This document shows positions 1 to 64,000 of a stretch of 64,000 bases of DNA, piece after piece. Positions within the stretch are counted from its first letter, which is position 1. Each line of letters opens with the position of its first letter. Made by a program: the position numbers and the translations under genes. Below the pieces are notes generated by a model, which did not search any database, had not been told where the DNA came from, and saw only the letters and a list, made by a program, of their open reading frames with translations. The DNA comes from Lachnospiraceae bacterium. Lineage in GTDB: Bacteria > Bacillota > Clostridia > Lachnospirales > Lachnospiraceae. The stretch lies in assembly GCA_036652815.1 (NCBI GenBank), contig JAVVVE010000006.1:11405-75404 (forward strand), written 5' to 3'.

Positions 1-550
1 CCTCTGAATTAGGAGTTTCTATAATAATTTTCCCTCCCTCATATAAATGTTCGCTCATGGTTTTTAAATATATTAGTGGATTCTCCAAATGCTCTATAAC
101 ATGAAAACAAGTTATGATATCATATTTTTCTTTACAATCATCAAGGCTCTTATAAACCTTAATCCCTTCAGCATTAATAATCTTTCTTGCCTCATCTTCA
201 ATTTCAACACCTGATACACTATGTGCCACTGACATAATACCTCTTAGGAATCCAGCATTGCCGCATCCAAAATCCAAAATTTTCTTTTCCTTACATGTCT
301 TTTCTAAAAGTGCCACACGTCTATCATCGTCTTCTTTAGTAATAGCTACCCAATCTTCAAAGCTTTCCTCTTCTTCGTTATCATGCATATGTGAATTTTC
401 ATAAAATTCATCTGATATTTGTTCAAAGGAGGATAAAAATACAAGACCACATTTTTTACATTTCAGCACATTAATATTGCTGTTATCTCTTGTACCACAA
501 TGTATTACTTCAATATCTTTATTTCCACACAAACTACATACAGCATTCAT
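1..550 (-). CDS. Class I SAM-dependent methyltransferase with N-terminal CxxC...CxxC zinc ribbon (partial; C-terminus runs off the left edge)
   Basis: Absent from the ORF track because it is truncated. Hand translation of the minus strand from the ATG at 548-550 gives MNAVCSLCGNKDIEVIHCGTRDNSNINVLKCKKCGLVFL...KKILDFGCGNAGFLRG...DIITCFHVIEHLENP. This shows two CxxC pairs followed by the DxGCG SAM motif I, and the frame is open to position 1. Confidence 0.75.
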   Translation of the reverse strand, partial: MNAVCSLCGNKDIEVIHCGTRDNSNINVLKCKKCGLVFLSSFEQISDEFYENSHMHDNEEEESFEDWVAITKEDDDRRVALLEKTCKEKKILDFGCGNAGFLRGIMSVAHSVSGVEIEDEARKIINAEGIKVYKSLDDCKEKYDIITCFHVIEHLENPLIYLKTMSEHLYEGGKIIIETPNSE

Positions 551-572
551 TTTTTATTCTCCTATGTTTAAT

Positions 573-1349
573 TTAATATCCTTTTTTTTGACCACCGTCT
601 ACTACAACTGTATTTCCAGTCATAAAAGAAGCTCTTTCTGAGGCTAGAAATACGATCATATCTGCAATTTCTTCCGGCTTTCCAAAACGTTTCATCGGAA
701 CATTCTGTTCAATATAACTCTTTGTGCCAACTTCATCCGCCAAGAGAAGTTCTTCCCACCTACCTGTTGGATAAATAATATTACCCGGGACTACTGCGTT
801 GACTCGAATACCTTGTTCTGCATAGTCTATCGCCATATATTTCGTTAAGGTCAAAATGGCATTCTTAGCTGCTGCGTAAGCATATGGTGCACTTATCTTC
901 TCACAAGCTGCTAATGATGAAAGTAACACAATGCTACTTCGTTGCTGTTCCATTAAAATATCCAGAAATATTTGAATCAGTTTTACCGCACTATACAGAT
1001 TTATATCAATCAGTCGTGCCCATTCCTCCATATCTAATCTATTCTCTGAGATAGGTTTTCCACTACCAAGATTAGGAATTAGAATATCTACTTTTCCAAA
1101 ACGTGATATGATTTGCTGTTTTGCTTGCTCAATATCACATGTTTTCGTCATATCACCGCATACTACAAATACATTATCTTGACCATAGCATGCACTTAAA
1201 TGAGTATGTGTTGCTATAAGTCTCTCTTGATTTCTTCCATTTATAATTACTTTCGCGCCTTCTGCTAAGAAGCTCTTTGCCGTAGCATATCCGATTCCCT
1301 TAGTTGACGCTGTAATAAAAACTATTTTATCTTGAATTTCCAGATTCAT
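573..1349 (-). CDS. Short-chain dehydrogenase/reductase (SDR) family oxidoreductase
   Basis: 258 aa. Has an N-terminal Rossmann motif (ITASTKGIGYA) and the catalytic YxxxK (YAAAK). Confidence 0.9.
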   Translation of the reverse strand: MNLEIQDKIVFITASTKGIGYATAKSFLAEGAKVIINGRNQERLIATHTHLSACYGQDNVFVVCGDMTKTCDIEQAKQQIISRFGKVDILIPNLGSGKPISENRLDMEEWARLIDINLYSAVKLIQIFLDILMEQQRSSIVLLSSLAACEKISAPYAYAAAKNAILTLTKYMAIDYAEQGIRVNAVVPGNIIYPTGRWEELLLADEVGTKSYIEQNVPMKRFGKPEEIADMIVFLASERASFMTGNTVVVDGGQKKGY

Positions 1350-1421
1350 ATAACTCCTTAAATATTACAAATTTATTTGGTTTTCTAACGATTATTTGAA
1401 TAAATTCTACATTTCTAGCAA

Positions 1422-2264
1422 TCATGATAAATATTGAAGTACAAATTGTTTCTGTTCTCTAATATTTTCTTCTTCCCGACCGTCTTCTCCTCGTGCTGCC
1501 TGTAAAATAATACTACCTTTATACTCTATTTGTTTTAAACTCGCAAAAACTTCCTTCATATCTGCGCTGCCTGTTCCTAAGGGTACCGATGTACCACCAT
1601 AAATTCGATCCTTAATATGTACATTGTAAACATATTGGTTGAGTGAAAGGAGTTCTTCTCTATGCCGATATCCCAATCCCGAACTGTTTCCACTATCATA
1701 ATTGGCTACTACATTTTTTCTATCAATTTTATCTAAAAAATTTTTAAAAACAGCCGGGGGGAAATCTGTTTCTAATCCCAGCATAATATGATATGTCTGT
1801 GCAATTATTGACATATGTTGAATAAATTCAATCATTTTTTTTTGTTCCAGTTCTGTTTTTACAGATGAATTATCTACTAAAGGAATTTCAATTAAATGTG
1901 CCTTGATTTGATGAGCTGCTTCTATAATCGTTGTGAGAATTTGAACATTTTCATCATATACCTTCTTTTCTTTCTCTGGCTTTTCTTTATAAAAAGGTCT
2001 TCTCATAAAATAGTCAAAGCAAACAGAATGAATCGTTACCCCAGTTTGTTTTACAACCTCCACAATACGTTTACGCATATTAGAAGTCCAAAGTGGATTT
2101 TCCTCATAGTTTTCCCAGTCAAAAATCCATTCTATCTCATCTAATCCTAAATTTTTTGCCAAATAAAACTCATTTTCCCAATTATCAAATGGAAAAAATT
2201 GAATCTCTCTACCTTTTCTTGGTGTTAATCGTCCCTGCATAATTCCTATACTATGCTGGTTCAT
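1422..2264 (-). CDS. Xylose-isomerase-like TIM-barrel protein (sugar phosphate isomerase/epimerase family)
   Basis: 280 aa. Overall resemblance to AP-endonuclease-2/xylose-isomerase-like TIM-barrel sugar isomerases, in a sugar-biosynthesis context. This is a family-level call only. Confidence 0.7.
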   Translation of the reverse strand: MNQHSIGIMQGRLTPRKGREIQFFPFDNWENEFYLAKNLGLDEIEWIFDWENYEENPLWTSNMRKRIVEVVKQTGVTIHSVCFDYFMRRPFYKEKPEKEKKVYDENVQILTTIIEAAHQIKAHLIEIPLVDNSSVKTELEQKKMIEFIQHMSIIAQTYHIMLGLETDFPPAVFKNFLDKIDRKNVVANYDSGNSSGLGYRHREELLSLNQYVYNVHIKDRIYGGTSVPLGTGSADMKEVFASLKQIEYKGSIILQAARGEDGREEENIREQKQFVLQYLS

Positions 2265-2318
2265 AGTTTTTCTCCTTTTATGTTCAATGTTCTGAAAATA
2301 TGATACTATGACTCGAAA

Positions 2319-2747
2319 TTATAATGTCTCCACCAATTCTATAAAATTTCCCTCAGGATCTTTACAAAAGCAAACTTTTGCATAACCGTTGGGAGAAACA
2401 AGTGGTTTTGAAATGAATTTAATTCCCATTTTTTTTAATCTGCTATACTCATGATCAATATTTAATACCGAAACTGCAATGTGATAACTTCCCTGTTCCC
2501 AAACAGAAGTTTCATCTTTTATTTTTGATTCCATATCGCATACTTTTAAAAGTTCAATCATCGTTCCATTATCCGCTTCCAATTTATATAGTTCGATTTT
2601 CGCATTATTTAGACCTAGAATAGTGGCAATATAATCACTGCTTTCTATTTCATGAATTTTCTCTTTCATTCCCAATACAGCACTGTAGAACTCTTTCATT
2701 AACTCTAAATCACTGACATATATTCCCGTATGTCTAATTGCAATCAT
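2319..2747 (-). CDS. VOC (glyoxalase/bleomycin-resistance/dioxygenase) family protein
   Basis: 142 aa. Has paired beta-alpha-beta-beta-beta modules with HTGIYVSDLE...FY and HIAVSV...DPEGNFIEL signatures typical of VOC proteins. Confidence 0.8.
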   Translation of the reverse strand: MIAIRHTGIYVSDLELMKEFYSAVLGMKEKIHEIESSDYIATILGLNNAKIELYKLEADNGTMIELLKVCDMESKIKDETSVWEQGSYHIAVSVLNIDHEYSRLKKMGIKFISKPLVSPNGYAKVCFCKDPEGNFIELVETL

Positions 2748-2762
2748 AGTTTTTCTCCAGTA

Positions 2763-4157
2763 TTAATTATTTTCTGTCACAATTTCCTGCATCGCTTCAA
2801 TGAGAACATCCATGCCTTCCGCTAATGCTTCCTCTGGGATTGTTAGTGGCGGTCCTACTTTAAGCGTTCCTGTCATCGTCCGAATAGACATGAGTCCTTT
2901 TTCAAAAGCTCGCTCTATTACCCTATCTACTAATTCAATATCCAGCTCTAATGTGCCCGGTTTTACAACAATTGCTGCAAAAGCCATACCCATACCATGG
3001 ATTGCCTGTATTCTGTCTGGAAATCTCGCTTGCATTTCTTGAAATTTTGAACGTAAAATATGTTCTTTACTTTTAGAGGCTTCTACCAAATGGTGCTCTT
3101 CAAGAAAATGCAAATTAGCCAATGCTGCTGCACAAGGTAAAGGACTTCCTCCATGTGTACTATTTAAAGATCCATCAACATCAATAATATCAGCCCGGCT
3201 CAATACGGCTGATAATGGTAACGATCCGCTAATTGCTTTACCACAACAAATAATATCTACGTCCACATCATAATATTCATATCCAAATAATTTACCGGTT
3301 CTCCCAAATCCCGCCTGTACTTCATCAGATACCAGCAGTGCATTGTGTTCAGTCAAAAACTTGCGTAAAGCCTTAATATACCCAATGGGATAAAAAAGTG
3401 CTGCCCACCCCTGGTATGGTTCAAAGATTGCTCCTGTAATGGTATCTAAGTCAACCCCCGATGCTTCTAACTGTGTAATATCTCTCTCGAAAAGTTTTCT
3501 GCCTGCCTCTTCATCATAAATCTGATCCATACTCTCAAATGCATTGGTTGGACAACACAGATGATAAATAGAAGGATCCATAGTTCCGATCCAGCTCTGA
3601 GAAGCCGGCTTCCCTGCCATTGTTTGTGCACCTAATGTTTTCCCATGAAAAGCTCCCTCAAATGCAATCATTCCTACTTTGTCTGGTCTTTGTTTTTTTC
3701 CATGCATACGGCAAAGTTTCAATGCACATTCTGTTGTTTCTGCACCAGTAGTTAACAGAAAAGCTTTATCCATAGGGCTAGGTGCCATTTTCACCAACTG
3801 TTCTGCTAATAGTGAACGAATTTCCAAAGAATAATAGTAGCTGTTAAGCATGGGCTTATCAAGCATTTCCTGCAATGCTTGAATGATAGCTTCATTGCCA
3901 TGACCAGTGTTTGTCACAAAGATGCCCGATGAAAAATCTATCCATATATTACCCCATTTATCAAATATCTGATAATCAACTGCTCTATCCCATACGGCAT
4001 AAAGTTGATTGTTCATAGACCAAGGTTCAAATCGAATAGAACGCTCTATAATTTCCAGACTTTCCGGAACCGGAAGTTTTGTCACTATTTTGCGATTTTC
4101 CGTTTCTACCAAAGGAACTTGATGTGGTACTTTGTTAAACATATATTCCGTTGTCAT
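2763..4157 (-). CDS. Class III PLP-dependent aminotransferase
   Basis: 464 aa. Contains the SDEVQAGFGRTGKLF motif and a downstream CCGKAISG lysine, typical of the class III (acetylornithine/GABA/GSA type) aminotransferases. Confidence 0.9.
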   Translation of the reverse strand: MTTEYMFNKVPHQVPLVETENRKIVTKLPVPESLEIIERSIRFEPWSMNNQLYAVWDRAVDYQIFDKWGNIWIDFSSGIFVTNTGHGNEAIIQALQEMLDKPMLNSYYYSLEIRSLLAEQLVKMAPSPMDKAFLLTTGAETTECALKLCRMHGKKQRPDKVGMIAFEGAFHGKTLGAQTMAGKPASQSWIGTMDPSIYHLCCPTNAFESMDQIYDEEAGRKLFERDITQLEASGVDLDTITGAIFEPYQGWAALFYPIGYIKALRKFLTEHNALLVSDEVQAGFGRTGKLFGYEYYDVDVDIICCGKAISGSLPLSAVLSRADIIDVDGSLNSTHGGSPLPCAAALANLHFLEEHHLVEASKSKEHILRSKFQEMQARFPDRIQAIHGMGMAFAAIVVKPGTLELDIELVDRVIERAFEKGLMSIRTMTGTLKVGPPLTIPEEALAEGMDVLIEAMQEIVTENN

Positions 4158-4193
4158 CGTTATATCCTTCTTTCTTACATTTTTTTACTTCTT

Positions 4194-4946
4194 TTAGTCT
4201 AACTTAGTTAATACATCATATATCCAAGAACCCTGTTGTTTAATTTTATATTCAAGATATGAAAAATCTTCTATGGTATCTACTTCATAGCAGCAGGGAG
4301 ATTCAAAAGCAATCATCCTATCTCCATGCAATAATTGTTGTTCTATAATAAACTGACTTTTTAGCACATCCACATATCCATCCGGAATATAGACGTTGGG
4401 AAAACCTTGTCTGCCTTCATTGGCTTCATCTAGCGTTATTTTCTCTGAAAGTGCTGTGAAATATTCATTTTCGTTCTTTAGGAACCACTTGTAAGGAGAC
4501 TCTGATGCTAAGTGTGCTGATCGTAAGGATGTAGCTTCCTCCCGTTTCATGATAGTTGAAATTGCCGTATCTACAATTTCTACTTCACGAAGCGGTGTGG
4601 TAGGGCGTAAATGAATCAAATATTCCGGCACACTTCCTTCGTTATCCATAAACCAATGTAATGCATGATTAATAAATTCTATATCACCCGAACAATCCTC
4701 TGCATACTTTTTAGGTCGTAAAAACGGAACCTCCGCTCCATATTTCCGTGCAATCTCAGCTATCTCTTCTGAGTCTGTAGAAACAATCACTCGATCTATC
4801 TGTTGCGAATACCTAGCCAATATAATCGAATATGCAATTAACGGATATCCTTGCAATAATTTAATATTTTTCTGTGGAACACCTTTTGATCCAACTCGTG
4901 CGGGAATAATTGCCGTTCGATTTCCCTGATCTATTTGAACTGTCAT
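4194..4946 (-). CDS. Acylneuraminate-type cytidylyltransferase (CMP-ulosonic acid synthetase family)
   Basis: 250 aa. N-terminal IIPARVGSKGVPQKNI motif characteristic of CMP-NeuAc/CMP-Pse/CMP-Leg synthetases. It overlaps the upstream gene by 4 nt (4943-4946). Confidence 0.85.
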   Translation of the reverse strand: MTVQIDQGNRTAIIPARVGSKGVPQKNIKLLQGYPLIAYSIILARYSQQIDRVIVSTDSEEIAEIARKYGAEVPFLRPKKYAEDCSGDIEFINHALHWFMDNEGSVPEYLIHLRPTTPLREVEIVDTAISTIMKREEATSLRSAHLASESPYKWFLKNENEYFTALSEKITLDEANEGRQGFPNVYIPDGYVDVLKSQFIIEQQLLHGDRMIAFESPCCYEVDTIEDFSYLEYKIKQQGSWIYDVLTKLD

Positions 4947-6007
4947 CTTTCATTCCTCTTATACATCTCGTGTTCTACACATTCACAAATAATATGCCCA
5001 ATCATAATATGCATCTCTTGTATTCTTGGTGTATTTAAGGATGGAACCGATATTACAATATCTGCTTGTTGTGTCATAACACAATTGATATCTCCACCAA
5101 TCATAGCAACTGTTTTCATTTTTTTATCTCGTGCCGCCTTGATTGCTTCTACAATATTTTTAGATGTTCCACTTGTCGAGATAGCAATAAGGACATCTTT
5201 TGCTTTTCCTTTTGCCTCTACTTGTCTTGCAAATACTCTATCAAATGCATAATCATTCCCTATTGCTGTCAAGCACGAGGTATTAACTGTTAATGCTTCT
5301 GCGTTCAATGCCGGTCTGTCAAAATAGAAACGGCTAACTAATTCTGTGGCAAGGTGTTGTGCATCTGCCGCACTACCTCCATTTCCACAGAAAAGCACTT
5401 GTCCGCCTTCTTGAAAAGTAGTATACATTAATTCGATGACTTTCTGTATCGCGTGTTGTAATGTAATATCCATTCTCACTCGGGCTATTAATTGATTATG
5501 TTCCATAAGCGAGTGCGTGAGCTTAGTATGGACTTGTGTGATTCCATCATTATATTTTTCTATCATGTGGATGCACTCTGCCAAGCAGCCATTTCCACCT
5601 TCTGTGGATAAAATAACATCTGCCACTGATTTAACATCTGCTATAGCATCTGCCGGGCATAAACTAAGTCCAACATATTGCATTGCTTCTATATCATATT
5701 TTCCATCTCCTATATAGCAGATAGATTCCGGTGTTATCTCTAATTGATGTGCTAACTTTTCAAGCATTTGCTTCTTAGTCTTGCATGCATCGTACCAGTA
5801 ATCCGGTTCAAGTCTCTCATGAATATATTCTGTGAATGTATTCTTTTCTCCGGTAATAATCCCAAACATTATTTGATGCTTTCTTATCTGCGCAATCGCA
5901 TCAAGATCTTTTAATGAAATAGTTTTTTGCTGTTCTTCTCCTTTTGCAATATATATCTTACCATCCGTAAGCACTCCATCAATATCAGCTACTATAAGCT
6001 TAATCAT
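4943..6007 (-). CDS. Fusion protein: KdsC-type HAD-IIIA ulosonate-phosphate phosphatase (N-terminal) and GmhA-type SIS sugar-phosphate isomerase (C-terminal)
   Basis: 354 aa. The N-terminal half has DIDGVLTDG...IITGEK...GDGKYD (KdsC/KDN-9-P phosphatase type HAD). The C-terminal half has FCGNGGSAADAQHLATEL...ISTSGTSKN, the canonical phosphoheptose isomerase/DiaA-type SIS signature. Confidence 0.8.
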   Translation of the reverse strand: MIKLIVADIDGVLTDGKIYIAKGEEQQKTISLKDLDAIAQIRKHQIMFGIITGEKNTFTEYIHERLEPDYWYDACKTKKQMLEKLAHQLEITPESICYIGDGKYDIEAMQYVGLSLCPADAIADVKSVADVILSTEGGNGCLAECIHMIEKYNDGITQVHTKLTHSLMEHNQLIARVRMDITLQHAIQKVIELMYTTFQEGGQVLFCGNGGSAADAQHLATELVSRFYFDRPALNAEALTVNTSCLTAIGNDYAFDRVFARQVEAKGKAKDVLIAISTSGTSKNIVEAIKAARDKKMKTVAMIGGDINCVMTQQADIVISVPSLNTPRIQEMHIMIGHIICECVEHEMYKRNER

Positions 6008-6013
6008 CGTGTT

Positions 6014-6841
6014 TTATCCTCTCAGTTTTGCTTTTACAGCTTTTTCTGCTTCCGATAATGTCTTCTCACCATTGCCAAGAATAGAGGAAACCGCTCTAAT
6101 ATCTTTTACCAAGCGCTGTAAATCATCTACCTCTAACGATGCTGCCTGATCCGAACCATACATAGTTCTATCTAGTGTGATATGACGTTCTATGGAGGTT
6201 GCTCCCAAGACTGTTGCCGCTACTGATACTAATCTTCCAGTTTCATGTCCACTATAACCTATATCACATTGATAACGTTCCCTTAGTTTTGCTATAAGCA
6301 TTAAGTTCGCATCTTCATTTTTCATAGGATATGTACTATTGCAATGCATTAATTCAAAAGAGCACTTGTATTTTTTAAAAATTGCCACAGCATTATCAAT
6401 TTCCTCATAATTACTCATTCCTGTTGCTATAAAAGTATGTTTACCTTCTTTTGCCACTTCTTCTAATAATTCTCTATTTGTTAACATAGCCGAGGCTATT
6501 TTATTATATGGCAAATCATATTGTTGTAAAAACTTCTGTGCCTCAATATCCCATGCAGACGCAAACCATACGATCTTTTTTTCTTTACAGTATGCATCAA
6601 TCATATCATATTCTGCTTTTCCAAATTCCAAACCTTCTTTTTGAGCACGTTGTGTTGTCCCCCATGGGCTTTCACGATATCCTTCTAAATATTCTTTTGT
6701 ATACACCTTATCAATCGTTCTTTTTTGAAATTTAACAGCATCGCAATCACAGATTACCGCCCAATCAATTAGTTGTTTGACTAATTCCATATCTCCATTA
6801 TGGTTAATTCCTACTTCCGCAATAATAAATGGTTTTTTCAT
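6014..6841 (-). CDS. NeuB-family PEP-condensing (ulosonic acid / ulosonate-phosphate) synthase lacking the C-terminal SAF domain
   Basis: 275 aa. Has the IIAEVGINHNGD, MHCNSTYP and GYSGHETG motifs of the NeuB TIM barrel. The protein ends right after the barrel, so there is no SAF/antifreeze-like domain. Confidence 0.85.
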   Translation of the reverse strand: MKKPFIIAEVGINHNGDMELVKQLIDWAVICDCDAVKFQKRTIDKVYTKEYLEGYRESPWGTTQRAQKEGLEFGKAEYDMIDAYCKEKKIVWFASAWDIEAQKFLQQYDLPYNKIASAMLTNRELLEEVAKEGKHTFIATGMSNYEEIDNAVAIFKKYKCSFELMHCNSTYPMKNEDANLMLIAKLRERYQCDIGYSGHETGRLVSVAATVLGATSIERHITLDRTMYGSDQAASLEVDDLQRLVKDIRAVSSILGNGEKTLSEAEKAVKAKLRG

Positions 6842-6856
6842 TCTATTCCCCTTTCT

Positions 6857-8086
6857 TTATTGACACCCTCTGTTTTCTTTTATCATAATATCAGCAACTT
6901 GTTCAAAAAAATCAATATCTTGTGAATCACGTCCTTTAATATAATCCATAATATATTTTTTTCGTATATCTTTTGATATTTTTCTAATATATTTCGTTGG
7001 ATTTAACGTTGGTTTGTCAATCATATATGGTTCGATTCCTAGATAGTCAGTGCACGCATACCTTTCATATTTGGTATTAATCAAATCGCTCCACCAAAAT
7101 AATAATCGTTTATTATATAAAACAACATAATCCAAAGCAGTAGAATAACTCATGATAACAAATTCGGCATGTTTAACCAATTCTACCGTATGAAAAAGCG
7201 AAAATTTTCTATTGCCAAATTCATTTCCCTCATAATTAGCACGAGGATGACCTGAAATAATAATCTCACAGTTAAATTGATTTTCCAACTGTTCAAACAG
7301 AATCAATAATTTTTCTTTTACACTTTGTTTGGTCTTTTGAGTATGGTCTTGCCCACCTAATAGTACTATGTCTGGATGAATCGTAAAATCTCCCGCATCT
7401 ATATAAAGTATATATTTTTTTCTGTTTTTTTCAGGCGGTTGCGAATTTGCTTTTAAATATTCATCATAATTCAAAGAATGTATGTATCTAAATCTACTGT
7501 TTTGTTGTAGCAATATTGGAATATGATTTTTATTAGTTCTGGTAGAGCAAAAATAATATTTGGGCGGATGAAGCATTGACTGTGCCAAAAATTTACCATC
7601 TGTATCAATCAACATGTAAATGTACTGTAAAAGAATTTCTTTAAAAACATGCATAACAGAAAATTTTGTAAGATTTGTTTTTTCAAAATTACAAACGTAT
7701 CTCACTTTTTCAATAAGATTTTTTGATAACACCCTTTCACTATAGAGAAGAGGGGGATTAATATGTAATTCATAATAAACACACTTTTCTTTTATTATTT
7801 TTTTCCTAATCCAATTATCTTTACTATACGGAATTAATAATAAAAATTGCTTATTCGCATTTTTTCCTATTTTATTTTCCAATTCACTTTTGGATTTAGG
7901 ATAAAAAACTTCGGTTCTTTTACAAAGTTCTTGTACCGGTGCGATTTTCTTTCTTGTAGCACTTAAATAAATTGTTGACCATATCTGCACATCAATCTTT
8001 TTTCTCTTGAAAATTTCCATCCCAAATCTTTGAAAATCTCTTTCTTCAAAATAATTTTGATATATAAAAATTATCTGATTTCTCAT
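6857..8086 (-). CDS. Hypothetical protein, possible GT-B-like (sialyl/ulosonyl-type) transferase
   Basis: 409-aa Lys/Asn/Ile-rich ORF with no clear family signature by eye. A C-terminal half with ILYIDAGDF ... IISGHPRA ... IMSYSTALDYV is reminiscent of the acidic and HP motifs of bacterial sialyltransferase-like and capsule transferases. It lies between the ulosonic-acid and heptose modules. The CDS is likely real; the function is tentative. Confidence 0.4.
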   Translation of the reverse strand: MRNQIIFIYQNYFEERDFQRFGMEIFKRKKIDVQIWSTIYLSATRKKIAPVQELCKRTEVFYPKSKSELENKIGKNANKQFLLLIPYSKDNWIRKKIIKEKCVYYELHINPPLLYSERVLSKNLIEKVRYVCNFEKTNLTKFSVMHVFKEILLQYIYMLIDTDGKFLAQSMLHPPKYYFCSTRTNKNHIPILLQQNSRFRYIHSLNYDEYLKANSQPPEKNRKKYILYIDAGDFTIHPDIVLLGGQDHTQKTKQSVKEKLLILFEQLENQFNCEIIISGHPRANYEGNEFGNRKFSLFHTVELVKHAEFVIMSYSTALDYVVLYNKRLLFWWSDLINTKYERYACTDYLGIEPYMIDKPTLNPTKYIRKISKDIRKKYIMDYIKGRDSQDIDFFEQVADIMIKENRGCQ

Positions 8087-8121
8087 TTTTTCACCTATCT
8101 TCGTTATTATTTCGATGAACT

Positions 8122-8691
8122 TTATTTTTCTGTAATAGCAAGTGCATTAACTAATAAATGCCATATAATCCCTTGCCATCCTTCTGCATGTGGTGTGATT
8201 CTTTCATCGTTTATTACCGGGATCAAAATACATGCATCTGCATTTTTACCCACATAACCACCATCACGTGACACAAGTCCAATAATTTTAGATCCTTTTT
8301 CTGTCGCATATTTTAATGCTTTTACAATATTTTGTGAAGTATGATCACTTCCTCCACCAACCGATAATATTAAGATAACATCCTGACTATTAAGTCTAGA
8401 TACTCTCAACCATTCTACAAAAGTAGTATCCCAGCCCTCATCATTTACTCTTGCTGTTAGCTCAGATATATTATCCGTAGGTGCATAAGCCTCAATTCCT
8501 GCTATTTTCCTAAAATCATTAACTGCATGAGACGCATTGGCTGCACTGCCTCCAACCCCCAGAATAAATAATCTGCCGTTATTTTTTTTAAGCGCAGCCA
8601 ATATTTCGATGCTTTTTTCGATTTTATCTTTTTCAATGGTTTTAGCTATCTGAATCGTCTCCAAAAGATATTGATTAATATAATTTTCCAT
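8122..8691 (-). CDS. SIS-domain sugar-phosphate isomerase (GmhA/LpcA-like)
   Basis: 189 aa. Contains FILGVGGSAANASHAVNDF ... LSVGGGS SIS motifs. It is adjacent to the heptose kinase and the nucleotidyltransferase/phosphatase genes. Confidence 0.7.
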   Translation of the reverse strand: MENYINQYLLETIQIAKTIEKDKIEKSIEILAALKKNNGRLFILGVGGSAANASHAVNDFRKIAGIEAYAPTDNISELTARVNDEGWDTTFVEWLRVSRLNSQDVILILSVGGGSDHTSQNIVKALKYATEKGSKIIGLVSRDGGYVGKNADACILIPVINDERITPHAEGWQGIIWHLLVNALAITEK

Positions 8692-8711
8692 ATGAATTTT
8701 CCCTTCTCATT

Positions 8712-10010
8712 TTATAAGCTTCTGGCAAAGTCTAATAAATTATTAACTATTCTATTTGGTCTGTAATCTTGCAATTGTTTGCACATATCACATTTTAATG
8801 TTCCTATCAATACAGTATTTAAACCTGCTGCTTTTCCAGCTAATATATCAGTATATGAATCTCCAACCATATAGGAGGACTCCCACTGAATATTATACCT
8901 CTCTTTTGCCATATATAATAGTCCCGGTTTTGGTTTTCGACAAGTACACTCTTTAATTAAAAAATGCTCTTTTGTATATGTGTTTTCCTTATCATAATGC
9001 GGGCACATATATACCTCATCTATTTTTATACCTGATTCTTCTATTTCACTCATCAGCTTTTTGTTAATATCATATAATGTAGCTAAGGATGTTTTCCCTT
9101 TAGCTGCAGCCGGCTGATTCGTTACTATAAAAATATAATAATCTAATCTTTTAATGATTTTCAATGCTTCAATGACTTGATCCATGATAACTACTTCTTC
9201 TGTTTTTAAAGGAGAGTCAAATTGCTCTATATCATCATTAAAAACGATTTCATTAATTACACCATCGCGATCCAAGAAAATGGCCGGATGACTTTCAAAA
9301 TAGCGTTTTTTTGCATATTTATCAAATTCAAGCAAAGAGCTTGGGGAACCTATTTCATAAAATCTCTTTATAACGATTTGATTTTCCAACTGTTTATCTA
9401 AAGATAGTTTTTTTTGAATCTCTGAAATATCAAATTTTATTCCTTGTGCATATGATAAAAATATTTCTTTTTCATAGATACCAATTCCGTAATCAATATA
9501 TTCCATTTCCTTTACAGGATTTTGCTTATCATATAAGATTATTTCACCATCTTGTAACCAAACATTGCTTGTATCAAGCTGATTATTGTTTTTAAATATT
9601 GTCATCAGTGCTCTTTTTTTACTTCTGGTATAGCGATACACTGTTTCTTTATAATCAATATCCATAAACGAATCTGCATATAGGAGCATAAATTTTTCTT
9701 CTAAATATGAAAATGCATTTCTGACTGCACCACCTGTTCCCAATAAATCTTTTCCATCATTACAATATTGAATTGTTACACCTAACTTTTCTCCCGTTTT
9801 ATAATATTCTTGTATTTTTTCACCTTGGTAGCCTAATAAAAACAAAAATTTTCTGAAACCGCTTTGATACATTAATTTCAATTGATAGTCAAAAAAAGGA
9901 ATTCCTTGAATCTTTACCATTGCTTTAGGTTCAGCCTCTGTATATTCTTGTAAACGGGTTCCTAGGCCTCCCATAAGCACCACAACTTGAAAATTTGCTA
10001 AATCCATCAT
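8712..10010 (-). CDS. Bifunctional sugar-1-phosphate nucleotidyltransferase (HddC-like) / D,D-heptose-1,7-bisphosphate phosphatase (GmhB-like)
   Basis: 432 aa. The N-terminus has LMGGLGTRL (GxGTRL nucleotidyltransferase). The C-terminus has FLDRDGVIN, VTNQP, a CPH...CTCRKPKPG zinc loop and GDSYTDILAG, the GmhB HAD signature. Confidence 0.8.
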   Translation of the reverse strand: MMDLANFQVVVLMGGLGTRLQEYTEAEPKAMVKIQGIPFFDYQLKLMYQSGFRKFLFLLGYQGEKIQEYYKTGEKLGVTIQYCNDGKDLLGTGGAVRNAFSYLEEKFMLLYADSFMDIDYKETVYRYTRSKKRALMTIFKNNNQLDTSNVWLQDGEIILYDKQNPVKEMEYIDYGIGIYEKEIFLSYAQGIKFDISEIQKKLSLDKQLENQIVIKRFYEIGSPSSLLEFDKYAKKRYFESHPAIFLDRDGVINEIVFNDDIEQFDSPLKTEEVVIMDQVIEALKIIKRLDYYIFIVTNQPAAAKGKTSLATLYDINKKLMSEIEESGIKIDEVYMCPHYDKENTYTKEHFLIKECTCRKPKPGLLYMAKERYNIQWESSYMVGDSYTDILAGKAAGLNTVLIGTLKCDMCKQLQDYRPNRIVNNLLDFARSL

Positions 10011-10981
10011 AAGGTTTTTGTTCCTTCCTTTTCAAATCTAAATCGTACCTCTAGCATTTTTGTTTTTTTCATAGCTGCTCGCAATTGCACCTTGTCTTTT
10101 GCATAGAACATAAGAAATCCGCCACCACCGGCTCCAATCATTTTTCCTCCCAATGCTCCGTTTTTAAGTGCAAATTCATACCATTCATTAATTAAAGAAT
10201 TACTCATTCCTGCAGAACGCTTTTTTTTATATTCCCAATGTGTATTCATGATATCTGCAAAATCATCTAAGTTTCCCTTTTCTAACGCTATTTTACTTTC
10301 AAAGCCTAACTCTTTAACATAATTCAAATTCTGAATCATCTTTTTATTATGATCCTTAGTTTTCCTATCTTGTTCATCTAAAATTATCCCTGCAGCTCTT
10401 GAAAATCCGGTAAAATACAATACTAAATTATCCTCCAGGTTATAATATGTCTCTTGTGTAATATTAAGAGGTTTGATATCCACATAACCATCTTTGGAAA
10501 ATGTCATGGTTTTAATGCCACCAAAAGATGCTATATATTGATCTTGTTTTCCGATGGGTTCCTGTAATCTATTCATTTCAATATTACAAGCCTCTTCTGC
10601 TAATTCTCTTTTATTAACAACACTTTCTTGCATTGTATGCAGGCCCAGCAATAATGCCGTTGTAAAACTACTAGACGAACCCAATCCAGTTCCAGATGGT
10701 ATATCTGCCATCGAACAAATCTCTATGCCCTTATCGCAAACATTTACCATGCTAAGAGCCTCTCTTATGATTGGATGCTTTATTTCTGCTATTTCTTTTA
10801 CTTTCTCAAATTGAGAATATTTCAAAATTATTTCTTTGGTAAATGTCTGATGAATTGTAATATATACATATCGATCAATGGCTGCAGAAATTAGAAATCC
10901 TCCATTTTCTTCATAATAGGAAGGTAGGTCTGTTCCTCCCCCTCCTAACGATATTCTAAGTGGGCTTCTAGTAATAATCAT
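10007..10981 (-). CDS. hddA: GHMP-family sugar kinase (D-glycero-alpha-D-manno-heptose-7-phosphate kinase-like)
   Basis: 324 aa. Has GHMP motif II (IPSGTGLGSSSSF) and a C-terminal GAGGGGF motif. It shows a 4-nt overlap with the downstream fusion gene, in a heptose pathway context. Confidence 0.75.
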   Translation of the reverse strand: MIITRSPLRISLGGGGTDLPSYYEENGGFLISAAIDRYVYITIHQTFTKEIILKYSQFEKVKEIAEIKHPIIREALSMVNVCDKGIEICSMADIPSGTGLGSSSSFTTALLLGLHTMQESVVNKRELAEEACNIEMNRLQEPIGKQDQYIASFGGIKTMTFSKDGYVDIKPLNITQETYYNLEDNLVLYFTGFSRAAGIILDEQDRKTKDHNKKMIQNLNYVKELGFESKIALEKGNLDDFADIMNTHWEYKKKRSAGMSNSLINEWYEFALKNGALGGKMIGAGGGGFLMFYAKDKVQLRAAMKKTKMLEVRFRFEKEGTKTL

Positions 10982-11017
10982 AATTCACTCTCCTCATATA
11001 ACACAGCTTAGTTCCTA

Positions 11018-11734
11018 TCACAAAATAGAGAATCCAATAGCTAAACTATCTCGTGCAAACATTTGTACAGTTTCCAATGAAAATTGTTCGAGATCCTTAC
11101 CTAATGATGGGATTTTTCGTAAAATATCATTTGTGACCGTAATGATATCTGCTCCGGAATTATTTGCCTGAATTATATTATACACCTCACGGCAGCTTGC
11201 CCACAGCACTTCTGTCCCCGGTTTCTTTTTACAAATTGTTACAACCTCTTGTACTATAGGCATAGCATCTATTCCTGTATCCATGATTCTGCCCGCAAAT
11301 ATAGAAAGAATGTTTTTTGTATTTGGTGCAAGCACTTCTATAATTTGTTTTGCTTGTTCAAAAGTAAAAATAGCCGTGATATTAAGTTGTAATCCTTGAT
11401 CAGATAATTTTCTTACCAATGGTACACTGGTTTCTCCTTTTGAATTAGTAATAGGTATCTTTATATAGACATTTGATCCTAATTTTGAAAGTACTTTCGC
11501 TTCTTTCTCCATAATGTCAAAGTCATCAGAAAAAACCTCAAAAGAAATAGGTAAATCTGTGATTTTATCCGTAATCTCTTTTGCAAATAATAAATATTCT
11601 TTTATTCCGGCTTTTTTCATAAGCGTTGGATTGGTTGTGAATCCTTTAATATATGGCTTTTGATACTCTTGCATCATTTCAGCTATTTCTGCTCCATCTG
11701 CAAATATTTTTATTTTTAATTCTTCTATTTTCAT
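11018..11734 (-). CDS. Transaldolase / fructose-6-phosphate aldolase family protein
   Basis: 238 aa. Has the GFTTNPTLM motif and a VYIKIP Schiff-base lysine region typical of short (TalC/FSA-type) transaldolases. Confidence 0.85.
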   Translation of the reverse strand: MKIEELKIKIFADGAEIAEMMQEYQKPYIKGFTTNPTLMKKAGIKEYLLFAKEITDKITDLPISFEVFSDDFDIMEKEAKVLSKLGSNVYIKIPITNSKGETSVPLVRKLSDQGLQLNITAIFTFEQAKQIIEVLAPNTKNILSIFAGRIMDTGIDAMPIVQEVVTICKKKPGTEVLWASCREVYNIIQANNSGADIITVTNDILRKIPSLGKDLEQFSLETVQMFARDSLAIGFSIL

Positions 11735-11743
11735 TTTTCCCCC

Positions 11744-12871
11744 CTAATGATTATAAAGACTCTTCTCTTCAAACGCAGCGTGTAGAAATTCAAATGATTT
11801 TTCTATTTCTTTACTCATTTTTTTCTTACATGCTTCATATTCAATTTCTTTTTTTATGTCTATTTCTTTTTCACTCTTTATTAGTCTATCTTCCAGTCCT
11901 GCCATTTCTGTGATTTGTTCTAATCTCAAATCACTTCTTCTATCTGTAAAAAACCATTTAAAACACCAAAACTGTTTTTCAAAAATAATAGAGAAAATCA
12001 CTCCATGAAAAGAACTTGTACATATGAATTCCGCATTTTTTACCAAATAGAGAAATTTTCCTACACCTATGTTGTTATATTGATCAACGTGACTTAGTTT
12101 TGCAGTAATTCGAGGTGCAATACATATTATTTTTTTAATTCCAGTTTCCTTTCTTATTTTTGTTACAATTTTTTGTGCAAGACTATTCATATCAGCCGGT
12201 ATATATAATAAAACATATTTTTCTTTCAGATTCATTGGAACAATCATTCTGTTCCACTCTTCTCTGGTTACCAGCAATGTGGGATCCACAACATTTTCGA
12301 CATGTAATCCGCTTAAGCTCTCAATCAATGGAACGGTCCCTTTTTCTCTGATGGAAATCTTATCAAAATGTTTCAAATATTTACCCATTTTTTTATATAT
12401 GTTTCTATGTTCGGAATATACTTTTCCCATTGGTTCACTGGCTGCATAAGCTATACGCTTTGCTTTTCTATTTTTTACTCCCAGTAACAAAATCGGATCA
12501 AACTCCATTGGATGCCATATTTGATCACTTCCGCAAAGTAAAACAGTTGCTTTTTGAGTTGACTTTTCAACTTGATTTCTTGTAAAAACCTGTTTAAAGT
12601 CTATCGATTCCTCTTTCATTATTTTATTTACAAATTTTCTTGTTTCCGAATACATATTGCGATTCTTAGAAAAAGGATTGAAATGTATCAAATAATATTT
12701 ACAAATATTCCAAAAATTTCTTTTCCTGTATGACAATAATGTGACTTGACCAACATTTAGTTCACTTATAATTTTTCCAATTGCACACCCTTGCAAGACT
12801 TGCCCATAATTTACAATATTATCTGCATCACACCATGTAATAATATTAATGATTTCATTTTTATTGTCCAT
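11744..12871 (-). CDS. Polysaccharide pyruvyl transferase family protein
   Basis: Has the CGSDQIWHP motif typical of PS_pyruv_trans proteins. The start is moved to the ATG at 12869-12871, which has an AAGGAG RBS 10 nt upstream. The ORF-track start at 12898 would overlap the upstream GT2 gene by 38 nt. Confidence 0.8.
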   Translation of the reverse strand: MDNKNEIINIITWCDADNIVNYGQVLQGCAIGKIISELNVGQVTLLSYRKRNFWNICKYYLIHFNPFSKNRNMYSETRKFVNKIMKEESIDFKQVFTRNQVEKSTQKATVLLCGSDQIWHPMEFDPILLLGVKNRKAKRIAYAASEPMGKVYSEHRNIYKKMGKYLKHFDKISIREKGTVPLIESLSGLHVENVVDPTLLVTREEWNRMIVPMNLKEKYVLLYIPADMNSLAQKIVTKIRKETGIKKIICIAPRITAKLSHVDQYNNIGVGKFLYLVKNAEFICTSSFHGVIFSIIFEKQFWCFKWFFTDRRSDLRLEQITEMAGLEDRLIKSEKEIDIKKEIEYEACKKKMSKEIEKSFEFLHAAFEEKSLYNH

Positions 12872-13898
12872 ATTTGCAAGCTCCTTTATGTATGACAATC
12901 TTAATACTATCTACTAATTTATATTTTTCTTTATTAAAATAATATTTTAATATATCTTGATATAAATATATTTTTTTATGAAGATATATTTCTCTATTAT
13001 TATTTATAAACCTATGGTACGCACTACTTTCATTCATTCCCAGCATCATATATAATTTCATGGTTAATAAAATATTTTCTTCTCTTTGTATTTTCCCAAA
13101 TTTGTTTTTAACAAGCAGTAGCTTTAACATTTCCTCTCTTTTTTTTACTTCTTTATTTCCCTTACATTCCATGTAAAAGCTATTGTTTAAAGGATATGTC
13201 AAATGTTTTTTCCCCCACTGATACTTTTGTATCAATGCATCCCTTTTTTCTTGCAGTTGAATAAAAGTTTTAGTTCTATTTCCATGATATTCTCTATACG
13301 CAACTAGCTCTTGTTGTATATTGCATACCTTATATCGACCGGCAATCTTAACCCATAGCAAATAATCTTCGCTAACCATTCCCTCATATTTCCATTTCTC
13401 TCTTATTTCTTTTGTTCTAAACATTACCGAAGAGGAAATAAAACTATTTTCAAAACACAAATGATAGCAGATGTTTTTATATGTTTTAGGAGTATGTTCA
13501 ATGGATTTTATCTGATTTTTATCATTGACAATATACGCATTGGATCCACACATGATTAAATCGGTGTGTTTTTCCATTGTTTTTACCTGTATTTCCAGTC
13601 TCCTTGGCATACATATATCATCATCGTCTAATCTTGCCACATATTTTCCTTTTGCCAAATCAAGACCTCTATTTAAAGATTTATCTAATCCCAATCTAGC
13701 CTCATTCATAATTAATTTAATTCTTTTATCTTTAAAATTTTGTATGATTTTACAAGTATTATCCTTAGTATCTGCCTCCAATACAATAATTAATTCTAAA
13801 TTTTGGTAGGTCTGTCTCAGCACACTTTCAATAGCATCTCTAATAAACTGTTCCCCATTGTACGTAGTCATCAGTACTGTAACTAATGGATTTCCCAT
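12861..13898 (-). CDS. Family 2 glycosyltransferase
   Basis: 345 aa. Contains VTVLMTTYNGEQFIRDAIESVLRQTY and ARLDDDDI (DxD), the classic GT2 signature. Confidence 0.9.
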   Translation of the reverse strand: MGNPLVTVLMTTYNGEQFIRDAIESVLRQTYQNLELIIVLEADTKDNTCKIIQNFKDKRIKLIMNEARLGLDKSLNRGLDLAKGKYVARLDDDDICMPRRLEIQVKTMEKHTDLIMCGSNAYIVNDKNQIKSIEHTPKTYKNICYHLCFENSFISSSVMFRTKEIREKWKYEGMVSEDYLLWVKIAGRYKVCNIQQELVAYREYHGNRTKTFIQLQEKRDALIQKYQWGKKHLTYPLNNSFYMECKGNKEVKKREEMLKLLLVKNKFGKIQREENILLTMKLYMMLGMNESSAYHRFINNNREIYLHKKIYLYQDILKYYFNKEKYKLVDSIKIVIHKGACKYGQ

Positions 13899-13936
13899 AA
13901 TTTATGTATGCTCCTATTCTTTTTTATATTTATCTA

Positions 13937-14395
13937 TTAAATATCAAATATTATATCTTCCAGTGAAATAATGGGGCAAGATATCTTTTGGCACAGTTCT
14001 CGTTCTATTGCCTCAAATGCAAAGATTGCCGAGACAATAACTGCATCTACTTCTTCAAGTTCATCGTCAGGTTCCACTACTTTTATTTCCGAATAAGTAC
14101 TGCCTATATTTTTATCTATGGCATACTTTACTTCAATCGATGTGCCTTTCAGATCCTCATATAATCGATTTCCCATTTCTCCCATTCCATAGATTGCAAT
14201 TGATTTATAATCATTGTCTGTAAAATATTTTTCAACTGTTTTTCCCTCTTGTTTTAAATTTAGCCACTGGTTTAATACATTATAATATGTTTTAAACTTG
14301 TATACTTTGTCATCTCGTTTTGCTAATTTTATTCCCCCTGCAAATCCTCCTAATATTCCAATAACTGTTGCAATTACTGTTGTTGTTTTTTTCAT
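13937..14395 (-). CDS. Small single-pass membrane protein carrying a PglD_N/NeuD-N-like Rossmann module
   Basis: 152 aa. Has an N-terminal hydrophobic helix (TTTVIATVIGILGGFAGGI) followed by IAIYGMGEMGNRLYEDL...YAIDKN...VVEPDD...VDAVIVSA. The same module type appears at the N-termini of three neighbouring transferases. Confidence 0.5.
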   Translation of the reverse strand: MKKTTTVIATVIGILGGFAGGIKLAKRDDKVYKFKTYYNVLNQWLNLKQEGKTVEKYFTDNDYKSIAIYGMGEMGNRLYEDLKGTSIEVKYAIDKNIGSTYSEIKVVEPDDELEEVDAVIVSAIFAFEAIERELCQKISCPIISLEDIIFDI

Positions 14396-14412
14396 TTTAA
14401 TTCTCCTATTCT

Positions 14413-15663
14413 TTATATTTCTATTTTAATTTGATTATAATACTCAGCATCATCTACTTCTACTACCTGTTCATCTCCATATACTTCATTATTATATTTA
14501 TTTGGAATATAAGTAGGTCCTCGACCTTTTAATAACCATTCATACTCTAAATCCATATGTCCCGTATCTATTGCCCAAAATCCGGCTAGTGCTAAATCAT
14601 AAGCCAACACGGTTGCTGTTTGTCCAAGTGCAATAATAAATAATTTCTTTTTATTAAACTTCTTGGCCGCCTCTAGAATCTTGTTATATTTATGAAAAGC
14701 ATTTTTTTCAGGAGCAATAATTCTTTCAATACTTTTAGCATTATCGAACAAATTATTTCCTACTCCCATACGTGTTGTGGTTCCTTCAATAAAAACAATC
14801 TCTTGTTTTTCCCAGATTTTTTTTAAAAGATAAAATCTTTCAACTGCTTCTTCCGTCTTTTCATGTTTATAGATTGAATATGGACGTGAAATATATGCAT
14901 TATAATATATCTTTTTCATATCAAGTACACTATAGTGAAACTCTCTTGTTTCTTCTGTCATGTATTTTCTTATGCCATATTGTAAACTTTCATTATATTT
15001 TTGTAGGTTACCATAATCAGCAGCAATAGCTACGATATGTTTATTAACGTTAGAGACCAAAATTTCTTTTAATCTTTGTGCTAGGTCTTTGTTATCTATT
15101 TGATATGGATCTGTTGCATGACCTGCCATAATTTCAAATTCGCCTTCTCCATATCTGCTAACTGATAATTTTTCATTAATTATTTTTTCTACAGTATCTT
15201 TCTCAGAGATAATGGTCGGAAATTGATATTTTTCTTTTAGCATATTCTCTGCAATTTCGTATTCTATATTTTTCATAGCTATCTTTTGCTTTTTAATAAA
15301 GTCTTTCATTTGAACGTCAATTCTTGTATGAAAAGATTGCCATTGTGCTTTTTCTACATCAAAAATATCTTTATATTGAGAAAAATCTATATCTTCTCTA
15401 TAAAACAATATAATCTGTTCCTTAGAAACGCCCAGCATTTCTAGCTGCTCTTCTACCATCTTATAATATAGCGTAGCAATTACAACATAATCATACTGAA
15501 AATGCGATATTTCATTAGGAGATGCAATCTCCATTCCATCTATGATAGTTCCAATCTTGTCGGCACTGTTATCCAACAATCCTTGTATTATTTCTTTAGA
15601 AACAACTGATTTTAATACCGGATTTAGACTTTGACCCGCACCGAATATTATTATTTTAAACAT
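14413..15663 (-). CDS. GT-D type (DUF1792) glycosyltransferase with an N-terminal PglD_N-like module
   Basis: 416 aa. The central SVSRYGEGEFEIM matches the R(F/Y)GDGE signature of DUF1792 GT-D enzymes. The N-terminus is IIIFGAGQS...LLDNSADKIGTIIDGMEI. Confidence 0.65.
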   Translation of the reverse strand: MFKIIIFGAGQSLNPVLKSVVSKEIIQGLLDNSADKIGTIIDGMEIASPNEISHFQYDYVVIATLYYKMVEEQLEMLGVSKEQIILFYREDIDFSQYKDIFDVEKAQWQSFHTRIDVQMKDFIKKQKIAMKNIEYEIAENMLKEKYQFPTIISEKDTVEKIINEKLSVSRYGEGEFEIMAGHATDPYQIDNKDLAQRLKEILVSNVNKHIVAIAADYGNLQKYNESLQYGIRKYMTEETREFHYSVLDMKKIYYNAYISRPYSIYKHEKTEEAVERFYLLKKIWEKQEIVFIEGTTTRMGVGNNLFDNAKSIERIIAPEKNAFHKYNKILEAAKKFNKKKLFIIALGQTATVLAYDLALAGFWAIDTGHMDLEYEWLLKGRGPTYIPNKYNNEVYGDEQVVEVDDAEYYNQIKIEI

Positions 15664-15720
15664 TGTTTTCCTCCCTTTTCGTATATTTTAAGAAATCCTT
15701 GTTGGAGCTTCCGTGGTATT

Positions 15721-16857
15721 TTAGGATTTTTTATGAATCAATTCGGAAAATTCCTTAATGCTATTTGAGACAATCACGATATCTTCTTCCGTTAATCCCA
15801 CTCCACTTGGAATGTAAAAACCTTGTTCTGCAATTATTTCTGCATTGGGACAACTCTCATTTTGAAATAAACCCATCCTTAGCAATACCGGTTGTTTATG
15901 AATCGGATAAAAGAATGGTCTGGTCCCTATATTGTGTTCTTTTAACCATTGCATCGCATCCATAGCGTTATAACCTGTTGAATTTTCTATGACCAATCCA
16001 TAAACCCAATAGATATTTTCCGTATATAACGTCTTTTCTAATGGTTGTCTGATACCCTCTATTTCTCCAAGTAAGGAACGATATTGCATTCCTATTTTTC
16101 TCTTTTTAAGTACAGTCGCCTCCAGCTTCTCCAATTGTGCAACTCCTAATGCAGCCTGCATATTGGTCATACGAAAATTACTGCCAATCTCTTCATGTAC
16201 AAATCTTCTCGTAGACTGAAAACATAGATTACGTATGCTCCTACATCTTTCTGCCAGCCCTTCATCATCGGTAAGTATCATGCCCCCTTCACCACATGTG
16301 ACTAGTTTATTAGGGTAAAAGCTAAAAGTACTAATATCCCCAAAACTTCCGCACTGCTTTCCTTTATAAGTTTGTCCATGAACTTGTGCTGCATCTTCTA
16401 TGATTTTTAAATTATATTTTTGAGCTAATAATTGGATTGGAGTAATATCTACCGTTAATCCATAAATATGAACGATCATAATTGCTTTTGTTTTGGAGGT
16501 AATCTTTTCTTCTACCAATGTAACGTCCATATTCCAGGTATCGTATGCACAATCTACTACAACAGGAACTAGACCTGCTTTTACAATGGCCTGTGCACAG
16601 GACATAATCGTAAACGCTGGCATAATTACCTCGGAACCTTTTTCAATCTGTAATGCTTGCACTGCTGCTTCTAGTGCTGCGGTTCCATTGCTTACTGCAA
16701 TAGCATATTTTCGTCCGACATAAGCAGCCATCTCTTCTTCAAATCTTTTAATAAAAGAGCCTTCACTGGAAATCCATCCTGTATCAATGCACTCATTCAG
16801 ATATTTTTTTTCATTACCATCTAGCAATGGGATATTTACCGGAATAAAATCATGCAT
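15721..16857 (-). CDS. DegT/DnrJ/EryC1/StrS family sugar aminotransferase
   Basis: Contains SNGTAALEAA and FSFYPNKLVTCGEGGM (PLP lysine). The start is placed at the ATG at 16855-16857, 9 nt after GGAGG; the ATG at 16863 is an alternative. The ORF-track start at 16902 lies inside the upstream cupin gene. Confidence 0.9.
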   Translation of the reverse strand: MHDFIPVNIPLLDGNEKKYLNECIDTGWISSEGSFIKRFEEEMAAYVGRKYAIAVSNGTAALEAAVQALQIEKGSEVIMPAFTIMSCAQAIVKAGLVPVVVDCAYDTWNMDVTLVEEKITSKTKAIMIVHIYGLTVDITPIQLLAQKYNLKIIEDAAQVHGQTYKGKQCGSFGDISTFSFYPNKLVTCGEGGMILTDDEGLAERCRSIRNLCFQSTRRFVHEEIGSNFRMTNMQAALGVAQLEKLEATVLKKRKIGMQYRSLLGEIEGIRQPLEKTLYTENIYWVYGLVIENSTGYNAMDAMQWLKEHNIGTRPFFYPIHKQPVLLRMGLFQNESCPNAEIIAEQGFYIPSGVGLTEEDIVIVSNSIKEFSELIHKKS

Positions 16858-17293
16858 GTTCATGTACCTCCTTATACAATGGGTATTCAACCGCATGAGC
16901 AAATCTTGTTTTATCTTGATCGCCCGTATATGGACCTTGTTTCACTTCAAACATCTCCAGTTCTTCCAAAACCTCAAAACCGTGTCCCCCGGATGCTAAC
17001 ATAATTACATCTCCTGCACTTAAAATATAGCTTTCCAAATATACTCGTTCCTCATTAAAGAAATCCACCCTCAGTTTTCCGGATTTGATAAAAAGAACCT
17101 CCTGCGTATAGTGAACTTTGCGTTCCACAATATTATGTACATGTGGATCTATTATTTTCCCTGTTGGATGATGCATATAAGCCATTTGCTGTGAGTACTC
17201 ATTCGGCGTGCAAAAGTATACTCCATCTGTTTTAAAGTCATGTTCCATAATAATAGCTAGTACCACTTCCTTGTCCTTAATCAAAATCGGCAT
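16850..17293 (-). CDS. Cupin-fold protein (probable sugar isomerase/epimerase)
   Basis: 147 aa. Has a cupin His cluster (HHPTGKIIDPHVHN ... GGHGFE). It is translationally coupled to the DegT aminotransferase by overlapping stop and start. The specific activity cannot be called. Confidence 0.55.
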   Translation of the reverse strand: MPILIKDKEVVLAIIMEHDFKTDGVYFCTPNEYSQQMAYMHHPTGKIIDPHVHNIVERKVHYTQEVLFIKSGKLRVDFFNEERVYLESYILSAGDVIMLASGGHGFEVLEELEMFEVKQGPYTGDQDKTRFAHAVEYPLYKEVHEHA

Positions 17294-17342
17294 ATGTTTT
17301 CTCCTTAATATCCTACTTTCATTTTATACAATTTCAAACTGT

Positions 17343-18104
17343 TTACTGCTTGATAGCTACAAAATAAGCCGTCCAAGTATCCAATGTCGGGCTCTTCTTT
17401 GTCTTACAGTCAATACATTGCAGCAAGCATAATCCATTCATTTTTAAATATGTTTCTATCTCCGGCGTGAAAAGATAACGCATAGAATGGGTTTCTTTAA
17501 TCCGCTTTTGTACACAAGTCGTTTTATTTGTAATAACAATATCATAATTAACATCCACGACATTTTTTTCAAGATGAAGCTTTGGTTCTGCAATGCGCAT
17601 AATCTCTGACTCAGATGTGTTTACTCTTTTTACTCTGACACTAGGCAAATCATGTATAACACCCACACCATACCATGCATCAAAGATAAAAATACCGCCT
17701 GTAGATAATTGTTTTCCTATTGTTTCAAATGCTGCAAGTAAATCTTCATTGCTGTTCAGGTAGCTAATTACATGAAACAAAGAAAGCACAATCGGATATT
17801 GAGTATGGCTGTCATAATGCCTTATATCTGCCGTTTCATAAGTAATAGGCAATTCACCCGAATTTTTTTTTGCAGTTTTTATCATTTCTTCGCTTAAATC
17901 TATACCATGAATACGATATCCATATTGAGTCAACTCTCTATCATGTTTACCGGTTCCACATCCAACCATTAAAATGTCTCTTTCATGACTATATTGCTGC
18001 ACTAAATCCATAATTTCTTTCGCTTCGGCTGCATAATCCTTTTCATAGTTCAATGCATCATATACTTTTGCATATTCCTTAAAAGCTTCCATATACATTA
18101 ACAT
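17343..18104 (-). CDS. Class I SAM-dependent methyltransferase
   Basis: 253 aa. Has motif I (ILMVGCGTGKH) and an acidic residue after beta-2 (GIDLSEEM). The start is uncertain among three closely spaced ATGs (18104, 18098, 18092). Confidence 0.85.
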   Translation of the reverse strand: MLMYMEAFKEYAKVYDALNYEKDYAAEAKEIMDLVQQYSHERDILMVGCGTGKHDRELTQYGYRIHGIDLSEEMIKTAKKNSGELPITYETADIRHYDSHTQYPIVLSLFHVISYLNSNEDLLAAFETIGKQLSTGGIFIFDAWYGVGVIHDLPSVRVKRVNTSESEIMRIAEPKLHLEKNVVDVNYDIVITNKTTCVQKRIKETHSMRYLFTPEIETYLKMNGLCLLQCIDCKTKKSPTLDTWTAYFVAIKQ

Positions 18105-18140
18105 CCTTTCCTGGGTATATTTTTCAAACTTCCTTGATGT

Positions 18141-19475
18141 TTAATCAGCCATATTATCTAAAAATACAGAAAAAATTCCATCAATATATTTATGTTTGTT
18201 TACGAGCAACTCACCCAGTGGTTTTTTATGTGCTATATATTCCCATATTTCCACATGCTTTTCCGCATATTCTTTCCACGTATAGTGTTCAACTGATCTC
18301 ACAAGCACAGCTCTTTCTTCTTTGATCTGATTAAGTACATTTACAAAGTCAGGCATCGTCTTGCATGCATAGCTAATACCATTTGAAATATCCAAATGAA
18401 ATCCCTGTGGCGTTACTATCGTCTTAACGCCTGCTGCCAAAGCATCCATAAAGCCCATGGAGCCTTCATCATATCCGAAAAACAAATAATAATCCAAAGA
18501 TGGAATCACTTGTTTTGTATATAAATCATAGTCAAAGTGATCATAATATTCTACTTCAAACCCTCTCATTCTCATTTCATGAACAATATTTTCCCATCCA
18601 TTTCCCATAATTGTAAAGGTAAAATATTCCGGATTGATTCCGTCGCAAATCTCAAGGATATTTTCTATTTTTTTTCGATGATCAAAATTTGCATGGTTAC
18701 GATGTGTAATGCCTAAAACAAATTTTTTGGGTTTAATAACAGCGTCTTGACCCGGATTGACATAACACAGTTTTTCTCTTGGAACACCATATTCCGCCAA
18801 CATTTCCATTGTTTCTCGAGACATACAGATACCCATTTTTGCTGTTTGCAACTGGAATTTGATTTGTTCCAAGGCATCCATACAATCTACATGTGCTATC
18901 ATAAGAGTATCATTATACGCTGCAATTGGTTCAAATGGATGATTGGGAATATGATGATTAATATCAGCCGTAGGGTCTGGGCAGCTTCCTATCTCTACGT
19001 CTACCCCCATCTCTATCAAATATTGCTCTAATTTTTGTGCAAACTTAGTCAATATCCATCCCATTTTATCATAAGAAATAAGTCTTACTTTTAATGGTTT
19101 CTCAATTCTTTGATAGGTATAAATATAAGCACTGTGATATGTATTAAATGCAATATTATTATAAAAATTGAATATTTGTGCATTAACATTTAATTCTTGT
19201 AAAAAATCACAAATCTCCTGAAATGTTTTTTCTTTTTTATTCACACAAACAACAATATACATTTCTTCTATTTCATTCACAAGGTATTCCGGTAGAACTA
19301 CTTTAACACCATTAATCGCTTCTATTTCCTTTGCTTTTTTATCACAATAGTAATCTATTTGCGGTAAATAAGGAAATATTTTTTGTCCTGCTGTTCCGGC
19401 ACCATATACGATTATTTTTTTAGGATTATTTCTAACTATTTCAAGAAAATTATCACTGCTTTGCATTATCTTCAT
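18141..19475 (-). CDS. GT-B-like glycosyltransferase (or nucleotide-sugar hydrolase) with an N-terminal PglD_N-like module
   Basis: 444 aa. The N-terminus is KIIVYGAGTAGQKI...YYCDKKAKEIEAINGVKV. The C-terminal half (MGNGWENI...GYDEGSMGFMDALAAGVKTIVTP) resembles a GT-B C-domain. Confidence 0.55.
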   Translation of the reverse strand: MKIMQSSDNFLEIVRNNPKKIIVYGAGTAGQKIFPYLPQIDYYCDKKAKEIEAINGVKVVLPEYLVNEIEEMYIVVCVNKKEKTFQEICDFLQELNVNAQIFNFYNNIAFNTYHSAYIYTYQRIEKPLKVRLISYDKMGWILTKFAQKLEQYLIEMGVDVEIGSCPDPTADINHHIPNHPFEPIAAYNDTLMIAHVDCMDALEQIKFQLQTAKMGICMSRETMEMLAEYGVPREKLCYVNPGQDAVIKPKKFVLGITHRNHANFDHRKKIENILEICDGINPEYFTFTIMGNGWENIVHEMRMRGFEVEYYDHFDYDLYTKQVIPSLDYYLFFGYDEGSMGFMDALAAGVKTIVTPQGFHLDISNGISYACKTMPDFVNVLNQIKEERAVLVRSVEHYTWKEYAEKHVEIWEYIAHKKPLGELLVNKHKYIDGIFSVFLDNMAD

Positions 19476-19496
19476 TTTATCTTCTCCATGTCCTCT

Positions 19497-20894
19497 TTAA
19501 ATCAAGCTCTCAATAAAATCCATATAATCTTCCCAGCCATTCTGCTTCTCTATATATTCTTTCGCTTGGTATCCACATTCTGCAAGATTTTTTCTATCTT
19601 GATTCAATAATTCAATGCTTGTAACGATACCCCTAATATCTTCTCTATCATGTACAAAACCATTTATTCCCTGCTGAATTACTCCATTCACTCCTGAAGT
19701 ATTCGTTACAATCGGAACTACTCCAAAGCTCATCGCCTCCAACATGGCAATTGCACAACCTTCGTAATCCGATAAATTAATAAAAATATCTTTATCCTTC
19801 CAAAATTGATTCATCTCATAAAATGAAATCATACCATAAAGATGAACTTTATTTGATAATTGATTGGTGTCTACAAACTGTTTGATTGTTGGATAAAAAC
19901 TTCCGTCTCCTGCAATATGTAACTGATAATTAATCTTTTTATTTTCTAACAATTGAATAAATGGAATTAATAAATCCGCTCTTTTTTGTGCTTTTTCTAT
20001 TCTTGCAGCATAGGCAAGATGAATGGCTTGTCCCTGTGGCGTATAGCTCTTATAAAATCCTTTTTCACAGCGAATGGCATTCTGCTTCAGATATACTTTT
20101 TCAGGATTCACACCATATTGATTGATAAAATTTTCTCTTATTTCTTTACTAACGCACAAAAATACATCTGTAGTATCTATAATTGCATTATTCTCATCAT
20201 ATATCCTTTCGTAGTCTGAATGTATTAAGGATATAATTCTAACTTGATCCCCATACTGCTTTTTCGCTATATAAGCTGCTGCATAAACTTGTGCCAATTG
20301 ATTAATAACAATGGTACAAGGTAACAATTCTCTTATTCTTTTTAAGACGCTATCGACCGCCTCTTTATAATGAGACAAATTAAAATCAAATAATTCCGTT
20401 TCATGTTGCATAGAAGTATAAAAATTAGAATTCTTTTTATTTATATTTGAAAATAACTTGACAGCATATCCTCTTTCCTTTGCAGAGACCGCAATATCGA
20501 TGGCTAATTTCACTGCCCCACTTAACACAAAACCCTCTGAAAAATCAAAAATAACATTCCTTTTCTTTTCTTCTAGGTATCTTGCATCCATAAAAGATAA
20601 TATAATCTGTTCTCTCAAAATAATCCTATCTTTGTTTATTCCCATGTCCAACAGCTGTTTTTTTATTTCACTGTAATACGTACTCGCTATCACAATAAAA
20701 AAAGAAGAAGATAGGGTTAGTAGCTTTTCCGGTGACAGGATTGGTTTTCCTTCCATTTGCTTTCCGCATTTATATTTATCATTATCGAGAAAACACACGA
20801 TGTCTACCCCTAAGTCGGTAAGTATCTGAAATGTATGCAAAGCACCATTAGAAGCACCAAATATAATCACTTTTTGTTTATGTAGATTTTTCAT
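19497..20894 (-). CDS. Family 4 (GT1-fold) glycosyltransferase with an N-terminal PglD_N-like module
   Basis: 465 aa. Has the E-x7-E motif (EGCAIAMLEAMSFGVVP) with a preceding HIAGDG. The N-terminus is KVIIFGASNGALHTF...CFLDNDKYKCGKQMEGKPI. Confidence 0.85.
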   Translation of the reverse strand: MKNLHKQKVIIFGASNGALHTFQILTDLGVDIVCFLDNDKYKCGKQMEGKPILSPEKLLTLSSSFFIVIASTYYSEIKKQLLDMGINKDRIILREQIILSFMDARYLEEKKRNVIFDFSEGFVLSGAVKLAIDIAVSAKERGYAVKLFSNINKKNSNFYTSMQHETELFDFNLSHYKEAVDSVLKRIRELLPCTIVINQLAQVYAAAYIAKKQYGDQVRIISLIHSDYERIYDENNAIIDTTDVFLCVSKEIRENFINQYGVNPEKVYLKQNAIRCEKGFYKSYTPQGQAIHLAYAARIEKAQKRADLLIPFIQLLENKKINYQLHIAGDGSFYPTIKQFVDTNQLSNKVHLYGMISFYEMNQFWKDKDIFINLSDYEGCAIAMLEAMSFGVVPIVTNTSGVNGVIQQGINGFVHDREDIRGIVTSIELLNQDRKNLAECGYQAKEYIEKQNGWEDYMDFIESLI

Positions 20895-20903
20895 ATGGTA
20901 TCA

Positions 20904-22277
20904 TTACCTCTCTGCATATGTTATACAATAGATGCGGTTGTACACCCTCGCATCTATTTGATATTTCGGATACTCATTGAATCCGGTAAGCAAATCTTCT
21001 TGTACCGCCGACAAGGTTTTCTTCACTTCCTGTACTTCCCGTATTATATATCCCTGTGCTTCTATCTGTGCCTTAATCTCTGCCCCGTAATGATAAGTGA
21101 ACTCCTGTGAGGAAGCACACAATAGCCTGCCGCCTACTTCTCCCGTTACTAATCGTTCCATCGTCGTAATGTGTCTAATGTTAAATACTCTGAGCAATAT
21201 CTGTGTATTTGGTTTCAGAAGCGGTTTTATCTTCTCCAATAAGGTCAGACCCAGCTTCTCTATCATACATTCTATTAAGATACTATCGAATCGCCTATGT
21301 GTCTCTACTAACATTTCTATGACATGACTGTCTTGATTCTCTTCATAAACTTCATCTAAAAATCGTGCTGCAATCTGCCTTCTGATTGGATGATCTTCGA
21401 TACCTACTACATACATCGCCGGCTGCTTGTCTTTGAGTTCGATAGCTAATGCTCCAAGACCGCATCCGATCTGTAAGATCTGTCTTCCATCTTGCTCTAA
21501 TATTTTATTTAGTACATATTGATTACAGACCGCATGATGGTTCCAATTCATTCCCTGCCATTTGTCTTCCAATCGCAATTTGTTTGTCATCATAATCTGT
21601 TCTCTATTGATATCTTTATGCGTAAAAGAAACATTCATAAAATGATGAATAAATGAATTGCGGCAGATCACTGCTTTTTTTCCAGCACATAATGCTCTGA
21701 TATTATAATCATCATCTTCATAATTACCAATGGCAAATCCTGTATCAAATATGCCAATCTCATCGATTAAGCTACGTCTCAGTAAGAGGCAGAAAGCAAC
21801 CAGTCTTAAAGTATGCCATGCCGAAGCATCACTTTCAGCTATTGTAGAAGCGAATTCCTGCATCTGTTCCAAATCATCGTTATAAGGAACCTGTATCATC
21901 TGTTTTCCCACAGTCGCATTGGTCAGCGGTCCTATCATATCAATCTCTCTATGTTCTTCCAAATAGGTCACCATATTGAATAACCATCTGTGTGTAACGA
22001 TCGTATCATTATTCAGTAACAGGATATAATCTCCTTTGGCAATTGCTATGCCTTGATTGCATCCTCCCGCAAAGCCCATGTTGCTAGGGTTCTTGAGTAG
22101 GATAATATCCTCTATCGTATCCAGATATTGTATCGTCTCTGCATTAGAAGCATTATCCACGATAATAATCTCATACTCAATATCTCTTGTATAGCGTCTG
22201 ATACTCTCTAAACATTGTTTGGTATAAGATAGCTGATTATAGGATAAGATGATTATACTACAATGCGGTGTATGCAT
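20904..22277 (-). CDS. Fusion protein: GT2 glycosyltransferase (N-terminal) and class I SAM methyltransferase (C-terminal)
   Basis: 457 aa. The N-terminal part has CSIIILSYNQLSYTKQCLESI, VDNAS and LLLNNDT (GT2). The C-terminal part has ILQIGCGLGALAIEL...VVGIEDHP (methyltransferase motif I). Confidence 0.8.
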   Translation of the reverse strand: MHTPHCSIIILSYNQLSYTKQCLESIRRYTRDIEYEIIIVDNASNAETIQYLDTIEDIILLKNPSNMGFAGGCNQGIAIAKGDYILLLNNDTIVTHRWLFNMVTYLEEHREIDMIGPLTNATVGKQMIQVPYNDDLEQMQEFASTIAESDASAWHTLRLVAFCLLLRRSLIDEIGIFDTGFAIGNYEDDDYNIRALCAGKKAVICRNSFIHHFMNVSFTHKDINREQIMMTNKLRLEDKWQGMNWNHHAVCNQYVLNKILEQDGRQILQIGCGLGALAIELKDKQPAMYVVGIEDHPIRRQIAARFLDEVYEENQDSHVIEMLVETHRRFDSILIECMIEKLGLTLLEKIKPLLKPNTQILLRVFNIRHITTMERLVTGEVGGRLLCASSQEFTYHYGAEIKAQIEAQGYIIREVQEVKKTLSAVQEDLLTGFNEYPKYQIDARVYNRIYCITYAER

Positions 22278-22341
22278 ATGATTCTCCCCATTCCATTCGT
22301 CATTTAATATATCGACAGAATCTGACTATTCATTAGTTTTT

Positions 22342-23640
22342 TTACTTTTTTTCCATACAAAATATTGCATACAGAGGCACTGCATGAATCCCATTTTCAT
22401 ATCCAAAATTTTTCAGTGAAAATCTGTACACATTTTCCGGATTATATTTTTTTATAAACTGATTTAAACTTTTTGACTTATTATGCTCTCCCTTTTTTAC
22501 CTCTATCGCATACCTGCCACTTTGGTCAAATGTAACAAAATCTAGTTCTGCAGAATATTCGCTTTCCCAATAAAACAAGTCATATCCATTCGCAGCTAAC
22601 TGAGTAGCTACATAGTTCTCGGTTACCGCACCCAAAAAGGTGTTTCCCATTCCCGACAAAATCGTTTGCTGCATGATGCCTGACTTCATAACCAGTAAAC
22701 CCACATCACACATATATAGTTTAAAAGATGCCAAGTCCACGTACGCTGACACCGGTTCATTTCCCTGTTCTGTCTTTTGACACTTAAGAACGACTCCAGC
22801 CGCATTCAACCATTCAATTGCCTCTCCAAATATAGTCGCTGTTCCACCTTTTTGGACTACTTTATATTGGAATTTTTTATTTTCTTTGGCTAGTTGTGCC
22901 TGTATTGAATTAAAACATGCTCTTATTTTTACACTGCTGGCATTTTCTGCATACTTTGCCATGTCTGCCAGATAGTTGTTCATAATTTCATTTTGTACGA
23001 GTGGAATATCCAATAATTTCCCGCTTTCCATGAATTGATTAATACATGCCGGCATACCTCCAACAATCAGATATTGTCGATATCTTTCTATTGCTTTTTG
23101 GTGAAGGGCCTCTACAAGAGCGGTCATCCCCTTATAACTATTTCTTATCTCATTACACAGAAAGTCTTCCTTCATAGCCCATAGAAATTCTTCAAAATCC
23201 AATGAATACAACGTCATTGTTTCCACTTTTCCTACTGGGAAAGAATATCTGGCACGATTAATTGCCACTCCTAACAGACTTCCAGCTGCAACAATATGGT
23301 ATTCCGGTGTATCTTCGCAAAAATACTTTAAGGACGTCAAAGCACGTTCGCATGCCTGGATTTCATCTAGTATGATTAAAGTTTCTCCAGGAACTATTCT
23401 CTCTCCGGTACTCGCTTCCAAATATTGAATCAATCTTTCCGGAGCAATATTGCTTTCAAAAAAGCTTGCTATTGTTTCATTTATTTCCAGATTGACATAG
23501 ACCATGTTTTTATAATATTTTTCCCCAAAAGCTCGTAAAATATAGGTCTTTCCAACCTGTCTTGCTCCATTTAAGATAAGTGGTTTTCGATTTTTCTTTT
23601 GCTTCCACTGAAATAATTTTTCTTCAATTTTTCTTTTCAT
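22342..23640 (-). CDS. AAA+ ATPase of the AAA_14/DUF4143 type
   Basis: 432 aa. Has Walker A (GARQVGKT) and Walker B (LIILDEIQ), with a long C-terminal DUF4143-like region ending in a restriction-endonuclease-like ELDFV...EVK segment. Confidence 0.8.
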   Translation of the reverse strand: MKRKIEEKLFQWKQKKNRKPLILNGARQVGKTYILRAFGEKYYKNMVYVNLEINETIASFFESNIAPERLIQYLEASTGERIVPGETLIILDEIQACERALTSLKYFCEDTPEYHIVAAGSLLGVAINRARYSFPVGKVETMTLYSLDFEEFLWAMKEDFLCNEIRNSYKGMTALVEALHQKAIERYRQYLIVGGMPACINQFMESGKLLDIPLVQNEIMNNYLADMAKYAENASSVKIRACFNSIQAQLAKENKKFQYKVVQKGGTATIFGEAIEWLNAAGVVLKCQKTEQGNEPVSAYVDLASFKLYMCDVGLLVMKSGIMQQTILSGMGNTFLGAVTENYVATQLAANGYDLFYWESEYSAELDFVTFDQSGRYAIEVKKGEHNKSKSLNQFIKKYNPENVYRFSLKNFGYENGIHAVPLYAIFCMEKK

Positions 23641-23699
23641 GATAGTACCCTCATTGTATGAATTTCATCATTTCTCTTTCCTTCATAATAAGGTAAAAT

Positions 23700-23753
23700 G
23701 ATTAATACGTCAAGAAAAATCAGGATTTTCTGATTTTTCTTGACGTATTAATC
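23700..23753 (-). terminator. 24-bp perfect inverted repeat (hairpin), a probable terminator or module boundary
   Basis: GATTAATACGTCAAGAAAAATCAG / GATTTT loop / CTGATTTTTCTTGACGTATTAATC was read directly. It lies 27 nt downstream of the stop of the SDR gene at 23780. Both sides are followed by short, interrupted T runs. Confidence 0.55.
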
Positions 23754-23779
23754 GTTTTACTCTATTTAACTTTTCATTT

Positions 23780-24844
23780 TTATACTACAGAGCGGTGTAT
23801 GCATAGGATTCTCTCCAGTCCTTCGTCTATCCCGACTCTTGCTTCAAAACCCAGCCGATATAGTTTTTCTGCATTCAGTATCTCTTTTGTCATCGTAGAA
23901 TAGCCTGCTTTCTCTGTCTCACTTGCACAAGCCTCGATGACTGTAACACCGGCTGCTCTTGCCAATGTCTTGGCAAAATTTTTAATCGTCACTTGACTAT
24001 TGGGATTGGCCACGTTATAGGCTTCTCCTACAGTGCCTCGTAATAAAATCGTAAGTATCGCCACTGCTGCATCTGCCAGATAGGTATAAGAGCGGTATTG
24101 TGTGCCGGCACTCTTTAATATGATATCCTTTTGTGCAAAAGCCCGTTTCATAAATTGCACATCGGCTTTGGTGCTGTTTTCCGACATCGTGGCTCCATAG
24201 ATATAAGACAGCCTGGCGACGCAGGTATTCAGTCCATACTCTTGATAATAAGCGGCACATAATGTCTCTGCTGCTCTTTTTCCTTCCGGGTAGCAGGAAC
24301 GGGGCTGCATCGATAACACTTCCCCTGCATCACTCTCTAAATATCCGGTTTCACGGTGTATTGTCTGTTTGCCATAGATTTCTCCACTACTTAATAGTAG
24401 TACTCTCTCCGGTTGATGTACTTGTTTTCTACTATGCTCTAAGAGATTCATCATTCCCAAAAAAGCACTTTGCATTGTCTGTACCGGTTGTGATGCAAAT
24501 GCTTGTGGATGATTATTTCCGGCTGCGTGGATTACATAATCCCATTCTATCTCTGTCTTGATCTCATCGCAAATATCTGCGACAAGTATCTGTAAGTCGG
24601 TTCGATTCCGATAAGGGTAGAATCTACGTCGGCTCTTTATCTCATCCCTGCAGAATGCTAAGATTCTCATCTCAAGCTGTGCAATATCGTTCATTTTGAG
24701 AAATAGGTCTACCAGATAAGAACCGATTAATCCGGTCGCACCTGTGACAAGGATTGTCTTATGTGCGAAACGTTCCCAAGGTAACGCTTCCCTGCATATT
24801 TCCTCTAATTCCCTCTGATACAGTGGACTATCCAAGATCGTCAT
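23780..24844 (-). CDS. NAD(P)-dependent epimerase/dehydratase-family (extended SDR) enzyme
   Basis: 354 aa. Has VTGATGLIGSYL (Rossmann) and YPEGK (YxxxK). It lies adjacent to an IspD/TarI-like cytidylyltransferase. Confidence 0.85.
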   Translation of the reverse strand: MTILDSPLYQRELEEICREALPWERFAHKTILVTGATGLIGSYLVDLFLKMNDIAQLEMRILAFCRDEIKSRRRFYPYRNRTDLQILVADICDEIKTEIEWDYVIHAAGNNHPQAFASQPVQTMQSAFLGMMNLLEHSRKQVHQPERVLLLSSGEIYGKQTIHRETGYLESDAGEVLSMQPRSCYPEGKRAAETLCAAYYQEYGLNTCVARLSYIYGATMSENSTKADVQFMKRAFAQKDIILKSAGTQYRSYTYLADAAVAILTILLRGTVGEAYNVANPNSQVTIKNFAKTLARAAGVTVIEACASETEKAGYSTMTKEILNAEKLYRLGFEARVGIDEGLERILCIHRSVV

Positions 24845-24856
24845 AACGAGCTCCTT

Positions 24857-25573
24857 TTATTTCATCCATTCGTCTTTCGAAGAATGTAACAGTGCTTTGA
24901 ATATCTCAATATCATCTGTCGTGGTTAATTTGAGGTTCTTCTCAGATCCTGTTGAAAAATATATTTCTTCTCCCAATTCAATCATCAAGGTACAGGTCGC
25001 GATAGAGTCTGCAATGCCTCTGTGTGCTGCTTCCTCATGTGCCCACACCAATTTTCCCAAAGGAAAAGACTGCGGTGTCTGTGTCCGTGCCAGCTTATCT
25101 CTATGTATCATCGTCGTGGAACTCTCCCTGTTATTCGTCAACAGCATTGCTTCTGCACAAGGCACTACCGTAATTGCAGAGCCATGCTGTATACAGCAGC
25201 TAATATTATCCGATATAATCTCCTGTGATACCAGTGGACGGATAGCATCATGTATTACCACTATATCTGTATCCTCGCACACACCATGTAATCCCATGAT
25301 ACCACTTTTTAACGAACCTTGTCCGTTTTTGCCACCCGGAAACACCCATTTTAATTTTGTAATATTGAATTGCTTGGCATATGCCTTTAAGATCTCCTGC
25401 CAGCCCTCCAGGCATACTACTGCGATGGCATCAATATTGGGATGACGTTCAAATGCCTCCATCGTATATACAATAACCGGTCTGTCATTCACATTGATAA
25501 ACTGCTTAGGAATATCCTGATTCATGCGTTGCCCGCTTCCCCCTGCGATTAGTAATGCAATATTCATACTCAT
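24857..25573 (-). CDS. IspD/TarI-family cytidylyltransferase (polyol-phosphate, e.g. ribitol-5-P, cytidylyltransferase-like)
   Basis: 238 aa. N-terminal ALLIAGGSGQRM...PKQF motif of the IspD/TarI family. It overlaps the upstream TagF-like gene by 4 nt. Confidence 0.85.
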   Translation of the reverse strand: MSMNIALLIAGGSGQRMNQDIPKQFINVNDRPVIVYTMEAFERHPNIDAIAVVCLEGWQEILKAYAKQFNITKLKWVFPGGKNGQGSLKSGIMGLHGVCEDTDIVVIHDAIRPLVSQEIISDNISCCIQHGSAITVVPCAEAMLLTNNRESSTTMIHRDKLARTQTPQSFPLGKLVWAHEEAAHRGIADSIATCTLMIELGEEIYFSTGSEKNLKLTTTDDIEIFKALLHSSKDEWMK

Positions 25574-26805
25574 TCTCCCATCTTATAAATCTGTTCAAAT
25601 AATCTGGCTGATGAATGTCCATCTATTGTTTGGAACATTCTGGTACGGGACTGTCTTCTGGCTGCTCTATGTGTATCCTCCAGCAGCACCTGATTCACTG
25701 CATGCATCAGCTCTTCCATCGTTGCCGCTTTTATCTCCGGCATATAAGTATCCTGTGGAATATAGCTGTCTCTGGTATTCGCTTCATATAATGCCAGGTC
25801 GTACTGAAATGCTACAACCGGTCTGTCTAACAGCATATAATCAGTATAGACAGAAGAATAGTCCGTAATCAGTACGTCTATCAGCCCTAGAAAAGAATAA
25901 ACATCTATTTGTGCATCTGCACTGATGATATTAGAATATTGTATCTCTTCAAATCGTTCTTTCAGTTTGGATTTTGGATGTAATTTGGTAACGAGTATTC
26001 TCTTGTGTTCTATCAAATATTGATTGAAAAGCTCCAGATCCATCACTGTAAAAAAAACTTCTTCCGAATCTCTAAATGTAGGTAGATAAGCCAGCAAGGT
26101 GTATCCTTCTGTCTTTTTCTCCTGCAATCTCTGCAGTAATCGCTGCTCCTGCACTGTTAATAGGTTATGTATCAGACTCTCTGTTTCTGCAAACAGCATA
26201 TCATTTCTCGGATATCCTTCGATGATAATATGTTTTGCATCAGTCCGAAAAGCCGATTGAAATATCTCGGACATCGCTTCAGAAGTCGCTAATGTATAAT
26301 GATTTGGCTTCTCATCCGACATTCTTCGTAACCAAGTCTGCCACCGTTCTCCTATATTCTTTGGGTGACGCACCCGATCAAATACATTATCATAATTTGT
26401 CTTCTTATTGCCGGAACCATGCCATAGATTGATCTTAACAGCTCCACCCGATAGCCAAAAAGATATGTCCTTTGAATAATTATCAAAGATATATCTACCT
26501 GCATGCAGTTCATACCATATCCCCTTTAGTGAGCGATAATAGTAGGCTTCCTGTCCACAAGCCTGCAGATAAGTTACGATATCAGTTTGATGAGAAATCC
26601 AAATGGCATGGATTTTATCAGCTTTATGCTGCCTCGTATACAGATAAAGATATCTGGGATTCTCTGCAAATCTTTGTCCAAAACCGGAACCAAATAACCA
26701 TATATTTTTATCTCTGTGGCACAAAAAAGAGAGTCCGTACACAGGTAGCAATAATAATTGTCCCCAATATTTGATTCTCTTAATTATGTTCCCATACGCC
26801 ATCAT
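25570..26805 (-). CDS. CDP-glycerol/CDP-ribitol polyol-phosphotransferase (TagB/TagF/TarL family)
   Basis: 411 aa. Contains INLWHGSGNKK and ITDYSSVYTDYMLLDRPVV, the two hallmark regions of the Glyphos_transf family. Confidence 0.85.
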   Translation of the reverse strand: MMAYGNIIKRIKYWGQLLLLPVYGLSFLCHRDKNIWLFGSGFGQRFAENPRYLYLYTRQHKADKIHAIWISHQTDIVTYLQACGQEAYYYRSLKGIWYELHAGRYIFDNYSKDISFWLSGGAVKINLWHGSGNKKTNYDNVFDRVRHPKNIGERWQTWLRRMSDEKPNHYTLATSEAMSEIFQSAFRTDAKHIIIEGYPRNDMLFAETESLIHNLLTVQEQRLLQRLQEKKTEGYTLLAYLPTFRDSEEVFFTVMDLELFNQYLIEHKRILVTKLHPKSKLKERFEEIQYSNIISADAQIDVYSFLGLIDVLITDYSSVYTDYMLLDRPVVAFQYDLALYEANTRDSYIPQDTYMPEIKAATMEELMHAVNQVLLEDTHRAARRQSRTRMFQTIDGHSSARLFEQIYKMGE

Positions 26806-26811
26806 CCTATC

Positions 26812-28311
26812 CTACCACTTCTTAAGAAATGTCTTACGTTCCATCGGATCCATTTTGCTAATCTGCTCATCCATATAATAAGAATCGCTCTTCATATGCT
26901 GTGTGGATACTTCTTCAAAGATAGCACCATTGACCGATGAAAAAGAATGATATTCGCCACGCAATACAGTCTGCATATCACCCGGTTTTAAGGTCTTGTC
27001 TTCTTGTCCATCCATCTGTATCTCTAAGTCTCCATAGAGTACCTGAAAAGTCTCTTCTTTAATCTTATGTGCATGAGAAGGGTGTTTTTGTCCCGGCAGT
27101 ACGATGATATATTTCTTACAGTACTCTCTATTAATAATATTGATAATAATAGCACCATGCTGTCTAAAATGTTTCATCCCATAATGATGAGACAGCTCCA
27201 CTTCAAAGTTATCTCCGAGTGCAATGCCTGCCTCGTAGAGCATGCCCTTAGCGTCATGTACTGCAGTACGCACGATACCGACTCCGGATACTTTAGGCTG
27301 TTCCACGATCTTCTCATTAAGAGCGTAGTCTTTGGAAGCCACCATGCCATCTTTGAATCCACCACTGGTGAGCTGCTTTTCTTGACAAGGCATCGCATAG
27401 AACACATCTGCTTCCGTCATAGTCTCTCCCGCCTGAATAGGATGTTTGGCATAGACTCCTCGCATCAGAGAGGTCAGGGAATCTATCTCTGCCTGCGTTA
27501 CATACTTGTCATTTGGTTTACGTACCTGGCAGATCTCTTTTGCCAATAACGCGGATTTTACCCAGTTCTCTGCCTGCTCCGGATTCATCGAGTACGCATT
27601 TAATCGGATGGTGTCAGTTGGCAGTCCTACATGGCGCTCCAGTATCTGTGCGCCCTTCGCGATCGCTAACATCGGCACCACCGTATTATCAGGATCCTCA
27701 TGTCCCGAATAGCCAATGGTAACATCCCGATATCTACGATTCATCCTATCGATGAAGTCCAATTGTAAGCCTTCTAACGGTGCCGGATATTCTGCGATGC
27801 AATGTAAGAAAGCAAACTCACAGCCCTTATGTGTAAAGAAATTATATATCTTATCAATCTCAGCTAAGGTCTTTCCACCCGTAGAGATAATCAAAGGTTG
27901 CTTAGAAGCTGCCGCTTTCATCAAAAGCGGCCAGTCGAGTGCACTGCAGCTGGCGATCTTAATGATATCCAATCCCTGATCCATACACCACTCTACCCCG
28001 GTCTCATCAAAGGGGGTACTCATGGTAAGCATACCTTCCGCGCGTACCGCATCCACTAATCGAGATAGTTGGTCGTAACTCAACCTGGTACTTAAGAATC
28101 TCGGTATATGTTTTACATCTTCTCTGTCTTTAAAGTCCGGATGAATAAAAGTATCCAGATCCCGATATTGTAATTTCACTGCAGCTTTAATATTGTATTG
28201 ACGGGCTATCCTGCCCATGGCTTTGATAATATCGATACCATGCTCTACGCTACCCTGATGACTATTCGCCATCTCAAATATAAATAGATTCTCCAGTACA
28301 TTACTTTTCAT
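26812..28311 (-). CDS. NeuB-family nonulosonic acid synthase with a SAF domain and an extra C-terminal cupin domain
   Basis: NeuB barrel motifs (FEMANSHQGS, LHCIAEYPAP, GYSGHEDP) are followed by a SAF-like segment (VYAKHPIQAGETMTEADV). After that comes a roughly 140-aa cupin (LPGQKHPSHAHKIKEETFQVLYGDL...GEYHSF). The start is placed at the ATG at 28309-28311 with an AAGGGGG RBS. Confidence 0.8.
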   Translation of the reverse strand: MKSNVLENLFIFEMANSHQGSVEHGIDIIKAMGRIARQYNIKAAVKLQYRDLDTFIHPDFKDREDVKHIPRFLSTRLSYDQLSRLVDAVRAEGMLTMSTPFDETGVEWCMDQGLDIIKIASCSALDWPLLMKAAASKQPLIISTGGKTLAEIDKIYNFFTHKGCEFAFLHCIAEYPAPLEGLQLDFIDRMNRRYRDVTIGYSGHEDPDNTVVPMLAIAKGAQILERHVGLPTDTIRLNAYSMNPEQAENWVKSALLAKEICQVRKPNDKYVTQAEIDSLTSLMRGVYAKHPIQAGETMTEADVFYAMPCQEKQLTSGGFKDGMVASKDYALNEKIVEQPKVSGVGIVRTAVHDAKGMLYEAGIALGDNFEVELSHHYGMKHFRQHGAIIINIINREYCKKYIIVLPGQKHPSHAHKIKEETFQVLYGDLEIQMDGQEDKTLKPGDMQTVLRGEYHSFSSVNGAIFEEVSTQHMKSDSYYMDEQISKMDPMERKTFLKKW

Positions 28312-30202
28312 GGAATACCCCCTTATGAAATACTCTGTCCAATTTATCATCTTTTAGGTCTGTCAATATCGTGTCTATTGTGCTTTGAATCTGAGTCATA
28401 TATGTTTTTCCCATCGTGCAAGCTGTTATCAGTTCTTTTTTCTCTTCTCCCTCTACTTGATAGATGTCCTGCAGCAACTCTGTCGTGCTGTTCTGCATGA
28501 GATGCTGCACATAATGGTAGATGGTATCTTCTTCAATCTCTGCCGTCAGTGCATTGACTTGTTTCATGATCCTTTTCATGTCTCCTGATGCATATCTGTT
28601 TTGTAAGGTTAAGGTAAGCATCTGATCATAGGCTCTGCTCCCACGCTTGGCGAGCGATAAGATATGTTCCAGTCTCTCTGGCATGTCATAGAGATAGGTC
28701 TCAAATCGTTGCTTCTGTTCTGCATTCAGTAAATCAGGTGTGTCTCTTATAATCGCAGCGATATCTACTGTTTGCCTGCACTCTCTTGCAATGGCATCCC
28801 GTAGTGTCATCATCTCGGTGCCGTGTATCATCGCACCGCCCTCTGTTGCATCGATGACGTGCAATCCCCGATAGTTTTTTATCTCATATTCAAACCAATC
28901 CAGATAAATCTTAAATTCCAAACTGGAGGCGATAGGTTGTCCATCTATTCCCTCGACTTCTATCGTATTCTGACTTTCGATAGCGAGATTTTGTTCCCCG
29001 CGTACTGTTTCTTTGGCATGCGTGCGATGGTCGGTATAAGCCAGATCCTGTCCCACCAGGATAATGGTAGTGAATCCCAAGAGCTTTGCAATCGAAAAAG
29101 CTTCATTCGCTACGGAACCTCCCGACGATGTGATCGGCAGCAGCACCTCTTCTTTGGATAAAAATTCTTGTACATGTGGATTCATATCCTGTACAAAAAA
29201 CAAATTATCCGGATGAGCTTCTAATAATTGATATCTACTGGATAAATTACAAAAGAGAGGGATTTCCCGAATCCTTTCCTCCGTAAAATGTGCCAAATCT
29301 TTTTCTCCATCAATCGAAACAAAAGCATCCGGCACTATATGATGTGCCAGTAGTACTCTTAATGCCGAATCCGCTGCAATCAAAAAGCTTTTTCCGGCTG
29401 CTTTTTTTAATTCCTCTATGTTATGATCCAGGGATGGTCCCGCCGCTACGATGATCGCAGGCAGGGTATGTGGTAATCTCTGCCACAGCTCCTGTATCGA
29501 TTTACTATAAGCAAAGCTCCTATAATTCATTATCGTATTCAGGTAATAGCTCGCACCGAAACGTCCCATCACATCCTGGCTGGCGGTGATGGTCTGACAG
29601 ATCACTTCTAATTTTTTATAGAACGCATCCCATTCCTCATGGAAAAGGACCGGATAATTCAGATAGCTTTCGAGAATCAGTTCCTTGATATCCCTAATAT
29701 CTAATTCTCTCGCCAACATGTCTTCATAGCTGAGTTCTCCCTCTTCTGCCACGACAGGTACGACACGCTCATCTGCTAAGATCGCACTGCAGTCAAACTC
29801 TTCCAATACCTTTAGAAATAGAGTCAGCGACGGCTCATAAAGCAGGATCCTGACTTCTTTTTCGCAGTTCTCCAGTAGTGTCCTAACATACATCCCATTT
29901 CCAAACCCAAACAACACGATCTTATTCTTATAGTTCGTCATCTTTAGTCCGCGAAACCAGGTGTCCAGGAGATAATCGGAATCATAAAGAGAATCTAACT
30001 GATACTGCTGCGTCCCCTTATCTACATACAATACTTTTCGCTCTTCTATCAGTTCCACTCCGGGTATGAGCTCTTGTGTCTCGCTTGGTTGCTCTAATGC
30101 ATGCAGCAGATTATGATATAAGATCGGATCTTTTTGTTGCAGTACCTTTAGGTTAGTCTCCAGATGACTGTCTATATTCACATCCCTGTTCTTCTGTGTC
30201 AT
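28301..30202 (-). CDS. maf: Motility-associated factor (Maf, DUF115/MAF_flag10) flagellin glycosyltransferase
   Basis: 633 aa. The central AIIVAAGPSLDHNIEELKKAAGKSFLIAADSALRVLLAHHIVPDAFVSIDGE segment is typical of DUF115 Maf proteins. It is the second gene downstream of fliC. Confidence 0.85.
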   Translation of the reverse strand: MTQKNRDVNIDSHLETNLKVLQQKDPILYHNLLHALEQPSETQELIPGVELIEERKVLYVDKGTQQYQLDSLYDSDYLLDTWFRGLKMTNYKNKIVLFGFGNGMYVRTLLENCEKEVRILLYEPSLTLFLKVLEEFDCSAILADERVVPVVAEEGELSYEDMLARELDIRDIKELILESYLNYPVLFHEEWDAFYKKLEVICQTITASQDVMGRFGASYYLNTIMNYRSFAYSKSIQELWQRLPHTLPAIIVAAGPSLDHNIEELKKAAGKSFLIAADSALRVLLAHHIVPDAFVSIDGEKDLAHFTEERIREIPLFCNLSSRYQLLEAHPDNLFFVQDMNPHVQEFLSKEEVLLPITSSGGSVANEAFSIAKLLGFTTIILVGQDLAYTDHRTHAKETVRGEQNLAIESQNTIEVEGIDGQPIASSLEFKIYLDWFEYEIKNYRGLHVIDATEGGAMIHGTEMMTLRDAIARECRQTVDIAAIIRDTPDLLNAEQKQRFETYLYDMPERLEHILSLAKRGSRAYDQMLTLTLQNRYASGDMKRIMKQVNALTAEIEEDTIYHYVQHLMQNSTTELLQDIYQVEGEEKKELITACTMGKTYMTQIQSTIDTILTDLKDDKLDRVFHKGVFHEK

Positions 30203-30549
30203 AATACGATCTCCATCTTCTCCATCCTATCCAGATATAGCATCAGATTCTCTTTGGTCTCATAATGAAGGACATCTATCATCGCAAACCAGTCTTCTCT
30301 TTCCAGTGCTTCCATGATCCGTTCCATCTGCCCCTGCCAATAAGTCATATCTTCTGCTTCGTCCTGTAATTGCGGCAGCTCATAAGAAGAGATAATAATA
30401 GGTATGACTGCCTGTAGGAGATTAATGAATACCGGCATCAGACGTTCGGCCGCATATGCTCTGTTCTTAGCGATAGCTTCTGTCAGCAAGTCTATGGTCT
30501 CTATGGTCTCTTTTATCTTATCTGCAAATATCTGCATCGTTGCATCCAT
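30199..30549 (-). CDS. Hypothetical small acidic helical protein, translationally coupled to maf
   Basis: 116-aa ORF whose stop overlaps the maf start (ATGA at 30199-30202). No recognisable family. Confidence 0.6.
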   Translation of the reverse strand: MDATMQIFADKIKETIETIDLLTEAIAKNRAYAAERLMPVFINLLQAVIPIIISSYELPQLQDEAEDMTYWQGQMERIMEALEREDWFAMIDVLHYETKENLMLYLDRMEKMEIVL

Positions 30550-30575
30550 CGCTGTCTCCTTACTTGTTTTGATTG

Positions 30576-30607
30576 AAAAAAGGATTGGCTAAACGCCAAT
30601 CCTTTTT
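30576..30607 (-). terminator. Rho-independent terminator after fliC (symmetrical, potentially bidirectional)
   Basis: AAAAAAGGATTGGC-TAAAC-GCCAATCCTTTTT: a GC-containing stem with a 5-nt loop, flanked by an A run and a T run. It lies 18 nt after the fliC stop. Confidence 0.8.
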
Positions 30608-30624
30608 GGAATGTACTGTAGCAA

Positions 30625-31440
30625 TTATCCCAGTAATGACAATACGCCTTGATTTGACTGATTTGCCTGTGCTAACATAGACTGACCTGCCTGTCCGAGA
30701 ATATTATTCTTGCTGTATTCAACCATCGTCTTAGCCATATCCGTATCACGAATCGCTGCTTCTGCTGATTGTGTGTTCTCAACAACGTTATCTAAGTTCT
30801 TAACTGTGTATTCAAGTCTGTTCTGAATAGCACCCAGTGCAGAACGCTGTTTGGATACTTGTGCAATAGCACTTGTAATCTTAGAGATAGCTGTTCTTGC
30901 AGTCGATACTTGAGTTAATGTAATAGAATTGATTCCGAGACCTGTTGCATTCATATTCTTGATACTGATTCTGATTCTTTGTGCAGACTTGTTGGCAGCA
31001 CCAACCTGAATGTCATGGTTGAATTTACCGGACAATAGTCCCAATGTGTTGAACTGTGTGGACTGCTGTACTCTGTTAATCTCACTAACCAGTGCCTTTA
31101 CTTCGGTATTGATAGCTCTTCTATCTGCTGTGGTATTCGTTCCGGTAGAAGATTTGACTGCTAATTCATTCATACGCTGTAACATGTTATGTACTTCTGT
31201 CAAAGCACCCTCTGCTGTCTGTACGACTGCGATACCATCTTGAGCATTAGCGGAAGCTTGTGTTAAGCCTCTGATCTGGCTTCTCATCTTCTCACTGATG
31301 GTTAATCCTGCTGCATCATCTGCTGCACGGTTAATCTTGTAACCTGAAGATAACTTCTCTGTTGTCTTAGCTTGTGCACTTGTTGTGATACCTAACTGTC
31401 TGTTAGCATTCATTGCTGTTAAATTGTGTTGTACTATCAT
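30625..31440 (-). CDS. fliC: Flagellin
   Basis: 271 aa. Has a canonical flagellin N-terminus (MIVQHNLTAMNANRQL...INRAADDAAGL) and C-terminus (ILGQAGQSMLAQANQSNQGVLSLLG), with a strong AAGGAGG RBS. Confidence 0.95.
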   Translation of the reverse strand: MIVQHNLTAMNANRQLGITTSAQAKTTEKLSSGYKINRAADDAAGLTISEKMRSQIRGLTQASANAQDGIAVVQTAEGALTEVHNMLQRMNELAVKSSTGTNTTADRRAINTEVKALVSEINRVQQSTQFNTLGLLSGKFNHDIQVGAANKSAQRIRISIKNMNATGLGINSITLTQVSTARTAISKITSAIAQVSKQRSALGAIQNRLEYTVKNLDNVVENTQSAEAAIRDTDMAKTMVEYSKNNILGQAGQSMLAQANQSNQGVLSLLG

Positions 31441-31446
31441 AGATAT

Positions 31447-31479
31447 TCCTCCTTGAAATTACGGTAGCATCCTTGCCAC
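31447..31479 (-). promoter_or_regulatory. Two predicted CsrA binding sites in the fliC 5' leader
   Basis: The minus-strand leader reads ...GUGGC-AAGGAU-GCUAC CGUAAUUUC-AAGGAGGA-AUAUCU-AUG. One GGA sits in the loop of a short hairpin and a second GGA overlaps the Shine-Dalgarno. This is the arrangement known for B. subtilis hag. Confidence 0.5.
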
Positions 31480-31576
31480 TCGTTTGCCGGGCATGTAGAA
31501 TCTTTCGTCGTACGCCTACTTGAGTCTCCTGCCTGTGATTGGTTCGTAAAGACATTTCTTTCTTTACTTATATAGT

Positions 31577-31603
31577 ATATCGGTATAATTCTCAGATACT
31601 TTA
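31577..31603 (-). promoter_or_regulatory. Sigma-28 (SigD/FliA-type) promoter of fliC
   Basis: The minus strand reads TAAA-N15-ACCGATAT, against the consensus TAAA-N15-GCCGATAT. It lies about 135 nt upstream of the fliC ATG. Confidence 0.7.
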
Positions 31604-31635
31604 TACCGAATAATACTTTTTTTTATTTAATTTAT

Positions 31636-32118
31636 TTATTTCTTTTCATCCAGCATCTGTGGGCTCACGATACGGTTACGTCCCATAGCTTTATAATAAT
31701 CACTCGCCGCTCTGGTGGTAGTCCTGGCCTGTTGGATGTCTTGTCTTGCGAATCTGAACTGTCGTTCTGCCAGTTGCTTGTTGCGAGCCTCTGCTGCCTG
31801 AATAGAGACGCTCTTGTCGGTAATCCTCGAGATCAAATCCTGTAACACATGTATCTCATCGGCATACTGTGCCTGATGCTGCAGCAACTCCGGTTTTACC
31901 CGTTCATATACCGCCTCAAAGCCATCGTCCAATTCATTCAGTCGCTGAATCAGCACGGTCTTTTGATCCATATTCGTATCCAATGCCTCTGTGTCTAATC
32001 TCTCTGCCTGCATCAGTTCGGTCTGTTCCTGATTCTTCTGTATCACTTCGTCCAATACCTGCAGTTTTTTCTGTAAGCTATCCATTAGTACACTGAGATA
32101 ATTCTTCTGTTCTGTCAT
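31636..32118 (-). CDS. FliT-like flagellar export chaperone (putative)
   Basis: 160-aa helical protein. It overlaps the fliS stop by 4 nt and occupies the fliT position of the B. subtilis flaG-fliD-fliS-fliT operon. The call rests on position and composition. Confidence 0.5.
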   Translation of the reverse strand: MTEQKNYLSVLMDSLQKKLQVLDEVIQKNQEQTELMQAERLDTEALDTNMDQKTVLIQRLNELDDGFEAVYERVKPELLQHQAQYADEIHVLQDLISRITDKSVSIQAAEARNKQLAERQFRFARQDIQQARTTTRAASDYYKAMGRNRIVSPQMLDEKK

Positions 32119-32489
32119 GATAGTCCTTTCCGCATAACCTCTTTCCAGGTATCTCTCATCGTGCGAAGGTGTCCCAGTACCTCTTGGAGAATCTCAGCAT
32201 CCTTCGCTATATTGGCTTCCCGCAGTCTTTTAATAAGGTAATTATATACTGCATCAAAATCTTTTGCAACCGGATAATCACGATTTAAAGTGATCTGAAA
32301 TTCTTCTATAATGCGTTCTGTTTTCATGATATTATCGTGGGCACGCTGGATACTGCCCTGCTCGATTCCGAGGATTGCGATATTACAGAATTTGATGGCA
32401 CCTTCATAAAGCATCAATGTTAATTCTGCGGGGGAAGCGGTCATGATCTTATTGCTGTTGTACTGTGCATATGCATTACCTGCCTGCAT
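32115..32489 (-). CDS. fliS: Flagellin-specific export chaperone FliS
   Basis: 124 aa. Has YAQYNSNKIMTASPAELTLMLYEGAIKF, typical of FliS. Confidence 0.9.
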   Translation of the reverse strand: MQAGNAYAQYNSNKIMTASPAELTLMLYEGAIKFCNIAILGIEQGSIQRAHDNIMKTERIIEEFQITLNRDYPVAKDFDAVYNYLIKRLREANIAKDAEILQEVLGHLRTMRDTWKEVMRKGLS

Positions 32490-32543
32490 AATAAGTACCT
32501 CCTTATTTCGATTGTTCTGTCTTTTTTAAGTCCATGTATTCTA

Positions 32544-34715
32544 TCAGCCACCTAACAAGGAGTTCATAGAGCTCTGTGAGGCATTCAATTTACTCATAGC
32601 GGTCTCCATCGCGGAAAACTGTTTGTAATATCTATCCTCCATCGCGGTTAATTTTGCTTCTTGTTCTTTGATCTTAGCTGTGTAGCTCTTATAATCTGCT
32701 TCCATCTTGACATCATCATAAGCGTGGTAAGTAGTACGGTATCCCGTCACCCTCTTCATCTCCTGATTCATCTGTGTCGATAGATTATCTGCGAATTTGG
32801 AGAAGAATTTACCCACTTCCTCCGGATTGGCTGCGATCGCTATCTTTAGCTTATCCTGCTCTCCCGAGCTGGCTGCATCATCCCGGTCTCCCGCGATATG
32901 ATATGCATTCTTCTCATTTTCCGGTGCATTAAAATAGCTCTGTGTCTCAATCCCAAAATCAGTTAAGCTCAATACTTTACCATTGACGGTAAAAGATGCC
33001 GTCATATTAGACTTCATCACAGAGCTGACAGACTCCAGATTGGCATCCCGCTTTAGTAATGATTTCTTAATCTTTTCTTCCCAGTCCTTAATCTCAGACT
33101 CAGACATCTCTTTTTTCTCTTCGCTGGTCAATGGTTCATAGCCTTTCGAAGATGCTGCATTATAGGAAACGTCCATCTCATTCATCAATTTATTATAATC
33201 TTTGATGAATCCTTTAATCTGATTATAAACACCTTCTGTATCGGTATCTGTATTAATCGTGGTATCTTTGGTAGATACCGCCTGTGCGGTAATGGTAAGT
33301 CCGTTTACGGTAAATGTGTTGCTGTCTGAGGTAAATTCTGCACCGTTTAAGATAATCTTGGCATCGTCTCCCAAGACTCTGATGGGAGAGGTCGCATCCT
33401 GTATGATGGTGCCTGCTTTGGCTATTGCTTCTACTGCTGCCTCTACCTTCTTCACAAGGTCTGCATTGACTTCATCTGTAAGGAGTGGTTTTCCGATTCT
33501 ATCATTATTATAATTAATCTTAACTTGATTGGCTGCGATCTGATCCTGCTGTTCCTTAATCATCGGTTCAAAGGTCTTGGCATCCTGCAAAGTCACCAGA
33601 TTCTTCTCATCTGCAGGCAAGGTATCCCATACACCTGCGGTTCCTTTTTTACCGAGTGCATCATATTCTGTCTGCTCCTGCGGTGTCAGTCCTTCTGTTG
33701 TGGCTTTCTTGGCATCCAGTTCTTTATAGCGATTCATCTCTGTCTTAATGGTCTCTGTCTTAGTTTTCAGCAATGTAATATTGTCATCCAGCGTGTTGGT
33801 GCCGGTAGCATCTGCTGCTTTCATGGCATTCTTATAAGCATCGCCGGCTAAGTAGTCCGTTTGGGCTTTTTTGATTTTATCTATATTCTGTTTGCCGGTC
33901 TCATTATTGGCAGTCAGTGTCGTGTTTTCTGCCTTCATCTGTTGTTCGCGTATCGCGATCTCTGCAGCGGTTTTGCCTGCATTCGTCAGATTGGTAATCG
34001 TCTCTGCGTCATTGGCGCCTTTTAACTTAGACCATTCCAGATATTCCGGATTGGATACGATATCTTCTTTTGTTAAGAGTCCCAACCCCGACAGTGCTGA
34101 CAATCCCTTACTATCCTGTGCTGTTATAGTAAAATCGCCCTTAATACCACTGTTTTTGGCACTCACAAAGAATCGCTGATTTGTACTGTCAAAGCTGGCG
34201 TCCACACCTGCTTTCTGCATTTTCTTGGTCAAATCGCCTATCTTCATATCAGAAGTTAATTCAATCACAGTTTCTTTGCCATTGGCTGATACTTTAATCT
34301 TGGCCTTCTCTCCTGCTGCCAGAATGCCTACGTTCTCCATGGTTGAACTGTCACTATATTTCTTATCGTTGCTTAATTTACCGCCGGTCAGATATCCTGC
34401 TTTTGCCAGATTCTTGACCGCTAAGGTCTGTGTACCCTTCGTTGCACCATTGCCTGCTACCACAGTCGCAACAGTCGGATCAGCCACGGTTGTCTTTTTC
34501 TTATTGTAATCGCTTTCTCTACGTAGATTATCCAGCGTTTTGCTAAAGAAACCATATATCTTGGTATTCAGATCTTTCCATGCTGTTTGTTTCCAGCCCA
34601 GCTTCGTCTGTGCCTTGACCAGGTTGTTCTTCTTAGTACTGGAAGCTTTGACCAGCTCCTGTACCATACTATCTGTATCCATACCGGATACCATACCCGA
34701 TAATCTTATTGGCAT
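32544..34715 (-). CDS. fliD: Flagellar filament cap protein FliD (hook-associated protein 2)
   Basis: 723 aa. The N-terminus (IRLSGMVSGMDTDSMVQELVKA) and C-terminus (RYYKQFSAMETAMSKLNASQSSMNSLLG) are typical of FliD. Confidence 0.9.
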   Translation of the reverse strand: MPIRLSGMVSGMDTDSMVQELVKASSTKKNNLVKAQTKLGWKQTAWKDLNTKIYGFFSKTLDNLRRESDYNKKKTTVADPTVATVVAGNGATKGTQTLAVKNLAKAGYLTGGKLSNDKKYSDSSTMENVGILAAGEKAKIKVSANGKETVIELTSDMKIGDLTKKMQKAGVDASFDSTNQRFFVSAKNSGIKGDFTITAQDSKGLSALSGLGLLTKEDIVSNPEYLEWSKLKGANDAETITNLTNAGKTAAEIAIREQQMKAENTTLTANNETGKQNIDKIKKAQTDYLAGDAYKNAMKAADATGTNTLDDNITLLKTKTETIKTEMNRYKELDAKKATTEGLTPQEQTEYDALGKKGTAGVWDTLPADEKNLVTLQDAKTFEPMIKEQQDQIAANQVKINYNNDRIGKPLLTDEVNADLVKKVEAAVEAIAKAGTIIQDATSPIRVLGDDAKIILNGAEFTSDSNTFTVNGLTITAQAVSTKDTTINTDTDTEGVYNQIKGFIKDYNKLMNEMDVSYNAASSKGYEPLTSEEKKEMSESEIKDWEEKIKKSLLKRDANLESVSSVMKSNMTASFTVNGKVLSLTDFGIETQSYFNAPENEKNAYHIAGDRDDAASSGEQDKLKIAIAANPEEVGKFFSKFADNLSTQMNQEMKRVTGYRTTYHAYDDVKMEADYKSYTAKIKEQEAKLTAMEDRYYKQFSAMETAMSKLNASQSSMNSLLGG

Positions 34716-34727
34716 CTGTATTACCTC

Positions 34728-35171
34728 CTAACGTCTCTCATCTACTAACAATCCCGCCAGCTCCCATGCTTTGGCTATCATATCCAACGTTTTCTCCGGT
34801 GGCAGCTCTTTGATGGTCTCTTTGGTCGTTTTATCTATAATCTTAATCGTCACGCGATGGGTGCCTTCGTGAATACCGAAGATGGCTTCGGAATTATTTA
34901 GATTCTTGTTCAGTTTATCGACCGCTTTTTTCATCTGATCCTGATTGAGTTCCTGCTGTTCTTTGGTTCCGGTATTCTGCCCATTATCCTTATGGTCGGC
35001 ATTGCTGCCTTGTTTTACTGCAGATATGGCATTCTCTTCCGGCAGCGTCACACCCGCCAGTGTACCATCCATGTTCTCACTGTCTGTATGCTGTCTCTCG
35101 CTCTGTGTAGTTCTTGGTATCTGATTCTGTGCCTGATATACCATAGCACTATTTACTGATTCTATTGCCAT
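34728..35171 (-). CDS. flaG: Flagellar protein FlaG
   Basis: The C-terminal FGIHEGTHRVTIKIIDKTTKETIKELPPEK is the FlaG signature. The start is placed at the ATG at 35169-35171, 8 nt after GGAGG. Confidence 0.8.
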   Translation of the reverse strand: MAIESVNSAMVYQAQNQIPRTTQSERQHTDSENMDGTLAGVTLPEENAISAVKQGSNADHKDNGQNTGTKEQQELNQDQMKKAVDKLNKNLNNSEAIFGIHEGTHRVTIKIIDKTTKETIKELPPEKTLDMIAKAWELAGLLVDERR

Positions 35172-35210
35172 TTTAATCACCTCCGTGTGATATTCTATTG
35201 ATTATTCTAT

Positions 35211-35237
35211 ATATCGGCAGATTTGGGTAAAAGTTTA
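35211..35237 (-). promoter_or_regulatory. Sigma-28 (SigD-type) promoter for flaG-fliD-fliS-fliT-like
   Basis: The minus strand reads TAAA-CTTTTACCCAAATCT-GCCGATAT, a perfect match to TAAA-N15-GCCGATAT. The -35 TAAA overlaps the csrA stop codon. Confidence 0.75.
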
Positions 35238-35450
35238 TAGAAGATCCTGTAAAGCCTGCAAACCCTCTGCCTGCATCGCTTCTTGATTGGCTTCCTGTAT
35301 CTGCAGATAGACTTCTTTGCGGTATACCGGTATCTCTTTCGGTGCACTAATCCCGATCTTGACCTGCTCGCCTTTGATCTCTAAAATAGTGATCTCTATA
35401 TTATTGTTGATGACAAGTGCTTCGTTTTTCTTCCTGGATAATGCTAACAT
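35235..35450 (-). CDS. csrA: Carbon storage regulator CsrA (flagellin translation repressor)
   Basis: 71 aa from the ATG at 35448-35450: MLALSRKKNEALVINNNIEITILEIKGEQVKIGISAPKEIPVYRKEVY. The ORF-track N-terminal extension overlaps fliW and is discarded. Confidence 0.9.
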   Translation of the reverse strand: MLALSRKKNEALVINNNIEITILEIKGEQVKIGISAPKEIPVYRKEVYLQIQEANQEAMQAEGLQALQDLL

Positions 35451-35451
35451 G

Positions 35452-35913
35452 TCATTCACCTGCCTTCTTCGCTGCCTGTAAGATGTCATAGATAGGGAAA
35501 CGTACTTGATACTGTTCTCCTTCAGCGATGACCTGGCAAGCATGCCTGTTTGCTCCGTTGATGATAAAAGGTGCCCGTAGGTTGACCGACATCTTCTTGA
35601 TATCAGCCGGGACGGTAATGGTCACTAAGACCAGCATCTCTTCCGGATGCATGGTGCCAAGCGGTCGTAATAATTCATCGTCCACCTCCGGATTGTAATC
35701 TCCTATGACATCCAGAGGATCCATAACCGGCATCGCAAACGCAGGCTCCTGTATCGATTGCATCCAGCGGATACCGGCTCGTTTTCCACTCGTGTCATCA
35801 TGTAGTAATGCAAACTCTGTTAATTCGGGAAATCCGACGATACCATTCCCGAATCTGATAATCCTGTCCTCATCAATCTCGACTTCTCCAAATACTTTTG
35901 TGTTTATATGCAT
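35452..35913 (-). CDS. fliW: Flagellar assembly factor FliW (CsrA antagonist)
   Basis: 153 aa. Has TKVFGEVEIDEDRIIRFGNGIVGFPE...NLRAPFIIN, typical of FliW. Its stop lies 1 nt before the csrA ATG. Confidence 0.9.
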   Translation of the reverse strand: MHINTKVFGEVEIDEDRIIRFGNGIVGFPELTEFALLHDDTSGKRAGIRWMQSIQEPAFAMPVMDPLDVIGDYNPEVDDELLRPLGTMHPEEMLVLVTITVPADIKKMSVNLRAPFIINGANRHACQVIAEGEQYQVRFPIYDILQAAKKAGE

Positions 35914-35938
35914 CTTTTTAACCTGTCCTTTCTTAATA

Positions 35939-37528
35939 TTAGATAAAATCCATCAAGGAATTTTGTATAATCTTACCGGTAGCCATCAATGCTGCATTGT
36001 AGGACATCGTAGCACTCTCCAGTTCTACTGCCACTTCTGTGATCTCGATGCCTTCATTGGAGGCCGTCAGTTCTTTAAAGTTAGACTGTTGTTCCTGTAA
36101 GCGGTTCTTCACGAGATCCAATCTGGCTCCCCTGCTGCCGATGTTAGTCTCAGCCAGCGTCGTTCTGCCCTGGTATGCTTTCATCGCAGTCATACCGGCC
36201 GAATAGAGTTTACGTTCTTTCTCTATGAGTAAGGTATGTGCTTTATTGGCTGCATCCAATCTGGCTTCTACTTGGACTTGGTCATATTTTGTATTCCCCT
36301 TCATCGATGTTAATCTCTTAATCGCCGCTTCCATATCGAGCACTGCCTGTGAAGCATTCAGTAGTTCATCGACATCCCTGCCGATATCATGCGTAAAACA
36401 TTCACTCGCCAACGTATTGACTTGTATCGTCTGGTTAAAGCCTACGGTGTAGGAGATGATCTGTTTGCCATCATCTTGTACATTTCCCTTGAGATAATCA
36501 TCGTTGTATCGAACTTCTTTGGGTGCCCCCGGTGTTGGCGGTACGGTGGCCGGATTCTTCTGACAGTTAAAATAATGTTCCGGTCTTAAATCTCCTTTAT
36601 CCCACTGTTCTTTCTCGTAAGACGCTGTGAGTTCTGTATCTGCAGGTAAGGATTGAATCGCCGCAGTCACTCGACTGCCAAGAAGCATCTCTCCTGTTTC
36701 CGGCACAAAAATAACCGTATCTTCATTCCCCGGTGCATTGATCTGTTCATATGGACTGGGAAGTGTGGTAGATGACATCGGTACAATCTTGACATTGGCA
36801 CCTCCCACTTGCAGTGGTGCATAAGTCTTTGTCCCATCCGGTGCAACCGTTGCCACCATAAGTGCCGGATTGGGTGTTGCCGCCGTAGCTTGTGACAGGG
36901 TATCGTAAGACAGTCGGATTCGATTGACTTCACTCTCCTGGACTCCTTGCTCGGTCGTTGCACCCGGTGTATTGAAATTGCCCTCATTCACATTGGCAAG
37001 ACTACCTGTATTTACATATTTAATCGTACTGATTGACTTTGGATTCAGTTGTTCCGTAATCCGGTATGGGACTTTTTCATTTGTCTGAAATAATAATTTG
37101 GATTCGGTTCTAAAGCCCGTAAAGATGCTTCTTCCTTCGTAATCTGCATCCCCTGTTGCATAGACTTCATCTCTAAGAGCTTTGAGATCTTTAAGAATCG
37201 CAGCTCTGTTTTCAGAATTAAGCGCATCATCCGAACCTTTTTGGCATTGTTTATACATATTCGACAAAACATCAGCCACTGTGTCTACTGCATCTTCTGT
37301 TACCTTCATCCAGCTCTGTGCATCCGGTACATTCTTCTCGTAATATTGTGTAATCTCTGCTAAATTGGTACGTAGTCTCAATGCTCTGATCGCGATGACC
37401 GGATCGTCTGACGGTCTGCTGATCTTACGCTGTGTGGACATCTGTGTATTTAATTTATCCTGTAGCAGCTTATTGTTGTTAATATTGGTAACGGAATTGC
37501 TCTGCATAATCTTATTGGTAATACGCAT
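35939..37528 (-). CDS. flgL: Flagellar hook-filament junction protein FlgL (hook-associated protein 3)
   Basis: 529 aa. Has a flagellin-like N-terminus (MRITNKIMQSNSVTNINNNK...ISRPSDDPV) and a matching C-terminus. It follows flgK as in Bacillus. Confidence 0.85.
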   Translation of the reverse strand: MRITNKIMQSNSVTNINNNKLLQDKLNTQMSTQRKISRPSDDPVIAIRALRLRTNLAEITQYYEKNVPDAQSWMKVTEDAVDTVADVLSNMYKQCQKGSDDALNSENRAAILKDLKALRDEVYATGDADYEGRSIFTGFRTESKLLFQTNEKVPYRITEQLNPKSISTIKYVNTGSLANVNEGNFNTPGATTEQGVQESEVNRIRLSYDTLSQATAATPNPALMVATVAPDGTKTYAPLQVGGANVKIVPMSSTTLPSPYEQINAPGNEDTVIFVPETGEMLLGSRVTAAIQSLPADTELTASYEKEQWDKGDLRPEHYFNCQKNPATVPPTPGAPKEVRYNDDYLKGNVQDDGKQIISYTVGFNQTIQVNTLASECFTHDIGRDVDELLNASQAVLDMEAAIKRLTSMKGNTKYDQVQVEARLDAANKAHTLLIEKERKLYSAGMTAMKAYQGRTTLAETNIGSRGARLDLVKNRLQEQQSNFKELTASNEGIEITEVAVELESATMSYNAALMATGKIIQNSLMDFI

Positions 37529-37546
37529 ATCTGTCCCTCCTTAGGA

Positions 37547-39478
37547 TTATACACCGGTTTGTAGGATTAATCTGTCATAGACTTCTGTGAGTGTCTGTAT
37601 CATCTTGGATGCTAAGGTGTATGAATTCTGATATTTCACCAGATTGATGGCTTCTTCATCCTTATCTACGCCGGATACCGATAATCTCTGTATATCTATC
37701 GTCTTTGTGATACTGTTATAGTTACTGTAAAAAGTATTGGCATTCTCTGCATTTAAAGATACATCCGCTAAGATCGTATGTAAGAATGTACTGGCAGAAC
37801 CACCGCGAAAATTCATTTTTTTGGTGTTCGTCTTTAAATCAATCAAATCGTCTAAAATATCGCTCTTGTCTGCTCCCGAGTCTTCTCCTGTCCCTTGATT
37901 GGTATGCGTAGCAAGCTTATTAGGATCTTTTAGCATCTCAGCAGAGATATCAAAATTATGTGCCGTAAGGCGATAATAGCTGTCATCTTTGGAACTGACT
38001 GTATACTTTTTACCAAGATTCGCCGGATCTTCCGGATCATAGGAAGTCGTAAAGCCGAACTGTTTGCTGTCCGTTGCATGATTTCCTGTAAAACAATTTG
38101 ATGCCGGATCTCCATTTCCGTCTACGGAGTTCTCCTGTGTCAGCAGTTTATTGAATTCTGCGGAGAATCCACGCACCCATTCATTCATCTGTTGCATATA
38201 ATAAGGGATCCCCTGATATTTGATGCTGTCTCCGATGCTCGCTTCCTTGCCGGCTTCTGCGGCACTGACCTTAGTCTTATTGGTATCGCTTAGGACAAAG
38301 GTGTAAGAATAAGTCGGCGGGGTTTTCGTTGTATCTGCCGTATAGGACCAGCTGTCATAGTGATAGAGTTGATTCCCTAAATTAATCACTCCGCCACCGG
38401 TCGGCAAGGTGGATTTATCAAGATCTTTCAGATGGCCTGCTGTGACATCGATGGAAACGGTCTGTTTTCCATTGTCAGGACTGGCTGCGTCGTTAATCGT
38501 ATTTACCGCTCCTATAAGTCCTTGAAAGTTGACACCGTTATTGCCATCACGCAATTCCAGCAACGCTTTTAATTCACCGCCCAGATTGTCACTGTACATA
38601 CCAAAATTAGAACCGTTTTCCCATTTTACATCATAAAGTCCATCAACATCACTCTGGTTGACTTTCTCATGAGCAGCACGTGCAACACATTTGAGTGTAT
38701 TGTATTCACCGGTATCCACCAGCTCCTGTCCGCCTGCGATTCTGACAACAAACGTATTGGCTCCCGTGACTCTCGTGGGATCGTTGGTGTCATGTATCGG
38801 TGTCTCTGTCGTAGAGATATCTACGATAGCAGACAGTTGGTCTACCAGAACCGTTCTGCGGTCACGTAGTTCATTGGCTATCGTTCCTTTTAATTCAATG
38901 GAGTTAATCTGTTTATTCAAAGAAGCGATCTCTTCTGCCAATGCATTGATCTGGTCTGTTTTTACCTTAATCTCGGCGTTGGCATCTTTTTGTGATTTTT
39001 CAAGATTACCTGAAAGATTATTAAAATAGTCTGTCAGGCTCTGTGCTTTTCCGAGGAATTGCGTCTTCAAGGTCACGTCGCCCGGAGAGTTCTTAAGGGA
39101 AGCGAGTGCATCATACATCTCTGAAAATATAGTTGCAAAGCCTTTCATCGTCTTTCCGTCATCTTTGAAGTAATTCTCGATCTGCTTCATATAATATTGT
39201 TTTTTATCATATTCTCCTGCATTGGTATTACTGGTCTGATATTTCACATCATAGAACTGGTCACGCATACGTTCTACCGCTATCGTATCGACTCCTGCCC
39301 CTGCACAGCCATAGGTCGAGAAGGTACGTAAAGCGTCCATCGCCTGTTGGGATACCTGTTGTCTGCTGTAGCCTTTGGTCTCGATATTGGAGATGTTGTT
39401 TCCGGTCGTATTCAAGCCGACATTCGATGCTGTTAATCCACTGTATGCTATATTTAACCCAAAAAATTGTGATGGCAT
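37547..39478 (-). CDS. FlgK-family hook-associated protein 1, second paralogue
   Basis: 643 aa. N-terminus: GLNIAYSGLTASNVGLNTTGNNISNIETKGYSRQQV. C-terminus: SGVDKDEEAINLVKYQNSYTLASKMI. Both are FlgK/rod-family terminal signatures. Confidence 0.85.
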   Translation of the reverse strand: MPSQFFGLNIAYSGLTASNVGLNTTGNNISNIETKGYSRQQVSQQAMDALRTFSTYGCAGAGVDTIAVERMRDQFYDVKYQTSNTNAGEYDKKQYYMKQIENYFKDDGKTMKGFATIFSEMYDALASLKNSPGDVTLKTQFLGKAQSLTDYFNNLSGNLEKSQKDANAEIKVKTDQINALAEEIASLNKQINSIELKGTIANELRDRRTVLVDQLSAIVDISTTETPIHDTNDPTRVTGANTFVVRIAGGQELVDTGEYNTLKCVARAAHEKVNQSDVDGLYDVKWENGSNFGMYSDNLGGELKALLELRDGNNGVNFQGLIGAVNTINDAASPDNGKQTVSIDVTAGHLKDLDKSTLPTGGGVINLGNQLYHYDSWSYTADTTKTPPTYSYTFVLSDTNKTKVSAAEAGKEASIGDSIKYQGIPYYMQQMNEWVRGFSAEFNKLLTQENSVDGNGDPASNCFTGNHATDSKQFGFTTSYDPEDPANLGKKYTVSSKDDSYYRLTAHNFDISAEMLKDPNKLATHTNQGTGEDSGADKSDILDDLIDLKTNTKKMNFRGGSASTFLHTILADVSLNAENANTFYSNYNSITKTIDIQRLSVSGVDKDEEAINLVKYQNSYTLASKMIQTLTEVYDRLILQTGV

Positions 39479-39511
39479 ATGCTCACCTCTTCTATTTTTC
39501 TATTCTTCTAT

Positions 39512-41194
39512 TTATCTGCCAAGGGTATTGATGATGTGTTCTAACATCTCGCTGATGACATTGATATAACGGCTGGATGCATTGTATGCATTTTGAAACT
39601 TAACCATATTCGTCATCTCTTCGTCATTTGACACTCCCATAATCTGTTGTCTTGCATTCTCAATGGCACTAACGGTAGCTTCTTGATTCAAAGTGATGTC
39701 TCTGAATACCATGCCTGAATTACCCACCTGAGATACCAAATCCGAATAATAATCTGTAAAATTATTTTTTTTCTTGACGTTAGGATTTAACGAATAAGAT
39801 TCTTCTTCAAAGATTGCCGCAAGTCGGTCGATGGTGGCTTGATCTACGCTGTCTTCGCCTTTCATAAAGCTAAGCAGTGACGGATTCTGCATCAGCTCCG
39901 GATTAATCTGTAGATTTGTGATGGTGTAGAGATTCGCAGTATCTTTGGCATTCGGTAAAGCAGGTGGTGTAAATTCCGGTATGTAATTGCCTGCTGCATC
40001 GTAGCCATTGGTAGATTTCTTTTGAAATATCTGGAGTGGATTGCCATCTGCACCACGTAGATACTTAGAGCCCGGATCTCTGGTGCTTTCTTCAATCGCT
40101 GCATTTCTGATCACTTCATTTATTTTAGTCGTTACATTATGAATCAGTTGGTCAAATTCCGCCTGTACATTCATCACGATGGATTGTGAGATATTCTTAT
40201 TATAATGATCTGTATCTGCGATATCAGCATAATTCGCATGATGATCGCCTCTGGATAAAACAAGAGATTTGAGTTTTCCGATATCGGTATCCAGATCAGA
40301 AGAGACGGTCTGTGTCAGATCAAACACTTTGCCTCCATCCTCTAGGCTATATTGTTTGGAGCCATCCTGGTTTAGGGTATAGCTGGCACGATGTGGCCAA
40401 AAAGGAGTATAGAATCCCGTCGTCTCATCCATATCGGCACCCATCTCATAGATTCTGTCTCCCGATACGAAAGGTTCTCCTTCGATGCTGACCATCATCG
40501 AACCAAATTGGTCTTCTTCATATTCTATATTAGCCAGTCCACTTAACTCATCCAACAGTTGATTCCTGGCATCGATCAGGTCATTGGGGCTTTCCACGCC
40601 CGCTTGAACCAGAACTATCTGCTCATTTAATTTTTTAATCCGTTGTCCATAATCATTGATGGTATTGACTGTTTGTTTGACTTGCAGATTCAAGTTGTCC
40701 TGATAATCTGTGAGTCCTTTATAGACAGCACTTGCTCTTCTGATAAAAGCATCTGCCCTCTGCATCAGGGTATCTCTTCTAACCGGATCTGTAGGGGATT
40801 TGACCAGTTCAGAGACAGATTCTTTGAGTCCTGACAATGATTCTCCAAATGCTTTGCCATACATCTCGCCCATCAGGGTCTCCACTTCACTCATAGAGGT
40901 GGTAGAGGTCGCATAGAACTGACTCCTGCCTGCTTCTTTTCGATATGCCTGATCCAGAAAATAGTCTCTTACCTGTCTCGTCTTAGAATAATTAACGCCG
41001 AGTCCCACCTGTTGGTTGGAGACAGAGCGTGTATTGGTTGATATCCTATTATATTCTTTATTGCCCAATAATACCTGCTGCCTAACATAGCCTTTGGTAT
41101 CGATGTTAGTCATATTATGAGCGGTTGTATTCAAAGCGTTTTGGCTCGTCTGTAACCCAGAGGAACCGATGTATAAGCTTCCCATTAATGGCAT
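39512..41194 (-). CDS. flgK: Flagellar hook-associated protein 1 FlgK
   Basis: 560 aa. N-terminus: SLYIGSSGLQTSQNALNTTAHNMTNIDTKGYVRQQV. C-terminus: GVSNDEEMTNMVKFQNAYNASSRYI. Confidence 0.9.
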   Translation of the reverse strand: MPLMGSLYIGSSGLQTSQNALNTTAHNMTNIDTKGYVRQQVLLGNKEYNRISTNTRSVSNQQVGLGVNYSKTRQVRDYFLDQAYRKEAGRSQFYATSTTSMSEVETLMGEMYGKAFGESLSGLKESVSELVKSPTDPVRRDTLMQRADAFIRRASAVYKGLTDYQDNLNLQVKQTVNTINDYGQRIKKLNEQIVLVQAGVESPNDLIDARNQLLDELSGLANIEYEEDQFGSMMVSIEGEPFVSGDRIYEMGADMDETTGFYTPFWPHRASYTLNQDGSKQYSLEDGGKVFDLTQTVSSDLDTDIGKLKSLVLSRGDHHANYADIADTDHYNKNISQSIVMNVQAEFDQLIHNVTTKINEVIRNAAIEESTRDPGSKYLRGADGNPLQIFQKKSTNGYDAAGNYIPEFTPPALPNAKDTANLYTITNLQINPELMQNPSLLSFMKGEDSVDQATIDRLAAIFEEESYSLNPNVKKKNNFTDYYSDLVSQVGNSGMVFRDITLNQEATVSAIENARQQIMGVSNDEEMTNMVKFQNAYNASSRYINVISEMLEHIINTLGR

Positions 41195-41217
41195 GTTGTC
41201 ACCTCAAGTATTGTTGA

Positions 41218-41739
41218 TTATTGTTTGGCATCAAAACGTCCCGCTAAGACTTCTCCCATAACATCGCCTGCGTTAATCGCACTGCGATTGTAATTGGCTG
41301 TCTCAGGTGCCGTCCTTAATGCCTGCATGTAATTCAAATCAAATTCCACCAGCTCCAAGGCATTGGCAATCAAAGCACGATTCTGTTCATTCACATGCAC
41401 CATATGATTCATCGTATCGTGCAGTTTATCGTGTATCTCGGCTAATTGTCGTTGTTCTACCGGTCTGGCATCTAACATCTGAATTAGATGGCTCAGTGTT
41501 AATTCTTCAACATCCTTGTTGAGTACATTGGCGATATCCTTAATCGCAGTCATTCTCTTCTGCTCCAATGCCGTAATCCTGCTTACCACCGTCTGTTCCT
41601 CTTCGGTGAGCTTCTCTAGCTTAGTTAAATCTCCTTCTACGATAATAGAAGGCTTACGCATGGAAAGTTCCAGCAATATCTGATATTCTGAATTTTCTTG
41701 ATCCAATACGGTGATTAAGTCTTCCATTAAACTAGCCAT
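41218..41739 (-). CDS. flgN: FlgN-family flagellar export chaperone
   Basis: 173-aa helical protein (LITVLDQENSEYQILLELSMRK...) located between flgM and flgK, as in B. subtilis (yvyG). Confidence 0.75.
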   Translation of the reverse strand: MASLMEDLITVLDQENSEYQILLELSMRKPSIIVEGDLTKLEKLTEEEQTVVSRITALEQKRMTAIKDIANVLNKDVEELTLSHLIQMLDARPVEQRQLAEIHDKLHDTMNHMVHVNEQNRALIANALELVEFDLNYMQALRTAPETANYNRSAINAGDVMGEVLAGRFDAKQ

Positions 41740-41743
41740 TTCA

Positions 41744-42019
41744 TTACCTCATTTCGTTATACTTCTCTAACATTTTGTCTGCAAAGCTCTCACTGCTCAC
41801 ATTGTAAGTGCCATTCTGGATACTGGCTTTGATAGGAGCTGTGATATTTTGTCTTACATCGGGGCTGTTCGCAATCGCTTGTTTCGCAGTTTGGATATCC
41901 TTTCCCGCACTGGAAATCTGTAATTGATCCGCAAAGCCGGATTTGGATGTATTCTGTGCCTTGTTTGCACCCTTTTTATTGTACATTTGCTGTACTTGTG
42001 TATATGCTTCAATACGCAT
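41744..42019 (-). CDS. flgM: Anti-sigma-28 factor FlgM
   Basis: 91 aa. The C-terminal PIKASIQNGTYNVSSESFADKMLE is FlgM-like, and it is the first gene of the flgM-flgN-flgK block. Confidence 0.8.
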   Translation of the reverse strand: MRIEAYTQVQQMYNKKGANKAQNTSKSGFADQLQISSAGKDIQTAKQAIANSPDVRQNITAPIKASIQNGTYNVSSESFADKMLEKYNEMR

Positions 42020-42061
42020 AATAGACTCCTCCTTCCGTGGATATTCTATTTGTCATATTAT

Positions 42062-42088
42062 GTATCGGTCTTTTCCATCAATACTTAA
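42062..42088 (-). promoter_or_regulatory. Candidate sigma-28-type promoter upstream of flgM
   Basis: The minus strand reads TTAA-N15-ACCGATAC, matching 3/4 and 6/8 of the TAAA-N15-GCCGATAT consensus. It lies about 40 nt upstream of the flgM ATG. This match is weaker than the other two. Confidence 0.4.
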
Positions 42089-42107
42089 TAGATTTTTTAA
42101 AAAAATT

Positions 42108-42133
42108 AAAAGCCACCCTTTTGGATGGCTTTT
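42108..42133 (-). terminator. Rho-independent terminator after the glutamine synthetase gene
   Basis: On the minus strand: AAAAGCCAUCC-AAAA-GGGUGGCUUUU, with one G.U pair, followed by AAUUUUUUU. It lies 17 nt downstream of the stop at 42150. Confidence 0.7.
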
Positions 42134-42149
42134 GTCAATATTTTTTTCC

Positions 42150-44267
42150 TCAGACTTCAAATAATAGATCTGCATAGGTAGGCATAGGCCAATCATCTTT
42201 GGATACGAGCATCTCCAATTGATCAATCGGGATACGAAGTGCATCCATAGCCACTTTGACCGTATCCTTATAGTAATTGGCTTTGGCTTTGCCATCCGGC
42301 ATAGCACGAGCAGCTTGTTCCGATATCGTCAGCTGCGTCAGTGCACACTTAGCAGCCTTTAAATGTTGGGTAACTTCTCCGAGTAATTCTGTCTGTACCT
42401 GAGCATCTGCTCCGGCCTCTTTCACAGCTATTACGGTATCTGCCAGAGTCTTTGTATATTTGACCACAGCAGGCAGGATCTGTTTCGACGCCATATCGAT
42501 CATCGTTAAGGATTCGATATTGATGGTTTTTGCATAGGTCTCATATAAGATTTCCTCTCGAGATTCCAATTCTACCTTCGTAAAGATACCGAATTTTTCA
42601 AAAAGATGTATCGTCTTATCCGTTGTCAGAGTCTCTACTGCATCTACCATAGAGGTGATATTAGGGAGTCCTCGTCTAGCAGCTTCTTCTACCCATGCCT
42701 TGGAATAACCGTCTCCGTTAAAGATAATGCGCTGATGCTCTGACATATATTCTTTGATCAAATCATGCACTGCGATATCAAAATCCTCCGCCTGTTCCAA
42801 GATATCGGCTGCTTCGCAGAAGGCCTCGGCTACAATCGCATTTAAGATCGTATTGGGGCTGCCAATGGAATCCTCTGAGCCCACCATACGGAACTCAAAC
42901 TTATTCCCTGTAAATGCAAACGGCGAAGTTCGATTGCGGTCTGTCGCATCTTTCTCAAAATCAGGGAGCGTCGAGACACCTGTCTCCATGATACCGCCAC
43001 CTTTGCAGGTTGCTGCAATCCCTGTTTCAACCAGTTGTTTTACAACATCCTCCAATTGCTCTCCTAAGAACATGGATATAATAGCAGGTGGTGCTTCATC
43101 TGCACCCAGACGCAAGTCATTGCCTACATTAGAAGCACTCTGTCTTAATAAATCTGCATGGATATCAACCGCTTTCATGATGCAGGCAAGCACCAGTAAG
43201 AATTGGATGTTTTCATTTGGGGTATCTCCCGGTTCTAACATGTTATAGCCATTGTCTGTTGTAATAGACCAGTTATTATGCTTTCCCGAGCCATTGACTC
43301 CGGCAAAAGGTTTCTCATGCAACAGGCAACGCAAACCATGGTTGGCAGCGACTCTCTTCATCGTTTCCATCACTAATTGGTTATGGTCAACCGCTATGTT
43401 GGCAGATTCGTAGATAGACGCCAGCTCATGCTGTGCCGGTGCCGCTTCATTATGCTGCGTCTTTGCCGTTACTCCAAGCTTCCACAGTTCTATATTCAGT
43501 TCTTTCATATAAGCACCGATACGTTCTCTGATTACGCCAAAGTAATGATCGTCCATCTCCTGTCCCTTGGGTGCCGGTGCGCCAAATAAAGTTCTTCCGG
43601 AGAACAGAATGTCCTCCCTCATCAGTGCTTTATTGTGATCGACCAGAAAATATTCCTGTTCTGCACCCACCGAAGCCGATACTTTCACAGCGGCGGTATT
43701 GCCAAACAGATGAACGATACGCAGTGCCTGCTCACTCAATGCCTCCATCGAGCGAAGCAATGGTGTCTTTTTATCTAATGCCTCTCCTTTATAAGAGCAA
43801 AAAGCAGTCGGGATACAGAGGGTCGGTCCTGTTGCTGATTGTTTGATAAATGCAGGTGATGTAATGTCCCATGCCGTATAGCCTCTGGCTTCAAAGGTAG
43901 CTCGTAAGCCGCCTGATGGGAAAGAGGACGCATCCGGTTCGCCTTTGATGAGTTCCTTACCGGAAAACTCCATGAGCATCTTGCCGTCTTCGTCCGGCTG
44001 TGTGACAAAAGAATCATGTTTTTCAGCCGTAATACCGGTCAGCGGCTGAAACCAATGTGTGTAATGGGTACTGCCTTTTTCGACTGCCCAGTCTTTCATG
44101 GCTTTCGCCACAACATCCGCTGTTGAGGGAGATAATTCTCCGCCATTGTCCATGACATTTTTTACTTCTAGGAATATCTTCTTGGGCAAACGTTCTTTCA
44201 TCGTTCCCAGTGTAAATACATTCTCACCAAAAATAGTCTCTACATTCACAGTTTCATTTTCTCTCAT
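42150..44267 (-). CDS. glnN: Type III glutamine synthetase (GlnN)
   Basis: 705 aa, the length class of GS type III. The N-terminal FGENVF...[24 protein letters not shown] and the central catalytic region are typical of GSIII from Bacteroides and Clostridia. Confidence 0.9.
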
Positions 44268-44273
44268 CCCTTA

Positions 44274-45521
44274 TTACTCCTCTGCACTAATTTTAACTCT
44301 TAAGATATCATATCGTTGTGGTACAAGACTTAATCGAACCTGCAGCACCTGTTGTGCATGTGGCGCACTGTCTACCGGCTGATGTTCTTCGTCGTACATC
44401 GCCTGCACTGTTACTGTCAGATTATTTCCCTGTGGCTGCATAATCTCTATCTCATCACCTACGGAAAATTTATTGCGCTGCTCTATCACAGCCAGTCCTT
44501 CTTCTGTCACTTCGTTTACAATACCCAGGTATCTGTATTCATTGACATAGGTGCTCTCATCATAGATCTGTGTCGTCTCATCCGGTTTTCCAAAGTAAAA
44601 TCCCGTAGTAAACTGCCTATAAGTGCACTTGGATATCTCTGCACGATAAACAGGCAGATTATCTTGATATTTCTTGGGAGACTCGCTATAATCATCGATT
44701 GCCTGACGGTAGGTTCTGGCAACGGTCGCAACATAGAGAGCCGTCTTCATACGCCCCTCTATCTTAAAGCTATTAATCCCGGCATCTATTAATGCGGGAA
44801 TATGTTCAATCATGCACAGGTCTTTGGAGTTAAAGATATAAGTGCCTCTTTCATTCTCATAAACAGGCATATATTCTCCCGGTCTGGTCTCCTCCACGAG
44901 TGCGTATTTCCATCTGCATGGATGGGTGCAGGCACCCTGATTGGCATCTCGTCCCACCAGGTAATTACTCAGCAGACATCTCCCCGAATAAGAGATGCAC
45001 ATAGCCCCATGCACGAAACTCTCGATCTCCATCTCCGCCGGAATATGTGCACGGATTTCTTTGATTTCTTCCAGGGATAGTTCTCTTGCAGACACGACTC
45101 TGGTAGCTCCCATCTGTTTCCAGAACAGATAGGTCTGGTAATTGGTATTATTGGCCTGTGTGCTGATATGGATGTCAATCTCCCCACATACTTCCCTGGC
45201 GATCATGAATAACCCCGGGTCTGAGATAATCAGTGCATCCGGAGACATCTCTTTTAATTCTTCAAAATAGCTTCTTGCCCCTTCCAAATCATCATTATGG
45301 GCAATAATATTGGCTGTAATATAGACTTTTACATGATGGTCATGTGCAAACTCGATCCCTGTTCTCATATCTTCTTTAGAGAAATTCTTAGCTTTGGCAC
45401 GGAGTCCATAGGCTTCGCCTCCAATGTAAACTGCATCTGCTCCAAATATAACTGCTGTTTTTAATACTTCTAAGCTGCTGGCCGGGATTAATAGCTCCGG
45501 TGCTCTTCTCTGCTCTTGCAT
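44274..45521 (-). CDS. Peptidase U32 family protein (PrtC/TrhP-like)
   Basis: 415 aa. Has PELLIPASSLEVLKTAVIFGADAVYIGG...RAKAKNF and the conserved Cys-rich core (HGAMCISYSGRCLLS), typical of U32 proteins. Confidence 0.9.
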   Translation of the reverse strand: MQEQRRAPELLIPASSLEVLKTAVIFGADAVYIGGEAYGLRAKAKNFSKEDMRTGIEFAHDHHVKVYITANIIAHNDDLEGARSYFEELKEMSPDALIISDPGLFMIAREVCGEIDIHISTQANNTNYQTYLFWKQMGATRVVSARELSLEEIKEIRAHIPAEMEIESFVHGAMCISYSGRCLLSNYLVGRDANQGACTHPCRWKYALVEETRPGEYMPVYENERGTYIFNSKDLCMIEHIPALIDAGINSFKIEGRMKTALYVATVARTYRQAIDDYSESPKKYQDNLPVYRAEISKCTYRQFTTGFYFGKPDETTQIYDESTYVNEYRYLGIVNEVTEEGLAVIEQRNKFSVGDEIEIMQPQGNNLTVTVQAMYDEEHQPVDSAPHAQQVLQVRLSLVPQRYDILRVKISAEE

Positions 45522-45556
45522 GTGATACTCTCCATTGGTCTGTCTGTTGTTTTGTT

Positions 45557-46198
45557 CTATCTCTTTACGCTTAAGGTAACACCGTCTCCAACCGGCAGAA
45601 TCGTGGTATCTAGATTCTCATTATGCGTCAACTCGTAGAGATATTCCCGCATCCTGCTATGAATCGTTCTGTTTCTTCTGGGAAGTGCATAGCGTGATTG
45701 TATGATATCGCCATCCTGTAAAACATTATCCGATAGCAAGAGACCGCCTTTAGGCAATAATCGCAGTATATCCGGCAGGAAATTAATATATTGTGCTTTG
45801 GCTGCGTCCATAAAGATAAGCTCATAAGAAGTGTTTAAATCGTGTAAGATGTCCACTGCATCTCCTTCTAATAAGGTGATGTTCTCTTCTCTGCCTGCTT
45901 GTTTAAAGTTCTCTTTGGCAATCGGTATCCTTTTAGCGTATTTCTCAATCGTCGTAATGTGGCATCCCGGTGGTGCATACTCACTCATAAGCAAGGTTGA
46001 GAATCCCACCGCCGTACCTACCTCCAAAATCGACATCGGCTTAGATAGCGTGAGCAAGCATCGAAGCAGATGCTGCGTGGAACGTCTGATAATCGGGACA
46101 TCGGCATCCAGTGCCTGTTTCCCTAAGTCTTCCAGCCAGTCCGGCAATCCCTGCTCCAGTGAGTCTAAAAAGGTTGCCATCCTCTCATCCACTATCAT
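45557..46198 (-). CDS. Family 3 O-methyltransferase (YrrM/TrmR-like)
   Basis: 213 aa. Contains ILEVGTAVGFST and IFMDAAKAQY motifs, and occupies the yrrM-equivalent position next to a U32 peptidase gene. Confidence 0.8.
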   Translation of the reverse strand: MIVDERMATFLDSLEQGLPDWLEDLGKQALDADVPIIRRSTQHLLRCLLTLSKPMSILEVGTAVGFSTLLMSEYAPPGCHITTIEKYAKRIPIAKENFKQAGREENITLLEGDAVDILHDLNTSYELIFMDAAKAQYINFLPDILRLLPKGGLLLSDNVLQDGDIIQSRYALPRRNRTIHSRMREYLYELTHNENLDTTILPVGDGVTLSVKR

Positions 46199-46584
46199 GG
46201 TGTATTTTCCTCTTCTGTCGTCGGTTCCGGCGCGATGACCGCTAATATCTCTTCTGCTGTCATGGAGGTATTGAGTTCATACGCTCCCGGTTGTATCTTA
46301 CCATAATACTCTGAGATACGTTCCTGCAGCCTAAACAGCTTAGCATCTCTGATTAACCCGTTGGTTTGCAATAGCTCTGCTATTTCCTTATCACTCTTGT
46401 TATCTGTAATCACTAAATTAACAGCTGTTCCGGGGGCTGTTTCCATAGGTGGTTCCGCGAAAAGGCGAAATCCGTATTCATATGCCGAGGTTGCCGCTCT
46501 GTATACCCCCACCACAATCAAGATCGCCAGTGCTATCTTAAGTATCGTTCCCATTACCGTCGATGTCACTTTCATTCCATTCAT
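46195..46584 (-). CDS. Small membrane-anchored protein resembling the N-terminal part of YceG/MltG
   Basis: 129 aa. Has one TM helix (ILKIALAILIVVGVY) followed by an LVITDNKSDKEIAELLQTNGLIRDAKLF segment like the LysM-like N-domain of MltG. No catalytic domain follows. It occupies the yrrL-equivalent position. Confidence 0.45.
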   Translation of the reverse strand: MNGMKVTSTVMGTILKIALAILIVVGVYRAATSAYEYGFRLFAEPPMETAPGTAVNLVITDNKSDKEIAELLQTNGLIRDAKLFRLQERISEYYGKIQPGAYELNTSMTAEEILAVIAPEPTTEEENTP

Positions 46585-46614
46585 ATCTGTAACCGTACCT
46601 TTCTGTAAGATAGC

Positions 46615-46941
46615 TTATTCAAATTCTACTTTCTCCGACAGATCCGTATAAATCTTTTGCATCATACGACAAAAGCTCAGCTCTGCTGCCAAGAATCTGT
46701 CTACGACGGGATTCTCACGAAAAATGGCGTATTCCTCACTTAATGCATCTGTCTGTTTAGCAATCTCATCGGACTCCTGCAGATTCTGTAAGGCAAAGTT
46801 CTTCTCCCTAAATTCATCAATCTGTTGTTTTAAGCCCGGTTGTGCTTTAACCTGTTCTTTTTGTATTACATAATCGCGATAGATGTCTGTACTCTTAATT
46901 ACTGTCGCAAAAGCTTCTATCTCTTCATCAATTGTTATCAT
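46615..46941 (-). CDS. YlbF/YmcA-family regulatory protein
   Basis: 108-aa helical protein (EIEAFATVIKSTDIYRDYVIQKEQVKAQPGLKQQIDEFREKNFALQ) resembling the YlbF/YmcA (Com_YlbF) family. Confidence 0.65.
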   Translation of the reverse strand: MITIDEEIEAFATVIKSTDIYRDYVIQKEQVKAQPGLKQQIDEFREKNFALQNLQESDEIAKQTDALSEEYAIFRENPVVDRFLAAELSFCRMMQKIYTDLSEKVEFE

Positions 46942-46959
46942 CTTACTATCGAGCCTCTT

Positions 46960-48633
46960 TTATACTTCCATAATAATTGGCAGAATCATCGGACGTCTTT
47001 TCGTCTTTTTCCAGAGGAATTCACTTAAAGAATCTTTTGTCATAGTTTTTATTTTACCCCAATCACTGATATTGCGATTCAGACATTTGCTAAGGGCTTC
47101 ATTCACTACATTTCTGGCTTCTTCCATCAATTCATCCGATTCTTTCACATAGACAAATCCTCTCGATACGATATCCGGTCCCGAGATTAGCTCATTGCTC
47201 GTCTGATCCAGACCGATTACCACGATCATGATACCATCCTCGGCAAGATGCTGCCTATCCCTCATCACTACATTGCCGACATCACCAACGCCCAAACCAT
47301 CTACCAAGATCGCACCTACAGGCACTTTTCCCGCTACTGCCGCTCCGTTTTGATCGAGTTCCAATACCTCGCCCGAGCTTAAGAGAAACACATTTTCTTT
47401 TGGAATCCCGAGCTCCATGGCTAATTTGGCTTGTGCCTTGAGATGTTTATACTCACCATGCACCGGAATCGCATATTTAGGTTGTGTCAGCGTATATAAT
47501 AATTTAATCTCTTCCTGGCAGGCATGTCCCGATACATGGGCATCCTGAAAGATAACATCTGCCCCTTTTCTGGATAATTCATTGATGACTTTTGTCACTG
47601 CCTTCTCATTACCCGGAATCGGATTGGAAGAAAAGATAACGGTATCTCCCGGCATAATCGTTACTTTTTTATGGGTATTGCTCGCCATACGGCTCAATGC
47701 CGCCATGCTCTCACCCTGACTGCCCGTTGTGATGATAACGGTCTGCTCTTTGGGATAATTTTTCAATAATTCAACATCCATAAGTGTATTCTCCGGGATG
47801 TTCAGACATTTAAGGTTAGAGGCTGTCTCTATAATATTGACCATACTTCTGCCTTCTACTACTACTTTACGCCCAAACTTGTCTGCAGAGTTAATAATCT
47901 GCTGCACACGGTCAACGTTAGAAGCAAAGGTAGCTATAATGATTCTGCTCGATTTATGTTCTGCAAAAATAGTATCAAATATTTTGCCGAGTGTCTTTTC
48001 AGATTGTGTAAATCCTTTTCTTTCCGCATTCGTGCTGTCGCACATCAAGGCAAGGACTCCTTTTTTGCCCAGTTCTGCAAATCTTTGCAGATCAATCGCA
48101 TCTCCAAATACAGGCGTGTAATCCACTTTAAAATCACCTGTATGCACCACGATCCCTGCCGGTGAATAGATAGCGAGTGCTGCCGCATCTACGATACTAT
48201 GGTTGGTCTTGATGAACTCAATCCGAAAACATCCCAAATTGATAATCTGTCCAAATTTAACCACCTTACGTCTTACTACATTAGTCAGGTTATGTTCTTT
48301 TAATTTGTTCTCAATAATACCCATGGTTAATCTGGTAGCATAGATCGGTACATTTAATTCTTTGAGGATATAGGGTAATGCCCCGATATGATCCTCGTGT
48401 CCATGTGTAAATACAAATCCTTTAACCTTGTCTGCATTGTCCTTCAAATAAGTAATATCCGGAATCACTAAATCAATCCCCAGCATATCATCCGCCGGAA
48501 AAGACAGACCGCAGTCGACAACAATAATACTGTCCTCATATTCGAAAGCAGTAATGTTCATGCCGATCTGCTCTAAGCCTCCGAGTGGTATTATCTTTAG
48601 CTTAGAACCATTTTCATTTTTAAGTTGTTTCAA
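46960..48633 (-). CDS. rnj: Ribonuclease J
   Basis: 557 aa. Has a metallo-beta-lactamase/beta-CASP organisation with the HGHEDHIG motif and the N-terminal LKIIPLGGLEQIGMN. Confidence 0.95.
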   Translation of the reverse strand: MKQLKNENGSKLKIIPLGGLEQIGMNITAFEYEDSIIVVDCGLSFPADDMLGIDLVIPDITYLKDNADKVKGFVFTHGHEDHIGALPYILKELNVPIYATRLTMGIIENKLKEHNLTNVVRRKVVKFGQIINLGCFRIEFIKTNHSIVDAAALAIYSPAGIVVHTGDFKVDYTPVFGDAIDLQRFAELGKKGVLALMCDSTNAERKGFTQSEKTLGKIFDTIFAEHKSSRIIIATFASNVDRVQQIINSADKFGRKVVVEGRSMVNIIETASNLKCLNIPENTLMDVELLKNYPKEQTVIITTGSQGESMAALSRMASNTHKKVTIMPGDTVIFSSNPIPGNEKAVTKVINELSRKGADVIFQDAHVSGHACQEEIKLLYTLTQPKYAIPVHGEYKHLKAQAKLAMELGIPKENVFLLSSGEVLELDQNGAAVAGKVPVGAILVDGLGVGDVGNVVMRDRQHLAEDGIMIVVIGLDQTSNELISGPDIVSRGFVYVKESDELMEEARNVVNEALSKCLNRNISDWGKIKTMTKDSLSEFLWKKTKRRPMILPIIMEV

Positions 48634-48672
48634 TCAATTATCCTCCTATATTGCTTGTGTTGTTTATATTAA

Positions 48673-48957
48673 TTAGTCCTCTGTTACAAATTCTACATCA
48701 TCCAGTATGCCATCAAACATCACGGCTACTGCTTCCAGTTCTTCTTCGTCTGAGACAATCTCATATACGCTCTCTTCTTCTTCCTGTGCAGATAGATCCT
48801 TTAAGATAAGAGCTTCTCCGTCTCCCTCTTCTTGATCTGTCACAAGAATATAGTTCACGCCTGCGATCCTGGTCTGTTCCAATACATAGAACTCCACTGC
48901 TTCGCCATCTTCCGTATAAAATGCGACGGTATCTAAATCTCCAAATTCTTCTCCCAT
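48673..48957 (-). CDS. DUF1292 (UPF0473, YrzB-like) acidic protein
   Basis: 94 aa and highly acidic, with DGEAVEFYVLEQTRIAGVNYILV. It follows ruvX as in Bacillus. Confidence 0.8.
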   Translation of the reverse strand: MGEEFGDLDTVAFYTEDGEAVEFYVLEQTRIAGVNYILVTDQEEGDGEALILKDLSAQEEEESVYEIVSDEEELEAVAVMFDGILDDVEFVTED

Positions 48958-49000
48958 ATAAAAACCATATTCCTTTCAACTCTCTCTGCCAATATATGTC

Positions 49001-49435
49001 TTATTCTGCTCGCTGGTTCGCCCGTAAATCCAAAAATCCCTGCAAAATAAATACAGCGGCTATGCTATCCACATAGTTGCTTCTATTCTCTCTGCGTATT
49101 CCCGCTTCTATCATCGCTTTATCTGCAGCTACCGTTGTCAGACGTTCATCCCACATCGTAACCTGCAATCCCGTTCTTCTCTGAAGCATCTCTTGAAAAG
49201 CGAGTGACTTCTCTACCCGTTCTCCCTCAGAACCATTCATATTCACAGGGAGTCCCAAGACAATCTCACTCACTTCATATTCTAATATCAGTTCTTCTAT
49301 GCGTGCCAGTGTCTGCCGTAATTTATCTTCTGATTTCCTTCTTATGATCTCTTTGCCTTGTGCTGTAATGAACAGAGAATCGCTGATGGCAACTCCTACT
49401 GTCTTAGATCCAAAATCTAAGCCCATAATCCTCAT
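49001..49435 (-). CDS. ruvX: Putative pre-16S rRNA nuclease / Holliday junction resolvase-like RuvX (YqgF)
   Basis: Begins [19 protein letters not shown]... from the ATG at 49433-49435, with an AGAGGA RBS. Confidence 0.9.
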
Positions 49436-49452
49436 AGTGTTTTCCTCTCTGC

Positions 49453-49716
49453 TTACTCCCAATGATTCGCTTTAATGTATTCTTTGAGCATCTCTTCTAC
49501 CAACTCATCACGCTCTGCCTTCATGATGAGACTTCTTGCATTTTTATGGCTCGTGATATAAGTGGGATCACCTGACATAATATAGCCTACAATCTGATTC
49601 ACGGGATTGTAACCCTTCTCCGTCAGTGCTTCGTATACTGTGGATAGAATAATCTTAACCCCTGTTTCCGGCTCTGTTTCTACTTTAAAATATTGTGTAT
49701 TTCCTAAATCTTGCAT
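49453..49716 (-). CDS. IreB-family regulatory phosphoprotein (UPF0297/DUF965)
   Basis: Has [38 protein letters not shown], typical of UPF0297. The start is assigned to the ATG at 49714-49716. Confidence 0.8.
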
Positions 49717-49757
49717 AATGTCACGCCCTTTCACAGTTACTTCTTATCTTACCCTAT

Positions 49758-51074
49758 TTATTTTGAAAATTCAATGCTTAGAAGTATATTATCCGAAAAT
49801 AATTCTGTAGGCACTACAGTTCTAATGCAGTTTTCCAGATTTTCTTCCGTCTGCACTCCTACTTTAACATAGTGTACGGTATGCCCAATCCAATAAGTTT
49901 TGCCATCTATCTGCTTGGATTCTTCAAAGAGGACTTCTTCCGGTTGATTGAGATAATATGTCCTGAATCTCTTGGATTGTTCCAATGCAAGAGCCTGTAA
50001 TCTGCTGCTGCGTCTTGTCTGCAGTGCACTGTCTATCTGTAAAGGCATGGTAGCTGCCGGTGTTCCCTGTCTCTTGGAATATTTGAAGATATGCATCTCG
50101 TAATAGTCTATCTCGCGCAAGAACTGCTCCGTATGCTCAAATTCTTCTTCGCTTTCTCCCGGAAAACCCACGATCACATCTGTGGTAATCGCCGGATGTT
50201 CATAGAATCTGCGTAGAATCGCCACACAGTTACGATACTCCTGCGTTGTATAGTGTCTGTTCATACGTTGTAAGGTCGCATCGCATCCGCTCTGTAAGGA
50301 CAGATGAAAATGAGGACATACTTTTGGCAAAAGATGAAGTGCCTGTACAAATTCGGTCGTTATAATCCGTGGCTCCAGAGAACCTATGCGGATTCTGCGA
50401 AGTCCCTCTATGGCATGCAGCTTGGTAATCAGCGTCAACAGATTATCGGGTCCTTCCCAATCGACCCCATAAGAACTAATATGTATCCCGGTCAGCACAA
50501 TCTCCTGATATCCATTTGCCACAAGACCTTCTACTTCCTTCAAAATATGGCTCACGCTCCGGCTGCGCACACGCCCTCTGGCATAAGGGATAATGCAATA
50601 TGTGCAGAATTGATTACAGCCATCCTGAATCTTAATATAGGCTCTGGTATGTTCCGCTGTCTTTGTCAACTGCATCTCTTCATATTCATCGGTTTGATTA
50701 ATATCAATAATCGTATCTTCTTCGGGACATTCATTTTGGTAAGCTTCTATGATAGCTACGATATCTTTCTTCCTATTATTTCCAATCGCTATGTCCACAC
50801 TCTCTTCCAGTGCACTCGTATCCTGCCCTGTTTGTACATAGCAGCCGGTTGCAATAATCAGCGCCTCCGGATTACGTTTTCTTGCTTTATGTAACATTTG
50901 TCTGCTTTTTCTATCTGCTATATTGGTTACACTACAGGTATTTACAATATAAATATCTGCCAATTCATCAAATGGTACAATTTTATATCCGCTTTCTTGT
51001 AACATTTGTTGCATAACATCTATCTCATATGCATTTACCTTGCATCCCAAATTATGTAGTGCTACACTTTTCAT
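49758..51074 (-). CDS. mtaB: tRNA methylthiotransferase MtaB (radical SAM, MiaB-like)
   Basis: Has an N-terminal UPF0004 domain (LGCKVNAYE), a radical SAM CNQFCTYC cluster and a TRAM-like C-terminus. The start is at the ATG at 51072-51074, after GAGGA. Confidence 0.85.
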   Translation of the reverse strand: MKSVALHNLGCKVNAYEIDVMQQMLQESGYKIVPFDELADIYIVNTCSVTNIADRKSRQMLHKARKRNPEALIIATGCYVQTGQDTSALEESVDIAIGNNRKKDIVAIIEAYQNECPEEDTIIDINQTDEYEEMQLTKTAEHTRAYIKIQDGCNQFCTYCIIPYARGRVRSRSVSHILKEVEGLVANGYQEIVLTGIHISSYGVDWEGPDNLLTLITKLHAIEGLRRIRIGSLEPRIITTEFVQALHLLPKVCPHFHLSLQSGCDATLQRMNRHYTTQEYRNCVAILRRFYEHPAITTDVIVGFPGESEEEFEHTEQFLREIDYYEMHIFKYSKRQGTPAATMPLQIDSALQTRRSSRLQALALEQSKRFRTYYLNQPEEVLFEESKQIDGKTYWIGHTVHYVKVGVQTEENLENCIRTVVPTELFSDNILLSIEFSK

Positions 51075-51177
51075 ACTATTCCTCACTTTTTTTGTATTGT
51101 TTTATCATTGACTTTTTTCCTCGAAACCTTTACTATAGACACAGAAGGTACGAAACAATTTAAGGAGGTATTTCCCA

Positions 51178-51408
51178 ATGAAAACAGTACAGATATCATT
51201 AAATTCTATTGACAAAGTTAAATCTTTTGTTAATGACGTTACAAAATTCGATTATGATTTTGATTTAGTATCAGGCAGATATGTAATTGATGCAAAATCT
51301 ATTATGGGTATCTTTAGTTTAGATTTATCCAAACCGATTGATTTGAATATCCATGCAGAAGAGAAAATCGAAGAAGTTTTGGCAGTATTAAAGCCATATA
51401 TCATCTAA
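51178..51408 (+). CDS. HPr-like protein lacking the phosphorylatable His15
   Basis: 76 aa. It aligns by eye with HPr, with DAKSIMGIFSLDL corresponding to NLKSIMGVMSLGI. The active-site GIHARP is replaced by SIDKVK, and the Ser46 equivalent is retained. It has a GGAGG RBS. This is the only plus-strand gene. Confidence 0.7.
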   Translation: MKTVQISLNSIDKVKSFVNDVTKFDYDFDLVSGRYVIDAKSIMGIFSLDLSKPIDLNIHAEEKIEEVLAVLKPYII

Positions 51409-51423
51409 TCTTAATCAAATCAG

Positions 51424-51450
51424 AAAGCAAGACCATGTGTCTTGCTTTTT
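51424..51450 (+). terminator. Rho-independent terminator between the convergent HPr-like and thiI genes
   Basis: AAAGCAAGAC-CATGT-GTCTTGCTTTTTT, read directly. The T run is on the plus strand; on the minus strand the U tract is weaker. Confidence 0.7.
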
Positions 51451-51483
51451 TGTTGTCTTACTTTTTTATTGTTATGCTATCGG

Positions 51484-52665
51484 TTATTGTTGCACCACAA
51501 TCACTTCATCTGTCTGTAACGCTGTCTCTATCATCTCTTCAATCCGTTCTTCCAGATTCTGCTCGTGTATCTTGATGACTTTAAGATTAGGCTTAGTGAC
51601 CGGATGCTTCGCTACAAAGATCGTACAGCAGTCTTCAAACGGAAGAATCGATGTCTCATAGGTATGAATCTGTTCTGAAATAGTAACAATCTCCTGTTTA
51701 TCAAATCCTATCAGTGGTCTATATACCGGCATCGTGCAGACTTCATTGGTCACTGCAAGACTCTGCATCGTCTGAGAAGCAACCTGTCCGATACTCTCTC
51801 CTGTAATCAGTCCAATACACTGATTCAAAGATGCGATCCTCTCTGCAATCAGCATCATGTAACGACGCATGATAATCGTTAATTCTTCATGCGGACATTT
51901 CTCATAGATATATAACTGAATCTCGGTAAAATTAATCACATGTAGATGAATCGATCCGGAGTAACGCGTTACCAACTTTGCCAGGTCAACTACTTTTTGT
52001 TTGGCTCTTTCACTGGTATAAGGCGGTGCATGAAAATAAACTGCATCCAGCTTGACTCCTCGCTTTGCTATCATATATCCCGCCACAGGAGAATCGATCC
52101 CACCCGATAAGAGCAGCATCGCTTTCCCTGCCGTACCAATCGGCATACCGCCCGGTCCCGGAATCACAACAGAATAGATGTAGATGCGTTCACGAATCTC
52201 AATATTGAGGGTAATCTGCGGATGATGAACATCCACTTTCATCTCCGGAAAAGCATCCAGGATTCGTCCCCCCATCTCTTCATTGATACTCATCGAATCC
52301 ATCGGATAGTTCTTTCTTGCCCTTCTAGCCGCGACCTTGAAGGTCTGATGCTTATCCGGATAGGTCTCATCCATATACTGTAAGATCGTTTGGCTCAGAT
52401 CTTCAAAGCCTTCATCTTCCACATGTACGACAGGACAGATGCCCGCGATGCCGAACACTGTCCTTAGATTCTCTATCGTCTCATCATAATCATACTCACT
52501 TAATACTTCTATATAGATTCTTCCCTGTGTCTTATGCACCTGGAATCGTCCTTCACATCTTTTTAATGCATAACGTATCTGTGCTACCAATGCGTCTTCA
52601 AATAAATATCTGTTTTTACCCTTAACACCGATCTCGGCATATTTTATTAAAAAAGCTGTATACAT
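51484..52665 (-). CDS. thiI: tRNA 4-thiouridine synthase ThiI
   Basis: 393 aa. Has ferredoxin-like and THUMP N-terminal domains, then the PP-loop LLSGGIDSPVA. Confidence 0.9.
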   Translation of the reverse strand: MYTAFLIKYAEIGVKGKNRYLFEDALVAQIRYALKRCEGRFQVHKTQGRIYIEVLSEYDYDETIENLRTVFGIAGICPVVHVEDEGFEDLSQTILQYMDETYPDKHQTFKVAARRARKNYPMDSMSINEEMGGRILDAFPEMKVDVHHPQITLNIEIRERIYIYSVVIPGPGGMPIGTAGKAMLLLSGGIDSPVAGYMIAKRGVKLDAVYFHAPPYTSERAKQKVVDLAKLVTRYSGSIHLHVINFTEIQLYIYEKCPHEELTIIMRRYMMLIAERIASLNQCIGLITGESIGQVASQTMQSLAVTNEVCTMPVYRPLIGFDKQEIVTISEQIHTYETSILPFEDCCTIFVAKHPVTKPNLKVIKIHEQNLEERIEEMIETALQTDEVIVVQQ

Positions 52666-52709
52666 GGGATTCTCCTCTGTAGGTCAGATCCTTTCGTTAC
52701 TATGGTTCT

Positions 52710-53864
52710 CTAATGTCTCGTATATTTACGAAGCATAGGTATCATATCACACATGGTTTCTATTGTATAGTGGATTTCTTCCATCGTTGTAAAAACAGAA
52801 AAGCTGAAACGCACGGTAGAGCCTAACAACTCAGGTCGGATTCCGATGGCTTGCAATGTCGTTGACGTGGTAACACGATGTGCCGCACACGCACTGCCTG
52901 CTGATACATAGATACCCCGTTCTTCCAACGAATGAAGCAGTACTTCGCTCCTAATACCTTCTACCGACACACTCACGACATGTGGAGCACTATCGCGTCC
53001 TGTCAATCCATTGATGCTAACCCCATCTATCTGTTGGATGCCTTCTAGGAAGGTCTCTTTCAATGCATAGAGTCTCTCTGTTGACTCTTCCAGATGCTCA
53101 TATATTTCTTCAATTGCCCGAGCCATACCGGCTGTTCCCGGAACATTCTCCGTACCGGAGCGTAACCCATTCTGCTGTCCACCGCCATAATTAATCGCTT
53201 GCAGCTTGACCGAAGCGTTATGATATAAGAATCCAATACCTTTTGGTCCATGGATCTTATGCCCGCTCACAGACAGTAGATCGATCCCCATCTTCCGCGG
53301 CAATATTCTGAATTTTCCATATCCTTGTACTGCATCCACATGAAATATAATGTTAGGATTAATCCTCTTAATGAGCGCTCCTGCTTGTGCAATGGGCTGC
53401 AAAGAACCTATCTCATTATTGGTATGCATAATTGATACCAAAATCGTGTCTTCCTGAATCGCTTCTTCCAGATCAATCAGTTGAATCTGTCCGTTATGGT
53501 CTACCGGCAAATAGGTCACATTGAATCCTCTCGTTTTCAGATATTCCATCGTTTGCAGGATAGCCGGGTGTTCAATCGCTGTTGTAATCAGATGTCTCCC
53601 TGCTCTTTGATTGGCAAGTGCCGCTCCGATTAATGCTATATTATCAGATTCTGTTCCCCCTGAAGTAAACAGAATCTCTTTTTCATCTACCTTTAAGTTT
53701 TTGGCAATTACATCTTTGGCATAGCGTATATATTGCTCTGCCTCCATCCCTTTGTTATGCATACTGGATGGATTTCCATAATCTTCACACATAATCGTGG
53801 TCATCAGTGCCGCAACACCGGTCAATACTTTTGTCGTAGCCGAATTATCAAGATATACTTCCAT
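52710..53864 (-). CDS. Cysteine desulfurase (NifS/NifZ/IscS type)
   Basis: 384 aa. Has the SGHKIHGPKG PLP lysine and the SAGSACA catalytic cysteine loop, and is paired with thiI as in Bacillus nifZ-thiI. Confidence 0.9.
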   Translation of the reverse strand: MEVYLDNSATTKVLTGVAALMTTIMCEDYGNPSSMHNKGMEAEQYIRYAKDVIAKNLKVDEKEILFTSGGTESDNIALIGAALANQRAGRHLITTAIEHPAILQTMEYLKTRGFNVTYLPVDHNGQIQLIDLEEAIQEDTILVSIMHTNNEIGSLQPIAQAGALIKRINPNIIFHVDAVQGYGKFRILPRKMGIDLLSVSGHKIHGPKGIGFLYHNASVKLQAINYGGGQQNGLRSGTENVPGTAGMARAIEEIYEHLEESTERLYALKETFLEGIQQIDGVSINGLTGRDSAPHVVSVSVEGIRSEVLLHSLEERGIYVSAGSACAAHRVTTSTTLQAIGIRPELLGSTVRFSFSVFTTMEEIHYTIETMCDMIPMLRKYTRH

Positions 53865-53926
53865 ACTCAGTTCCCTTCCATGCTGTTATTGTATTATATG
53901 CATTTGATTTTTAACAGTTCTGTCCC

Positions 53927-54667
53927 TCACTGTTCCAGTTGATACATAATCCATGCCAACATAGTGAAGCCGGCTGTCTCTGTTCGCAGGATTCGTTTTC
54001 CCAACGTAATCGGACTCATCCCCGCATCTATCGCTGCCTGTATCTCCATCTCATCAAATCCGCCTTCCGGTCCTATAAAGACCGCAATCGTTTGTTCAGC
54101 CTGTAAAGAATCCATGATGTCTTTTGTATGTATCATCCCTTCTGCCAGTTCATAAGGGATTAATTTAACATCCATCTCTCCGGCATAAGCGATGGCTTCT
54201 GTCATCGTCATCACATCTGTAATCTTAGGTATCACCCGGCGTTTACTCTGTTTGGCCGCTGCCTCTGCGATAGCCTGCCATCGTTCTATCTTATTCTTAG
54301 CCTTTTTCTCATCGAGTTTGACAACCGCTCTTTTGGTAGCCATCGGGATAATCTCATAAACACCCAGTTCCACTGCTTTTTGAATAATCAGTTCCATCTT
54401 ATCTGCCTTGGGCAGACCCTGAAACAGATATACTTTGGAAGCTAACTCTACGCCGTCTTCTTTTACAAAACGAAGTTCACACAGAACGGCATCCTCTTCA
54501 AACCCTACGATCGCACAGCGATATTCCTTTTGATCTATTCCATTGCTGACATTCAATTCTTCACCGATTCGCATACGTAACACATGTTTCATGTGATTCA
54601 CATCTGTTCCCGTTATCCGTATGGTATTGCCTTGTATCTGTTGGGGTTCTACAAAAAATTGATACAT
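53927..54667 (-). CDS. rsmE: 16S rRNA (uracil1498-N3)-methyltransferase RsmE
   Basis: 246 aa. Has a PUA-like N-terminus (FFVEPQQI...HMKHVLRM) and a SPOUT C-terminus (IGPEGGF...LGKRILRTETA). Confidence 0.9.
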   Translation of the reverse strand: MYQFFVEPQQIQGNTIRITGTDVNHMKHVLRMRIGEELNVSNGIDQKEYRCAIVGFEEDAVLCELRFVKEDGVELASKVYLFQGLPKADKMELIIQKAVELGVYEIIPMATKRAVVKLDEKKAKNKIERWQAIAEAAAKQSKRRVIPKITDVMTMTEAIAYAGEMDVKLIPYELAEGMIHTKDIMDSLQAEQTIAVFIGPEGGFDEMEIQAAIDAGMSPITLGKRILRTETAGFTMLAWIMYQLEQ

Positions 54668-54681
54668 ACACCGCCTCTTTT

Positions 54682-55647
54682 CTATTGTGCTTTACGTGCA
54701 GTCACGCTCACCCATTCTCCTTGACGTGTCACTTCCACTACCGTAAAACCGGCTGTTTTTATCGCTTCTACTACGATTGCTTCTTTTTCTTTAATAATGC
54801 CCGAAGTAATATAGTAGCCTCCCGGTACCAGGTGCTGCAGGATAACAGGCGTCAAGGGTACCAATACCTCTGCCAGGATATTGGCTGCTATCATCTCATA
54901 GCACCCATATCCTATCGTATCCTGTATCTTTTTATCGGTAATCAGATTGCCAATCATGACTTCAAACTTCTCCGGCTCCACTCCGTTGACTTCCATATTT
55001 TCATGAGTCGCTGTGATGGCACAGGGATCCAAATCTGTCCCTTTGGCACTTTTCGCTCCATACATCAATGCCAGAATACCCAGGATCCCACTTCCGCATC
55101 CCACATCCAGCATCCTGGTATCTTTGGTCACGTATTTCTTGATTTGTCTGATACATAACTGTGTTGTCTCATGCATCCCCGTACCGAATGCAGTGCCCGG
55201 ATCAATATGCAGTATCTTCTTATGTGCATCTTCCGCTTTCACAGTCTCCCAGGAAGGGATTACTAATAAGTCATCAATATAGAATTGATGGAAAAATTCT
55301 TTCCAGTTATTGATCCAGTCTTTGTCTTCTGTCTCAAAGAGCTGTATCGACCCCTCACCAATATCCATGAATCCACGTATCTCTTCCAGTTCGACCTGCA
55401 TCCTGTCTATCGTCTTTTGAATCTCCTCAGATGCTTCTGTAATTTCCACAAAAAAGCTAAGGTAAGCGATCCCGTCATCCGCCGGTCCATCGGGTAAAAT
55501 ATCCACAAACATCTGCTCTTTATCCAGTGCGGTAAGCGGCACTTTATCCTCTATCTGTGCGCCTTCCAGACCAATATCATACATGGCACTGATAATAACA
55601 TCCTCCGCCTGTGTTGTTGTCTTAATCGTTATCTTATTCCACTTCAT
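54682..55647 (-). CDS. prmA: Ribosomal protein L11 methyltransferase PrmA
   Basis: 321 aa. Has FGTGMHETT and LDVGCGSGILG motifs. Confidence 0.9.
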   Translation of the reverse strand: MKWNKITIKTTTQAEDVIISAMYDIGLEGAQIEDKVPLTALDKEQMFVDILPDGPADDGIAYLSFFVEITEASEEIQKTIDRMQVELEEIRGFMDIGEGSIQLFETEDKDWINNWKEFFHQFYIDDLLVIPSWETVKAEDAHKKILHIDPGTAFGTGMHETTQLCIRQIKKYVTKDTRMLDVGCGSGILGILALMYGAKSAKGTDLDPCAITATHENMEVNGVEPEKFEVMIGNLITDKKIQDTIGYGCYEMIAANILAEVLVPLTPVILQHLVPGGYYITSGIIKEKEAIVVEAIKTAGFTVVEVTRQGEWVSVTARKAQ

Positions 55648-55762
55648 CGCACCCTCCTGTTTTTAATTTCTTTCCATATAATTTTCAGCCAATCAGATCC
55701 TGCTAGAGAACATGCCTCATACAGAACTTAATTGGCTGAAAACAATATCTTGTCCTATGCTT

Positions 55763-56941
55763 TTAGTTTTTCCAAAAGCCCTTCTTTTTCTTATCATGTG
55801 CTTCATTTGCATCCGCACTGGCTTGCTTTGCTGCATTTAGGCTATCACCCGTCAATGCATCAAATTGCTGTAGTAATTCTTTGGCCTCCGGTGATATTTT
55901 ATCCGGAACCTGTACGACCAGAGTAACATATTGGTCTCCTCGTATCTCTTTATTACGCAGAGATGGTATGCCTTTTCCTTTTAAACGTACTTTGGTATCT
56001 GTCTGCGTGCCCGGTTTCACATCATAGATAACTCTGCCATCTATGGTGTCTATCAATATCTCACCACCCATAGTCGCTACAGCAAAGGACACCGGAACCG
56101 TAGAGAAGATATTGGTATCCTGACGCTGAAAAATAGGATGTCGCTGTACCACTACTTCTACCAAAAGATCGCCTCTTGGTCCTCTGTTGGCACCGGGTTC
56201 TCCTTTTTCTCTGATTCTGACACTCTGACCATTATCAATACCTGCCGGAATGGATACCTTGATAATCTTTTTATTGGCAATATAACCACTACCATGACAA
56301 TCCGGACATTTTTCTTTTACAACCTTACCACTGCCACCACAGTCCGGACAAGTCTGTACATTACGCACAGTTCCAAAGAATGATTGCTGTGTAAATACCA
56401 CCTGCCCTTTGCCGCCACATTTTGAACAGGTCTCAGGGTTCGTTCCCGCCTTGGCACCGCTTCCATGACAAGAACCACATTCATCTTTTAAGGTAAGTTC
56501 AATGTCTTTATCAACACCAAACGCTGCCTCTTGAAAAGTAATGTGTATACTTGTTCTCAGATTAGCACCCTTGGACGGCCCATTATTTGCCCTTCTTCCC
56601 GAGCTGCGTCCACCATCAAAGATATCTCCAAAGATATCTCCAAAGATGTCTCCGAAATCAGCTCCATTGAAGTCAAAACCGCCAAAGCCACCGGCTCCAC
56701 CACCACCGCCTTCAAAAGCAGCATGCCCAAATTGGTCATATTGACGCTTTTTCTCAGGATCGCTCAAAATGGCATAGGCCTCTGAAGCTTCTTTGAATTT
56801 CTTCTCAGCCTCTTTATCACCCGGATTCATATCCGGATGATATTTTTTAGCCAACACTCTATACGCTTTTTTCATTGCGGCTTCATCAGCGTTCTTGTCT
56901 ATTCCCAGAACTTCATAATAATCTCTTTTTTGCTCAGCCAT
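55763..56941 (-). CDS. dnaJ: Molecular chaperone DnaJ
   Basis: Has a J domain (DYYEVLG...HPD), a G/F-rich region and four CxxCxGxG zinc-finger repeats. Confidence 0.95.
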
Positions 56942-56966
56942 TTTTTATTCCTTTTCCTGTATGTGA

Positions 56967-58853
<1,887 letters not shown>

Positions 58854-58904
58854 CTATTTTGGCTGTATGAATATTTGTTGTAATTGTTGTTATAACTATA
58901 AATA

Positions 58905-59543
58905 CTATTGTACGACCGCAACCATGCTATGTCTCACTACACTGTCACGATACAGATACCCTTTTTGTAGTTCCTGTGCCACAATCCCTGTTTCGTATTC
59001 TTCACTCTCTACCTGCATCACTGCATTGTGGAAATCAGGATTAAACTCTGTTCCGATAGCTTCTATTGGTTTTACACCAATACTATCTAATTCTGTCATC
59101 ATCTGTTTGTATATCTTACTCATGCCTTCTTCAAACGGATTCCCTCTGTCTGCTTCCGGAATCGCTTCCAAGCCTCTCTCGAAGTTATCTACCACCGGCA
59201 GAATCTTCTCGATTACACTTTTGGCACCCAATTCAAACATCTGCGATTTTTCTTTTTCGCTTCGTTTTCGGAAATTATCAAATTCTGCCATTTGGCGTTT
59301 GGTCTTATCTTCCAGTTCTTCGATTTTTTCCTTTAATTTATCTTGTTTCTTGTCTGGTTTTTGTTTTTTTCTAAAGCCCTTTGTGTCCTGAGTATTCTCT
59401 TCGTTAGGCTGTTCCTTGGATTTTTCCTCTTCAGATATCTGTTCTTCTGCTTCGGGTTCCTCTATTTCAATATCGTTTTCTTCTTTTGTTTCTGTTTCTG
59501 TTTCCTCTATAGTAACATTTTCCATATCTTTATTTTCCTGCAA
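58905..59543 (-). CDS. grpE: Nucleotide exchange factor GrpE
   Basis: 212 aa. Has an acidic N-terminus, then a GrpE core (RKRSEKEK...VLPVVDNFERGL...GYLYRDSVVRHSMV). Confidence 0.9.
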   Translation of the reverse strand: MQENKDMENVTIEETETETKEENDIEIEEPEAEEQISEEEKSKEQPNEENTQDTKGFRKKQKPDKKQDKLKEKIEELEDKTKRQMAEFDNFRKRSEKEKSQMFELGAKSVIEKILPVVDNFERGLEAIPEADRGNPFEEGMSKIYKQMMTELDSIGVKPIEAIGTEFNPDFHNAVMQVESEEYETGIVAQELQKGYLYRDSVVRHSMVAVVQ

Positions 59544-59600
59544 TCTCCTTCAAGCTCCTTCCTTCTGTTTATTCTTCTGTTTCTTGCTCTGCCTATTCGA

Positions 59601-60629
59601 TTAGGTCTTCTTATACAACACATCTAATTGATTCCTTAATAGCTTAAGTGTACTGATAACCTTCTCATAATCCATCCGTTTAGGGCCGATAATCCCTATC
59701 GTTCCTCGCATACCTTCTTCTAATTCGTAGGTTGCTGTTACCACACTGCAGTCTTTCATGGTCTGAATCGGTGTTTCATCGCCTATATAGACCTGAATAC
59801 CTGTATTTTCTTCTGTCCCGAAAGTCTCATGCAGCAATTCTGCAAGCTGTTGTTTCTCTTCTAAGGTATTAATAAATTCACTCGCTCTTGTATGATCGCT
59901 TAATTCCGGATATTTGAATATATTATTGACGCCACTGGTGTAGATCTCCAGATCTTCTTCTGTTCGAATCGATTCTGCCACAGCATCCAACACATTACTA
60001 ACGATATCACTGTGAATCCCTGCCTTTTGTTTCAAAGCAGATATCATACCAAGGTTAATCTCATCAATAGAGAGACCATTCAAATGTGTATTCAATAAGA
60101 TATTTAATTTTAATATCGTCTCGTCATCCAAAGCTTGCGTTACCTGCAACATATTATTCTTAATAATATTACCTTCTACCACAATCACTGCCACCATCTG
60201 ATGTTCATCTACGCGAGATAGTTGTATAAACTTTAACTTATTCTTCTGATATCTCGGTGCTGAAATCATAGTTGCATACTCGGTATTGGCAGCAAGCACT
60301 TTCGCGACCTGTTGAAGCTGGCGCTCCAGTTTATCCTCTTTCTGTAAGAGCAGATCGTTCTTCTCCTCTACCTGACGTTCTTTTTCTTCCATCATAGCAT
60401 CTACATAAAGACGATACCCCTTATCCGATGGAATCCTTCCCGCCGATGTATGTGGCTGAACGATATAACCAAGCTCTTCCAAATCAGACATCTCATTGCG
60501 AATCGTTGCAGAGCTAAGATTCAAGTCTGTGAATTTGGAAATAGTACGTGAGCCAACAGGTTCCCCTGTTTCCAGATAATTGCGAATGATGGCTTGCAGT
60601 ATCCTCATTTTCCTATCATCCAATTGCAT
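59601..60629 (-). CDS. hrcA: Heat-inducible transcription repressor HrcA
   Basis: Begins MQLDDRKMRILQAIIRNYLETGEPVGSRTI... from the ATG at 60627-60629. The longer ORF-track start would run through the CIRCE operator. Confidence 0.9.
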   Translation of the reverse strand: MQLDDRKMRILQAIIRNYLETGEPVGSRTISKFTDLNLSSATIRNEMSDLEELGYIVQPHTSAGRIPSDKGYRLYVDAMMEEKERQVEEKNDLLLQKEDKLERQLQQVAKVLAANTEYATMISAPRYQKNKLKFIQLSRVDEHQMVAVIVVEGNIIKNNMLQVTQALDDETILKLNILLNTHLNGLSIDEINLGMISALKQKAGIHSDIVSNVLDAVAESIRTEEDLEIYTSGVNNIFKYPELSDHTRASEFINTLEEKQQLAELLHETFGTEENTGIQVYIGDETPIQTMKDCSVVTATYELEEGMRGTIGIIGPKRMDYEKVISTLKLLRNQLDVLYKKT

Positions 60630-60649
60630 CCTATCACATCCTTTTGTTA

Positions 60650-60676
60650 TTAGCACTCTGTTGATGTGAGTGCTAA
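60650..60676 (-). promoter_or_regulatory. CIRCE operator (HrcA binding site)
   Basis: TTAGCACTC-TGTTGATGT-GAGTGCTAA is a perfect match to TTAGCACTC-N9-GAGTGCTAA. It lies 21 nt upstream of the hrcA ATG. Confidence 0.95.
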
Positions 60677-60690
60677 CATCTTCTTTACCT

Positions 60691-60719
60691 AAATTATCAC
60701 TCTCTTAACTCGTTGTCAA
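60691..60719 (-). promoter_or_regulatory. SigA-type promoter of the hrcA-grpE-dnaK-dnaJ operon
   Basis: The minus strand reads TTGACA-17 nt-TAATTT, with a TG two bases upstream of the -10 (extended -10). It sits immediately upstream of CIRCE. Confidence 0.6.
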
Positions 60720-60756
60720 CACTATTATGCAAATTAAATTATAAAATAAGCATAAA

Positions 60757-60797
60757 GATTCAGCCCTCATCATTGCTGTAACGATGAGGGCTGAATC
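60757..60797 (-). terminator. Rho-independent terminator after the Ala/Lys/Pro-rich protein gene
   Basis: GATTCAGCCCTCATC-11 nt loop-GATGAGGGCTGAATC is a 15-bp perfect stem, followed on the minus strand by TTTATGCTTATTTT. Confidence 0.7.
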
Positions 60798-60818
60798 TTA
60801 GATAGCGTCATTTAGCTA

Positions 60819-61319
60819 TTAAATGTCAAAGCTGCCGATTGCGGTTCCGTTCATAACATAATATACTTTGTTTTCTTCCGGTTTTACATAAAGTTCAACC
60901 GATTTCAAATCATAGAGTTTATTCTTTAAGTCATATTTCCATACATCTTTTGCAATCTTAACAAGAGCTTCATCGGAATAGCTCTTCGTTGCATATTCTA
61001 TACTGATGCTTTCTTTAATAGCTGCCGGTTTTTTGAGAGCTGCGGTTTTTGCCGGAGCTGCGGTTTTTGCCGGAGCGGCTTTTTTTGTAGACTCTGGTTT
61101 TTTAATTGTTTTCTCTTTTTTAGCAGGTGTTGCTTTTTTTACAGGTGCTACTTTTTTAACAGCTTCTGCTTCGGGAGCCGGAGCTGCTGCTTTTACCTCT
61201 ACTGCCGATGTCACAACTGGTGCTGTTGTTGCCACAGGTTGTACAACAGGCTTAGCTACAGGCTTTGCAGCCGGAGTTGCCGTTGGTTTTACAGTTACTT
61301 TTGATTTGTAATCTTTCAT
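60819..61319 (-). CDS. Ala/Lys/Pro-rich (histone-H1-like low-complexity) protein with a small globular C-terminal domain
   Basis: 166 aa from the ATG at 61317-61319, with an AAAGGAG RBS. The sequence runs KPTATPAAKPVAKPVVQPV...KKAAPAKTAAPAKTAALKKPAA and then SIEYATKSYSDEALVKIAKDVWKYDLK...YYVMNGTAIGSFDI. Confidence 0.6.
   Translation of the reverse strand: MKDYKSKVTVKPTATPAAKPVAKPVVQPVATTAPVVTSAVEVKAAAPAPEAEAVKKVAPVKKATPAKKEKTIKKPESTKKAAPAKTAAPAKTAALKKPAAIKESISIEYATKSYSDEALVKIAKDVWKYDLKNKLYDLKSVELYVKPEENKVYYVMNGTAIGSFDI
61039..61074. repeat. Perfect 2 x 18-bp tandem direct repeat inside the Ala/Lys/Pro-rich gene
   Basis: GCTGCGGTTTTTGCCGGA occurs twice in tandem (61039-61056 and 61057-61074). 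It encodes the repeated AAPAKT unit on the minus strand. Confidence 0.9.
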
Positions 61320-61422
61320 AAGATTTACTCCTTTCACACGGTGTTACTTATCTTGTTATCATTACTTTTATGTAGTATATTAGAAATCTCTTTCAGTCTA
61401 AATAGCTATGAGATATGTGGAA

Positions 61423-61451
61423 AGTGTAGCTCTTCTCCACTTAATTGTCAA
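61423..61451 (-). promoter_or_regulatory. Candidate SigA-type promoter for the Ala/Lys/Pro-rich protein gene
   Basis: The minus strand reads TTGACA-17 nt-TACACT, leaving a leader of about 100 nt before the ATG at 61319. Confidence 0.45.
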
Positions 61452-61493
61452 CCTCTTCTTTGTTTTTTCATTTTTAGTCTTCGCAGAGTTCGA

Positions 61494-62894
61494 TTATTTT
61501 TCTCCCAAAACGGGTAAGGTAACTAAAAAAATACTTCCTTCTCCCGGGGTACTGATCAGCTCTATTGTTCCATTATAATATTCTACAATATGTTTCACAA
61601 TGGACAACCCCAGACCTGTTCCACCCATCTTCTTGCTCCTGCCTTTATCGACACGATAGAAGCGTTCAAAGATCCTATCTTTCTCTTCTTCGGAGATGCC
61701 CATACCGGTATCCTGCACCTCAATGACCATATTTTGCATTTGCCTTATAATGCGGACGGTAACACTTCCACCTGCATGATTATACTTAATCCCATTATTG
61801 ACCAGATTGGTAATCAGCTCTTGTATCTGCTGCATACTGGCTTCTATGATGATCGGTTCACATTCTCGGCAAAGCGTAACCTGATATGCGGTTGCAATCG
61901 GTTCCAAAGATTCAAATATCTCATCTAGCAGCGGAGACATCCGAACCATGGACAGCGTTACCTCTGCTTCCTTGGTTTCTAATCTGGATATCATCAGAAT
62001 ATCATCAATTAAGCTAGTCATATGATCCATCTCTTTTAAAATACGTATCATAAAATCCTGCTTCGTTTTTTCATCCTGTACAAATCCCTGACTGAGAAGT
62101 TCCGCATATCCTCTTACGGATGTAATCGGTGTTTTTAATTCATGGGATGCATTAGAAAAGAATTCCTGCCGTACTCTTTTTTCAAACTCTATCTGTTGTA
62201 TATGTGCCCCTATTTCGTCAGTCAAATGTGCCGTTGTATTGGATATAATATTGAGCTCCTCATATTGATAGTGCCGGTGATGAAAATTGGGTTCATTATA
62301 ATTGACTTTTCCCAGTTCCGTAGATATCTCGCGCAGCGGTTTTGTGATGGTATCGGTAAAACGAAACGTTAAAATCACTGAAATAATGAATGCAATCCCA
62401 ATACCAACTAACATCATGGGAAAAATAGCCACCAGGTAATCCAAAATACCGGCATAGGGAATCGCCAGGCGAATCATATAGTCCCCTTTTTGTGACACGC
62501 ATGCCACATATAGCATGTTCTTTTGCAGCGTGTCGGAATAGCGGTTGGCATAGCCTTGTCCATGAGCAATCGCATCTTTAATCTCTTGTCTATCCGCATG
62601 ATTCTCCATTTGTTGAATCTGCGTAGTTTCGGTATCAGCATATACCGTTCCATCGATACCAATCACACTAATACGAAGAGACTGATCGGGTGAAGATGCA
62701 TGGAGCTTGATTAACTCCTCCTGAATATCCTCTCCATAATCCAAAGAATAGTCCACTACATGTATCGTGTTTTGCATATTGGAAATATTATTGTCCAGCA
62801 TATGATTGCCAATGAAATAGTAAGAAATAGCGCTGCTAATAGCCAATGCTAATAGCAGCACACCAAAGAATCGAAATAATAAGGCACGTCTCAT
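61494..62894 (-). CDS. Sensor histidine kinase (PhoR-like)
   Basis: 466 aa. Has two TM helices, the H-box HELKTPITSVRGY, and N/G boxes (NLVNNGIKY, GGTGLGLSIV). Confidence 0.9.
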   Translation of the reverse strand: MRRALLFRFFGVLLLALAISSAISYYFIGNHMLDNNISNMQNTIHVVDYSLDYGEDIQEELIKLHASSPDQSLRISVIGIDGTVYADTETTQIQQMENHADRQEIKDAIAHGQGYANRYSDTLQKNMLYVACVSQKGDYMIRLAIPYAGILDYLVAIFPMMLVGIGIAFIISVILTFRFTDTITKPLREISTELGKVNYNEPNFHHRHYQYEELNIISNTTAHLTDEIGAHIQQIEFEKRVRQEFFSNASHELKTPITSVRGYAELLSQGFVQDEKTKQDFMIRILKEMDHMTSLIDDILMISRLETKEAEVTLSMVRMSPLLDEIFESLEPIATAYQVTLCRECEPIIIEASMQQIQELITNLVNNGIKYNHAGGSVTVRIIRQMQNMVIEVQDTGMGISEEEKDRIFERFYRVDKGRSKKMGGTGLGLSIVKHIVEYYNGTIELISTPGEGSIFLVTLPVLGEK

Positions 62895-62908
62895 GCAAAA
62901 TCTCCATT

Positions 62909-63595
62909 CTAACCAATAAAACGATATCCAACTCTTCGAACCGTCTGAATATACTGATTACCTGTTTCTCCTAGTTTCTGTCTTAAGGTTCGAATATGAA
63001 TATCAAGTGTTCTCGTTTCAATCTCTGTATTATAATCCCAGAGTTTATTTAATAATTCTTCTCGTCCTACCACTCTGCTTCTATTCTCAATCAGATAGCA
63101 CAGCAATTCATATTCTTTATAGGTAAGAGTCACCGGAACATCCTGTACAAATACTTCTCTGGTTGCCAGATTGACATACAACGAATCAAAGGTAACACTA
63201 TCCTGCTCTCCGTTTGTGACACCCGTGTCTGTTCGTCGCAACAAGGAACGAATCCTGGCTGCTAATTCTAATACGCTGAACGGTTTGGTTAGATAATCGT
63301 CTGCCCCACCGTCCAAGCCTATCACCTTATCGTATTCTTTATCTCTTGCCGTTAATATCATCAGTGGCATAGCATGGGTGCTTTTCTGTCTCCTTAGATA
63401 GGCAATCGCCTCTAAGCCGTCCATCCCCGGAAGCATCAAATCAAAAATGGCTAAATCCGGTTTCTCCGTCTCTATAGATTCCAATGCCGGTTCCGCTGCT
63501 TCATAAGAAGTAACCCGATATCCATATCCTTCCAATGCAATCGTAATCAGATTGCATATATTCTCATCGTCTTCGATTACAAATATATGTTGCAT
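62909..63595 (-). CDS. OmpR/PhoB-family response regulator
   Basis: 228 aa. Has a receiver domain (DLAIFDLMLPGMDG) and a winged-helix output domain (LTYKEYELLCYL...VRRVGYRF). Confidence 0.9.
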   Translation of the reverse strand: MQHIFVIEDDENICNLITIALEGYGYRVTSYEAAEPALESIETEKPDLAIFDLMLPGMDGLEAIAYLRRQKSTHAMPLMILTARDKEYDKVIGLDGGADDYLTKPFSVLELAARIRSLLRRTDTGVTNGEQDSVTFDSLYVNLATREVFVQDVPVTLTYKEYELLCYLIENRSRVVGREELLNKLWDYNTEIETRTLDIHIRTLRQKLGETGNQYIQTVRRVGYRFIG

Positions 63596-63609
63596 GCGTT
63601 CTGCCCTTT

Positions 63610-64000
63610 CTATTGTTCCGTCATCACATATTCAGCTATATTGGACGCATGATCTGAGATTCTCTCTAAATTACTGAGAATATCTAAGAATACGACTCCG
63701 CTTTCCGGTTCACATTTACCTTTGGATAATCTGCCTATGTGTTTTTCACGCATCTCTTCTTCCAGCTTATCTACATTATTCTCATATTCTTCTACCTTCT
63801 GCCCTGCTTCTCGGTTAGCTTCCCGTCTTGCGGTTACCGCCCATTCCAATGCATACAGTGCTTGTGTTGAGATCTCTTCCAGATCTGTAACACCTCGTTT
63901 AGAGAAGGATAACTTGTCCCGTCTTCGAACTTCTGCCAGTTCTGCAATATTCTCACAATGATCACCGATACGTTCCATATCACTAATCGTGTAGAACAGG
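63610..64000 (-). CDS. phoU: Phosphate signalling complex protein PhoU (partial; N-terminus beyond the right edge)
   Basis: Has the two PhoU repeat signatures (MERIGDHCENIA and LERISDHASNIA). The frame stays open upstream of the ORF-track Met to position 63999 (..LFYTISDMERIGD). Confidence 0.85.
   Translation of the reverse strand, partial: LFYTISDMERIGDHCENIAELAEVRRRDKLSFSKRGVTDLEEISTQALYALEWAVTARREANREAGQKVEEYENNVDKLEEEMREKHIGRLSKGKCEPESGVVFLDILSNLERISDHASNIAEYVMTEQ

Follow-up and report, generated by a model that had tools for sequence, protein, structure and literature searches.

The genes directly downstream of fliC in the metagenome-assembled genome of an uncultured Lachnospiraceae bacterium probably constitute a flagellin O-glycosylation island, whose product would most likely be a complex acidic glycan of the flagellar filament, assembled inside the cell. 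Within the window, i.e., the whole 64,000-nt stretch of DNA analysed, this island is a mosaic of a core with host G+C content near fliC followed by a low-G+C block (Table 1).

Organization and composition of the island

Between fliC and base 1 of the window, the open reading frame listing and the gap table give 29 complete minus-strand genes and one truncated gene. The earlier note had described about 31 consecutive minus-strand genes; the run behind fliC is confirmed, whereas the number is corrected to 30. With ATG starts, the intergenic gaps range from -11 to +72 nt, the two exceptions being a 75-nt gap behind fliC and a 139-nt gap preceding position 23640, and all six overlaps listed previously (30199-30202, 28301-28311, 25570-25573, 12861-12871, 10007-10010 and 4943-4946) were reproduced. 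As had been proposed, the island continues past the left edge: leftward sequence (loci L001/L017), 100% identical to the window across the overlap, adds 3.4 kb. The whole island thereby starts at the fliC terminator, ends with a gene for a B12-radical-SAM enzyme 3.4 kb outside the window and comprises 33 genes in ~34 kb. A late flagellar cluster is located directly upstream.

The gene products were analyzed by Pfam and NCBIfam domain searches, PDB sequence matches, PADLOC and a Kyte-Doolittle hydropathy scan for membrane segments. Nearly all domain assignments of the earlier note were recovered by Pfam/NCBIfam, including two NeuB domains (1e-70 and 1.7e-42) with a CTP_transf_3 domain; a heptose route (SIS, GHMP kinase, NTP-transferase plus HAD, transaldolase); a CDP-polyol route (IspD, SDR, Glyphos_transf); an amino-sugar set (DegT, cupin, methyltransferase); and the Maf/MptE-like, two GT2, GT4, GT-D and pyruvyl transferases. 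Three methyltransferase domains were detected instead of four (1-550, 17343-18104 and the C-terminal half of 20904-22277), and the GT-B-like call for 18141-19475 is not established, as its match is sub-threshold. Nor does the gene content consist of sugar genes throughout, since 22342-23640 encodes an AAA_14/DUF4143 ATPase and not a glycosylation enzyme.

The G+C content is 0.28-0.39 up to position 23780 and ~0.42-0.44 from there to the right, a break that is absent from the earlier note. Both G+C and GC3 fall over the variable part and regain the host level exactly at a Wzy_C-family gene beyond the left edge. The two parts of the island are divided, at 22295-23779, by a cassette of candidate phage-defence type; the locus L024 carries the same palindrome arms and ATPase gene (85% amino acid identity) at a different position. 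The flanking 42-nt repeat suggests that the GT2-methyltransferase gene formerly overlapped the last core gene, which would have joined both parts in one operon. The locus may be viewed as a conserved frame, formed by fliC and the core at one end and by Wzy_C-Glf-VanZ at the opposite end, whose middle would be hypervariable and horizontally acquired and would have received the small candidate defence cassette.

Table 1. Features of the flagellin-linked island and of fliC (window coordinates)
Position	Strand	Feature	Evidence or remark
31578..31603	-	Sigma-28 (FliA/SigD)-like promoter of fliC	TAAA-N16-CCGATA
30625..31440	-	fliC, short flagellin, 271 aa, D0/D1 domains only	Flagellin_N, Flagellin_C (precomputed Pfam)
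30576..30607	-	Intrinsic terminator after fliC	13-bp stem, 5-nt loop, U-run; ~30 nt before first island gene
30199..30549	-	DUF8042-like protein, 116 aa, putative Maf partner	Weak PF26154 match (precomputed Pfam)
28301..30202	-	Maf (motility-associated factor)	PF01973 MptE-like, E 4.6e-39
26812..28311	-	NeuB-type PEP-aldose condensing synthase, C-terminal cupin fusion	Pfam NeuB, Cupin_2; 11-nt overlap with maf
25570..26805	-	TagF-like CDP-alcohol phosphotransferase (Glyphos_transf), soluble	PF04464, E 3.4e-55
24857..25573	-	IspD-family cytidylyltransferase	PF01128, E 3.8e-35
23780..24844	-	Extended SDR (epimerase/dehydratase fold)	PF01370, E 5e-42
22253..23821	-	Inserted cassette	ATPase gene, palindrome, flanking direct repeats
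22253-22294 and 23780-23821		42-nt imperfect direct repeats	Flank the cassette
23703-23750		Perfect palindrome, 48 nt	Upstream of ATPase gene
22342-23640	-	AAA_14/DUF4143 ATPase	Pfam; PADLOC candidate defence family PDC-S01, E 3.3e-169
20904..22277	-	GT2 glycosyltransferase-methyltransferase fusion	PF00535, E 1e-25; Methyltransf_23, E 6e-6
19497..20894	-	GT4, N-terminal C2185-like domain	Glycos_transf_1, E 1.2e-25; C2185-like_N, E 3e-4; N-terminal alignment
18141..19475	-	444-aa protein, N-terminal C2185-like domain	Glyco_transf_4, E 0.0019 (sub-threshold); N-terminal alignment
17343-18104	-	SAM methyltransferase	Pfam; amino-sugar tailoring set 15721..18104
16850-17293	-	WbuC-like cupin	Pfam; NCBIfam WbuC cupin 34.6 bits (cut-off 42)
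15721-16857	-	DegT/LegC-like aminotransferase	Pfam; NCBIfam LegC family 324 bits (cut-off 420)
14413..15663	-	GT-D (DUF1792/SP_1767 family), N-terminal C2185-like domain	PF08759, E 3e-79; TIGR03728, 248 bits
13937..14395	-	152-aa protein, one N-terminal transmembrane helix, then C2185-like Rossmann-type domain	Hydropathy, alignment
12861-13898	-	GT2 glycosyltransferase	PF00535, E 2e-31
11744-12871	-	Polysaccharide pyruvyl transferase	PF04230, E 1.5e-24
11018-11734	-	Transaldolase/FSA	Pfam; NDP-heptose supply route 8122..11734
10007-10981	-	HddA-like GHMP kinase	Pfam; NCBIfam HddA 176 bits
8712-10010	-	HddC-like nucleotidyltransferase-GmhB-like phosphatase fusion	NCBIfam GmhB 137 bits, HddC 86 bits
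8122-8691	-	Divergent SIS isomerase	NCBIfam gmhA 60 bits
6857..8086	-	409-aa protein, no family	Candidate transferase by position only
6014-6841	-	Short NeuB without SAF domain	Pfam; ulosonic-acid route 4194..6841
4943-6007	-	KdsC/KDN-9-P-phosphatase-like HAD-GmhA fusion	NCBIfam gmhA 202 bits (cut-off 209), KDN-9-P phosphatase 108, KdsC 104 bits
4194-4946	-	PseF/KdsB-like cytidylyltransferase	Pfam; NCBIfam PseF 135 bits
2763-4157	-	Class-III aminotransferase	Pfam; tailoring set 1..4157
2319-2747	-	VOC/glyoxalase	Pfam
1422-2264	-	Xylose-isomerase-like TIM barrel	Pfam
573-1349	-	SDR	Pfam
1-550	-	Methyltransferase, truncated at window edge	Pfam

fliC and the core module

FliC, the presumed glycan acceptor, is 80% and 61% identical to its counterparts in L024 and L003, respectively. 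The TAAA-N16-CCGATA motif has two matches in the window, upstream of fliC and of flaG, and none inside the island, while the fliC terminator has an RNA folding energy of -20.2 kcal/mol (z = -5.9 vs shuffles). With a sigma-28-like promoter of its own and a strong terminator behind it, fliC need not be co-transcribed with the island; the island and fliC are not one unit.

The core encodes the DUF8042-like, Maf, NeuB-cupin, TagF-like, IspD-like and SDR proteins. The 116-aa protein gave no PF26154 match in a separate hmmscan; it is 43% identical to the L024 protein at the equivalent position, and DUF8042 and Maf form a single fused protein in L020 and L026. Maf, a putative flagellin ulosonic-acid transferase, matches the NCBIfam PseD domain under its cut-off (120 bits), has 5mu5 as its sole PDB sequence match (E 7e-6) and is 46% identical to the Maf of L024. 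The NeuB-cupin protein matches PDB 3g8r (E 1.4e-88) and, weakly, the lyxose isomerases 2y0o and 7nzo; its cupin half resembles D-lyxose/mannose isomerase, and homologues occur in >120 clusters at 72-86% identity. For the TagF-like protein, the TarF, TarL and TarB models match far under their cut-offs, and the hydropathy scan revealed no transmembrane segment. The IspD-like protein matches the ribitol-5-P cytidylyltransferase subfamily under its cut-off (151 bits vs 166) and probably makes a CDP-polyol or CDP-ketose. The SDR, which reaches no NCBIfam equivalog, is presumed to be the reductase of the CDP-polyol route; both are one fused protein in L024.

We surveyed 80 metagenomic loci with a NeuB-cupin homologue. 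Among the 40 loci with at least 6 kb of upstream sequence, FliC was found upstream on the same strand in 30 and Maf likewise in 30, which identifies the core genes nearest fliC as a flagellin-linked module. In 23 of 49 loci, NeuB-cupin is followed within 3 kb by a TagF-like homologue, and 34 of 42 loci have no open reading frame with at least four hydrophobic segments in the ~10 kb downstream. The close relative L024 shares the gene order of the island, with fliC, a small protein, Maf, NeuB-cupin, TagF-like and IspD/SDR; it reaches the same Wzy_C-Glf boundary ~40 kb further, with different intervening genes and no membrane proteins in the parts of that region that were fetched. A CMP-synthetase, present in 34 of the 40 surveyed loci, is missing beside the NeuB-cupin gene of the core and must come from elsewhere.

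The low-G+C block

The four NCBIfam scores of the NDP-heptose route (HddA, GmhB, HddC and gmhA) are all under the equivalog cut-offs. The ulosonic-acid route at 4194-6841, with a PDB match to 6ncs, would pass through a phosphorylated intermediate and may start from heptose. Its NeuB and HAD-SIS pair is also found in the L026 island (70% and 48% identity), and the HAD-GmhA fusion was seen again among cluster representatives. Outside the window, the left-end tailoring set also includes another SDR, a CN-hydrolase and the B12-radical-SAM enzyme (L001/L017); a set of radical SAM, methyltransferase, CTP_transf_3, Aminotran_3, CN_hydrolase, NeuB and AP_endonuc_2 genes is also present in L023.

Homologues of the GT-D enzyme (five flagellin-linked loci), the 152-aa C2185-domain protein (nine), the GT2 and GT4 enzymes, the DegT/cupin pair and the left-end methyltransferase (behind fliC-maf in L003) occur in loci with FliC and Maf. 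In L027 and L090, fliC-maf-neuB is followed by homologues of the amino-sugar tailoring set with 64-68% identity. The 18141-19475 protein, possibly a GT-B enzyme, has no PDB match. The 409-aa protein has no Pfam, NCBIfam or PDB match even at lax thresholds, and its single-sequence AlphaFold model is unusable (pLDDT 35).

Membrane proteins and the left boundary

In agreement with the earlier note, which saw no export machinery, hydropathy indicated that neither the 30 genes inside the window nor the three beyond its edge encode a polytopic membrane protein. The helix of 13937-14395, previously regarded as the only membrane segment, was recovered, and a further one was found in the 116-aa protein. 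Flippase, polymerase or initiating-transferase genes just beyond the left edge had been named as evidence against cytoplasmic assembly, and a gene of the Wzy_C/O-antigen-ligase family (532 aa, 10 helices) indeed lies right after the island, 3.5 kb beyond the edge, on the same strand as the last island gene and after a 96-nt gap; it is followed by glf. The host-level G+C of both genes and a Wzy_C-Glf-VanZ-carboxyltransferase block without adjacent sugar genes in the relative L021 suggest that Wzy_C and glf are backbone neighbours and not part of the island. The pair is kept in relatives independently of the island.

Proposed function and alternative explanations

In the most plausible scenario, the NeuB-cupin enzyme would make an ulosonic acid, which, after CMP activation, Maf would place on Ser/Thr residues in the exposed central part of the short flagellin; this would happen in the cytoplasm, before the flagellar type III channel exports the protein. 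Transfer of CMP-nonulosonic acids, and even of Kdo, to flagellin Ser/Thr is a known activity of Maf enzymes (bioRxiv 10.1101/2020.06.03.131540). A CDP-polyol would be supplied by the IspD-like enzyme and the SDR, and from it the soluble TagF-like enzyme would transfer polyol-phosphate to form a phosphodiester; a precedent for such an enzyme acting on a flagellin-bound glycan is the TagF-like CD0244 of C. difficile, required for the phospho-linked part of the glycan (PMC10714395). The soluble GT2, GT4, GT-D, pyruvyl transferase and methyltransferases of the low-G+C block would then lengthen and tailor the glycan with NDP-heptose, an amino sugar and a second CMP-ulosonic acid made via a phosphorylated intermediate, and no lipid carrier, flippase or polymerase would be needed. 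Cytoplasmic assembly on flagellin, as proposed earlier, stands as the best reading given the linkage of the core to flagellin, the gene order in L024, the scarcity of polytopic proteins and the CD0244 precedent. That all 25 low-G+C genes would serve flagellin is suggested by their position and by the partial recurrence of their families in flagellin-linked loci.

Several observations argue against flagellin as the target. Cell-wall polymers, too, typically involve TagF-like, CDP-polyol, pyruvyl-transferase and heptose genes; a Wzy_C-family membrane protein and Glf are encoded directly behind the island; the surveyed flagellin-linked loci contain no homologue of the heptose genes, of the pyruvyl transferase or of the 409-aa protein; the NeuB-cupin/TagF-like pair of Lachnotalea glycerini has no fliC within 10 kb upstream; the core NeuB-cupin gene has no CMP-synthetase beside it; and, given the fliC terminator and the lack of a sigma-28-like promoter, island expression has no visible tie to the flagellar regulon. 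It is possible, though unlikely, that only the core (30549 to ~23780, perhaps 20904) serves flagellin and that the low-G+C block was acquired separately to make a glycopolymer of the cell envelope, such as a capsule or a polymer of the teichoic-acid-like or secondary cell-wall type. This polymer would be built on a lipid carrier, with initiation and export encoded elsewhere, possibly with the Wzy_C-family protein and Glf. The sharp G+C and GC3 break with the cassette between both parts is consistent with such a division, as are the same-strand position of Wzy_C and glf and the missing heptose and pyruvyl-transferase homologues; wall and S-layer glycans are the classic setting of pyruvyl transferases and NDP-heptose routes, and in C. 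sporogenes the flagellar hypervariable region contains cell-wall polysaccharide genes (PMC13317340). However, the repeat points to a former single operon, Wzy_C-Glf-VanZ has host G+C and stands without adjacent sugar genes in L021, and several transferase and tailoring families of the block recur behind fliC-maf elsewhere. GT-D enzymes, moreover, are known from cytoplasmic protein O-glycosylation. Every transferase is soluble, and domain searches and hydropathy detected no initiating transferase, flippase, ABC exporter, polymerase or LCP ligase in 27 kb.

Much less probable still is that the soluble transferases modify one or several exported proteins other than flagellin, such as an S-layer protein, adhesin or pilin, and that adjacency to fliC is a coincidence of a recombination hotspot. 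The region is clearly such a hotspot, as shown by the inserted defence-type cassette and the differing content in relatives; the island has no sigma-28-like promoter, and in streptococci serine-rich adhesins are substrates of GT-D/SP_1767-family enzymes. Nevertheless, Maf belongs to a transferase family specific for flagellin, 30 of 40 loci show linkage of the core to fliC, and neither a candidate alternative acceptor gene nor accessory secretion genes were found in the island or the window.

As a flagellin glycosylation island, the locus is of the same kind as the low-G+C flagellin islands (FGIs) of Geobacillus, which span 13-30 kb, up to 30.4 kb (PMC5109656), and the flagellar hypervariable regions of Clostridium, which contain 2-89 genes (PMC13317340), and it is a large and mosaic representative. 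The island is less unusual than the earlier note implied. What is unusual in this island is a polyol-phosphate transfer step together with an ulosonic acid route perhaps starting from heptose.

Gene content and organization of the island

The ORF listing of window positions 1-30549 contains 30 minus-strand genes, 29 of them complete and one truncated, directly 3' of the gene for a 271-aa flagellin (see the table). An earlier note, based on reading the sequence by eye, had correctly placed this run downstream of fliC on the same strand and had counted 31 genes; the listing gives 30. With ATG starts, intergenic gaps range from -11 to +72 nt, the exceptions being the 75-nt gap between fliC and the first island gene and one of 139 nt 5' of the ATPase gene, and all six gene overlaps reported previously were reproduced in the gap table. 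Nearly all of the domain assignments made by eye were borne out by Pfam and NCBIfam searches. Three of the four proposed methyltransferase domains are detectable, and one presumed sugar gene encodes instead an AAA_14/DUF4143 ATPase that matches the PDC-S01 profile.

Genes and sequence features of the island and its surroundings (window positions)
Feature	Position	Strand	Evidence
fliC, 271-aa flagellin	30625-31440	-	
Maf/MptE-like	28301-30202	-	Pfam/NCBIfam; PF01973 E 4.6e-39
NeuB-cupin fusion	26812-28311	-	Pfam/NCBIfam
TagF-like phosphotransferase	25570-26805	-	PF04464 E 3.4e-55
IspD-like cytidylyltransferase	24857-25573	-	Pfam E 3.8e-35
Extended SDR	23780-24844	-	Pfam
GT2-methyltransferase fusion, GT4, methyltransferase, WbuC-like cupin, DegT/LegC-like aminotransferase		-	Pfam/NCBIfam
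GT-D of SP_1767 family, GT2, pyruvyl transferase		-	Pfam/NCBIfam
Transaldolase, HddA-like kinase, HddC+GmhB-like fusion, SIS protein		-	Pfam/NCBIfam
Short NeuB, KdsC/KDN-9-P-phosphatase-like HAD + GmhA fusion, PseF/KdsB-like cytidylyltransferase	4194-6841	-	Pfam/NCBIfam
Left end: class-III aminotransferase, VOC protein, xylose-isomerase-like TIM barrel, SDR, truncated methyltransferase		-	Pfam/NCBIfam
409-aa protein	6857-8086	-	
444-aa protein	18141-19475	-	sub-threshold Glyco_transf_4, E 0.0019
AAA_14/DUF4143 ATPase	22342-23640	-	PDC-S01 (PDLC04786), E 3.3e-169
ATPase cassette	22253-23821		
Imperfect 42-nt direct repeats	22253-22294 and 23780-23821		88% identical
Perfect 48-nt palindrome	23703-23750		
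Sigma-28-like promoter of fliC	31578-31603		
Intrinsic terminator of fliC	30576-30607		13-bp stem, -20.2 kcal/mol, z = -5.9
Second sigma-28-like match	35212-35237		
Tandem FlgK-like genes (643 and 560 aa)	37547-41194		
FlgN-family genes	31636-32118 and 41218-41739		

Two proteins have no significant match in Pfam, NCBIfam or PDB, namely the 409-aa protein, for which single-sequence AlphaFold gave a pLDDT of 35, and the 444-aa protein, whose proposed GT-B-like nature rests on a sub-threshold Glyco_transf_4 match. A Kyte-Doolittle scan revealed no polytopic membrane protein among the island genes of the window, in agreement with the first reading, and located two single hydrophobic helices, one N-terminal in the 152-aa protein (13937-14395) and one in the 116-aa protein beside maf.

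Four island proteins (13937-14395, 14413-15663, 18141-19475 and 19497-20894) have in common a Rossmann-like domain of ~95 aa (Pfam C2185-like_N), which is N-terminal in the GT-D, GT4 and 444-aa proteins, follows the transmembrane helix in the 152-aa protein and, by eye, resembles the N-domain of PglD/NeuD. The same domain was observed in other islands, including those of another contig (L023) and of Lachnotalea glycerini, and in 9 of 36 flagellin-linked loci. It could represent a module for nucleotide binding or docking that flagellin-glycan transferases have in common.

Flagellar neighbourhood and transcription signals

The first island gene starts 75 nt past fliC, inside late flagellar gene surroundings; 5' of fliC lies a late flagellar cluster comprising flgM, flgN, two flgK genes, flgL, fliW, csrA, flaG, fliD, fliS and a further flgN. 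The two FlgK-like genes are arranged in tandem, and the FlgN family is likewise represented twice. Beyond ~42 kb, the window contains housekeeping genes, including those for glutamine synthetase III, RNase J, ThiI, PrmA and DnaK. Contigs of two NCBI MAGs, GCA_036652075.1 and GCA_036656355.1, match the window at 100% identity, as do Logan contigs; the proteins carry the NCBI organism name 'Lachnospiraceae bacterium'.

The fliC gene is preceded by a sigma-28-like promoter and followed by a strong intrinsic terminator, and the motif scan found no sigma-28-like motif inside the island. By these signals fliC is predicted to be a self-contained transcription unit, hence its position does not imply co-transcription with the island. 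The sole other sigma-28-like match in the window lies 5' of flaG-fliD-fliS-flgN. No Rfam families were identified in the window or in its leftward extension.

Mosaic composition and a nested ATPase cassette

The six genes nearest to fliC, referred to here as the core, have a host-like G+C content of 0.39-0.44. In the variable remainder the G+C content is 0.28-0.39, compared with a host level of 0.41-0.44; GC3, which is ~0.40-0.46 in the host, drops to 0.21-0.29 from ~20.9 kb leftwards. Between the two parts lies a discrete cassette of ~1.5 kb, whose ATPase gene matches over its full length the profile of the PADLOC candidate defence family PDC-S01, a family with a putative role in defence. A perfect palindrome overlapping -35/-10-like hexamers is located 5' of the ATPase gene, and the cassette is flanked by imperfect direct repeats that represent the SDR gene's 3' end and the GT2-methyltransferase gene's 5' end. 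A contig of a close relative (L024) has these palindrome arms together with the gene (85% amino acid identity) at another position, and the homology with the cassette in the window begins exactly at the palindrome and ends at the stop codon. The cassette may be a small mobile defence unit. The nature of the flanking repeat suggests that the SDR and GT2-methyltransferase genes once overlapped and that the core and the variable part formed one operon before the insertion. Apart from these repeats, no repeats or tRNA-type boundaries of the low-G+C block were detected. The ATPase gene was considered as an island boundary marker and rejected, since it belongs to a discrete cassette found elsewhere in the relative.

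Probable left boundary of the island

Leftward extension by exact-protein look-ups reached 5.6 kb past the window edge, to glf. The island does continue past this edge, as had been proposed: the truncated methyltransferase gene encodes a 287-aa protein and is followed by genes for a second SDR, a CN-hydrolase and a B12-binding radical-SAM enzyme, all three soluble. After a 96-nt gap comes a 532-aa protein of the Wzy_C (O-antigen ligase) family with 10 hydrophobic segments (Pfam 34 bits, cut-off 31.7), and then UDP-galactopyranose mutase, glf; this stretch corresponds to 11495-13634 of the extension contig L017, equivalent to window -3498 to -5637. A flippase, polymerase or initiating-transferase gene just past the left edge had been named in the earlier note as a refuting observation and, as a gene of this kind is indeed present, the membership of Wzy_C and glf was tested. 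The G+C content climbs from ~0.33-0.36 to the host level of 0.41-0.43 exactly at the Wzy_C gene, and a Wzy_C-Glf-VanZ-carboxyltransferase block is kept in relatives. In one of them (L021, 63% identity) the genes ahead of this block encode a two-component system and an ABC transporter, and sugar genes are absent. Two further relatives, L020 and L026, have sugar genes on its 5' side and, on its 3' side, a second Maf, a CMP-synthetase and rpmG-secE-nusG. These observations argue that Wzy_C and glf are backbone neighbours of the island rather than its members; from the host-like G+C and the conservation of the block, the island proper would comprise ~34 kb and 33 genes. Beyond glf, the genome described here probably continues, as its relatives do, with VanZ, the carboxyltransferase, a second Maf and a CMP-synthetase.

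The carboxyltransferase of the block is of the acetyl-CoA-carboxylase type. In L020 and L026 (10001-18264), the genes after the block are a second Maf, fused to DUF8042, a CTP_transf_3 gene of 337-341 aa, either a short DUF8042 protein (L020) or an opposite-strand FliD_C-like gene (L026), and then rpmG-secE-nusG. The stretch from the late flagellar genes to rpmG looks like one flagellar/glycosylation super-locus.

Maf and the predicted sugar-supply pathways

The island Maf has 633 aa, with PF01973 over residues 222-391, which matches the Maf layout of a central MptE-like/DUF115 domain in a protein of ~600-670 aa. The same region is matched by PDB entry 5mu5, a 666-aa chain deposited as 'Uncharacterized protein', which we take to be a Maf. 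The gene overlaps that of the NeuB-cupin fusion by 11 nt and lies 425 nt from fliC. The curated Maf family score was not reached (PseD model NF050051, 120.6 bits, cut-off 670), and the protein is best described as a divergent Maf with a putative transferase role, not as a PseD orthologue.

The supply enzymes are similarly distant from curated families. Both NeuB proteins score far under the NeuB and PseI cut-offs (249 and 141 bits compared with 400), and the PseF-like (135 compared with 206) and LegC-like (324 compared with 420) enzymes score below their own cut-offs in NCBIfam; PseB, PseH, PseG, NeuC and LegG have no match in the island in Pfam or NCBIfam. By these profiles, the island appears to encode no complete canonical pathway for pseudaminic, legionaminic or N-acetylneuraminic acid. 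All four domain types of the GDP-D-glycero-alpha-D-manno-heptose route (GmhA, HddA, GmhB, HddC) are present and adjacent, with scores below every equivalog cut-off (HddA 176/600, GmhB 137/178, HddC 86/300, stand-alone SIS 60/209). The GmhA domain fused to the phosphatase reaches 202 bits (cut-off 209); this fusion recurs among cluster representatives and in a relative is paired with the same NeuB. The cupin domain of the NeuB-cupin protein resembles D-lyxose/mannose isomerases. No cytidylyltransferase lies beside the NeuB-cupin gene here, whereas one does in 34 of 40 loci. For the NeuB-cupin, IspD-like and SDR genes, a CDP-2-glycerol-type route (pneumococcal Gtp1-3) was considered and dropped, as the Gtp3 family is absent from the accessible literature.

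The Kdo pathway consists of KdsD, KdsA, KdsC and KdsB, and the KDN pathway of Bacteroides of KDN-9-P synthase, KDN-9-P phosphatase and CMP-KDN synthetase. The short NeuB and its two neighbours have the same logic, in which an isomerase yields an aldose phosphate, a synthase condenses it with PEP, a KdsC-family phosphatase takes off the phosphate and a cytidylyltransferase activates the product. They differ in that the isomerase is of the GmhA type (sedoheptulose-7-P isomerase) and is fused to the phosphatase, and the synthase is of the NeuB type, not the KdsA type.

Linkage to flagellin in relatives

The NeuB-cupin fusion is highly conserved, being found in >120 clusters at 72-86% identity. 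Comparison of the fliC flanks with those of a relative, as the earlier note had advised, revealed the same core order behind fliC followed by variable content. In contig JGI 3300001682, whose FliC is 80% identical, fliC is followed by a small protein, Maf, NeuB-cupin, the TagF-like protein, IspD and SDR, GT2 and the ATPase; ~40 kb downstream there are a short NeuB and a HAD-SIS fusion (70% and 48% identical) and then Wzy_C-Glf-VanZ. The island and its close relative (L024/L026) share the frame and differ in the middle.

A NeuB-cupin alignment was further used to retrieve 80 metagenomic loci, whose ORFs were matched against the proteins of the window; a metagenome scan with Maf alone gave no matches. 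Among the 40 loci with at least 6 kb upstream, FliC and Maf were each found upstream on the same strand in 30, and CTP_transf_3 in 34. A TagF-like gene is present within 3 kb in 23 of the 49 loci with at least 3 kb downstream, and 34 of the 42 loci with at least 8 kb downstream contain no ORF with four or more hydrophobic segments. The 36 loci with both FliC and Maf include homologues of the C2185-domain protein (9 loci), the left-end methyltransferase (9), GT-D (5), DegT (3), GT2 (3), the cupin (2) and GT4 (2), and none of the heptose genes, the pyruvyl transferase or the 409-aa protein. Among the contigs with the gene order fliC, Maf, CTP_transf_3, NeuB-cupin, TagF-like, many are labelled human-gut metagenome, and several have flagellin genes in tandem (two or three) along with two Maf paralogues.

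Among species-representative genomes, the relatives of the left-end methyltransferase show at most 52% identity. The best belongs to an Anaerocolumna MAG with a small island of fliC, a 104-aa protein, Maf, a TylF-type methyltransferase, the left-end methyltransferase homologue and GT2, which points the same way, apparently tying the gene set to flagellin. In the L023 contig, the left-end aminotransferase, SDR, TIM-barrel, methyltransferase, CN-hydrolase and B12-radical-SAM genes occur together with NeuB and CTP_transf_3.

In the isolate L. glycerini (QICS01000003.1, 8942-21491), the CTP_transf_3, NeuB-cupin, methyltransferase and TagF-like genes have phosphonate genes as neighbours, which encode a cytidylyltransferase-PEP mutase fusion, a TPP enzyme similar to phosphonopyruvate decarboxylase and an Fe-ADH; fliC is absent from the 10 kb upstream of the NeuB-cupin set. 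This arrangement suggests that the TagF-like enzyme can take different CDP/CMP-linked donors in different strains.

Proposed assembly and alternative readings

Maf enzymes act in the cytoplasm, where they attach nonulosonic acids, and even Kdo, from their CMP-activated forms to Ser/Thr of flagellin (bioRxiv 10.1101/2020.06.03.131540). In the island, the first sugar probably comes from NeuB-cupin, whose gene overlaps maf and whose cupin domain could supply the aldose to NeuB. As no cytidylyltransferase adjoins it, CMP-activation would have to be performed by the PseF-like enzyme (4194-4946) or, as in the relative, by an enzyme beyond glf. The TagF-like protein together with the IspD-like/SDR pair would add a polyol-phosphate, and the soluble GT2, GT4, GT-D, pyruvyl transferase and methyltransferases would then elongate and modify the glycan, drawing on an NDP-heptose and an amino sugar. 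The short NeuB and its neighbours would form a second route by the Kdo/KDN logic; its product could be an ulosonic acid made from heptose-7-P, which the GmhA-type fused isomerase, the recurrence of the fusion and its pairing with NeuB allow, and which the left-end genes, including those for the CN-hydrolase and B12-radical-SAM enzyme, probably tailor.

In its fullest form, this reading makes a double claim, and we regard it as a tentative proposal that is rather unlikely to be right in both halves at once. One half is that a Maf/NeuB-cupin/TagF-like module (in some cases with IspD/SDR), conserved beside fliC in Lachnospiraceae including many human-gut metagenome lineages, places on flagellin a non-canonical ulosonic acid that bears a polyol-phosphate, that is, a teichoic-acid-like phosphodiester on a protein O-glycan. 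The other is that the short NeuB, with the KdsC-like/GmhA fusion, condenses PEP with heptose-7-phosphate to a ten-carbon 3-deoxy-ulosonic acid. An analogy for the former is mammalian dystroglycan, which carries ribitol-phosphate; as to the latter, we know of no description of this class of sugar.

Alternatively, the low-G+C block could make a cell-envelope polymer on a lipid carrier, the other functions being encoded elsewhere. Wzy_C and glf adjoin the block, its families are typical of wall polymers, and its heptose and pyruvyl genes have no flagellin-linked homologues. Against this, 27 kb contains no initiating transferase, exporter or ligase; several of the block's families recur behind fliC-maf, and the evidence on Wzy_C-Glf favours the backbone. 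Extended to all 33 island genes, the searches found no polytopic protein and no Pfam family of initiating polyprenyl-phosphate transferases (TagO/WecA/WbaP type); no Wzx flippase, TagGH/ABC exporter, polymerase/ligase or LCP transferase lies inside the island, and the Wzy_C-family protein directly adjoins it. The TagF-family CDP-alcohol phosphotransferase and the CDP-polyol supply (IspD, SDR) do not discriminate between the two products, since such genes also occur in flagellin glycan clusters. In C. difficile, the phospho-linked portion of the type A glycan on flagellin requires the TagF-like CD0244, which works with a cytidylyltransferase (PMC10714395), a direct precedent that removes much of the 'teichoic acid' case for a wall polymer. 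We consider the envelope polymer improbable, if still worth weighing. There is very little chance that the acceptor is a protein other than flagellin. The island lies beside fliC, combines a putative flagellin-directed transferase with activated-sugar genes, and is variable in content and deviant in composition, as is characteristic of flagellin islands.

Comparison with described flagellin glycosylation loci

The flagellar glycosylation locus of Campylobacter jejuni comprises ~50 genes beside the flagellin genes, including Maf paralogues, NeuB-type synthases, CMP-synthetases and tailoring enzymes; it has no lipid-carrier steps and is dominated by Pse/Leg pathways and maf paralogues. In contrast, the Lachnospiraceae island has one Maf, no PseB/PseC/PseH/PseG or LegB/LegG set and many conventional glycosyltransferases, which suggests an oligosaccharide, not single sugars.

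The flagellin glycosylation islands of Geobacillus span 13.4-30.4 kb and 11-23 genes, vary between strains and have a G+C content ~10% below that of the genome; they lie beside the flagellin gene in a conserved late-flagellar locus, between flaA2 and flaG, and contain Maf and/or glycosyltransferases with nucleotide-sugar routes (NeuB-type, DegT, methyltransferases, even glf) (De Maayer & Cowan 2016, PMC5109656). The present island likewise adjoins flagellin, combines Maf and glycosyltransferases with nucleotide-sugar routes and has low G+C and variable content. However, it is somewhat larger, sits between fliC and the Wzy_C-Glf block, lacks canonical Pse/Neu sets and adds TagF-like/CDP-polyol, NDP-heptose, GT-D and pyruvyl transferase functions. 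The flagellar hypervariable region of Clostridium has 2-89 genes and evolves independently; it often includes Maf, nonulosonic-acid genes and numerous genes for glycosyltransferases and methyltransferases, and now and then also mobile elements or genes for the cell wall, with no mention in that text of teichoic, CDP-glycerol, ribitol or heptose functions (Anderson et al. 2026, PMC13317340). The present island comes from another bacterial family, Lachnospiraceae, has other flanks and contains no recognised Pse/Leg pathway orthologue set.

For a phospho-linked flagellin glycan, the systems for comparison are C. difficile CD0240-CD0244 and P. aeruginosa FgtA (PMC10714395). The C. difficile type A cluster and the island have in common a location 3' of fliC, a cytidylyltransferase with a soluble TagF-like phosphotransferase, entirely cytoplasmic steps and a phospho-linked anionic substituent on the flagellin sugar, the last two being predicted for the island. 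In C. difficile a GT2-type enzyme starts the glycan with GlcNAc, and CDP-threonine is the proposed donor (PMC10714395), whereas in the island, ~6 times the size of that cluster, the first enzyme would be Maf and the donor probably a CDP-polyol made by the IspD-like and SDR proteins.

Implications for Lachnospiraceae flagella

The island described in the earlier note is real and was in the main correctly read. It fits an existing concept, the flagellin glycosylation island or hypervariable region, and with examples in Geobacillus (PMC5109656) and Clostridium (PMC13317340) its kind is not new. Within the library searched, we found no papers on glycosylation of Lachnospiraceae flagellins or on such islands in this family. 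Lachnospiraceae flagellins are among the main bacterial antigens for the gut immune system and are recognised by TLR5 and, in Crohn's disease, by antibodies. The genomic comparisons show that a Maf, NeuB-cupin and TagF-like gene module beside fliC is conserved and common in Lachnospiraceae-like contigs, many of them human-gut metagenome, and that it is followed by a hypervariable, apparently horizontally exchanged gene set. Worth keeping are this core in gut-associated Lachnospiraceae, the possible heptose-derived ulosonic acid and the nested candidate defence cassette. If the glycans are as predicted, commensal flagella would carry strain-specific, anionic, phosphodiester-containing glycans, which could change immune recognition and the attachment of flagellotropic phages, and whose chemistry may include unusual sugars.

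Follow-up and report, generated by a model that had tools for sequence, protein, structure and literature searches.

A widespread Lachnospiraceae operon predicted to make a CMP-activated, sialic-acid-like sugar by way of a phosphorylated intermediate

Seven genes at positions 573 to 6841 of a 64,000-nucleotide stretch of a contig from a gut Lachnospiraceae bacterium (JAVVVE010000006.1; the whole stretch is hereafter called the window) raise the question of which sugar is made where a NeuB-family synthase sits beside a phosphatase and a cytidylyltransferase, and by which route. The original prediction had read these genes as a non-textbook ulosonic-acid module that works through a phosphorylated intermediate, and this logic stands, as a NeuB-family PEP synthase does lie beside a KdsC-type phosphatase together with a cytidylyltransferase; what was missed or overstated concerns the acceptor, the rarity of synthases lacking a SAF domain, the accessory genes and the extent of the module. 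Judged from its sequence, the module is a widespread operon for a CMP-activated sialic-acid-like sugar that would arise via a phosphorylated intermediate, and a literature search found no paper describing it.

Gene content, extent and setting of the module

All seven co-oriented genes were found, on the minus strand and with the domains ascribed to them, at Pfam E-values from 1e-70 to 5e-15 across the set. Intergenic gaps range from -4 to 72 nt, a GGAGG-like ribosome-binding site precedes each start, and the start of the cytidylyltransferase gene overlaps the stop of the phosphatase-isomerase fusion gene (4943..6007, two domains) by 4 nt. More than 8000 database relatives of the synthase and at least 120 full-length clusters of the fusion argue that these reading frames encode real proteins and are not due to chance. 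The genes thus hold, but not the completeness of the set, which is cut by the window edge: a SAM-dependent methyltransferase gene (1..550, minus strand), whose ATG at 550 is preceded by a GGAG ribosome-binding site, leaves the window at position 1 after 183 codons, so that the module extends past it. On a longer contig (L001) the complete methyltransferase gene encodes 287 aa, and beyond it lie genes for a PtmA-like SDR (277 aa), a CN hydrolase and a B12-radical-SAM protein.

Co-occurrence was counted across six independent Lachnospiraceae loci. The synthase and the fusion are neighbours in all six, with identities of 70-78% and 45-52%, respectively, which bears out the proposed pairing of synthase and phosphatase, and the TIM barrel and the PtmA-like SDR located just beyond the window accompany this core in five. 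A cytidylyltransferase homologue occurs in four loci, and none lies within 10 kb in the other two (L088 and L089). The class III aminotransferase, the VOC protein and a YafV-like omega-amidase (CN hydrolase) that co-occurs with the aminotransferase form an accessory set present in two of the six loci; the aminotransferase and VOC genes, originally counted as module members, are thus found here but are not conserved. In none of the 79 loci retrieved for an ordinary GmhA does a NeuB homologue adjoin GmhA; in two, a distant homologue lies some 10 kb off, at the locus edge.

Upstream of the module lies a gene set resembling that for GDP-D-glycero-D-manno-heptose (8122..11734, minus strand; NCBIfam matches), comprising a divergent SIS protein, an HddC-GmhB fusion, an HddA-like kinase and a staph-type transaldolase. 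The HddA (175.9 bits), GmhB (136.9) and HddC (85.8) matches all fall under their NCBIfam cut-offs; the transaldolase, which sits in the same operon-like array as the module, scores 352.5 bits against TIGR02134, above the NCBIfam cut-off of 281.95. Transaldolase is a source of sedoheptulose-7-P. The window also holds a Maf/MptE-like putative flagellin glycosyltransferase (28301-30202, minus strand; MptE-like, 4.6e-39), with a PseD-domain match of 120.6 bits that is under cut-off, and a flagellin (30625-31440, minus strand; Pfam Flagellin_N and Flagellin_C), the genes for FliD, FlgN, FlgK and FlgL lying upstream. The flagellin and Maf/MptE-like genes identify this region as a glycosylation island for flagellin; the module itself is linked to flagellin by location only, since a second SAF-less NeuB-family gene in the window adjoins Maf.

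The synthase, the fusion and the tailoring enzymes

The 275-aa synthase (NeuBs; 6014..6841, minus strand) consists, as foreseen, of a whole NeuB TIM barrel (Pfam NeuB, 1e-70, residues 24-260) with no SAF match by Pfam. Among PDB entries it is matched best by 6ncs, a Leptospira enzyme of 290 aa that likewise has no SAF domain (155 bits, 34% identity), and the AF2 model of the module synthase (pLDDT 84.5) aligns to 6ncs with Foldseek TM values of 0.87/0.84, whereas KdsA and DAHPS structures reach only 0.61-0.70. The residues E25, K53, Q55, K129, S132, Y186, S213, H215, E234, H236 and D247 of N. meningitidis NeuB, which cover the metal and PEP/aldose sites, are all kept, and E134 and S154 are replaced by Met and Ala, respectively. 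In NeuB, Glu134 is a proposed catalytic residue and the SAF cap shuts the sugar site at its distal end; the chain of the module synthase stops ahead of the NeuB positions F288/R314. The 120 nearest relatives all measure 270-282 aa, which indicates that the short chain is a conserved family trait and not damage. The lack of SAF is nevertheless less exceptional than the original prediction implied: about 30% of NulO synthases have no such domain (PMC8208679), and for one SAF-less homologue a crystal structure, 6ncs, is available.

The N-terminal half of the fusion (aa 1-152; 5552..6007, minus strand), classed through NCBIfam as a KdsC-type (C0 HAD) phosphatase, is a proposed ulosonate-phosphate phosphatase that scores 103.8 against the KdsC subfamily model (cut-off 106.95) and retains the DxD nucleophile motif in 46 of 49 fusion representatives, the family comprising some 49 clusters at 50% identity. 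The C-terminal half (aa 160-354; 4943..5530 with the stop, minus strand) does have the SIS fold that had been assigned to it, but the generic label of SIS isomerase undersells a sequence-canonical GmhA with all Zn and catalytic residues. It scores 202.2 bits against TIGR00441 gmhA (NCBIfam cut-off 209.45) and 179 bits against B. pseudomallei GmhA (2xbl; about 52% identity), and it is 45-57% identical to ordinary GmhAs from many phyla. Fusion residues D215, H218, E222, Q330 and H338 correspond to D61, H64, E68, Q175 and H183 of the B. pseudomallei enzyme, whose Zn ligands have been described (PMC5705639); the GNGGS and STSGxS phosphate loops are retained as well, and the catalytic and phosphate-loop residues are conserved in at least 44 of the 49 representatives.

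The NeuA/PseF-like cytidylyltransferase (4194..4946, minus strand; Pfam CTP_transf_3, 3.8e-22), a putative CMP-ulosonate synthetase, scores 134.8 bits against PseF (NCBIfam cut-off 205.7) and 35-48 bits against KdsB models. The class III (omega-type) aminotransferase (2763..4157, minus strand; Pfam Aminotran_3, 6.6e-78) has GABA and putrescine aminotransferases as its closest structures and may, as an accessory enzyme, introduce an amino group at an aldehyde or keto position of the sugar; an orthologue of 78% identity holds the same position in locus L090, and a class IV aminotransferase occupies it in L003-L007. Adjoining the aminotransferase in L090 is a VOC orthologue (49% identity). The VOC/glyoxalase-fold protein of the window (2319..2747, minus strand; Pfam Glyoxalase, 5.3e-15), matched weakly by the NCBIfam models of glyoxalase I and methylmalonyl-CoA epimerase, is possibly an epimerase or isomerase acting beside a carbonyl. 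The xylose-isomerase-like TIM barrel (1422..2264, minus strand; Pfam AP_endonuc_2, 4.9e-20) is nearest to ketose-phosphate 3-epimerases, its best NCBIfam and PDB matches being the L-ribulose-5-P 3-epimerase UlaE; it keeps Glu, Asp and His at three aligned positions that we take to be UlaE metal ligands, the fourth being Gln in all five orthologues. Lastly, the classical SDR oxidoreductase (573..1349, minus strand; 258 aa; Pfam adh_short_C2, 1.7e-56), which reaches no NCBIfam equivalog cut-off and has orthologues of 50-52% identity in L003 and L090, is proposed to carry out a tailoring oxidation or reduction.

A candidate route and its competitors

Where the original prediction offered a generic list of candidate sugar phosphates as acceptors, the GmhA identity of the SIS domain points to sedoheptulose-7-P as substrate, to heptose-7-P as acceptor and to a C10 product. 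We tentatively read the module as a self-contained pathway that leads from sedoheptulose-7-P to a CMP-activated 3-deoxy-ulosonic acid of ten carbons by a Kdo-like four-step logic, a reading that we hold to be nearly as apt to be right as wrong. On this account, in which we infer every substrate, the order of the tailoring steps and the glycan acceptor, the GmhA domain, as the proposed sedoheptulose-7-P isomerase, would yield D-glycero-D-manno-heptose-7-P, a manno-configured aldose phosphate equivalent to Man-6-P plus one carbon; the SAF-less synthase would condense it with PEP to 3-deoxy-dec-2-ulosonate 10-phosphate, the C10 homologue of Kdn-9-P; the KdsC-type domain of the fusion would remove the phosphate; and the NeuA/PseF-like enzyme would make the CMP-sugar. 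Oxidation and epimerisation, and in this locus also amination and methylation, may follow through the TIM barrel, two or three SDRs, the aminotransferase with its VOC and omega-amidase partners and the methyltransferase, before the sugar would be transferred onto flagellin-linked glycans. The product, if this is true, would be an unusual ten-carbon acid; to our knowledge, no NeuB-family enzyme takes a heptose phosphate. Support for the reading comes from the canonical GmhA half, from the adjacency of synthase and fusion, also in five loci whose examined flanks hold no GDP-heptose genes, and from the neighbouring transaldolase; against it count the Met at the Glu134 position of the synthase, the scores of both fusion domains, which fall short of their NCBIfam cut-offs, and the two loci with no cytidylyltransferase within 10 kb.

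The main competitor is a nine-carbon Kdn pathway, unlikely in our estimation, in which the SIS domain would convert fructose-6-P into mannose-6-P, and Kdn-9-P, Kdn and CMP-Kdn would be formed in turn ahead of tailoring. The stereochemistry of GmhA is established, and its chemistry on fructose-6-P would give a manno product. The phosphatase domain, moreover, is nearest to the KDN-9-P phosphatase BT1713 (best PDB match, 3e81), with Glu54 (kept in 41 of 49 fusion representatives) and Arg65 (39 of 49) at the positions of Glu56 and Lys67, which we take to be marker residues of KDN-9-P phosphatases and which would suit a C9 substrate no less well than a C10 one. The characterised Kdn-9-P synthases are themselves NeuB-family enzymes that use Man-6-P (PMC6200933). 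Yet the SIS domain matches bona fide GmhAs at every catalytic and phosphate-binding residue examined, the phosphatase score of 107.7 bits lies far under the NCBIfam KDN-9-P phosphatase cut-off of 180, and a fused isomerase would be redundant where housekeeping enzymes already provide Man-6-P.

It is likewise improbable that the tailoring set (aminotransferase, VOC protein, TIM barrel, SDRs, methyltransferase) leaves the ulosonic acid backbone unmodified and instead produces a separate substituent or a further sugar of the same glycan, in which case the core product would be plain and non-aminated. Such a division would fit the restriction of the class III aminotransferase and VOC genes to two of six loci, the other aminotransferase fold at the same position in L003-L007, and the 78% identity of the aminotransferase between two loci whose core enzymes share only about 50-77%, a disparity that suggests a mobile sub-module; it sits poorly with the TIM barrel and PtmA-like SDR that accompany the core in five loci, and with a Leptospira NulO synthase that apparently carries such a TIM barrel as a fused domain (PMC3438082), which, if so, argues that the TIM barrel acts on the substrate or product of the synthase.

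Quite unlikely, in turn, is a role of the fusion in nucleotide-heptose supply, its phosphatase replacing GmhB while the synthase would use an unrelated, non-phosphorylated sugar from the tailoring enzymes. Although the GDP-heptose-type set lies directly upstream and a cytidylyltransferase is absent near the pair in two loci, the window already encodes a GmhB, in the HddC fusion, as well as another SIS protein, the phosphatase is of the KdsC and not the GmhB type, and the fusion adjoins the synthase in five loci whose examined flanks contain neither HddA nor HddC.

That the synthase is simply a truncated member of an ordinary Neu5Ac, pseudaminic or legionaminic acid pathway is scarcely credible, for although the synthase is named best by the NCBIfam models NeuB and PseI and the cytidylyltransferase by PseF, and a LegC-like DegT aminotransferase (15721-16902) lies 9 kb upstream, all these scores are far under the equivalog cut-offs (NeuB, 248.7 against 399.65; PseI, 193.7 against 340.25; LegC-like, 324 bits against 420), the short chain is common to all 120 nearest synthase relatives, and Pfam and NCBIfam searches found no NeuC, PseB/G/H or LegB/G/H in the module. 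The predicted absence of Pse and Leg equivalents therefore holds inside the module and is qualified by the below-cut-off LegC-like gene outside it.

Comparison with known systems

Our preferred reading, the C10 route from sedoheptulose-7-P, can be set beside published NeuB-family synthases that act on manno-configured sugar phosphates and are followed by a KdsC-type phosphatase, namely BT1714/BT1713 and the P. parvum Kdn-9-P synthetase (PMC6200933). With the Kdn systems of B. thetaiotaomicron (BT1714/BT1713) and Prymnesium parvum (Kdn-9-P and CMP-Kdn synthetases) the module shares NeuB-family PEP condensation, a CMP-synthetase and a KdsC-type C0 HAD phosphatase for the terminal phosphate, its own domain being nearest to BT1713; it differs in the fusion of this phosphatase to GmhA, which would imply heptose-7-P instead of Man-6-P, and in having a conserved TIM barrel attached, together with SDRs and further tailoring genes. 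The Kdo pathway runs from an SIS isomerase (KdsD/KpsF) through PEP condensation (KdsA) and a phosphatase (KdsC) to a cytidylyltransferase (KdsB). The order of chemistry and the phosphatase family are common to both, but the module has a GmhA-class isomerase where Kdo synthesis has a KdsD-class one, a NeuB-family synthase in place of the KdsA/DAHP-synthase family, and a NeuA/PseF-like cytidylyltransferase in place of KdsB.

Leptospira provides two further parallels: the L. borgpetersenii enzyme 6ncs, the closest solved structure to the module synthase, also lacks a SAF domain, and the NulO synthase of L. interrogans carries a C-terminal "endonuclease-like" domain (PMC3438082) that appears, from its published description, to be an AP_endonuc_2 TIM barrel like the one in the module, apparently fused to the synthase there and encoded by a separate gene here. 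An amination resembling that of Kdo8N in Shewanella, where the oxidase KdnB and the aminotransferase KdnA operate, is plausible by analogy, in that the terminal hydroxymethyl group of the finished ulosonic acid would be oxidised and then transaminated and the aminotransferase of the module resembles omega-transaminases for terminal aldehydes; the module would, however, use other enzyme families, an SDR and a class III aminotransferase, whereas KdnB is of the iron alcohol-dehydrogenase type and KdnA of the sugar-aminotransferase type. As for the Neu5Ac, pseudaminic and legionaminic acid pathways, the module has a phosphatase and a SAF-less synthase, misses all equivalog cut-offs and has no genes for a nucleotide-sugar dehydratase, an acetyltransferase or a hydrolysing epimerase, but it has in common with them NeuB-family PEP condensation, CMP activation and a location in an island for flagellin glycosylation that includes a Maf-type transferase.

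Gene content and genomic setting

All seven open reading frames that the original prediction had placed in this module were recovered on the minus strand by ORF calling and Pfam: an SDR (573-1349; adh_short_C2), a xylose-isomerase-like TIM barrel (1422-2264; AP_endonuc_2), a VOC protein (2319-2747; Glyoxalase/VOC), a class III aminotransferase (2763-4157; Aminotran_3), a cytidylyltransferase (4194-4946; CTP_transf_3), a fusion protein (4943-6007; HAD plus SIS_2) and a 275-aa synthase (6014-6841; NeuB, PF03102, over residues 24-260). Gaps between these genes range from -4 to 72 nt and a GGAGG-like ribosome-binding site precedes every start; a scan of positions 1-13500 for promoter and terminator consensus sequences gave match counts equal to the shuffled expectation and is hence uninformative. 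A methyltransferase gene starts at 550 and leaves the window at position 1, so that the module is cut by the window edge; past it, a longer contig with the same module encodes a 277-aa SDR, a CN hydrolase, a B12-binding radical SAM enzyme and a Wzy-like protein. A Lachnospiraceae MAG encodes proteins that match the synthase and the fusion at 100% identity.

The genes of the window all lie on the minus strand, with FlgK, FlgL, FlgN, FliD and flagellin (30625-31440) coming first, a Maf/MptE-like gene after them and then ~28 kb of sugar genes, an order that places the module at the distal end of a flagellin glycosylation island. G+C content is 29-37% in the distal 24 kb, as compared with 39-45% across the remaining window. 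It is by location that the module is linked to flagellin; directly downstream of the Maf-like gene, moreover, stands a second SAF-less NeuB-family gene (26812-28350, minus strand), whose 512-aa product carries a C-terminal cupin domain (a weak D-lyxose-isomerase-like match) in place of SAF, scores 141 bits for NeuB and 131 bits for PseI, well under the cut-offs, and may be a further case of a synthase joined to an isomerase.

Between the synthase and a set of heptose genes lies a 409-aa ORF (6857-8086, minus strand) with a G+C of 28%, the lowest among the 14 genes checked in the array. Its candidacy as a CMP-sugar transferase was dropped, as it has no Pfam or NCBIfam match and its single-sequence AF2 model is unusable (pLDDT 35); the five other loci of our comparison hold no relative of it, and its only match among 5.8 billion proteins was itself. 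The heptose genes (8122-11734, minus strand) form a GDP-D-glycero-D-manno-heptose-type set, namely an HddC nucleotidyltransferase-GmhB phosphatase fusion, an HddA-like GHMP kinase, an SIS protein and a staph-type transaldolase. This SIS protein is divergent, having Asp and Glu at two GmhA Zn-ligand positions, and together with the GmhA half of the module's fusion it gives the island two separate GmhA-like proteins.

A DegT-family aminotransferase (15721-16902, minus strand) is best matched by the LegC family at 324 bits against a cut-off of 420; no LegB, LegG or LegH partner was recognised for it, the sole dehydratase-like SDR (23780-24844) reaching 51 bits to LegB. The island also includes, at 23780-26805 (minus strand), genes for a TagF/TarF-like glycerol- or ribitol-phosphate transferase, an IspD/TarI-like cytidylyltransferase and an SDR, a group that hints at alditol-phosphate decoration of the glycan. 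An AAA_14/DUF4143 ATPase gene (22342-23640, minus strand), just inside a sharp G+C step (~36% to 42%) near 24000, may mark the boundary of a low-G+C segment that was acquired. Among the flagellar genes, 37547-41194 (minus strand) is occupied by tandem FlgK-like hook-associated genes (643 and 560 aa) and then a FlgL-like gene, in which the flagellin N-terminal domain alone is recognised.

The synthase and the phosphatase-GmhA fusion

Judged by its bit scores against equivalog cut-offs and by Foldseek ranks, the synthase belongs within the NeuB superfamily and outside both of its named families, for it attains 248.7 bits with the NeuB equivalog TIGR03569 (cut-off 399.65) and 193.7 bits with PseI TIGR03586 (cut-off 340.25). 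Alignment with N. meningitidis NeuB indicates that the TIM-barrel metal ligands and PEP-binding residues are retained, with E25, K53, Q55, K129, S132, Y186, S213, H215, E234, H236 and D247 kept and E134 and S154 replaced by Met and Ala, respectively. The predicted absence of a SAF domain holds, Pfam giving no SAF match and the AF2 model (pLDDT 84.5) being a single TIM barrel: the chain ends at the equivalent of NeuB residue ~291, lacking F288/R314 of the SAF domain. In NeuB this antifreeze-like domain contributes Arg314 to the sugar site of the partner subunit. Every one of the 120 nearest relatives is 270-282 aa long, thereby arguing that the short synthase is the native form, and as ~30% of 13,941 nonulosonic acid (NulO) synthase sequences are without SAF (PMC8208679), its absence by itself is not novel. 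With the synthase model as query, Foldseek ranked first 6ncs, a SAF-less Leptospira borgpetersenii enzyme (TM 0.87/0.84), then PseI and NeuB barrels, with KdsA/DAHP synthases far behind. An extended beta2-alpha2 loop (residues 41-75) and a C-terminal K-L-R-G are near-invariant in the synthases of the six loci compared, and one may speculate that they are candidate phosphate-binding parts.

The fusion of a KdsC-type HAD phosphatase with an SIS isomerase, likewise part of the prediction, contains both domains, and the second can be specified further: NCBIfam divides the protein into an N-terminal KdsC-family phosphatase and a C-terminal GmhA, an assignment of the SIS half that alignment supports. 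The phosphatase half possesses a C0 HAD core with a DxD motif (D8/D10); it scores 107.7 bits with the KDN-9-P phosphatase model NF058599 (cut-off 180) and, in a narrow miss, 103.8 bits with the KdsC subfamily model TIGR01670 (cut-off 106.95). Its Glu54 and Arg65 align with Glu56/Lys67 of BT1713, the B. thetaiotaomicron KDN-9-P phosphatase, which we take to be markers telling KDN-9-P from KDO-8-P phosphatases. BT1713 (PDB 3e81) is also the closest match of this half, and the two positions are the sites mutated in PDB 4hgq (E56A) and 4hgr (E56A/K67A). Across 49 fusion representatives the DxD motif is conserved in 46, Glu54 in 41 and Arg/Lys65 in 39.

The SIS half, scored as a domain within a larger protein, reaches 202.2 bits with the GmhA model TIGR00441 (cut-off 209.45), aligns over its full length with the solved B. 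pseudomallei GmhA (179 bits) and is 45-57% identical to ordinary GmhAs from Campylobacter, Sulfurospirillum, Megasphaera, Acidobacteriota and others. The Zn ligands His64, Glu68, Gln175 and His183 together with Asp61 (B. pseudomallei numbering) are fully conserved among GmhA orthologues (PMC5705639), and all are kept in the fusion as H218, E222, Q330, H338 and D215, as are the GNGGS and STSGxS loops (here STSGTS) with their phosphate-binding Ser/Thr; the catalytic residues of GmhA persist in 43-46 of the 49 representatives, and the Zn ligands, Asp61 and the Ser/Thr loop in at least 44. The SIS half hence matches GmhA at every residue checked, and on the simplest reading it would convert sedoheptulose-7-P to D-glycero-D-manno-heptose-7-P. 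That the fusion is no assembly artefact follows from its full-length occurrence in at least 120 clusters at 90% identity, both halves being covered in ~49 clusters at 50% identity. One homologue of 568 aa (P0126) has an extra methyltransferase domain.

Conservation across loci and the tailoring enzymes

We compared the window and its longer contig with five other Lachnospiraceae-type loci, six in all. The synthase and the fusion are adjacent in all six (70-78% and 45-52% identity, respectively) and accordingly constitute the invariant unit. The TIM barrel and the 277-aa SDR (63-69% identity for the latter) accompany them in five loci, the cytidylyltransferase in four (L088 and L089 have none within 10 kb), the 258-aa SDR in three and the methyltransferase in two. 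The class III aminotransferase and the VOC protein had been counted as members of the module; both are indeed present, but they are accessory, recurring along with the CN hydrolase only in L090 besides the window and its longer contig (2/6 loci). In the related loci L003-L007 a class IV aminotransferase (12599-13579), likely a non-orthologous replacement, occupies the class III enzyme's place. The examined flanks of the five other loci showed no GDP-heptose genes; the locus L089 immediately follows a flagellin gene.

As a negative control, a locus scan by back-translated fusion patterns taken from the GmhA half yielded ordinary GmhA in 79 of 80 loci and a fusion solely in L008; none of the 79 has a NeuB homologue adjoining GmhA, and two have a distant one ~10 kb off, at the locus edge. 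Single synthase clusters were found on >100 contigs, and the module is common in Lachnospiraceae metagenomes of gut and rumen type. Thiamine-diphosphate-dependent (acetolactate-synthase-like) enzymes occur near the synthase-fusion pair in L088 (11065-12831), L089 (15045-16784) and L090 (1501-3339), and radical SAM genes recur in most related loci; the window has neither. Directly upstream of the synthase, L003-L007 encode a 587-aa PF27859 'LIC12162' protein (7967-9730), named after a Leptospira interrogans gene, which, after 6ncs, is a second hint of a Leptospira connection.

The cytidylyltransferase passes the family-level CTP_transf_3 threshold and scores 134.8 bits with PseF TIGR03584 (cut-off 205.7). 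The TIM barrel is nearest to the L-ribulose-5-P 3-epimerase UlaE: it keeps three residues that align with what we take to be UlaE metal-ligand positions. At the fourth such position Gln is found family-wide. One L. interrogans NulO synthase carries a fused C-terminal 'endonuclease-like' domain (PMC3438082), which, as we read that description, is a domain of this fold; in that case the TIM barrel would act on the substrate or product of the synthase. The class III aminotransferase is similar to the omega-transaminases of GABA and putrescine. The accompanying CN hydrolase has PRK10438 as its best model, presumably a YafV-type omega-amidase hydrolysing 2-oxoglutaramate, and such an activity would fit a glutamine-driven, irreversible transamination. 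For the 277-aa SDR the best NCBIfam models are PRK09186 and PtmA, both under cut-off, i.e. a weak PtmA-like similarity. PtmF was considered as an SIS protein that would connect the module with the ptm genes of legionaminic acid, and was ruled out, being a 326-aa oxidoreductase (PMC4481668).

Predicted product and known systems

The conserved genes repeat the order of Kdo synthesis, namely SIS isomerase, PEP-condensing synthase, KdsC-family phosphatase and cytidylyltransferase, with steps one and three on one polypeptide beside the gene for the step-two enzyme. The module falls under the curated cut-offs for NeuB, PseI, PseF and KDN-9-P phosphatase, and by a small margin under the GmhA and KdsC ones. 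It is a genuine and conserved module, uncharacterised so far and of putative chemistry; all its substrates are inferred from sequence and gene order. We consider it quite likely that it specifies a non-canonical CMP-ulosonic acid route via a phosphorylated intermediate. In particular, the synthase would condense heptose-7-P from the GmhA half with PEP to give 3-deoxy-dec-2-ulosonate 10-phosphate, from which the phosphatase half would release the free C10 acid and the cytidylyltransferase would form the CMP ester. To this heptose-derived product we give a little less than an even chance.

Heptose-7-P is manno-configured, as are, to our knowledge, all known NeuB-family acceptors (ManNAc, ManNAc-6-P and Man-6-P), and one carbon longer, which counts for a C10 product. 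The use of Man-6-P as such an acceptor is documented (PMC6200933), and Kdn made from fructose-6-P or Man-6-P is the main rival; the KDN-9-P-phosphatase-like markers in the phosphatase half speak for it, but a dedicated isomerase would be needless for Man-6-P, which again counts for the heptose-derived C10 acid, and we regard Kdn as unlikely. The heptose route further gains from the genomic context, given that Lachnospiraceae, as far as we know, are without LPS and that in five loci the synthase is the sole conserved neighbour that could use a heptose phosphate. In this window the same gene array also holds an equivalog-level transaldolase (352.5 bits; cut-off 281.95) that makes sedoheptulose-7-P, which also favours the C10 product.

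As for tailoring, a coherent scheme, put forward as a weaker inference, is that the SDR would oxidise a hydroxyl, the TIM barrel or the VOC protein would epimerise beside the carbonyl, and transamination and methylation would follow, in parallel with the logic of Kdo8N. Taken as a whole, the proposal that gut Lachnospiraceae make a C10 3-deoxy-dec-2-ulosonic acid (in this case probably with amino and methyl groups added) from PEP and GmhA-derived heptose-7-P and attach it to flagellin glycans is a tentative one, on which we would bet somewhat short of evens.

Sialic-acid-like sugars of flagella and cell surfaces affect motility, phage attack and immune recognition, and the established bacterial routes known to us all yield C8 (Kdo) or C9 (Neu, Pse, Leg, Kdn) acids. 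If true, our proposal would extend ulosonic-acid chemistry to a heptose-derived C10 backbone by means of a simple, portable four-enzyme core, and would provide the SAF-less NulO synthases, a large branch so far uncharacterised, with a role open to testing. In Magnetospirillum, ulosonic acids linked to CMP and showing a C10 chain-length marker (m/z 311.10, against 297.09 for the Leg/Pse marker) are described with no structure assigned and, in the part of the preprint available, with no genes named (bioRxiv 10.64898/2026.04.20.719630). We read the difference of 14.02 as one extra CH2, for which C-methylation could be an alternative source; a B12-radical-SAM enzyme gene lies just past the window edge. 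The module is thus a candidate gene set for "higher-carbon ulosonic acids" seen by MS without genes attached, and the route, if true, would be the first assigned to such an acid, represented so far only by these unassigned markers. Should the product be Kdn, the GmhA-phosphatase fusion would still be a new way of feeding the Kdn pathway.

The literature covered, which lay mostly outside subscription journals, contains no paper that connects NulO synthases with GmhA or sedoheptulose and no description of this module, and within the same scope nothing relevant on PEP together with heptose-7-P, on deculosonic or C10 sugars, or on Lachnospiraceae flagellin glycans. From the Kdo pathway (KdsD-KdsA-KdsC-KdsB) the module differs in that its synthase is of the PF03102 NeuB family, not KdsA-type (DAHP-synthase-family), and in that its cytidylyltransferase, at just 35-48 bits with the KdsB models, is not of the KdsB type. 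Among characterised systems the Kdn pathway (the phosphatase BT1713 and synthase BT1714 of B. thetaiotaomicron; P. parvum) comes closest, and the nearest structure is that of the Leptospira protein, a putative synthase.

Follow-up and report, generated by a model that had tools for sequence, protein, structure and literature searches.

What does a bacterium make with a phosphatase that is covalently joined to a sugar-phosphate isomerase? The question is raised by an open reading frame in the 64,000 nucleotides of Lachnospiraceae DNA analysed here (the window). The initial annotation had read it as one polypeptide with a KdsC-type HAD domain and a SIS domain carrying the canonical GmhA signature. 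It had proposed a link between heptose and ulosonic-acid chemistry, in which the fusion opens a pathway and also performs its third step, while a NeuB-like synthase encoded upstream carries out the PEP condensation in between. The parts of the fusion are as follows.

4943..6007 (-): HAD-SIS fusion protein, 354 aa (open reading frame, domain searches, model, full-length conserved family)
5543..6007 (-): residues 1-155, HAD phosphatase domain (C0 type; KdsC/KDN-9-P phosphatase family)
5441..5542 (-): residues 156-189, linker and N-terminal helices of the GmhA fold, poorly conserved
4943..5440 (-): GmhA-type SIS domain, residues 190-354 and stop

The fusion protein and its family

The reading frame starts with ATG, and all motifs quoted in the initial annotation were found: DIDGVLTDG (residues 8-16), GDGKYD (100-105), GNGGSAADAQHLATEL (208-223) and STSGTSKN (277-284). 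Pfam searches matched both domains, Hydrolase_3/HAD in the N-terminal half and SIS_2 in the C-terminal half (E 5.8e-29), so that the reading as a single 354-aa two-domain polypeptide held. An AlphaFold2 model of the fusion had a pLDDT of 91.6, with helices at residues 156-199. Mean identity within the family was 62% for the SIS part, 47% for the HAD part and 21% for residues 156-189.

A database survey for the KdsC-SIS architecture, which had been suggested with the annotation, returned a 100% identical protein from a Lachnospiraceae MAG at NCBI and end-to-end coverage of the fusion in more than 120 further clusters (90% identity); thus, the fusion is real. Of the 150 best representatives clustered at 50% identity, 42 had the domain order HAD>SIS and 4 the reverse, SIS>HAD. 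Judged from these clusters and representatives, the sequence data indicate that the fusion is under selection. Besides Lachnospiraceae, distant phyla (Polyangiaceae) have this architecture too. An assembly or frameshift artefact was ruled out, since the full-length fused architecture is present in hundreds of independent assemblies. The literature gave no report of a KdsC-GmhA fusion. A genome scan with peptide patterns, taken mostly from the GmhA half, yielded standalone GmhAs, which shared about 50% identity with the SIS half, at 79 of 80 loci, and the fusion only at L001. A separate fusion of an SIS domain with a GmhB-type domain, P0331, was also observed.

The GmhA-type half

The SIS half marginally missed the cutoff of the NCBIfam model for gmhA, TIGR00441 (202.2 bits, E 4e-60; cutoff 209.45), and the other gmhA equivalog models gave 160-199 bits against cutoffs of 265-320. 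In a PDB sequence search, GmhA of B. pseudomallei matched residues 161-350 of the fusion (E 2e-51, 51% core identity). Comparison of the AlphaFold2 model by Foldseek with the GmhA structures 2x3y and 2xbl gave TM scores of 0.95-0.96 and rmsd values of 1.1-1.3 Å, and the alignment to the product-bound enzyme 2xbl contained only one single-residue gap. Residues H218, E222, Q330 and H338, as well as the phosphate loop STSGxS (S277-S282), were invariant or nearly so in 120 family members, and these GmhA residues are also kept across phyla. The four residues align with H64, E68, Q175 and H183 of the B. pseudomallei enzyme, which we take to be the Zn-binding and catalytic residues; PDB entries of the GmhA mutants H64Q and Q175E agree with these roles. 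The C-terminal domain is of the type named in the initial annotation. A non-enzymatic SIS protein of the DiaA kind was ruled out, since the catalytic residues are invariant.

Identity of the SIS half to authentic GmhAs was 45-57%, which is as close as authentic GmhAs are to one another; for the GmhAs of the ADP- and GDP-heptose pathways (2x3y, 2xbl, 1tk9, 2i22) it was about 51%, to the B. pseudomallei enzyme. No fusion-specific substitutions were detected, i.e., no alignment column had a fused consensus that was rare among standalone GmhAs. In a neighbour-joining tree of 165 SIS domains, which had no support values and was poorly resolved, the fused domains were interspersed with standalone GmhAs. 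By sequence, they would appear not to be one divergent subfamily.

The phosphatase half

The HAD half remained below the NCBIfam cutoffs for both related phosphatases, scoring 107.7 bits with the KDN-9-P phosphatase model NF058599 (cutoff 180) and 103.8 bits, narrowly too low, with the KdsC model TIGR01670 (cutoff 106.95). Its best matches in NCBIfam and in the PDB were to the KDN-9-P phosphatase of B. thetaiotaomicron, BT1713, which covered residues 2-149 of the fusion (E 5e-18). The AlphaFold2 model gave TM scores of 0.75-0.86 with YrbI/KdsC and BT1713. The HAD motif residues D8, D10, T14, K78, D101 and D105 were invariant in 120 family members; D8, D10, K78, D101 and D105 are kept across phyla too, as is E54.

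E54 was likewise invariant in the 120 members, and position 65 was R or K in 112 of them. These positions align with E56 and K67 of BT1713, which were altered in the PDB variants 4hgq (E56A) and 4hgr (E56A/K67A), whereas KdsC has Arg at the position of E54. The two residues are said to be markers that separate KDN-9-P phosphatase from KdsC in specificity. The family and the motifs given in the initial annotation are intact; on account of this residue pair, however, the HAD half is better named KDN-9-P-phosphatase-like than KdsC-type. The pair is in keeping with a NeuB-type ulosonate phosphate, more than with Kdo-8-P, as the predicted substrate. Position 62, aligned with R64 of BT1713, is hydrophobic (F, I, L or V), and substrate binding is therefore predicted to be identical to that of neither known enzyme. 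Both halves of the fusion look catalytically competent, as predicted from their motif residues.

The likeness to a C9 phosphatase at two marker residues could equally mean a C9 product. The SIS half would then convert fructose-6-P to mannose-6-P, the NeuB would be a KDN-9-P synthase and the HAD half a KDN-9-P phosphatase, with CMP-KDN or an aminated or methylated derivative as the outcome. The database matches of the HAD half and the retention of both KdsC-distinguishing residues are in line with such a route, and textbook stereochemistry makes the conversion of sedoheptulose-7-P to heptose-7-P analogous to that of fructose-6-P to mannose-6-P. The SIS half points elsewhere: its core has no fusion-specific substitutions in comparison with authentic GmhAs, and with a single one-residue gap and an unchanged phosphate loop and Zn site, the distance that determines substrate length should be unchanged. 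We know of no GmhA that acts on fructose-6-P. Moreover, mannose-6-P is a housekeeping metabolite, normally supplied by PMI, so that an always-fused isomerase would be redundant; heptose-7-P is not a housekeeping metabolite in Gram-positive bacteria, which would account for the invariable presence of a dedicated isomerase. We consider the C9 route rather unlikely.

The KDN pathway of B. thetaiotaomicron (KDN-9-P synthase BT1714, phosphatase BT1713 with structures 3e81 and 4hgo, and a CMP-KDN synthetase) is nevertheless similar in several respects. It has a NeuB-family synthase for a phosphorylated manno-aldose (predicted here; BT1714 was likened by description), a phosphatase and CMP activation, and its phosphatase is a tetrameric C0-type HAD of the same family as the HAD half. 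It differs in being without a counterpart of the GmhA-type isomerase, which is here covalently fused to the phosphatase, as well as in R64 and in the NF058599 score; in addition, the synthase of the window has no SAF domain, and extra tailoring genes are conserved around it.

The short NeuB and the conserved cassette

The genes surrounding the fusion are the following.

6014..6841 (-): short NeuB-family PEP-condensing synthase (predicted), 275 aa, obligate partner of the fusion (Pfam NeuB)
4194..4946 (-): CMP-ulosonate synthetase, CTP_transf_3, PseF/NeuA/KdsB-like (domain searches; in most cassettes)
2763..4157 (-): class III aminotransferase (domain searches)
2319..2747 (-): VOC/glyoxalase-fold protein, which goes with the class III aminotransferase variant (domain search)
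1422..2264 (-): AP_endonuc_2, xylose-isomerase-like TIM barrel, sugar-phosphate 3-epimerase-like, near-core member
573..1349 (-): SDR oxidoreductase, near-core cassette member

The synthase is a TIM barrel in which Pfam found PF03102 NeuB alone (E 1e-70), without an SAF/AFP domain; its 120 closest relatives were all of 270-282 aa and likewise without SAF. Scores were below the equivalog cutoffs (NeuB_NnaB, 248.7 against 399.65; PseI, 193.7 against 340.25). The catalytic residues align with those of NmNeuB, and identity among Lachnospiraceae-type cassettes was 72-82%. The best PDB match was a short NeuB from Leptospira, 6ncs (290 aa), which also has no SAF domain. A published precedent is a NeuB-phosphatase fusion of Leptospira interrogans, which was taken as the sign of a phospho-sugar ("animal-like") route (PMC3438082). 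As in the window, a NulO synthase is tied to a phosphatase; in Leptospira, however, the phosphatase is fused to the synthase and not to an isomerase, a GmhA is missing, and the inferred substrate is ManNAc-6-P.

The stop codon of the NeuB gene lies 6 nt before the ATG of the fusion, with a ribosome-binding site GAGAGGA, and the stop codon of the fusion overlaps the start codon of the CMP-transferase gene (ATGA); the short gap and the overlap suggest translational coupling. SIS, NeuB, HAD and CTP_transf_3 are contained in one operon-like block (4194-6841), which recurs in most related loci. With either the fusion or NeuB as the starting point of the search, the short NeuB adjoined the fusion, or was within 4 genes of it, in 12 of 13 distinct neighbourhoods, among them a flagellar island of Polyangiaceae; the remaining one is truncated at the end of its contig. 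This synteny strongly backs the coupling with the upstream synthase that had been proposed. The usual companions were the CMP-transferase, AP_endonuc_2, SDR or GFO oxidoreductases, an aminotransferase (class IV or DegT instead of class III in other cassettes) and a methyltransferase. The reverse-order fusion locus L102 has the same partner genes, and its contig ends before any position for NeuB. A 409-aa neighbour protein had no recognised domain.

No conserved kinase was found in the related cassettes compared. Since the phosphatase is obligatory and a kinase is absent, the short NeuB would be expected to accept a phosphorylated aldose. The phosphate removed by the HAD half would have to come from a sugar phosphate of central metabolism, and the SIS half would be the point of entry. 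On these grounds of genomic context, it is quite probable that a single phospho-sugar ulosonate pathway employs both the fusion and the short NeuB. Our confidence is very high for the domain identities, the intactness of the catalytic residues, the conservation of the fusion and its conserved synteny with the short NeuB, which sequences and models show.

The order of steps could be different. Fused domains often run successive reactions, and the characterised bacterial enzymes of the NeuB family (NeuB, PseI, LegI) use unphosphorylated sugars. The SIS half could thus make heptose-7-P and the HAD half release D-glycero-D-manno-heptose, which the NeuB would condense in unphosphorylated form, still giving a C10 acid; SDR, AP_endonuc_2 and the aminotransferase may tailor the free heptose before condensation, and the conserved aminotransferase and oxidoreductases could indeed act on it. 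This order is improbable: the HAD half falls in the KdsC/KDN-9-P phosphatase family, whose characterised enzymes use ulosonate phosphates as substrates, and it retains the counterparts of E56 and K67. Known heptose phosphatases are HADs of the GmhB type and not of the KdsC type, and a fusion of SIS with GmhB exists separately in P0331.

Another possibility concerns the substrate of the SIS half. AP_endonuc_2 and SDR could act before it and provide a non-standard ketose phosphate. The closest NCBIfam models of AP_endonuc_2 are L-ribulose-5-P 3-epimerases, and its conservation in the cassette, like that of an SDR or GFO oxidoreductase, nearly equals that of NeuB. A ketose phosphate made by AP_endonuc_2 and SDR/GFO, or else ribulose-5-P or octulose-8-P, would lead to an epimeric C10, a C8 or a C11 acid. 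LmbN, a relative of GmhA, reportedly acts on octulose-8-P (C8). We regard such substrates as improbable too, because at its conserved positions the SIS core does not differ from canonical GmhAs, no conserved transaldolase that could make octulose-8-P belongs to the cassette in the 25 related loci, and AP_endonuc_2 is absent near the NeuB-fusion pair at L081-L083 and L104.

The adjacent heptose module

About 2 kb from the fusion, a module (8122..11734, (-)) lies outside the conserved cassette.

8122-8691 (-): divergent second SIS
8712-10010 (-): NTP-transferase and GmhB fusion
10007-10981 (-): HddA-like kinase
11018-11734 (-): transaldolase

The divergent second SIS protein is present as described, and so is the transaldolase, which had been put forward as able to supply sedoheptulose-7-P; like the rest of the module, they do not belong to the conserved unit but occur in this window only. 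HddA was found in 0 of 25 related loci, from which the GmhB/HddC module is likewise absent, whereas the short NeuB was present in 24 of the 25. The fused GmhA domain most probably serves the NeuB pathway and not GDP-heptose, since the heptose-activation genes HddA, GmhB and HddC are next to the fusion only in this window; supply of GDP-heptose as its role was rejected by the same counts. The extremely unlikely reading that the GmhA domain feeds this module, and that its link to a phosphatase has no mechanistic meaning, would draw on the complete set of heptose-activation genes and the transaldolase at 2 kb, together with the divergence of the module's SIS. The locus counts stand against it, as do the conservation of the HAD-SIS fusion across phyla, the existence of both domain orders and the fact that the module has an SIS protein of its own.

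The fused SIS domain differs from the GmhAs of the nucleotide-heptose pathways in being joined to a phosphatase, and it stands beside HddA/HldE/GmhB/HddC only in this window; apparently it hands its product to a predicted PEP-condensing synthase and not to a kinase. The octose pathway of lincomycin (LmbR/LmbN/LmbP/LmbK/LmbO) illustrates that GmhA-type isomerases can feed higher-carbon sugars. Likened by activity, it has the same five functions as the adjacent module (transaldolase, SIS, GHMP kinase, GmhB, NTP-transferase). It contains neither PEP condensation nor an ulosonic acid, and thus relates to the neighbouring module and not to the fusion.

Proposed pathway and product

Our preferred scheme, which is tentative, assigns steps 1 and 3 of a dedicated CMP-ulosonic-acid pathway to the fusion and step 2 to the co-transcribed short NeuB. 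As predicted from its sequence, the fusion is a genuine bifunctional enzyme. In step 1, the GmhA-type SIS domain would draw a ketose phosphate, in all likelihood sedoheptulose-7-P, out of central metabolism and isomerise it to a manno-configured aldose phosphate, D-glycero-D-manno-heptose-7-P. The SAF-less NeuB would condense this with PEP to a 3-deoxy-2-ulosonate with a terminal phosphate (step 2), i.e., a ten-carbon homologue of KDN-9-P (C10 ulosonate-10-P), from which the KDN-9-P-phosphatase-like HAD domain would take off the phosphate (step 3). The downstream CTP_transf_3 enzyme would yield the CMP-sugar (step 4). SDR/GFO, AP_endonuc_2, aminotransferase and methyltransferase probably tailor the sugar by oxidation, amination and methylation (step 5), and in this window a Maf-type enzyme probably moves the product onto flagellin (step 6).

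The sequence of isomerase, PEP condensation, HAD phosphatase and cytidylyltransferase is identical in its four-step logic to the Kdo pathway (KdsD, KdsA, KdsC, KdsB), and the HAD half is probably a member of the KdsC/YrbI family, with its TIGR01670 score narrowly under the cutoff. The components differ: KdsD is an SIS+CBS arabinose-5-P isomerase, whereas the isomerase here is of the GmhA (SIS_2) type; KdsA is DAHP-synthase-like and not a NeuB-type TIM barrel; KdsC has Arg where the HAD half has Glu; and the host is a Gram-positive bacterium, with a flagellin-glycan context.

The suspected link between heptose and ulosonic-acid chemistry gains weight from the absence of HddA in the related loci and from the lack of fusion-specific SIS substitutions. 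That sedoheptulose-7-P is the substrate and a C10 acid the product is something we infer, and with somewhat less assurance than the division of steps. It is possible, at this same guarded level, that the cassette of short NeuB and HAD-SIS fusion makes an undescribed C10 3-deoxy-2-ulosonic acid, displayed on flagellin or other surface glycans; such an acid would then probably be aminated and methylated. In the literature, no report of a GmhA feeding a NeuB and no C10 3-deoxy-ulosonic acid were found; the sole ten-carbon sugar encountered was bradyrhizose, which is unrelated.

Flagellin context and significance

In this window, the cassette belongs to an island for flagellin glycosylation that also contains a Maf gene.

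28301..30202 (-): Maf/PseD-like flagellin ulosonic-acid glycosyltransferase, MptE-like, candidate user of the CMP-sugar
30625..31440 (-): flagellin, candidate glycan acceptor

A comparable flagellar arrangement was seen at the Polyangiaceae locus L103. The cassette is abundant in metagenome assemblies of Lachnospiraceae, with homologs of its members on over 100 contigs each, and occurs in Myxococcota as well. It is probable that these bacteria make an as yet undescribed acidic sugar, possibly with ten carbons, for flagella or the cell surface.

Sugars of the sialic-acid kind (Neu5Ac, KDN, Pse, Leg, Kdo) influence host recognition, phage attachment and flagellar function, and flagellins of commensals are major immune antigens in the gut. 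To our knowledge, all known sialic-acid-like sugars have 8 or 9 carbons. A C10 product, if true, would extend the ulosonic-acid family and mean that a whole class of "decu-losonic" sugars has been overlooked; the three-enzyme system could easily be cloned for proof, and an unknown epitope on commensal flagellins would be indicated. Even if the product should be KDN-like, a new family of bifunctional enzymes would be defined, its automatic naming as "SIS domain-containing protein" or "D-sedoheptulose 7-phosphate isomerase" would be corrected, and the SAF-less short NeuBs would be recognised as a distinct, phosphatase-dependent subfamily.

Domain structure and conservation of the fusion protein

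The initial annotation had described a single 354-aa polypeptide with two domains at 4943-6007 (minus strand), and this reading was confirmed: the ORF listing showed an ATG start and all of the motifs quoted. In Pfam, HAD models covered the N-terminal half and SIS_2 the C-terminal half. Among NCBIfam models, gmhA (TIGR00441) matched the C-terminal half with 202.2 bits, below its cutoff of 209.45, and the N-terminal half scored 107.7 bits with the KDN-9-P phosphatase model NF058599 and 103.8 bits with KdsC TIGR01670 (cutoff 106.95). A PDB sequence search aligned residues 161-350 with GmhA of Burkholderia pseudomallei (E 2e-51, one single-residue gap); for residues 2-149 the top match was BT1713, the KDN-9-P phosphatase of Bacteroides thetaiotaomicron, followed by KdsC/YrbI enzymes. 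An AlphaFold2 model, for which a cross-phylum alignment of 34 sequences served as input, reached a pLDDT of 91.6. Its SIS half superimposed on the GmhA structures 2x3y and 2xbl with a TM score of 0.95 and an rmsd of 1.1-1.3 Å, its HAD half on YrbI, KdsC and BT1713 with TM scores of 0.75-0.86; comparison of the model with the PDB yielded no chain spanning both halves.

In 120 family members the HAD motif residues D8, D10, T14, K78, D101 and D105, the SIS residues H218, E222, Q330 and H338, and the STSGxS phosphate loop of the SIS half were invariant or nearly so. The four SIS residues correspond to H64, E68, Q175 and H183, the Zn/catalytic residues of B. pseudomallei GmhA. All of these positions were kept likewise in the cross-phylum alignment A1, all 34 members of which matched the gmhA models as well as those for KdsC/KDN-9-P phosphatase. 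Identity across the family was lowest in the linker (21%), compared to 47% in the HAD half and 62% in the SIS half.

Occurrence of the fusion

A Lachnospiraceae MAG protein, entered at NCBI as "SIS domain-containing protein", has the identical sequence, and at least 120 clusters (90% identity) match over the full length with 48-65% identity. The initial annotation had proposed a survey of the KdsC-SIS architecture. When 1.84 billion representatives (50% identity) were searched exhaustively, 19,120 matches were obtained. Architectures were read for the best 150: in 42 the HAD domain precedes SIS (identity down to 27%), 4 are fusions in the reverse order, 77 are standalone proteins of GmhA size, and in 22 SIS is joined to something else. 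In full-text literature searches neither a KdsC-GmhA fusion nor a GmhA that supplies a NeuB enzyme was described, and no C10 3-deoxy-ulosonic acid came up. The fusion is a real, conserved and previously uncharacterised predicted bifunctional enzyme.

The reverse-order fusions of SIS to a KdsC-like HAD domain are the database homologs P0255, P0281, P0288 and P0347, together with 8001-9092 of the related locus L102; they fall in three places of the SIS neighbor-joining tree, which is weak. The partner genes in L102 are the same (CTP_transf_3, methyltransferase, AP_endonuc_2, GFO, SDR, DegT). P0331 represents a distinct type, SIS with a GmhB-type HAD.

Gene order and the conserved cassette

All genes from 573 to beyond 34 kb lie on the minus strand.

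Genes of the window in the direction of transcription (high to low coordinates, upstream first)
Upstream of flagellin, minus strand: FliD
30625-31440, minus strand: flagellin
28301-30202, minus strand: Maf/PseD-like protein with MptE domain
26812-28350, minus strand: NeuB-cupin fusion, 512 aa, directly downstream of the Maf gene
23780-26805, minus strand: CDP-glycerol glycerophosphotransferase, IspD/TarI-like cytidylyltransferase, epimerase/dehydratase-family reductase
After the cytidylyltransferase, minus strand: several glycosyltransferases and a DegT aminotransferase
Between the glycosyltransferase/DegT group and transaldolase, minus strand: pyruvyl transferase
8122-11734, minus strand: transaldolase, HddA-like kinase, HddC+GmhB fusion, divergent SIS
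6857-8086, minus strand: 409-aa protein, no Pfam or NCBIfam match, directly upstream of the short NeuB
6014-6841, minus strand: short NeuB
4943-6007, minus strand: HAD-SIS fusion
Downstream of the fusion, minus strand, in this order: CTP_transf_3, class III aminotransferase, VOC protein, AP_endonuc_2, SDR

Six nucleotides, following the short NeuB stop codon, precede the ATG of the fusion, which has the ribosome-binding site GAGAGGA; the ATG of the CMP-transferase gene overlaps the stop codon of the fusion.

The comparison took in the window, L001 and loci L081-L104, thirteen distinct neighbourhoods in all, seeded both with fusion homologs and with short-NeuB homologs. Whichever seed was used, the short NeuB was adjacent to the fusion or at most four genes away in 12 of them; in L102, the one other case, the contig breaks off. 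These NeuBs have 270-293 aa and match PF03102 only. In a tblastn matrix, 24 of the 25 loci carried the short NeuB, at 72-82% identity in those of Lachnospiraceae type and 47-50% in L103 and L104; AP_endonuc_2 and an SDR were present in most, and so was CTP_transf_3; the aminotransferase, usually present, varies in class by locus (class III, class IV, DegT). From the neighbourhood comparison and the matrix, the conserved unit is the short NeuB with HAD-SIS, usually accompanied by a CMP-transferase, an oxidoreductase, AP_endonuc_2, an aminotransferase and a methyltransferase.

The adjacent heptose module and transaldolase, which the initial annotation had brought into its reading, are peculiar to the window: the matrix showed HddA in 0 of 25 loci, and the GmhB/HddC module was likewise absent. 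That the fusion is incidental and serves GDP-heptose appears very improbable. The module shares five activities with the lincomycin octose pathway (LmbR/N/P/K/O), its transaldolase matches TIGR02134 with 352 bits, and its product could be GDP-octose instead of, or besides, GDP-heptose. Its divergent SIS has conservatively altered Zn ligands (E to D, Q to E) and SVGGGSDHTS in place of the phosphate loop.

Homologs of the 409-aa protein, 26-28% identical, occur in two other cassettes (L085, 1253-2488; L089, 19244-20449); this domain-less protein might be a glycosyltransferase or polymerase dedicated to the proposed new sugar. In L093-L098 (5967-7730) a 587-aa PF27859 protein, of a family named after Leptospira LIC12162, is encoded immediately upstream of the short NeuB, which hints at an uncharacterised component common to Lachnospiraceae cassettes and the Leptospira nonulosonic-acid locus.

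The partner synthase

At the positions where NmNeuB binds PEP and metal, the short NeuB keeps the aligned residues; its SAF domain is lacking. In NmNeuB the SAF domain supplies an arginine contacting the N-acetyl group. The nearest structure is that of a 290-aa short NeuB from Leptospira (6ncs). Across the same loci the identity of the synthase (72-82%) is far above that of its fused partner (45-65%) or of the CMP-transferase (30-72%), and these sequence identities suggest that the synthase is under unusually strong constraint. A NeuB-phosphatase fusion in Leptospira, read as a sign of a phospho-sugar route (PMC3438082), is a published precedent for the phospho-sugar logic proposed here. Formation of a C10 product via free heptose is given little credence.

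Substrate and product

The fusion and the SAF-less NeuB define a predicted phospho-sugar pathway in the style of Kdo/KDN, with GmhA as the isomerase. Several observations favour sedoheptulose-7-P as the substrate. Standalone GmhAs share 45-57% identity with the SIS half and are as near to it as to each other; fused domains are interspersed with standalone ones in the weak neighbor-joining tree; the alignment contained no column in which a fused consensus (≥80%) was rare (≤25%) in standalone GmhAs; and the phosphate loop and Zn site, which together fix substrate length, are unchanged. AP_endonuc_2 and the SDR could work ahead of the SIS domain in the pathway, which counts against sedoheptulose-7-P; some other ketose phosphate is a rather improbable substrate.

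Also in favour of sedoheptulose-7-P, the compared neighbourhoods showed no conserved kinase in the cassette, and therefore the phosphate must derive from a ketose phosphate of central metabolism. Heptose-7-P, unlike mannose-6-P, is presumably not otherwise available in these organisms, which would explain why a dedicated isomerase is obligatory. D-glycero-D-manno-heptose-7-P is manno-configured, as are the substrates of the NeuB family, and its condensation with PEP would give the C10 homologue of KDN-9-P. A C10 product through this phosphorylated route is tentatively proposed, with slightly less than even confidence. A C9, KDN-like product is less likely. In its favour, and against the C10 reading, E54 (invariant) and R/K65 (112 of 120) of the HAD half line up with E56 and K67 of BT1713, which is a C9 enzyme; against it, the position matching R64 of BT1713 is hydrophobic in the fusion family. 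As to transfer of the proposed C10 sugar, Maf enzymes are reported to take CMP-Neu5Ac and CMP-Kdo besides their native donors, so that a CMP-C10 donor would not be implausible.

The thiamine-diphosphate enzymes (acetolactate-synthase-like) which adjoin the fusion in L081-L083 (these without a nearby CMP-transferase), L084 and L091-L092 could decarboxylate the 2-keto acid or extend it with a two-carbon branch, and the final product may therefore vary between loci.

The glycosylation island

The region is a flagellin glycosylation island. The cytidylyltransferase, reductase and glycerophosphotransferase genes beside those of Maf and NeuB-cupin suggest polyol-phosphate decoration of the flagellin glycan. 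In the NeuB-cupin protein, the second NeuB-family member of the window, which scores 141 bits with NeuB and 131 bits with PseI, far under both cutoffs, a C-terminal Cupin_2/D-lyxose-isomerase-like domain joins a sugar isomerase to a PEP-condensing synthase, a logic parallel to that of the HAD-SIS and NeuB pair. Its reaction might start from an unphosphorylated ketose, which would be turned into a manno-aldose and then condensed.

When 1-24000 of the window is set against 24000-64000, the GC content of the glycosylation genes is 0.29-0.37, versus about 0.42-0.45 in the flagellar/housekeeping part and about 0.43 for the flagellar genes; a gene for an AAA_14/DUF4143 ATPase (22342-23640) is located at the GC boundary. 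The drop and the ATPase would fit a hypervariable glycan island that is exchanged horizontally. In L103, from a Polyangiaceae MAG, the cassette has two flagellins, FliD, FliS and a gene of Maf type as neighbours; most Lachnospiraceae loci resemble polysaccharide loci, and thus the glycan acceptor may vary among organisms.
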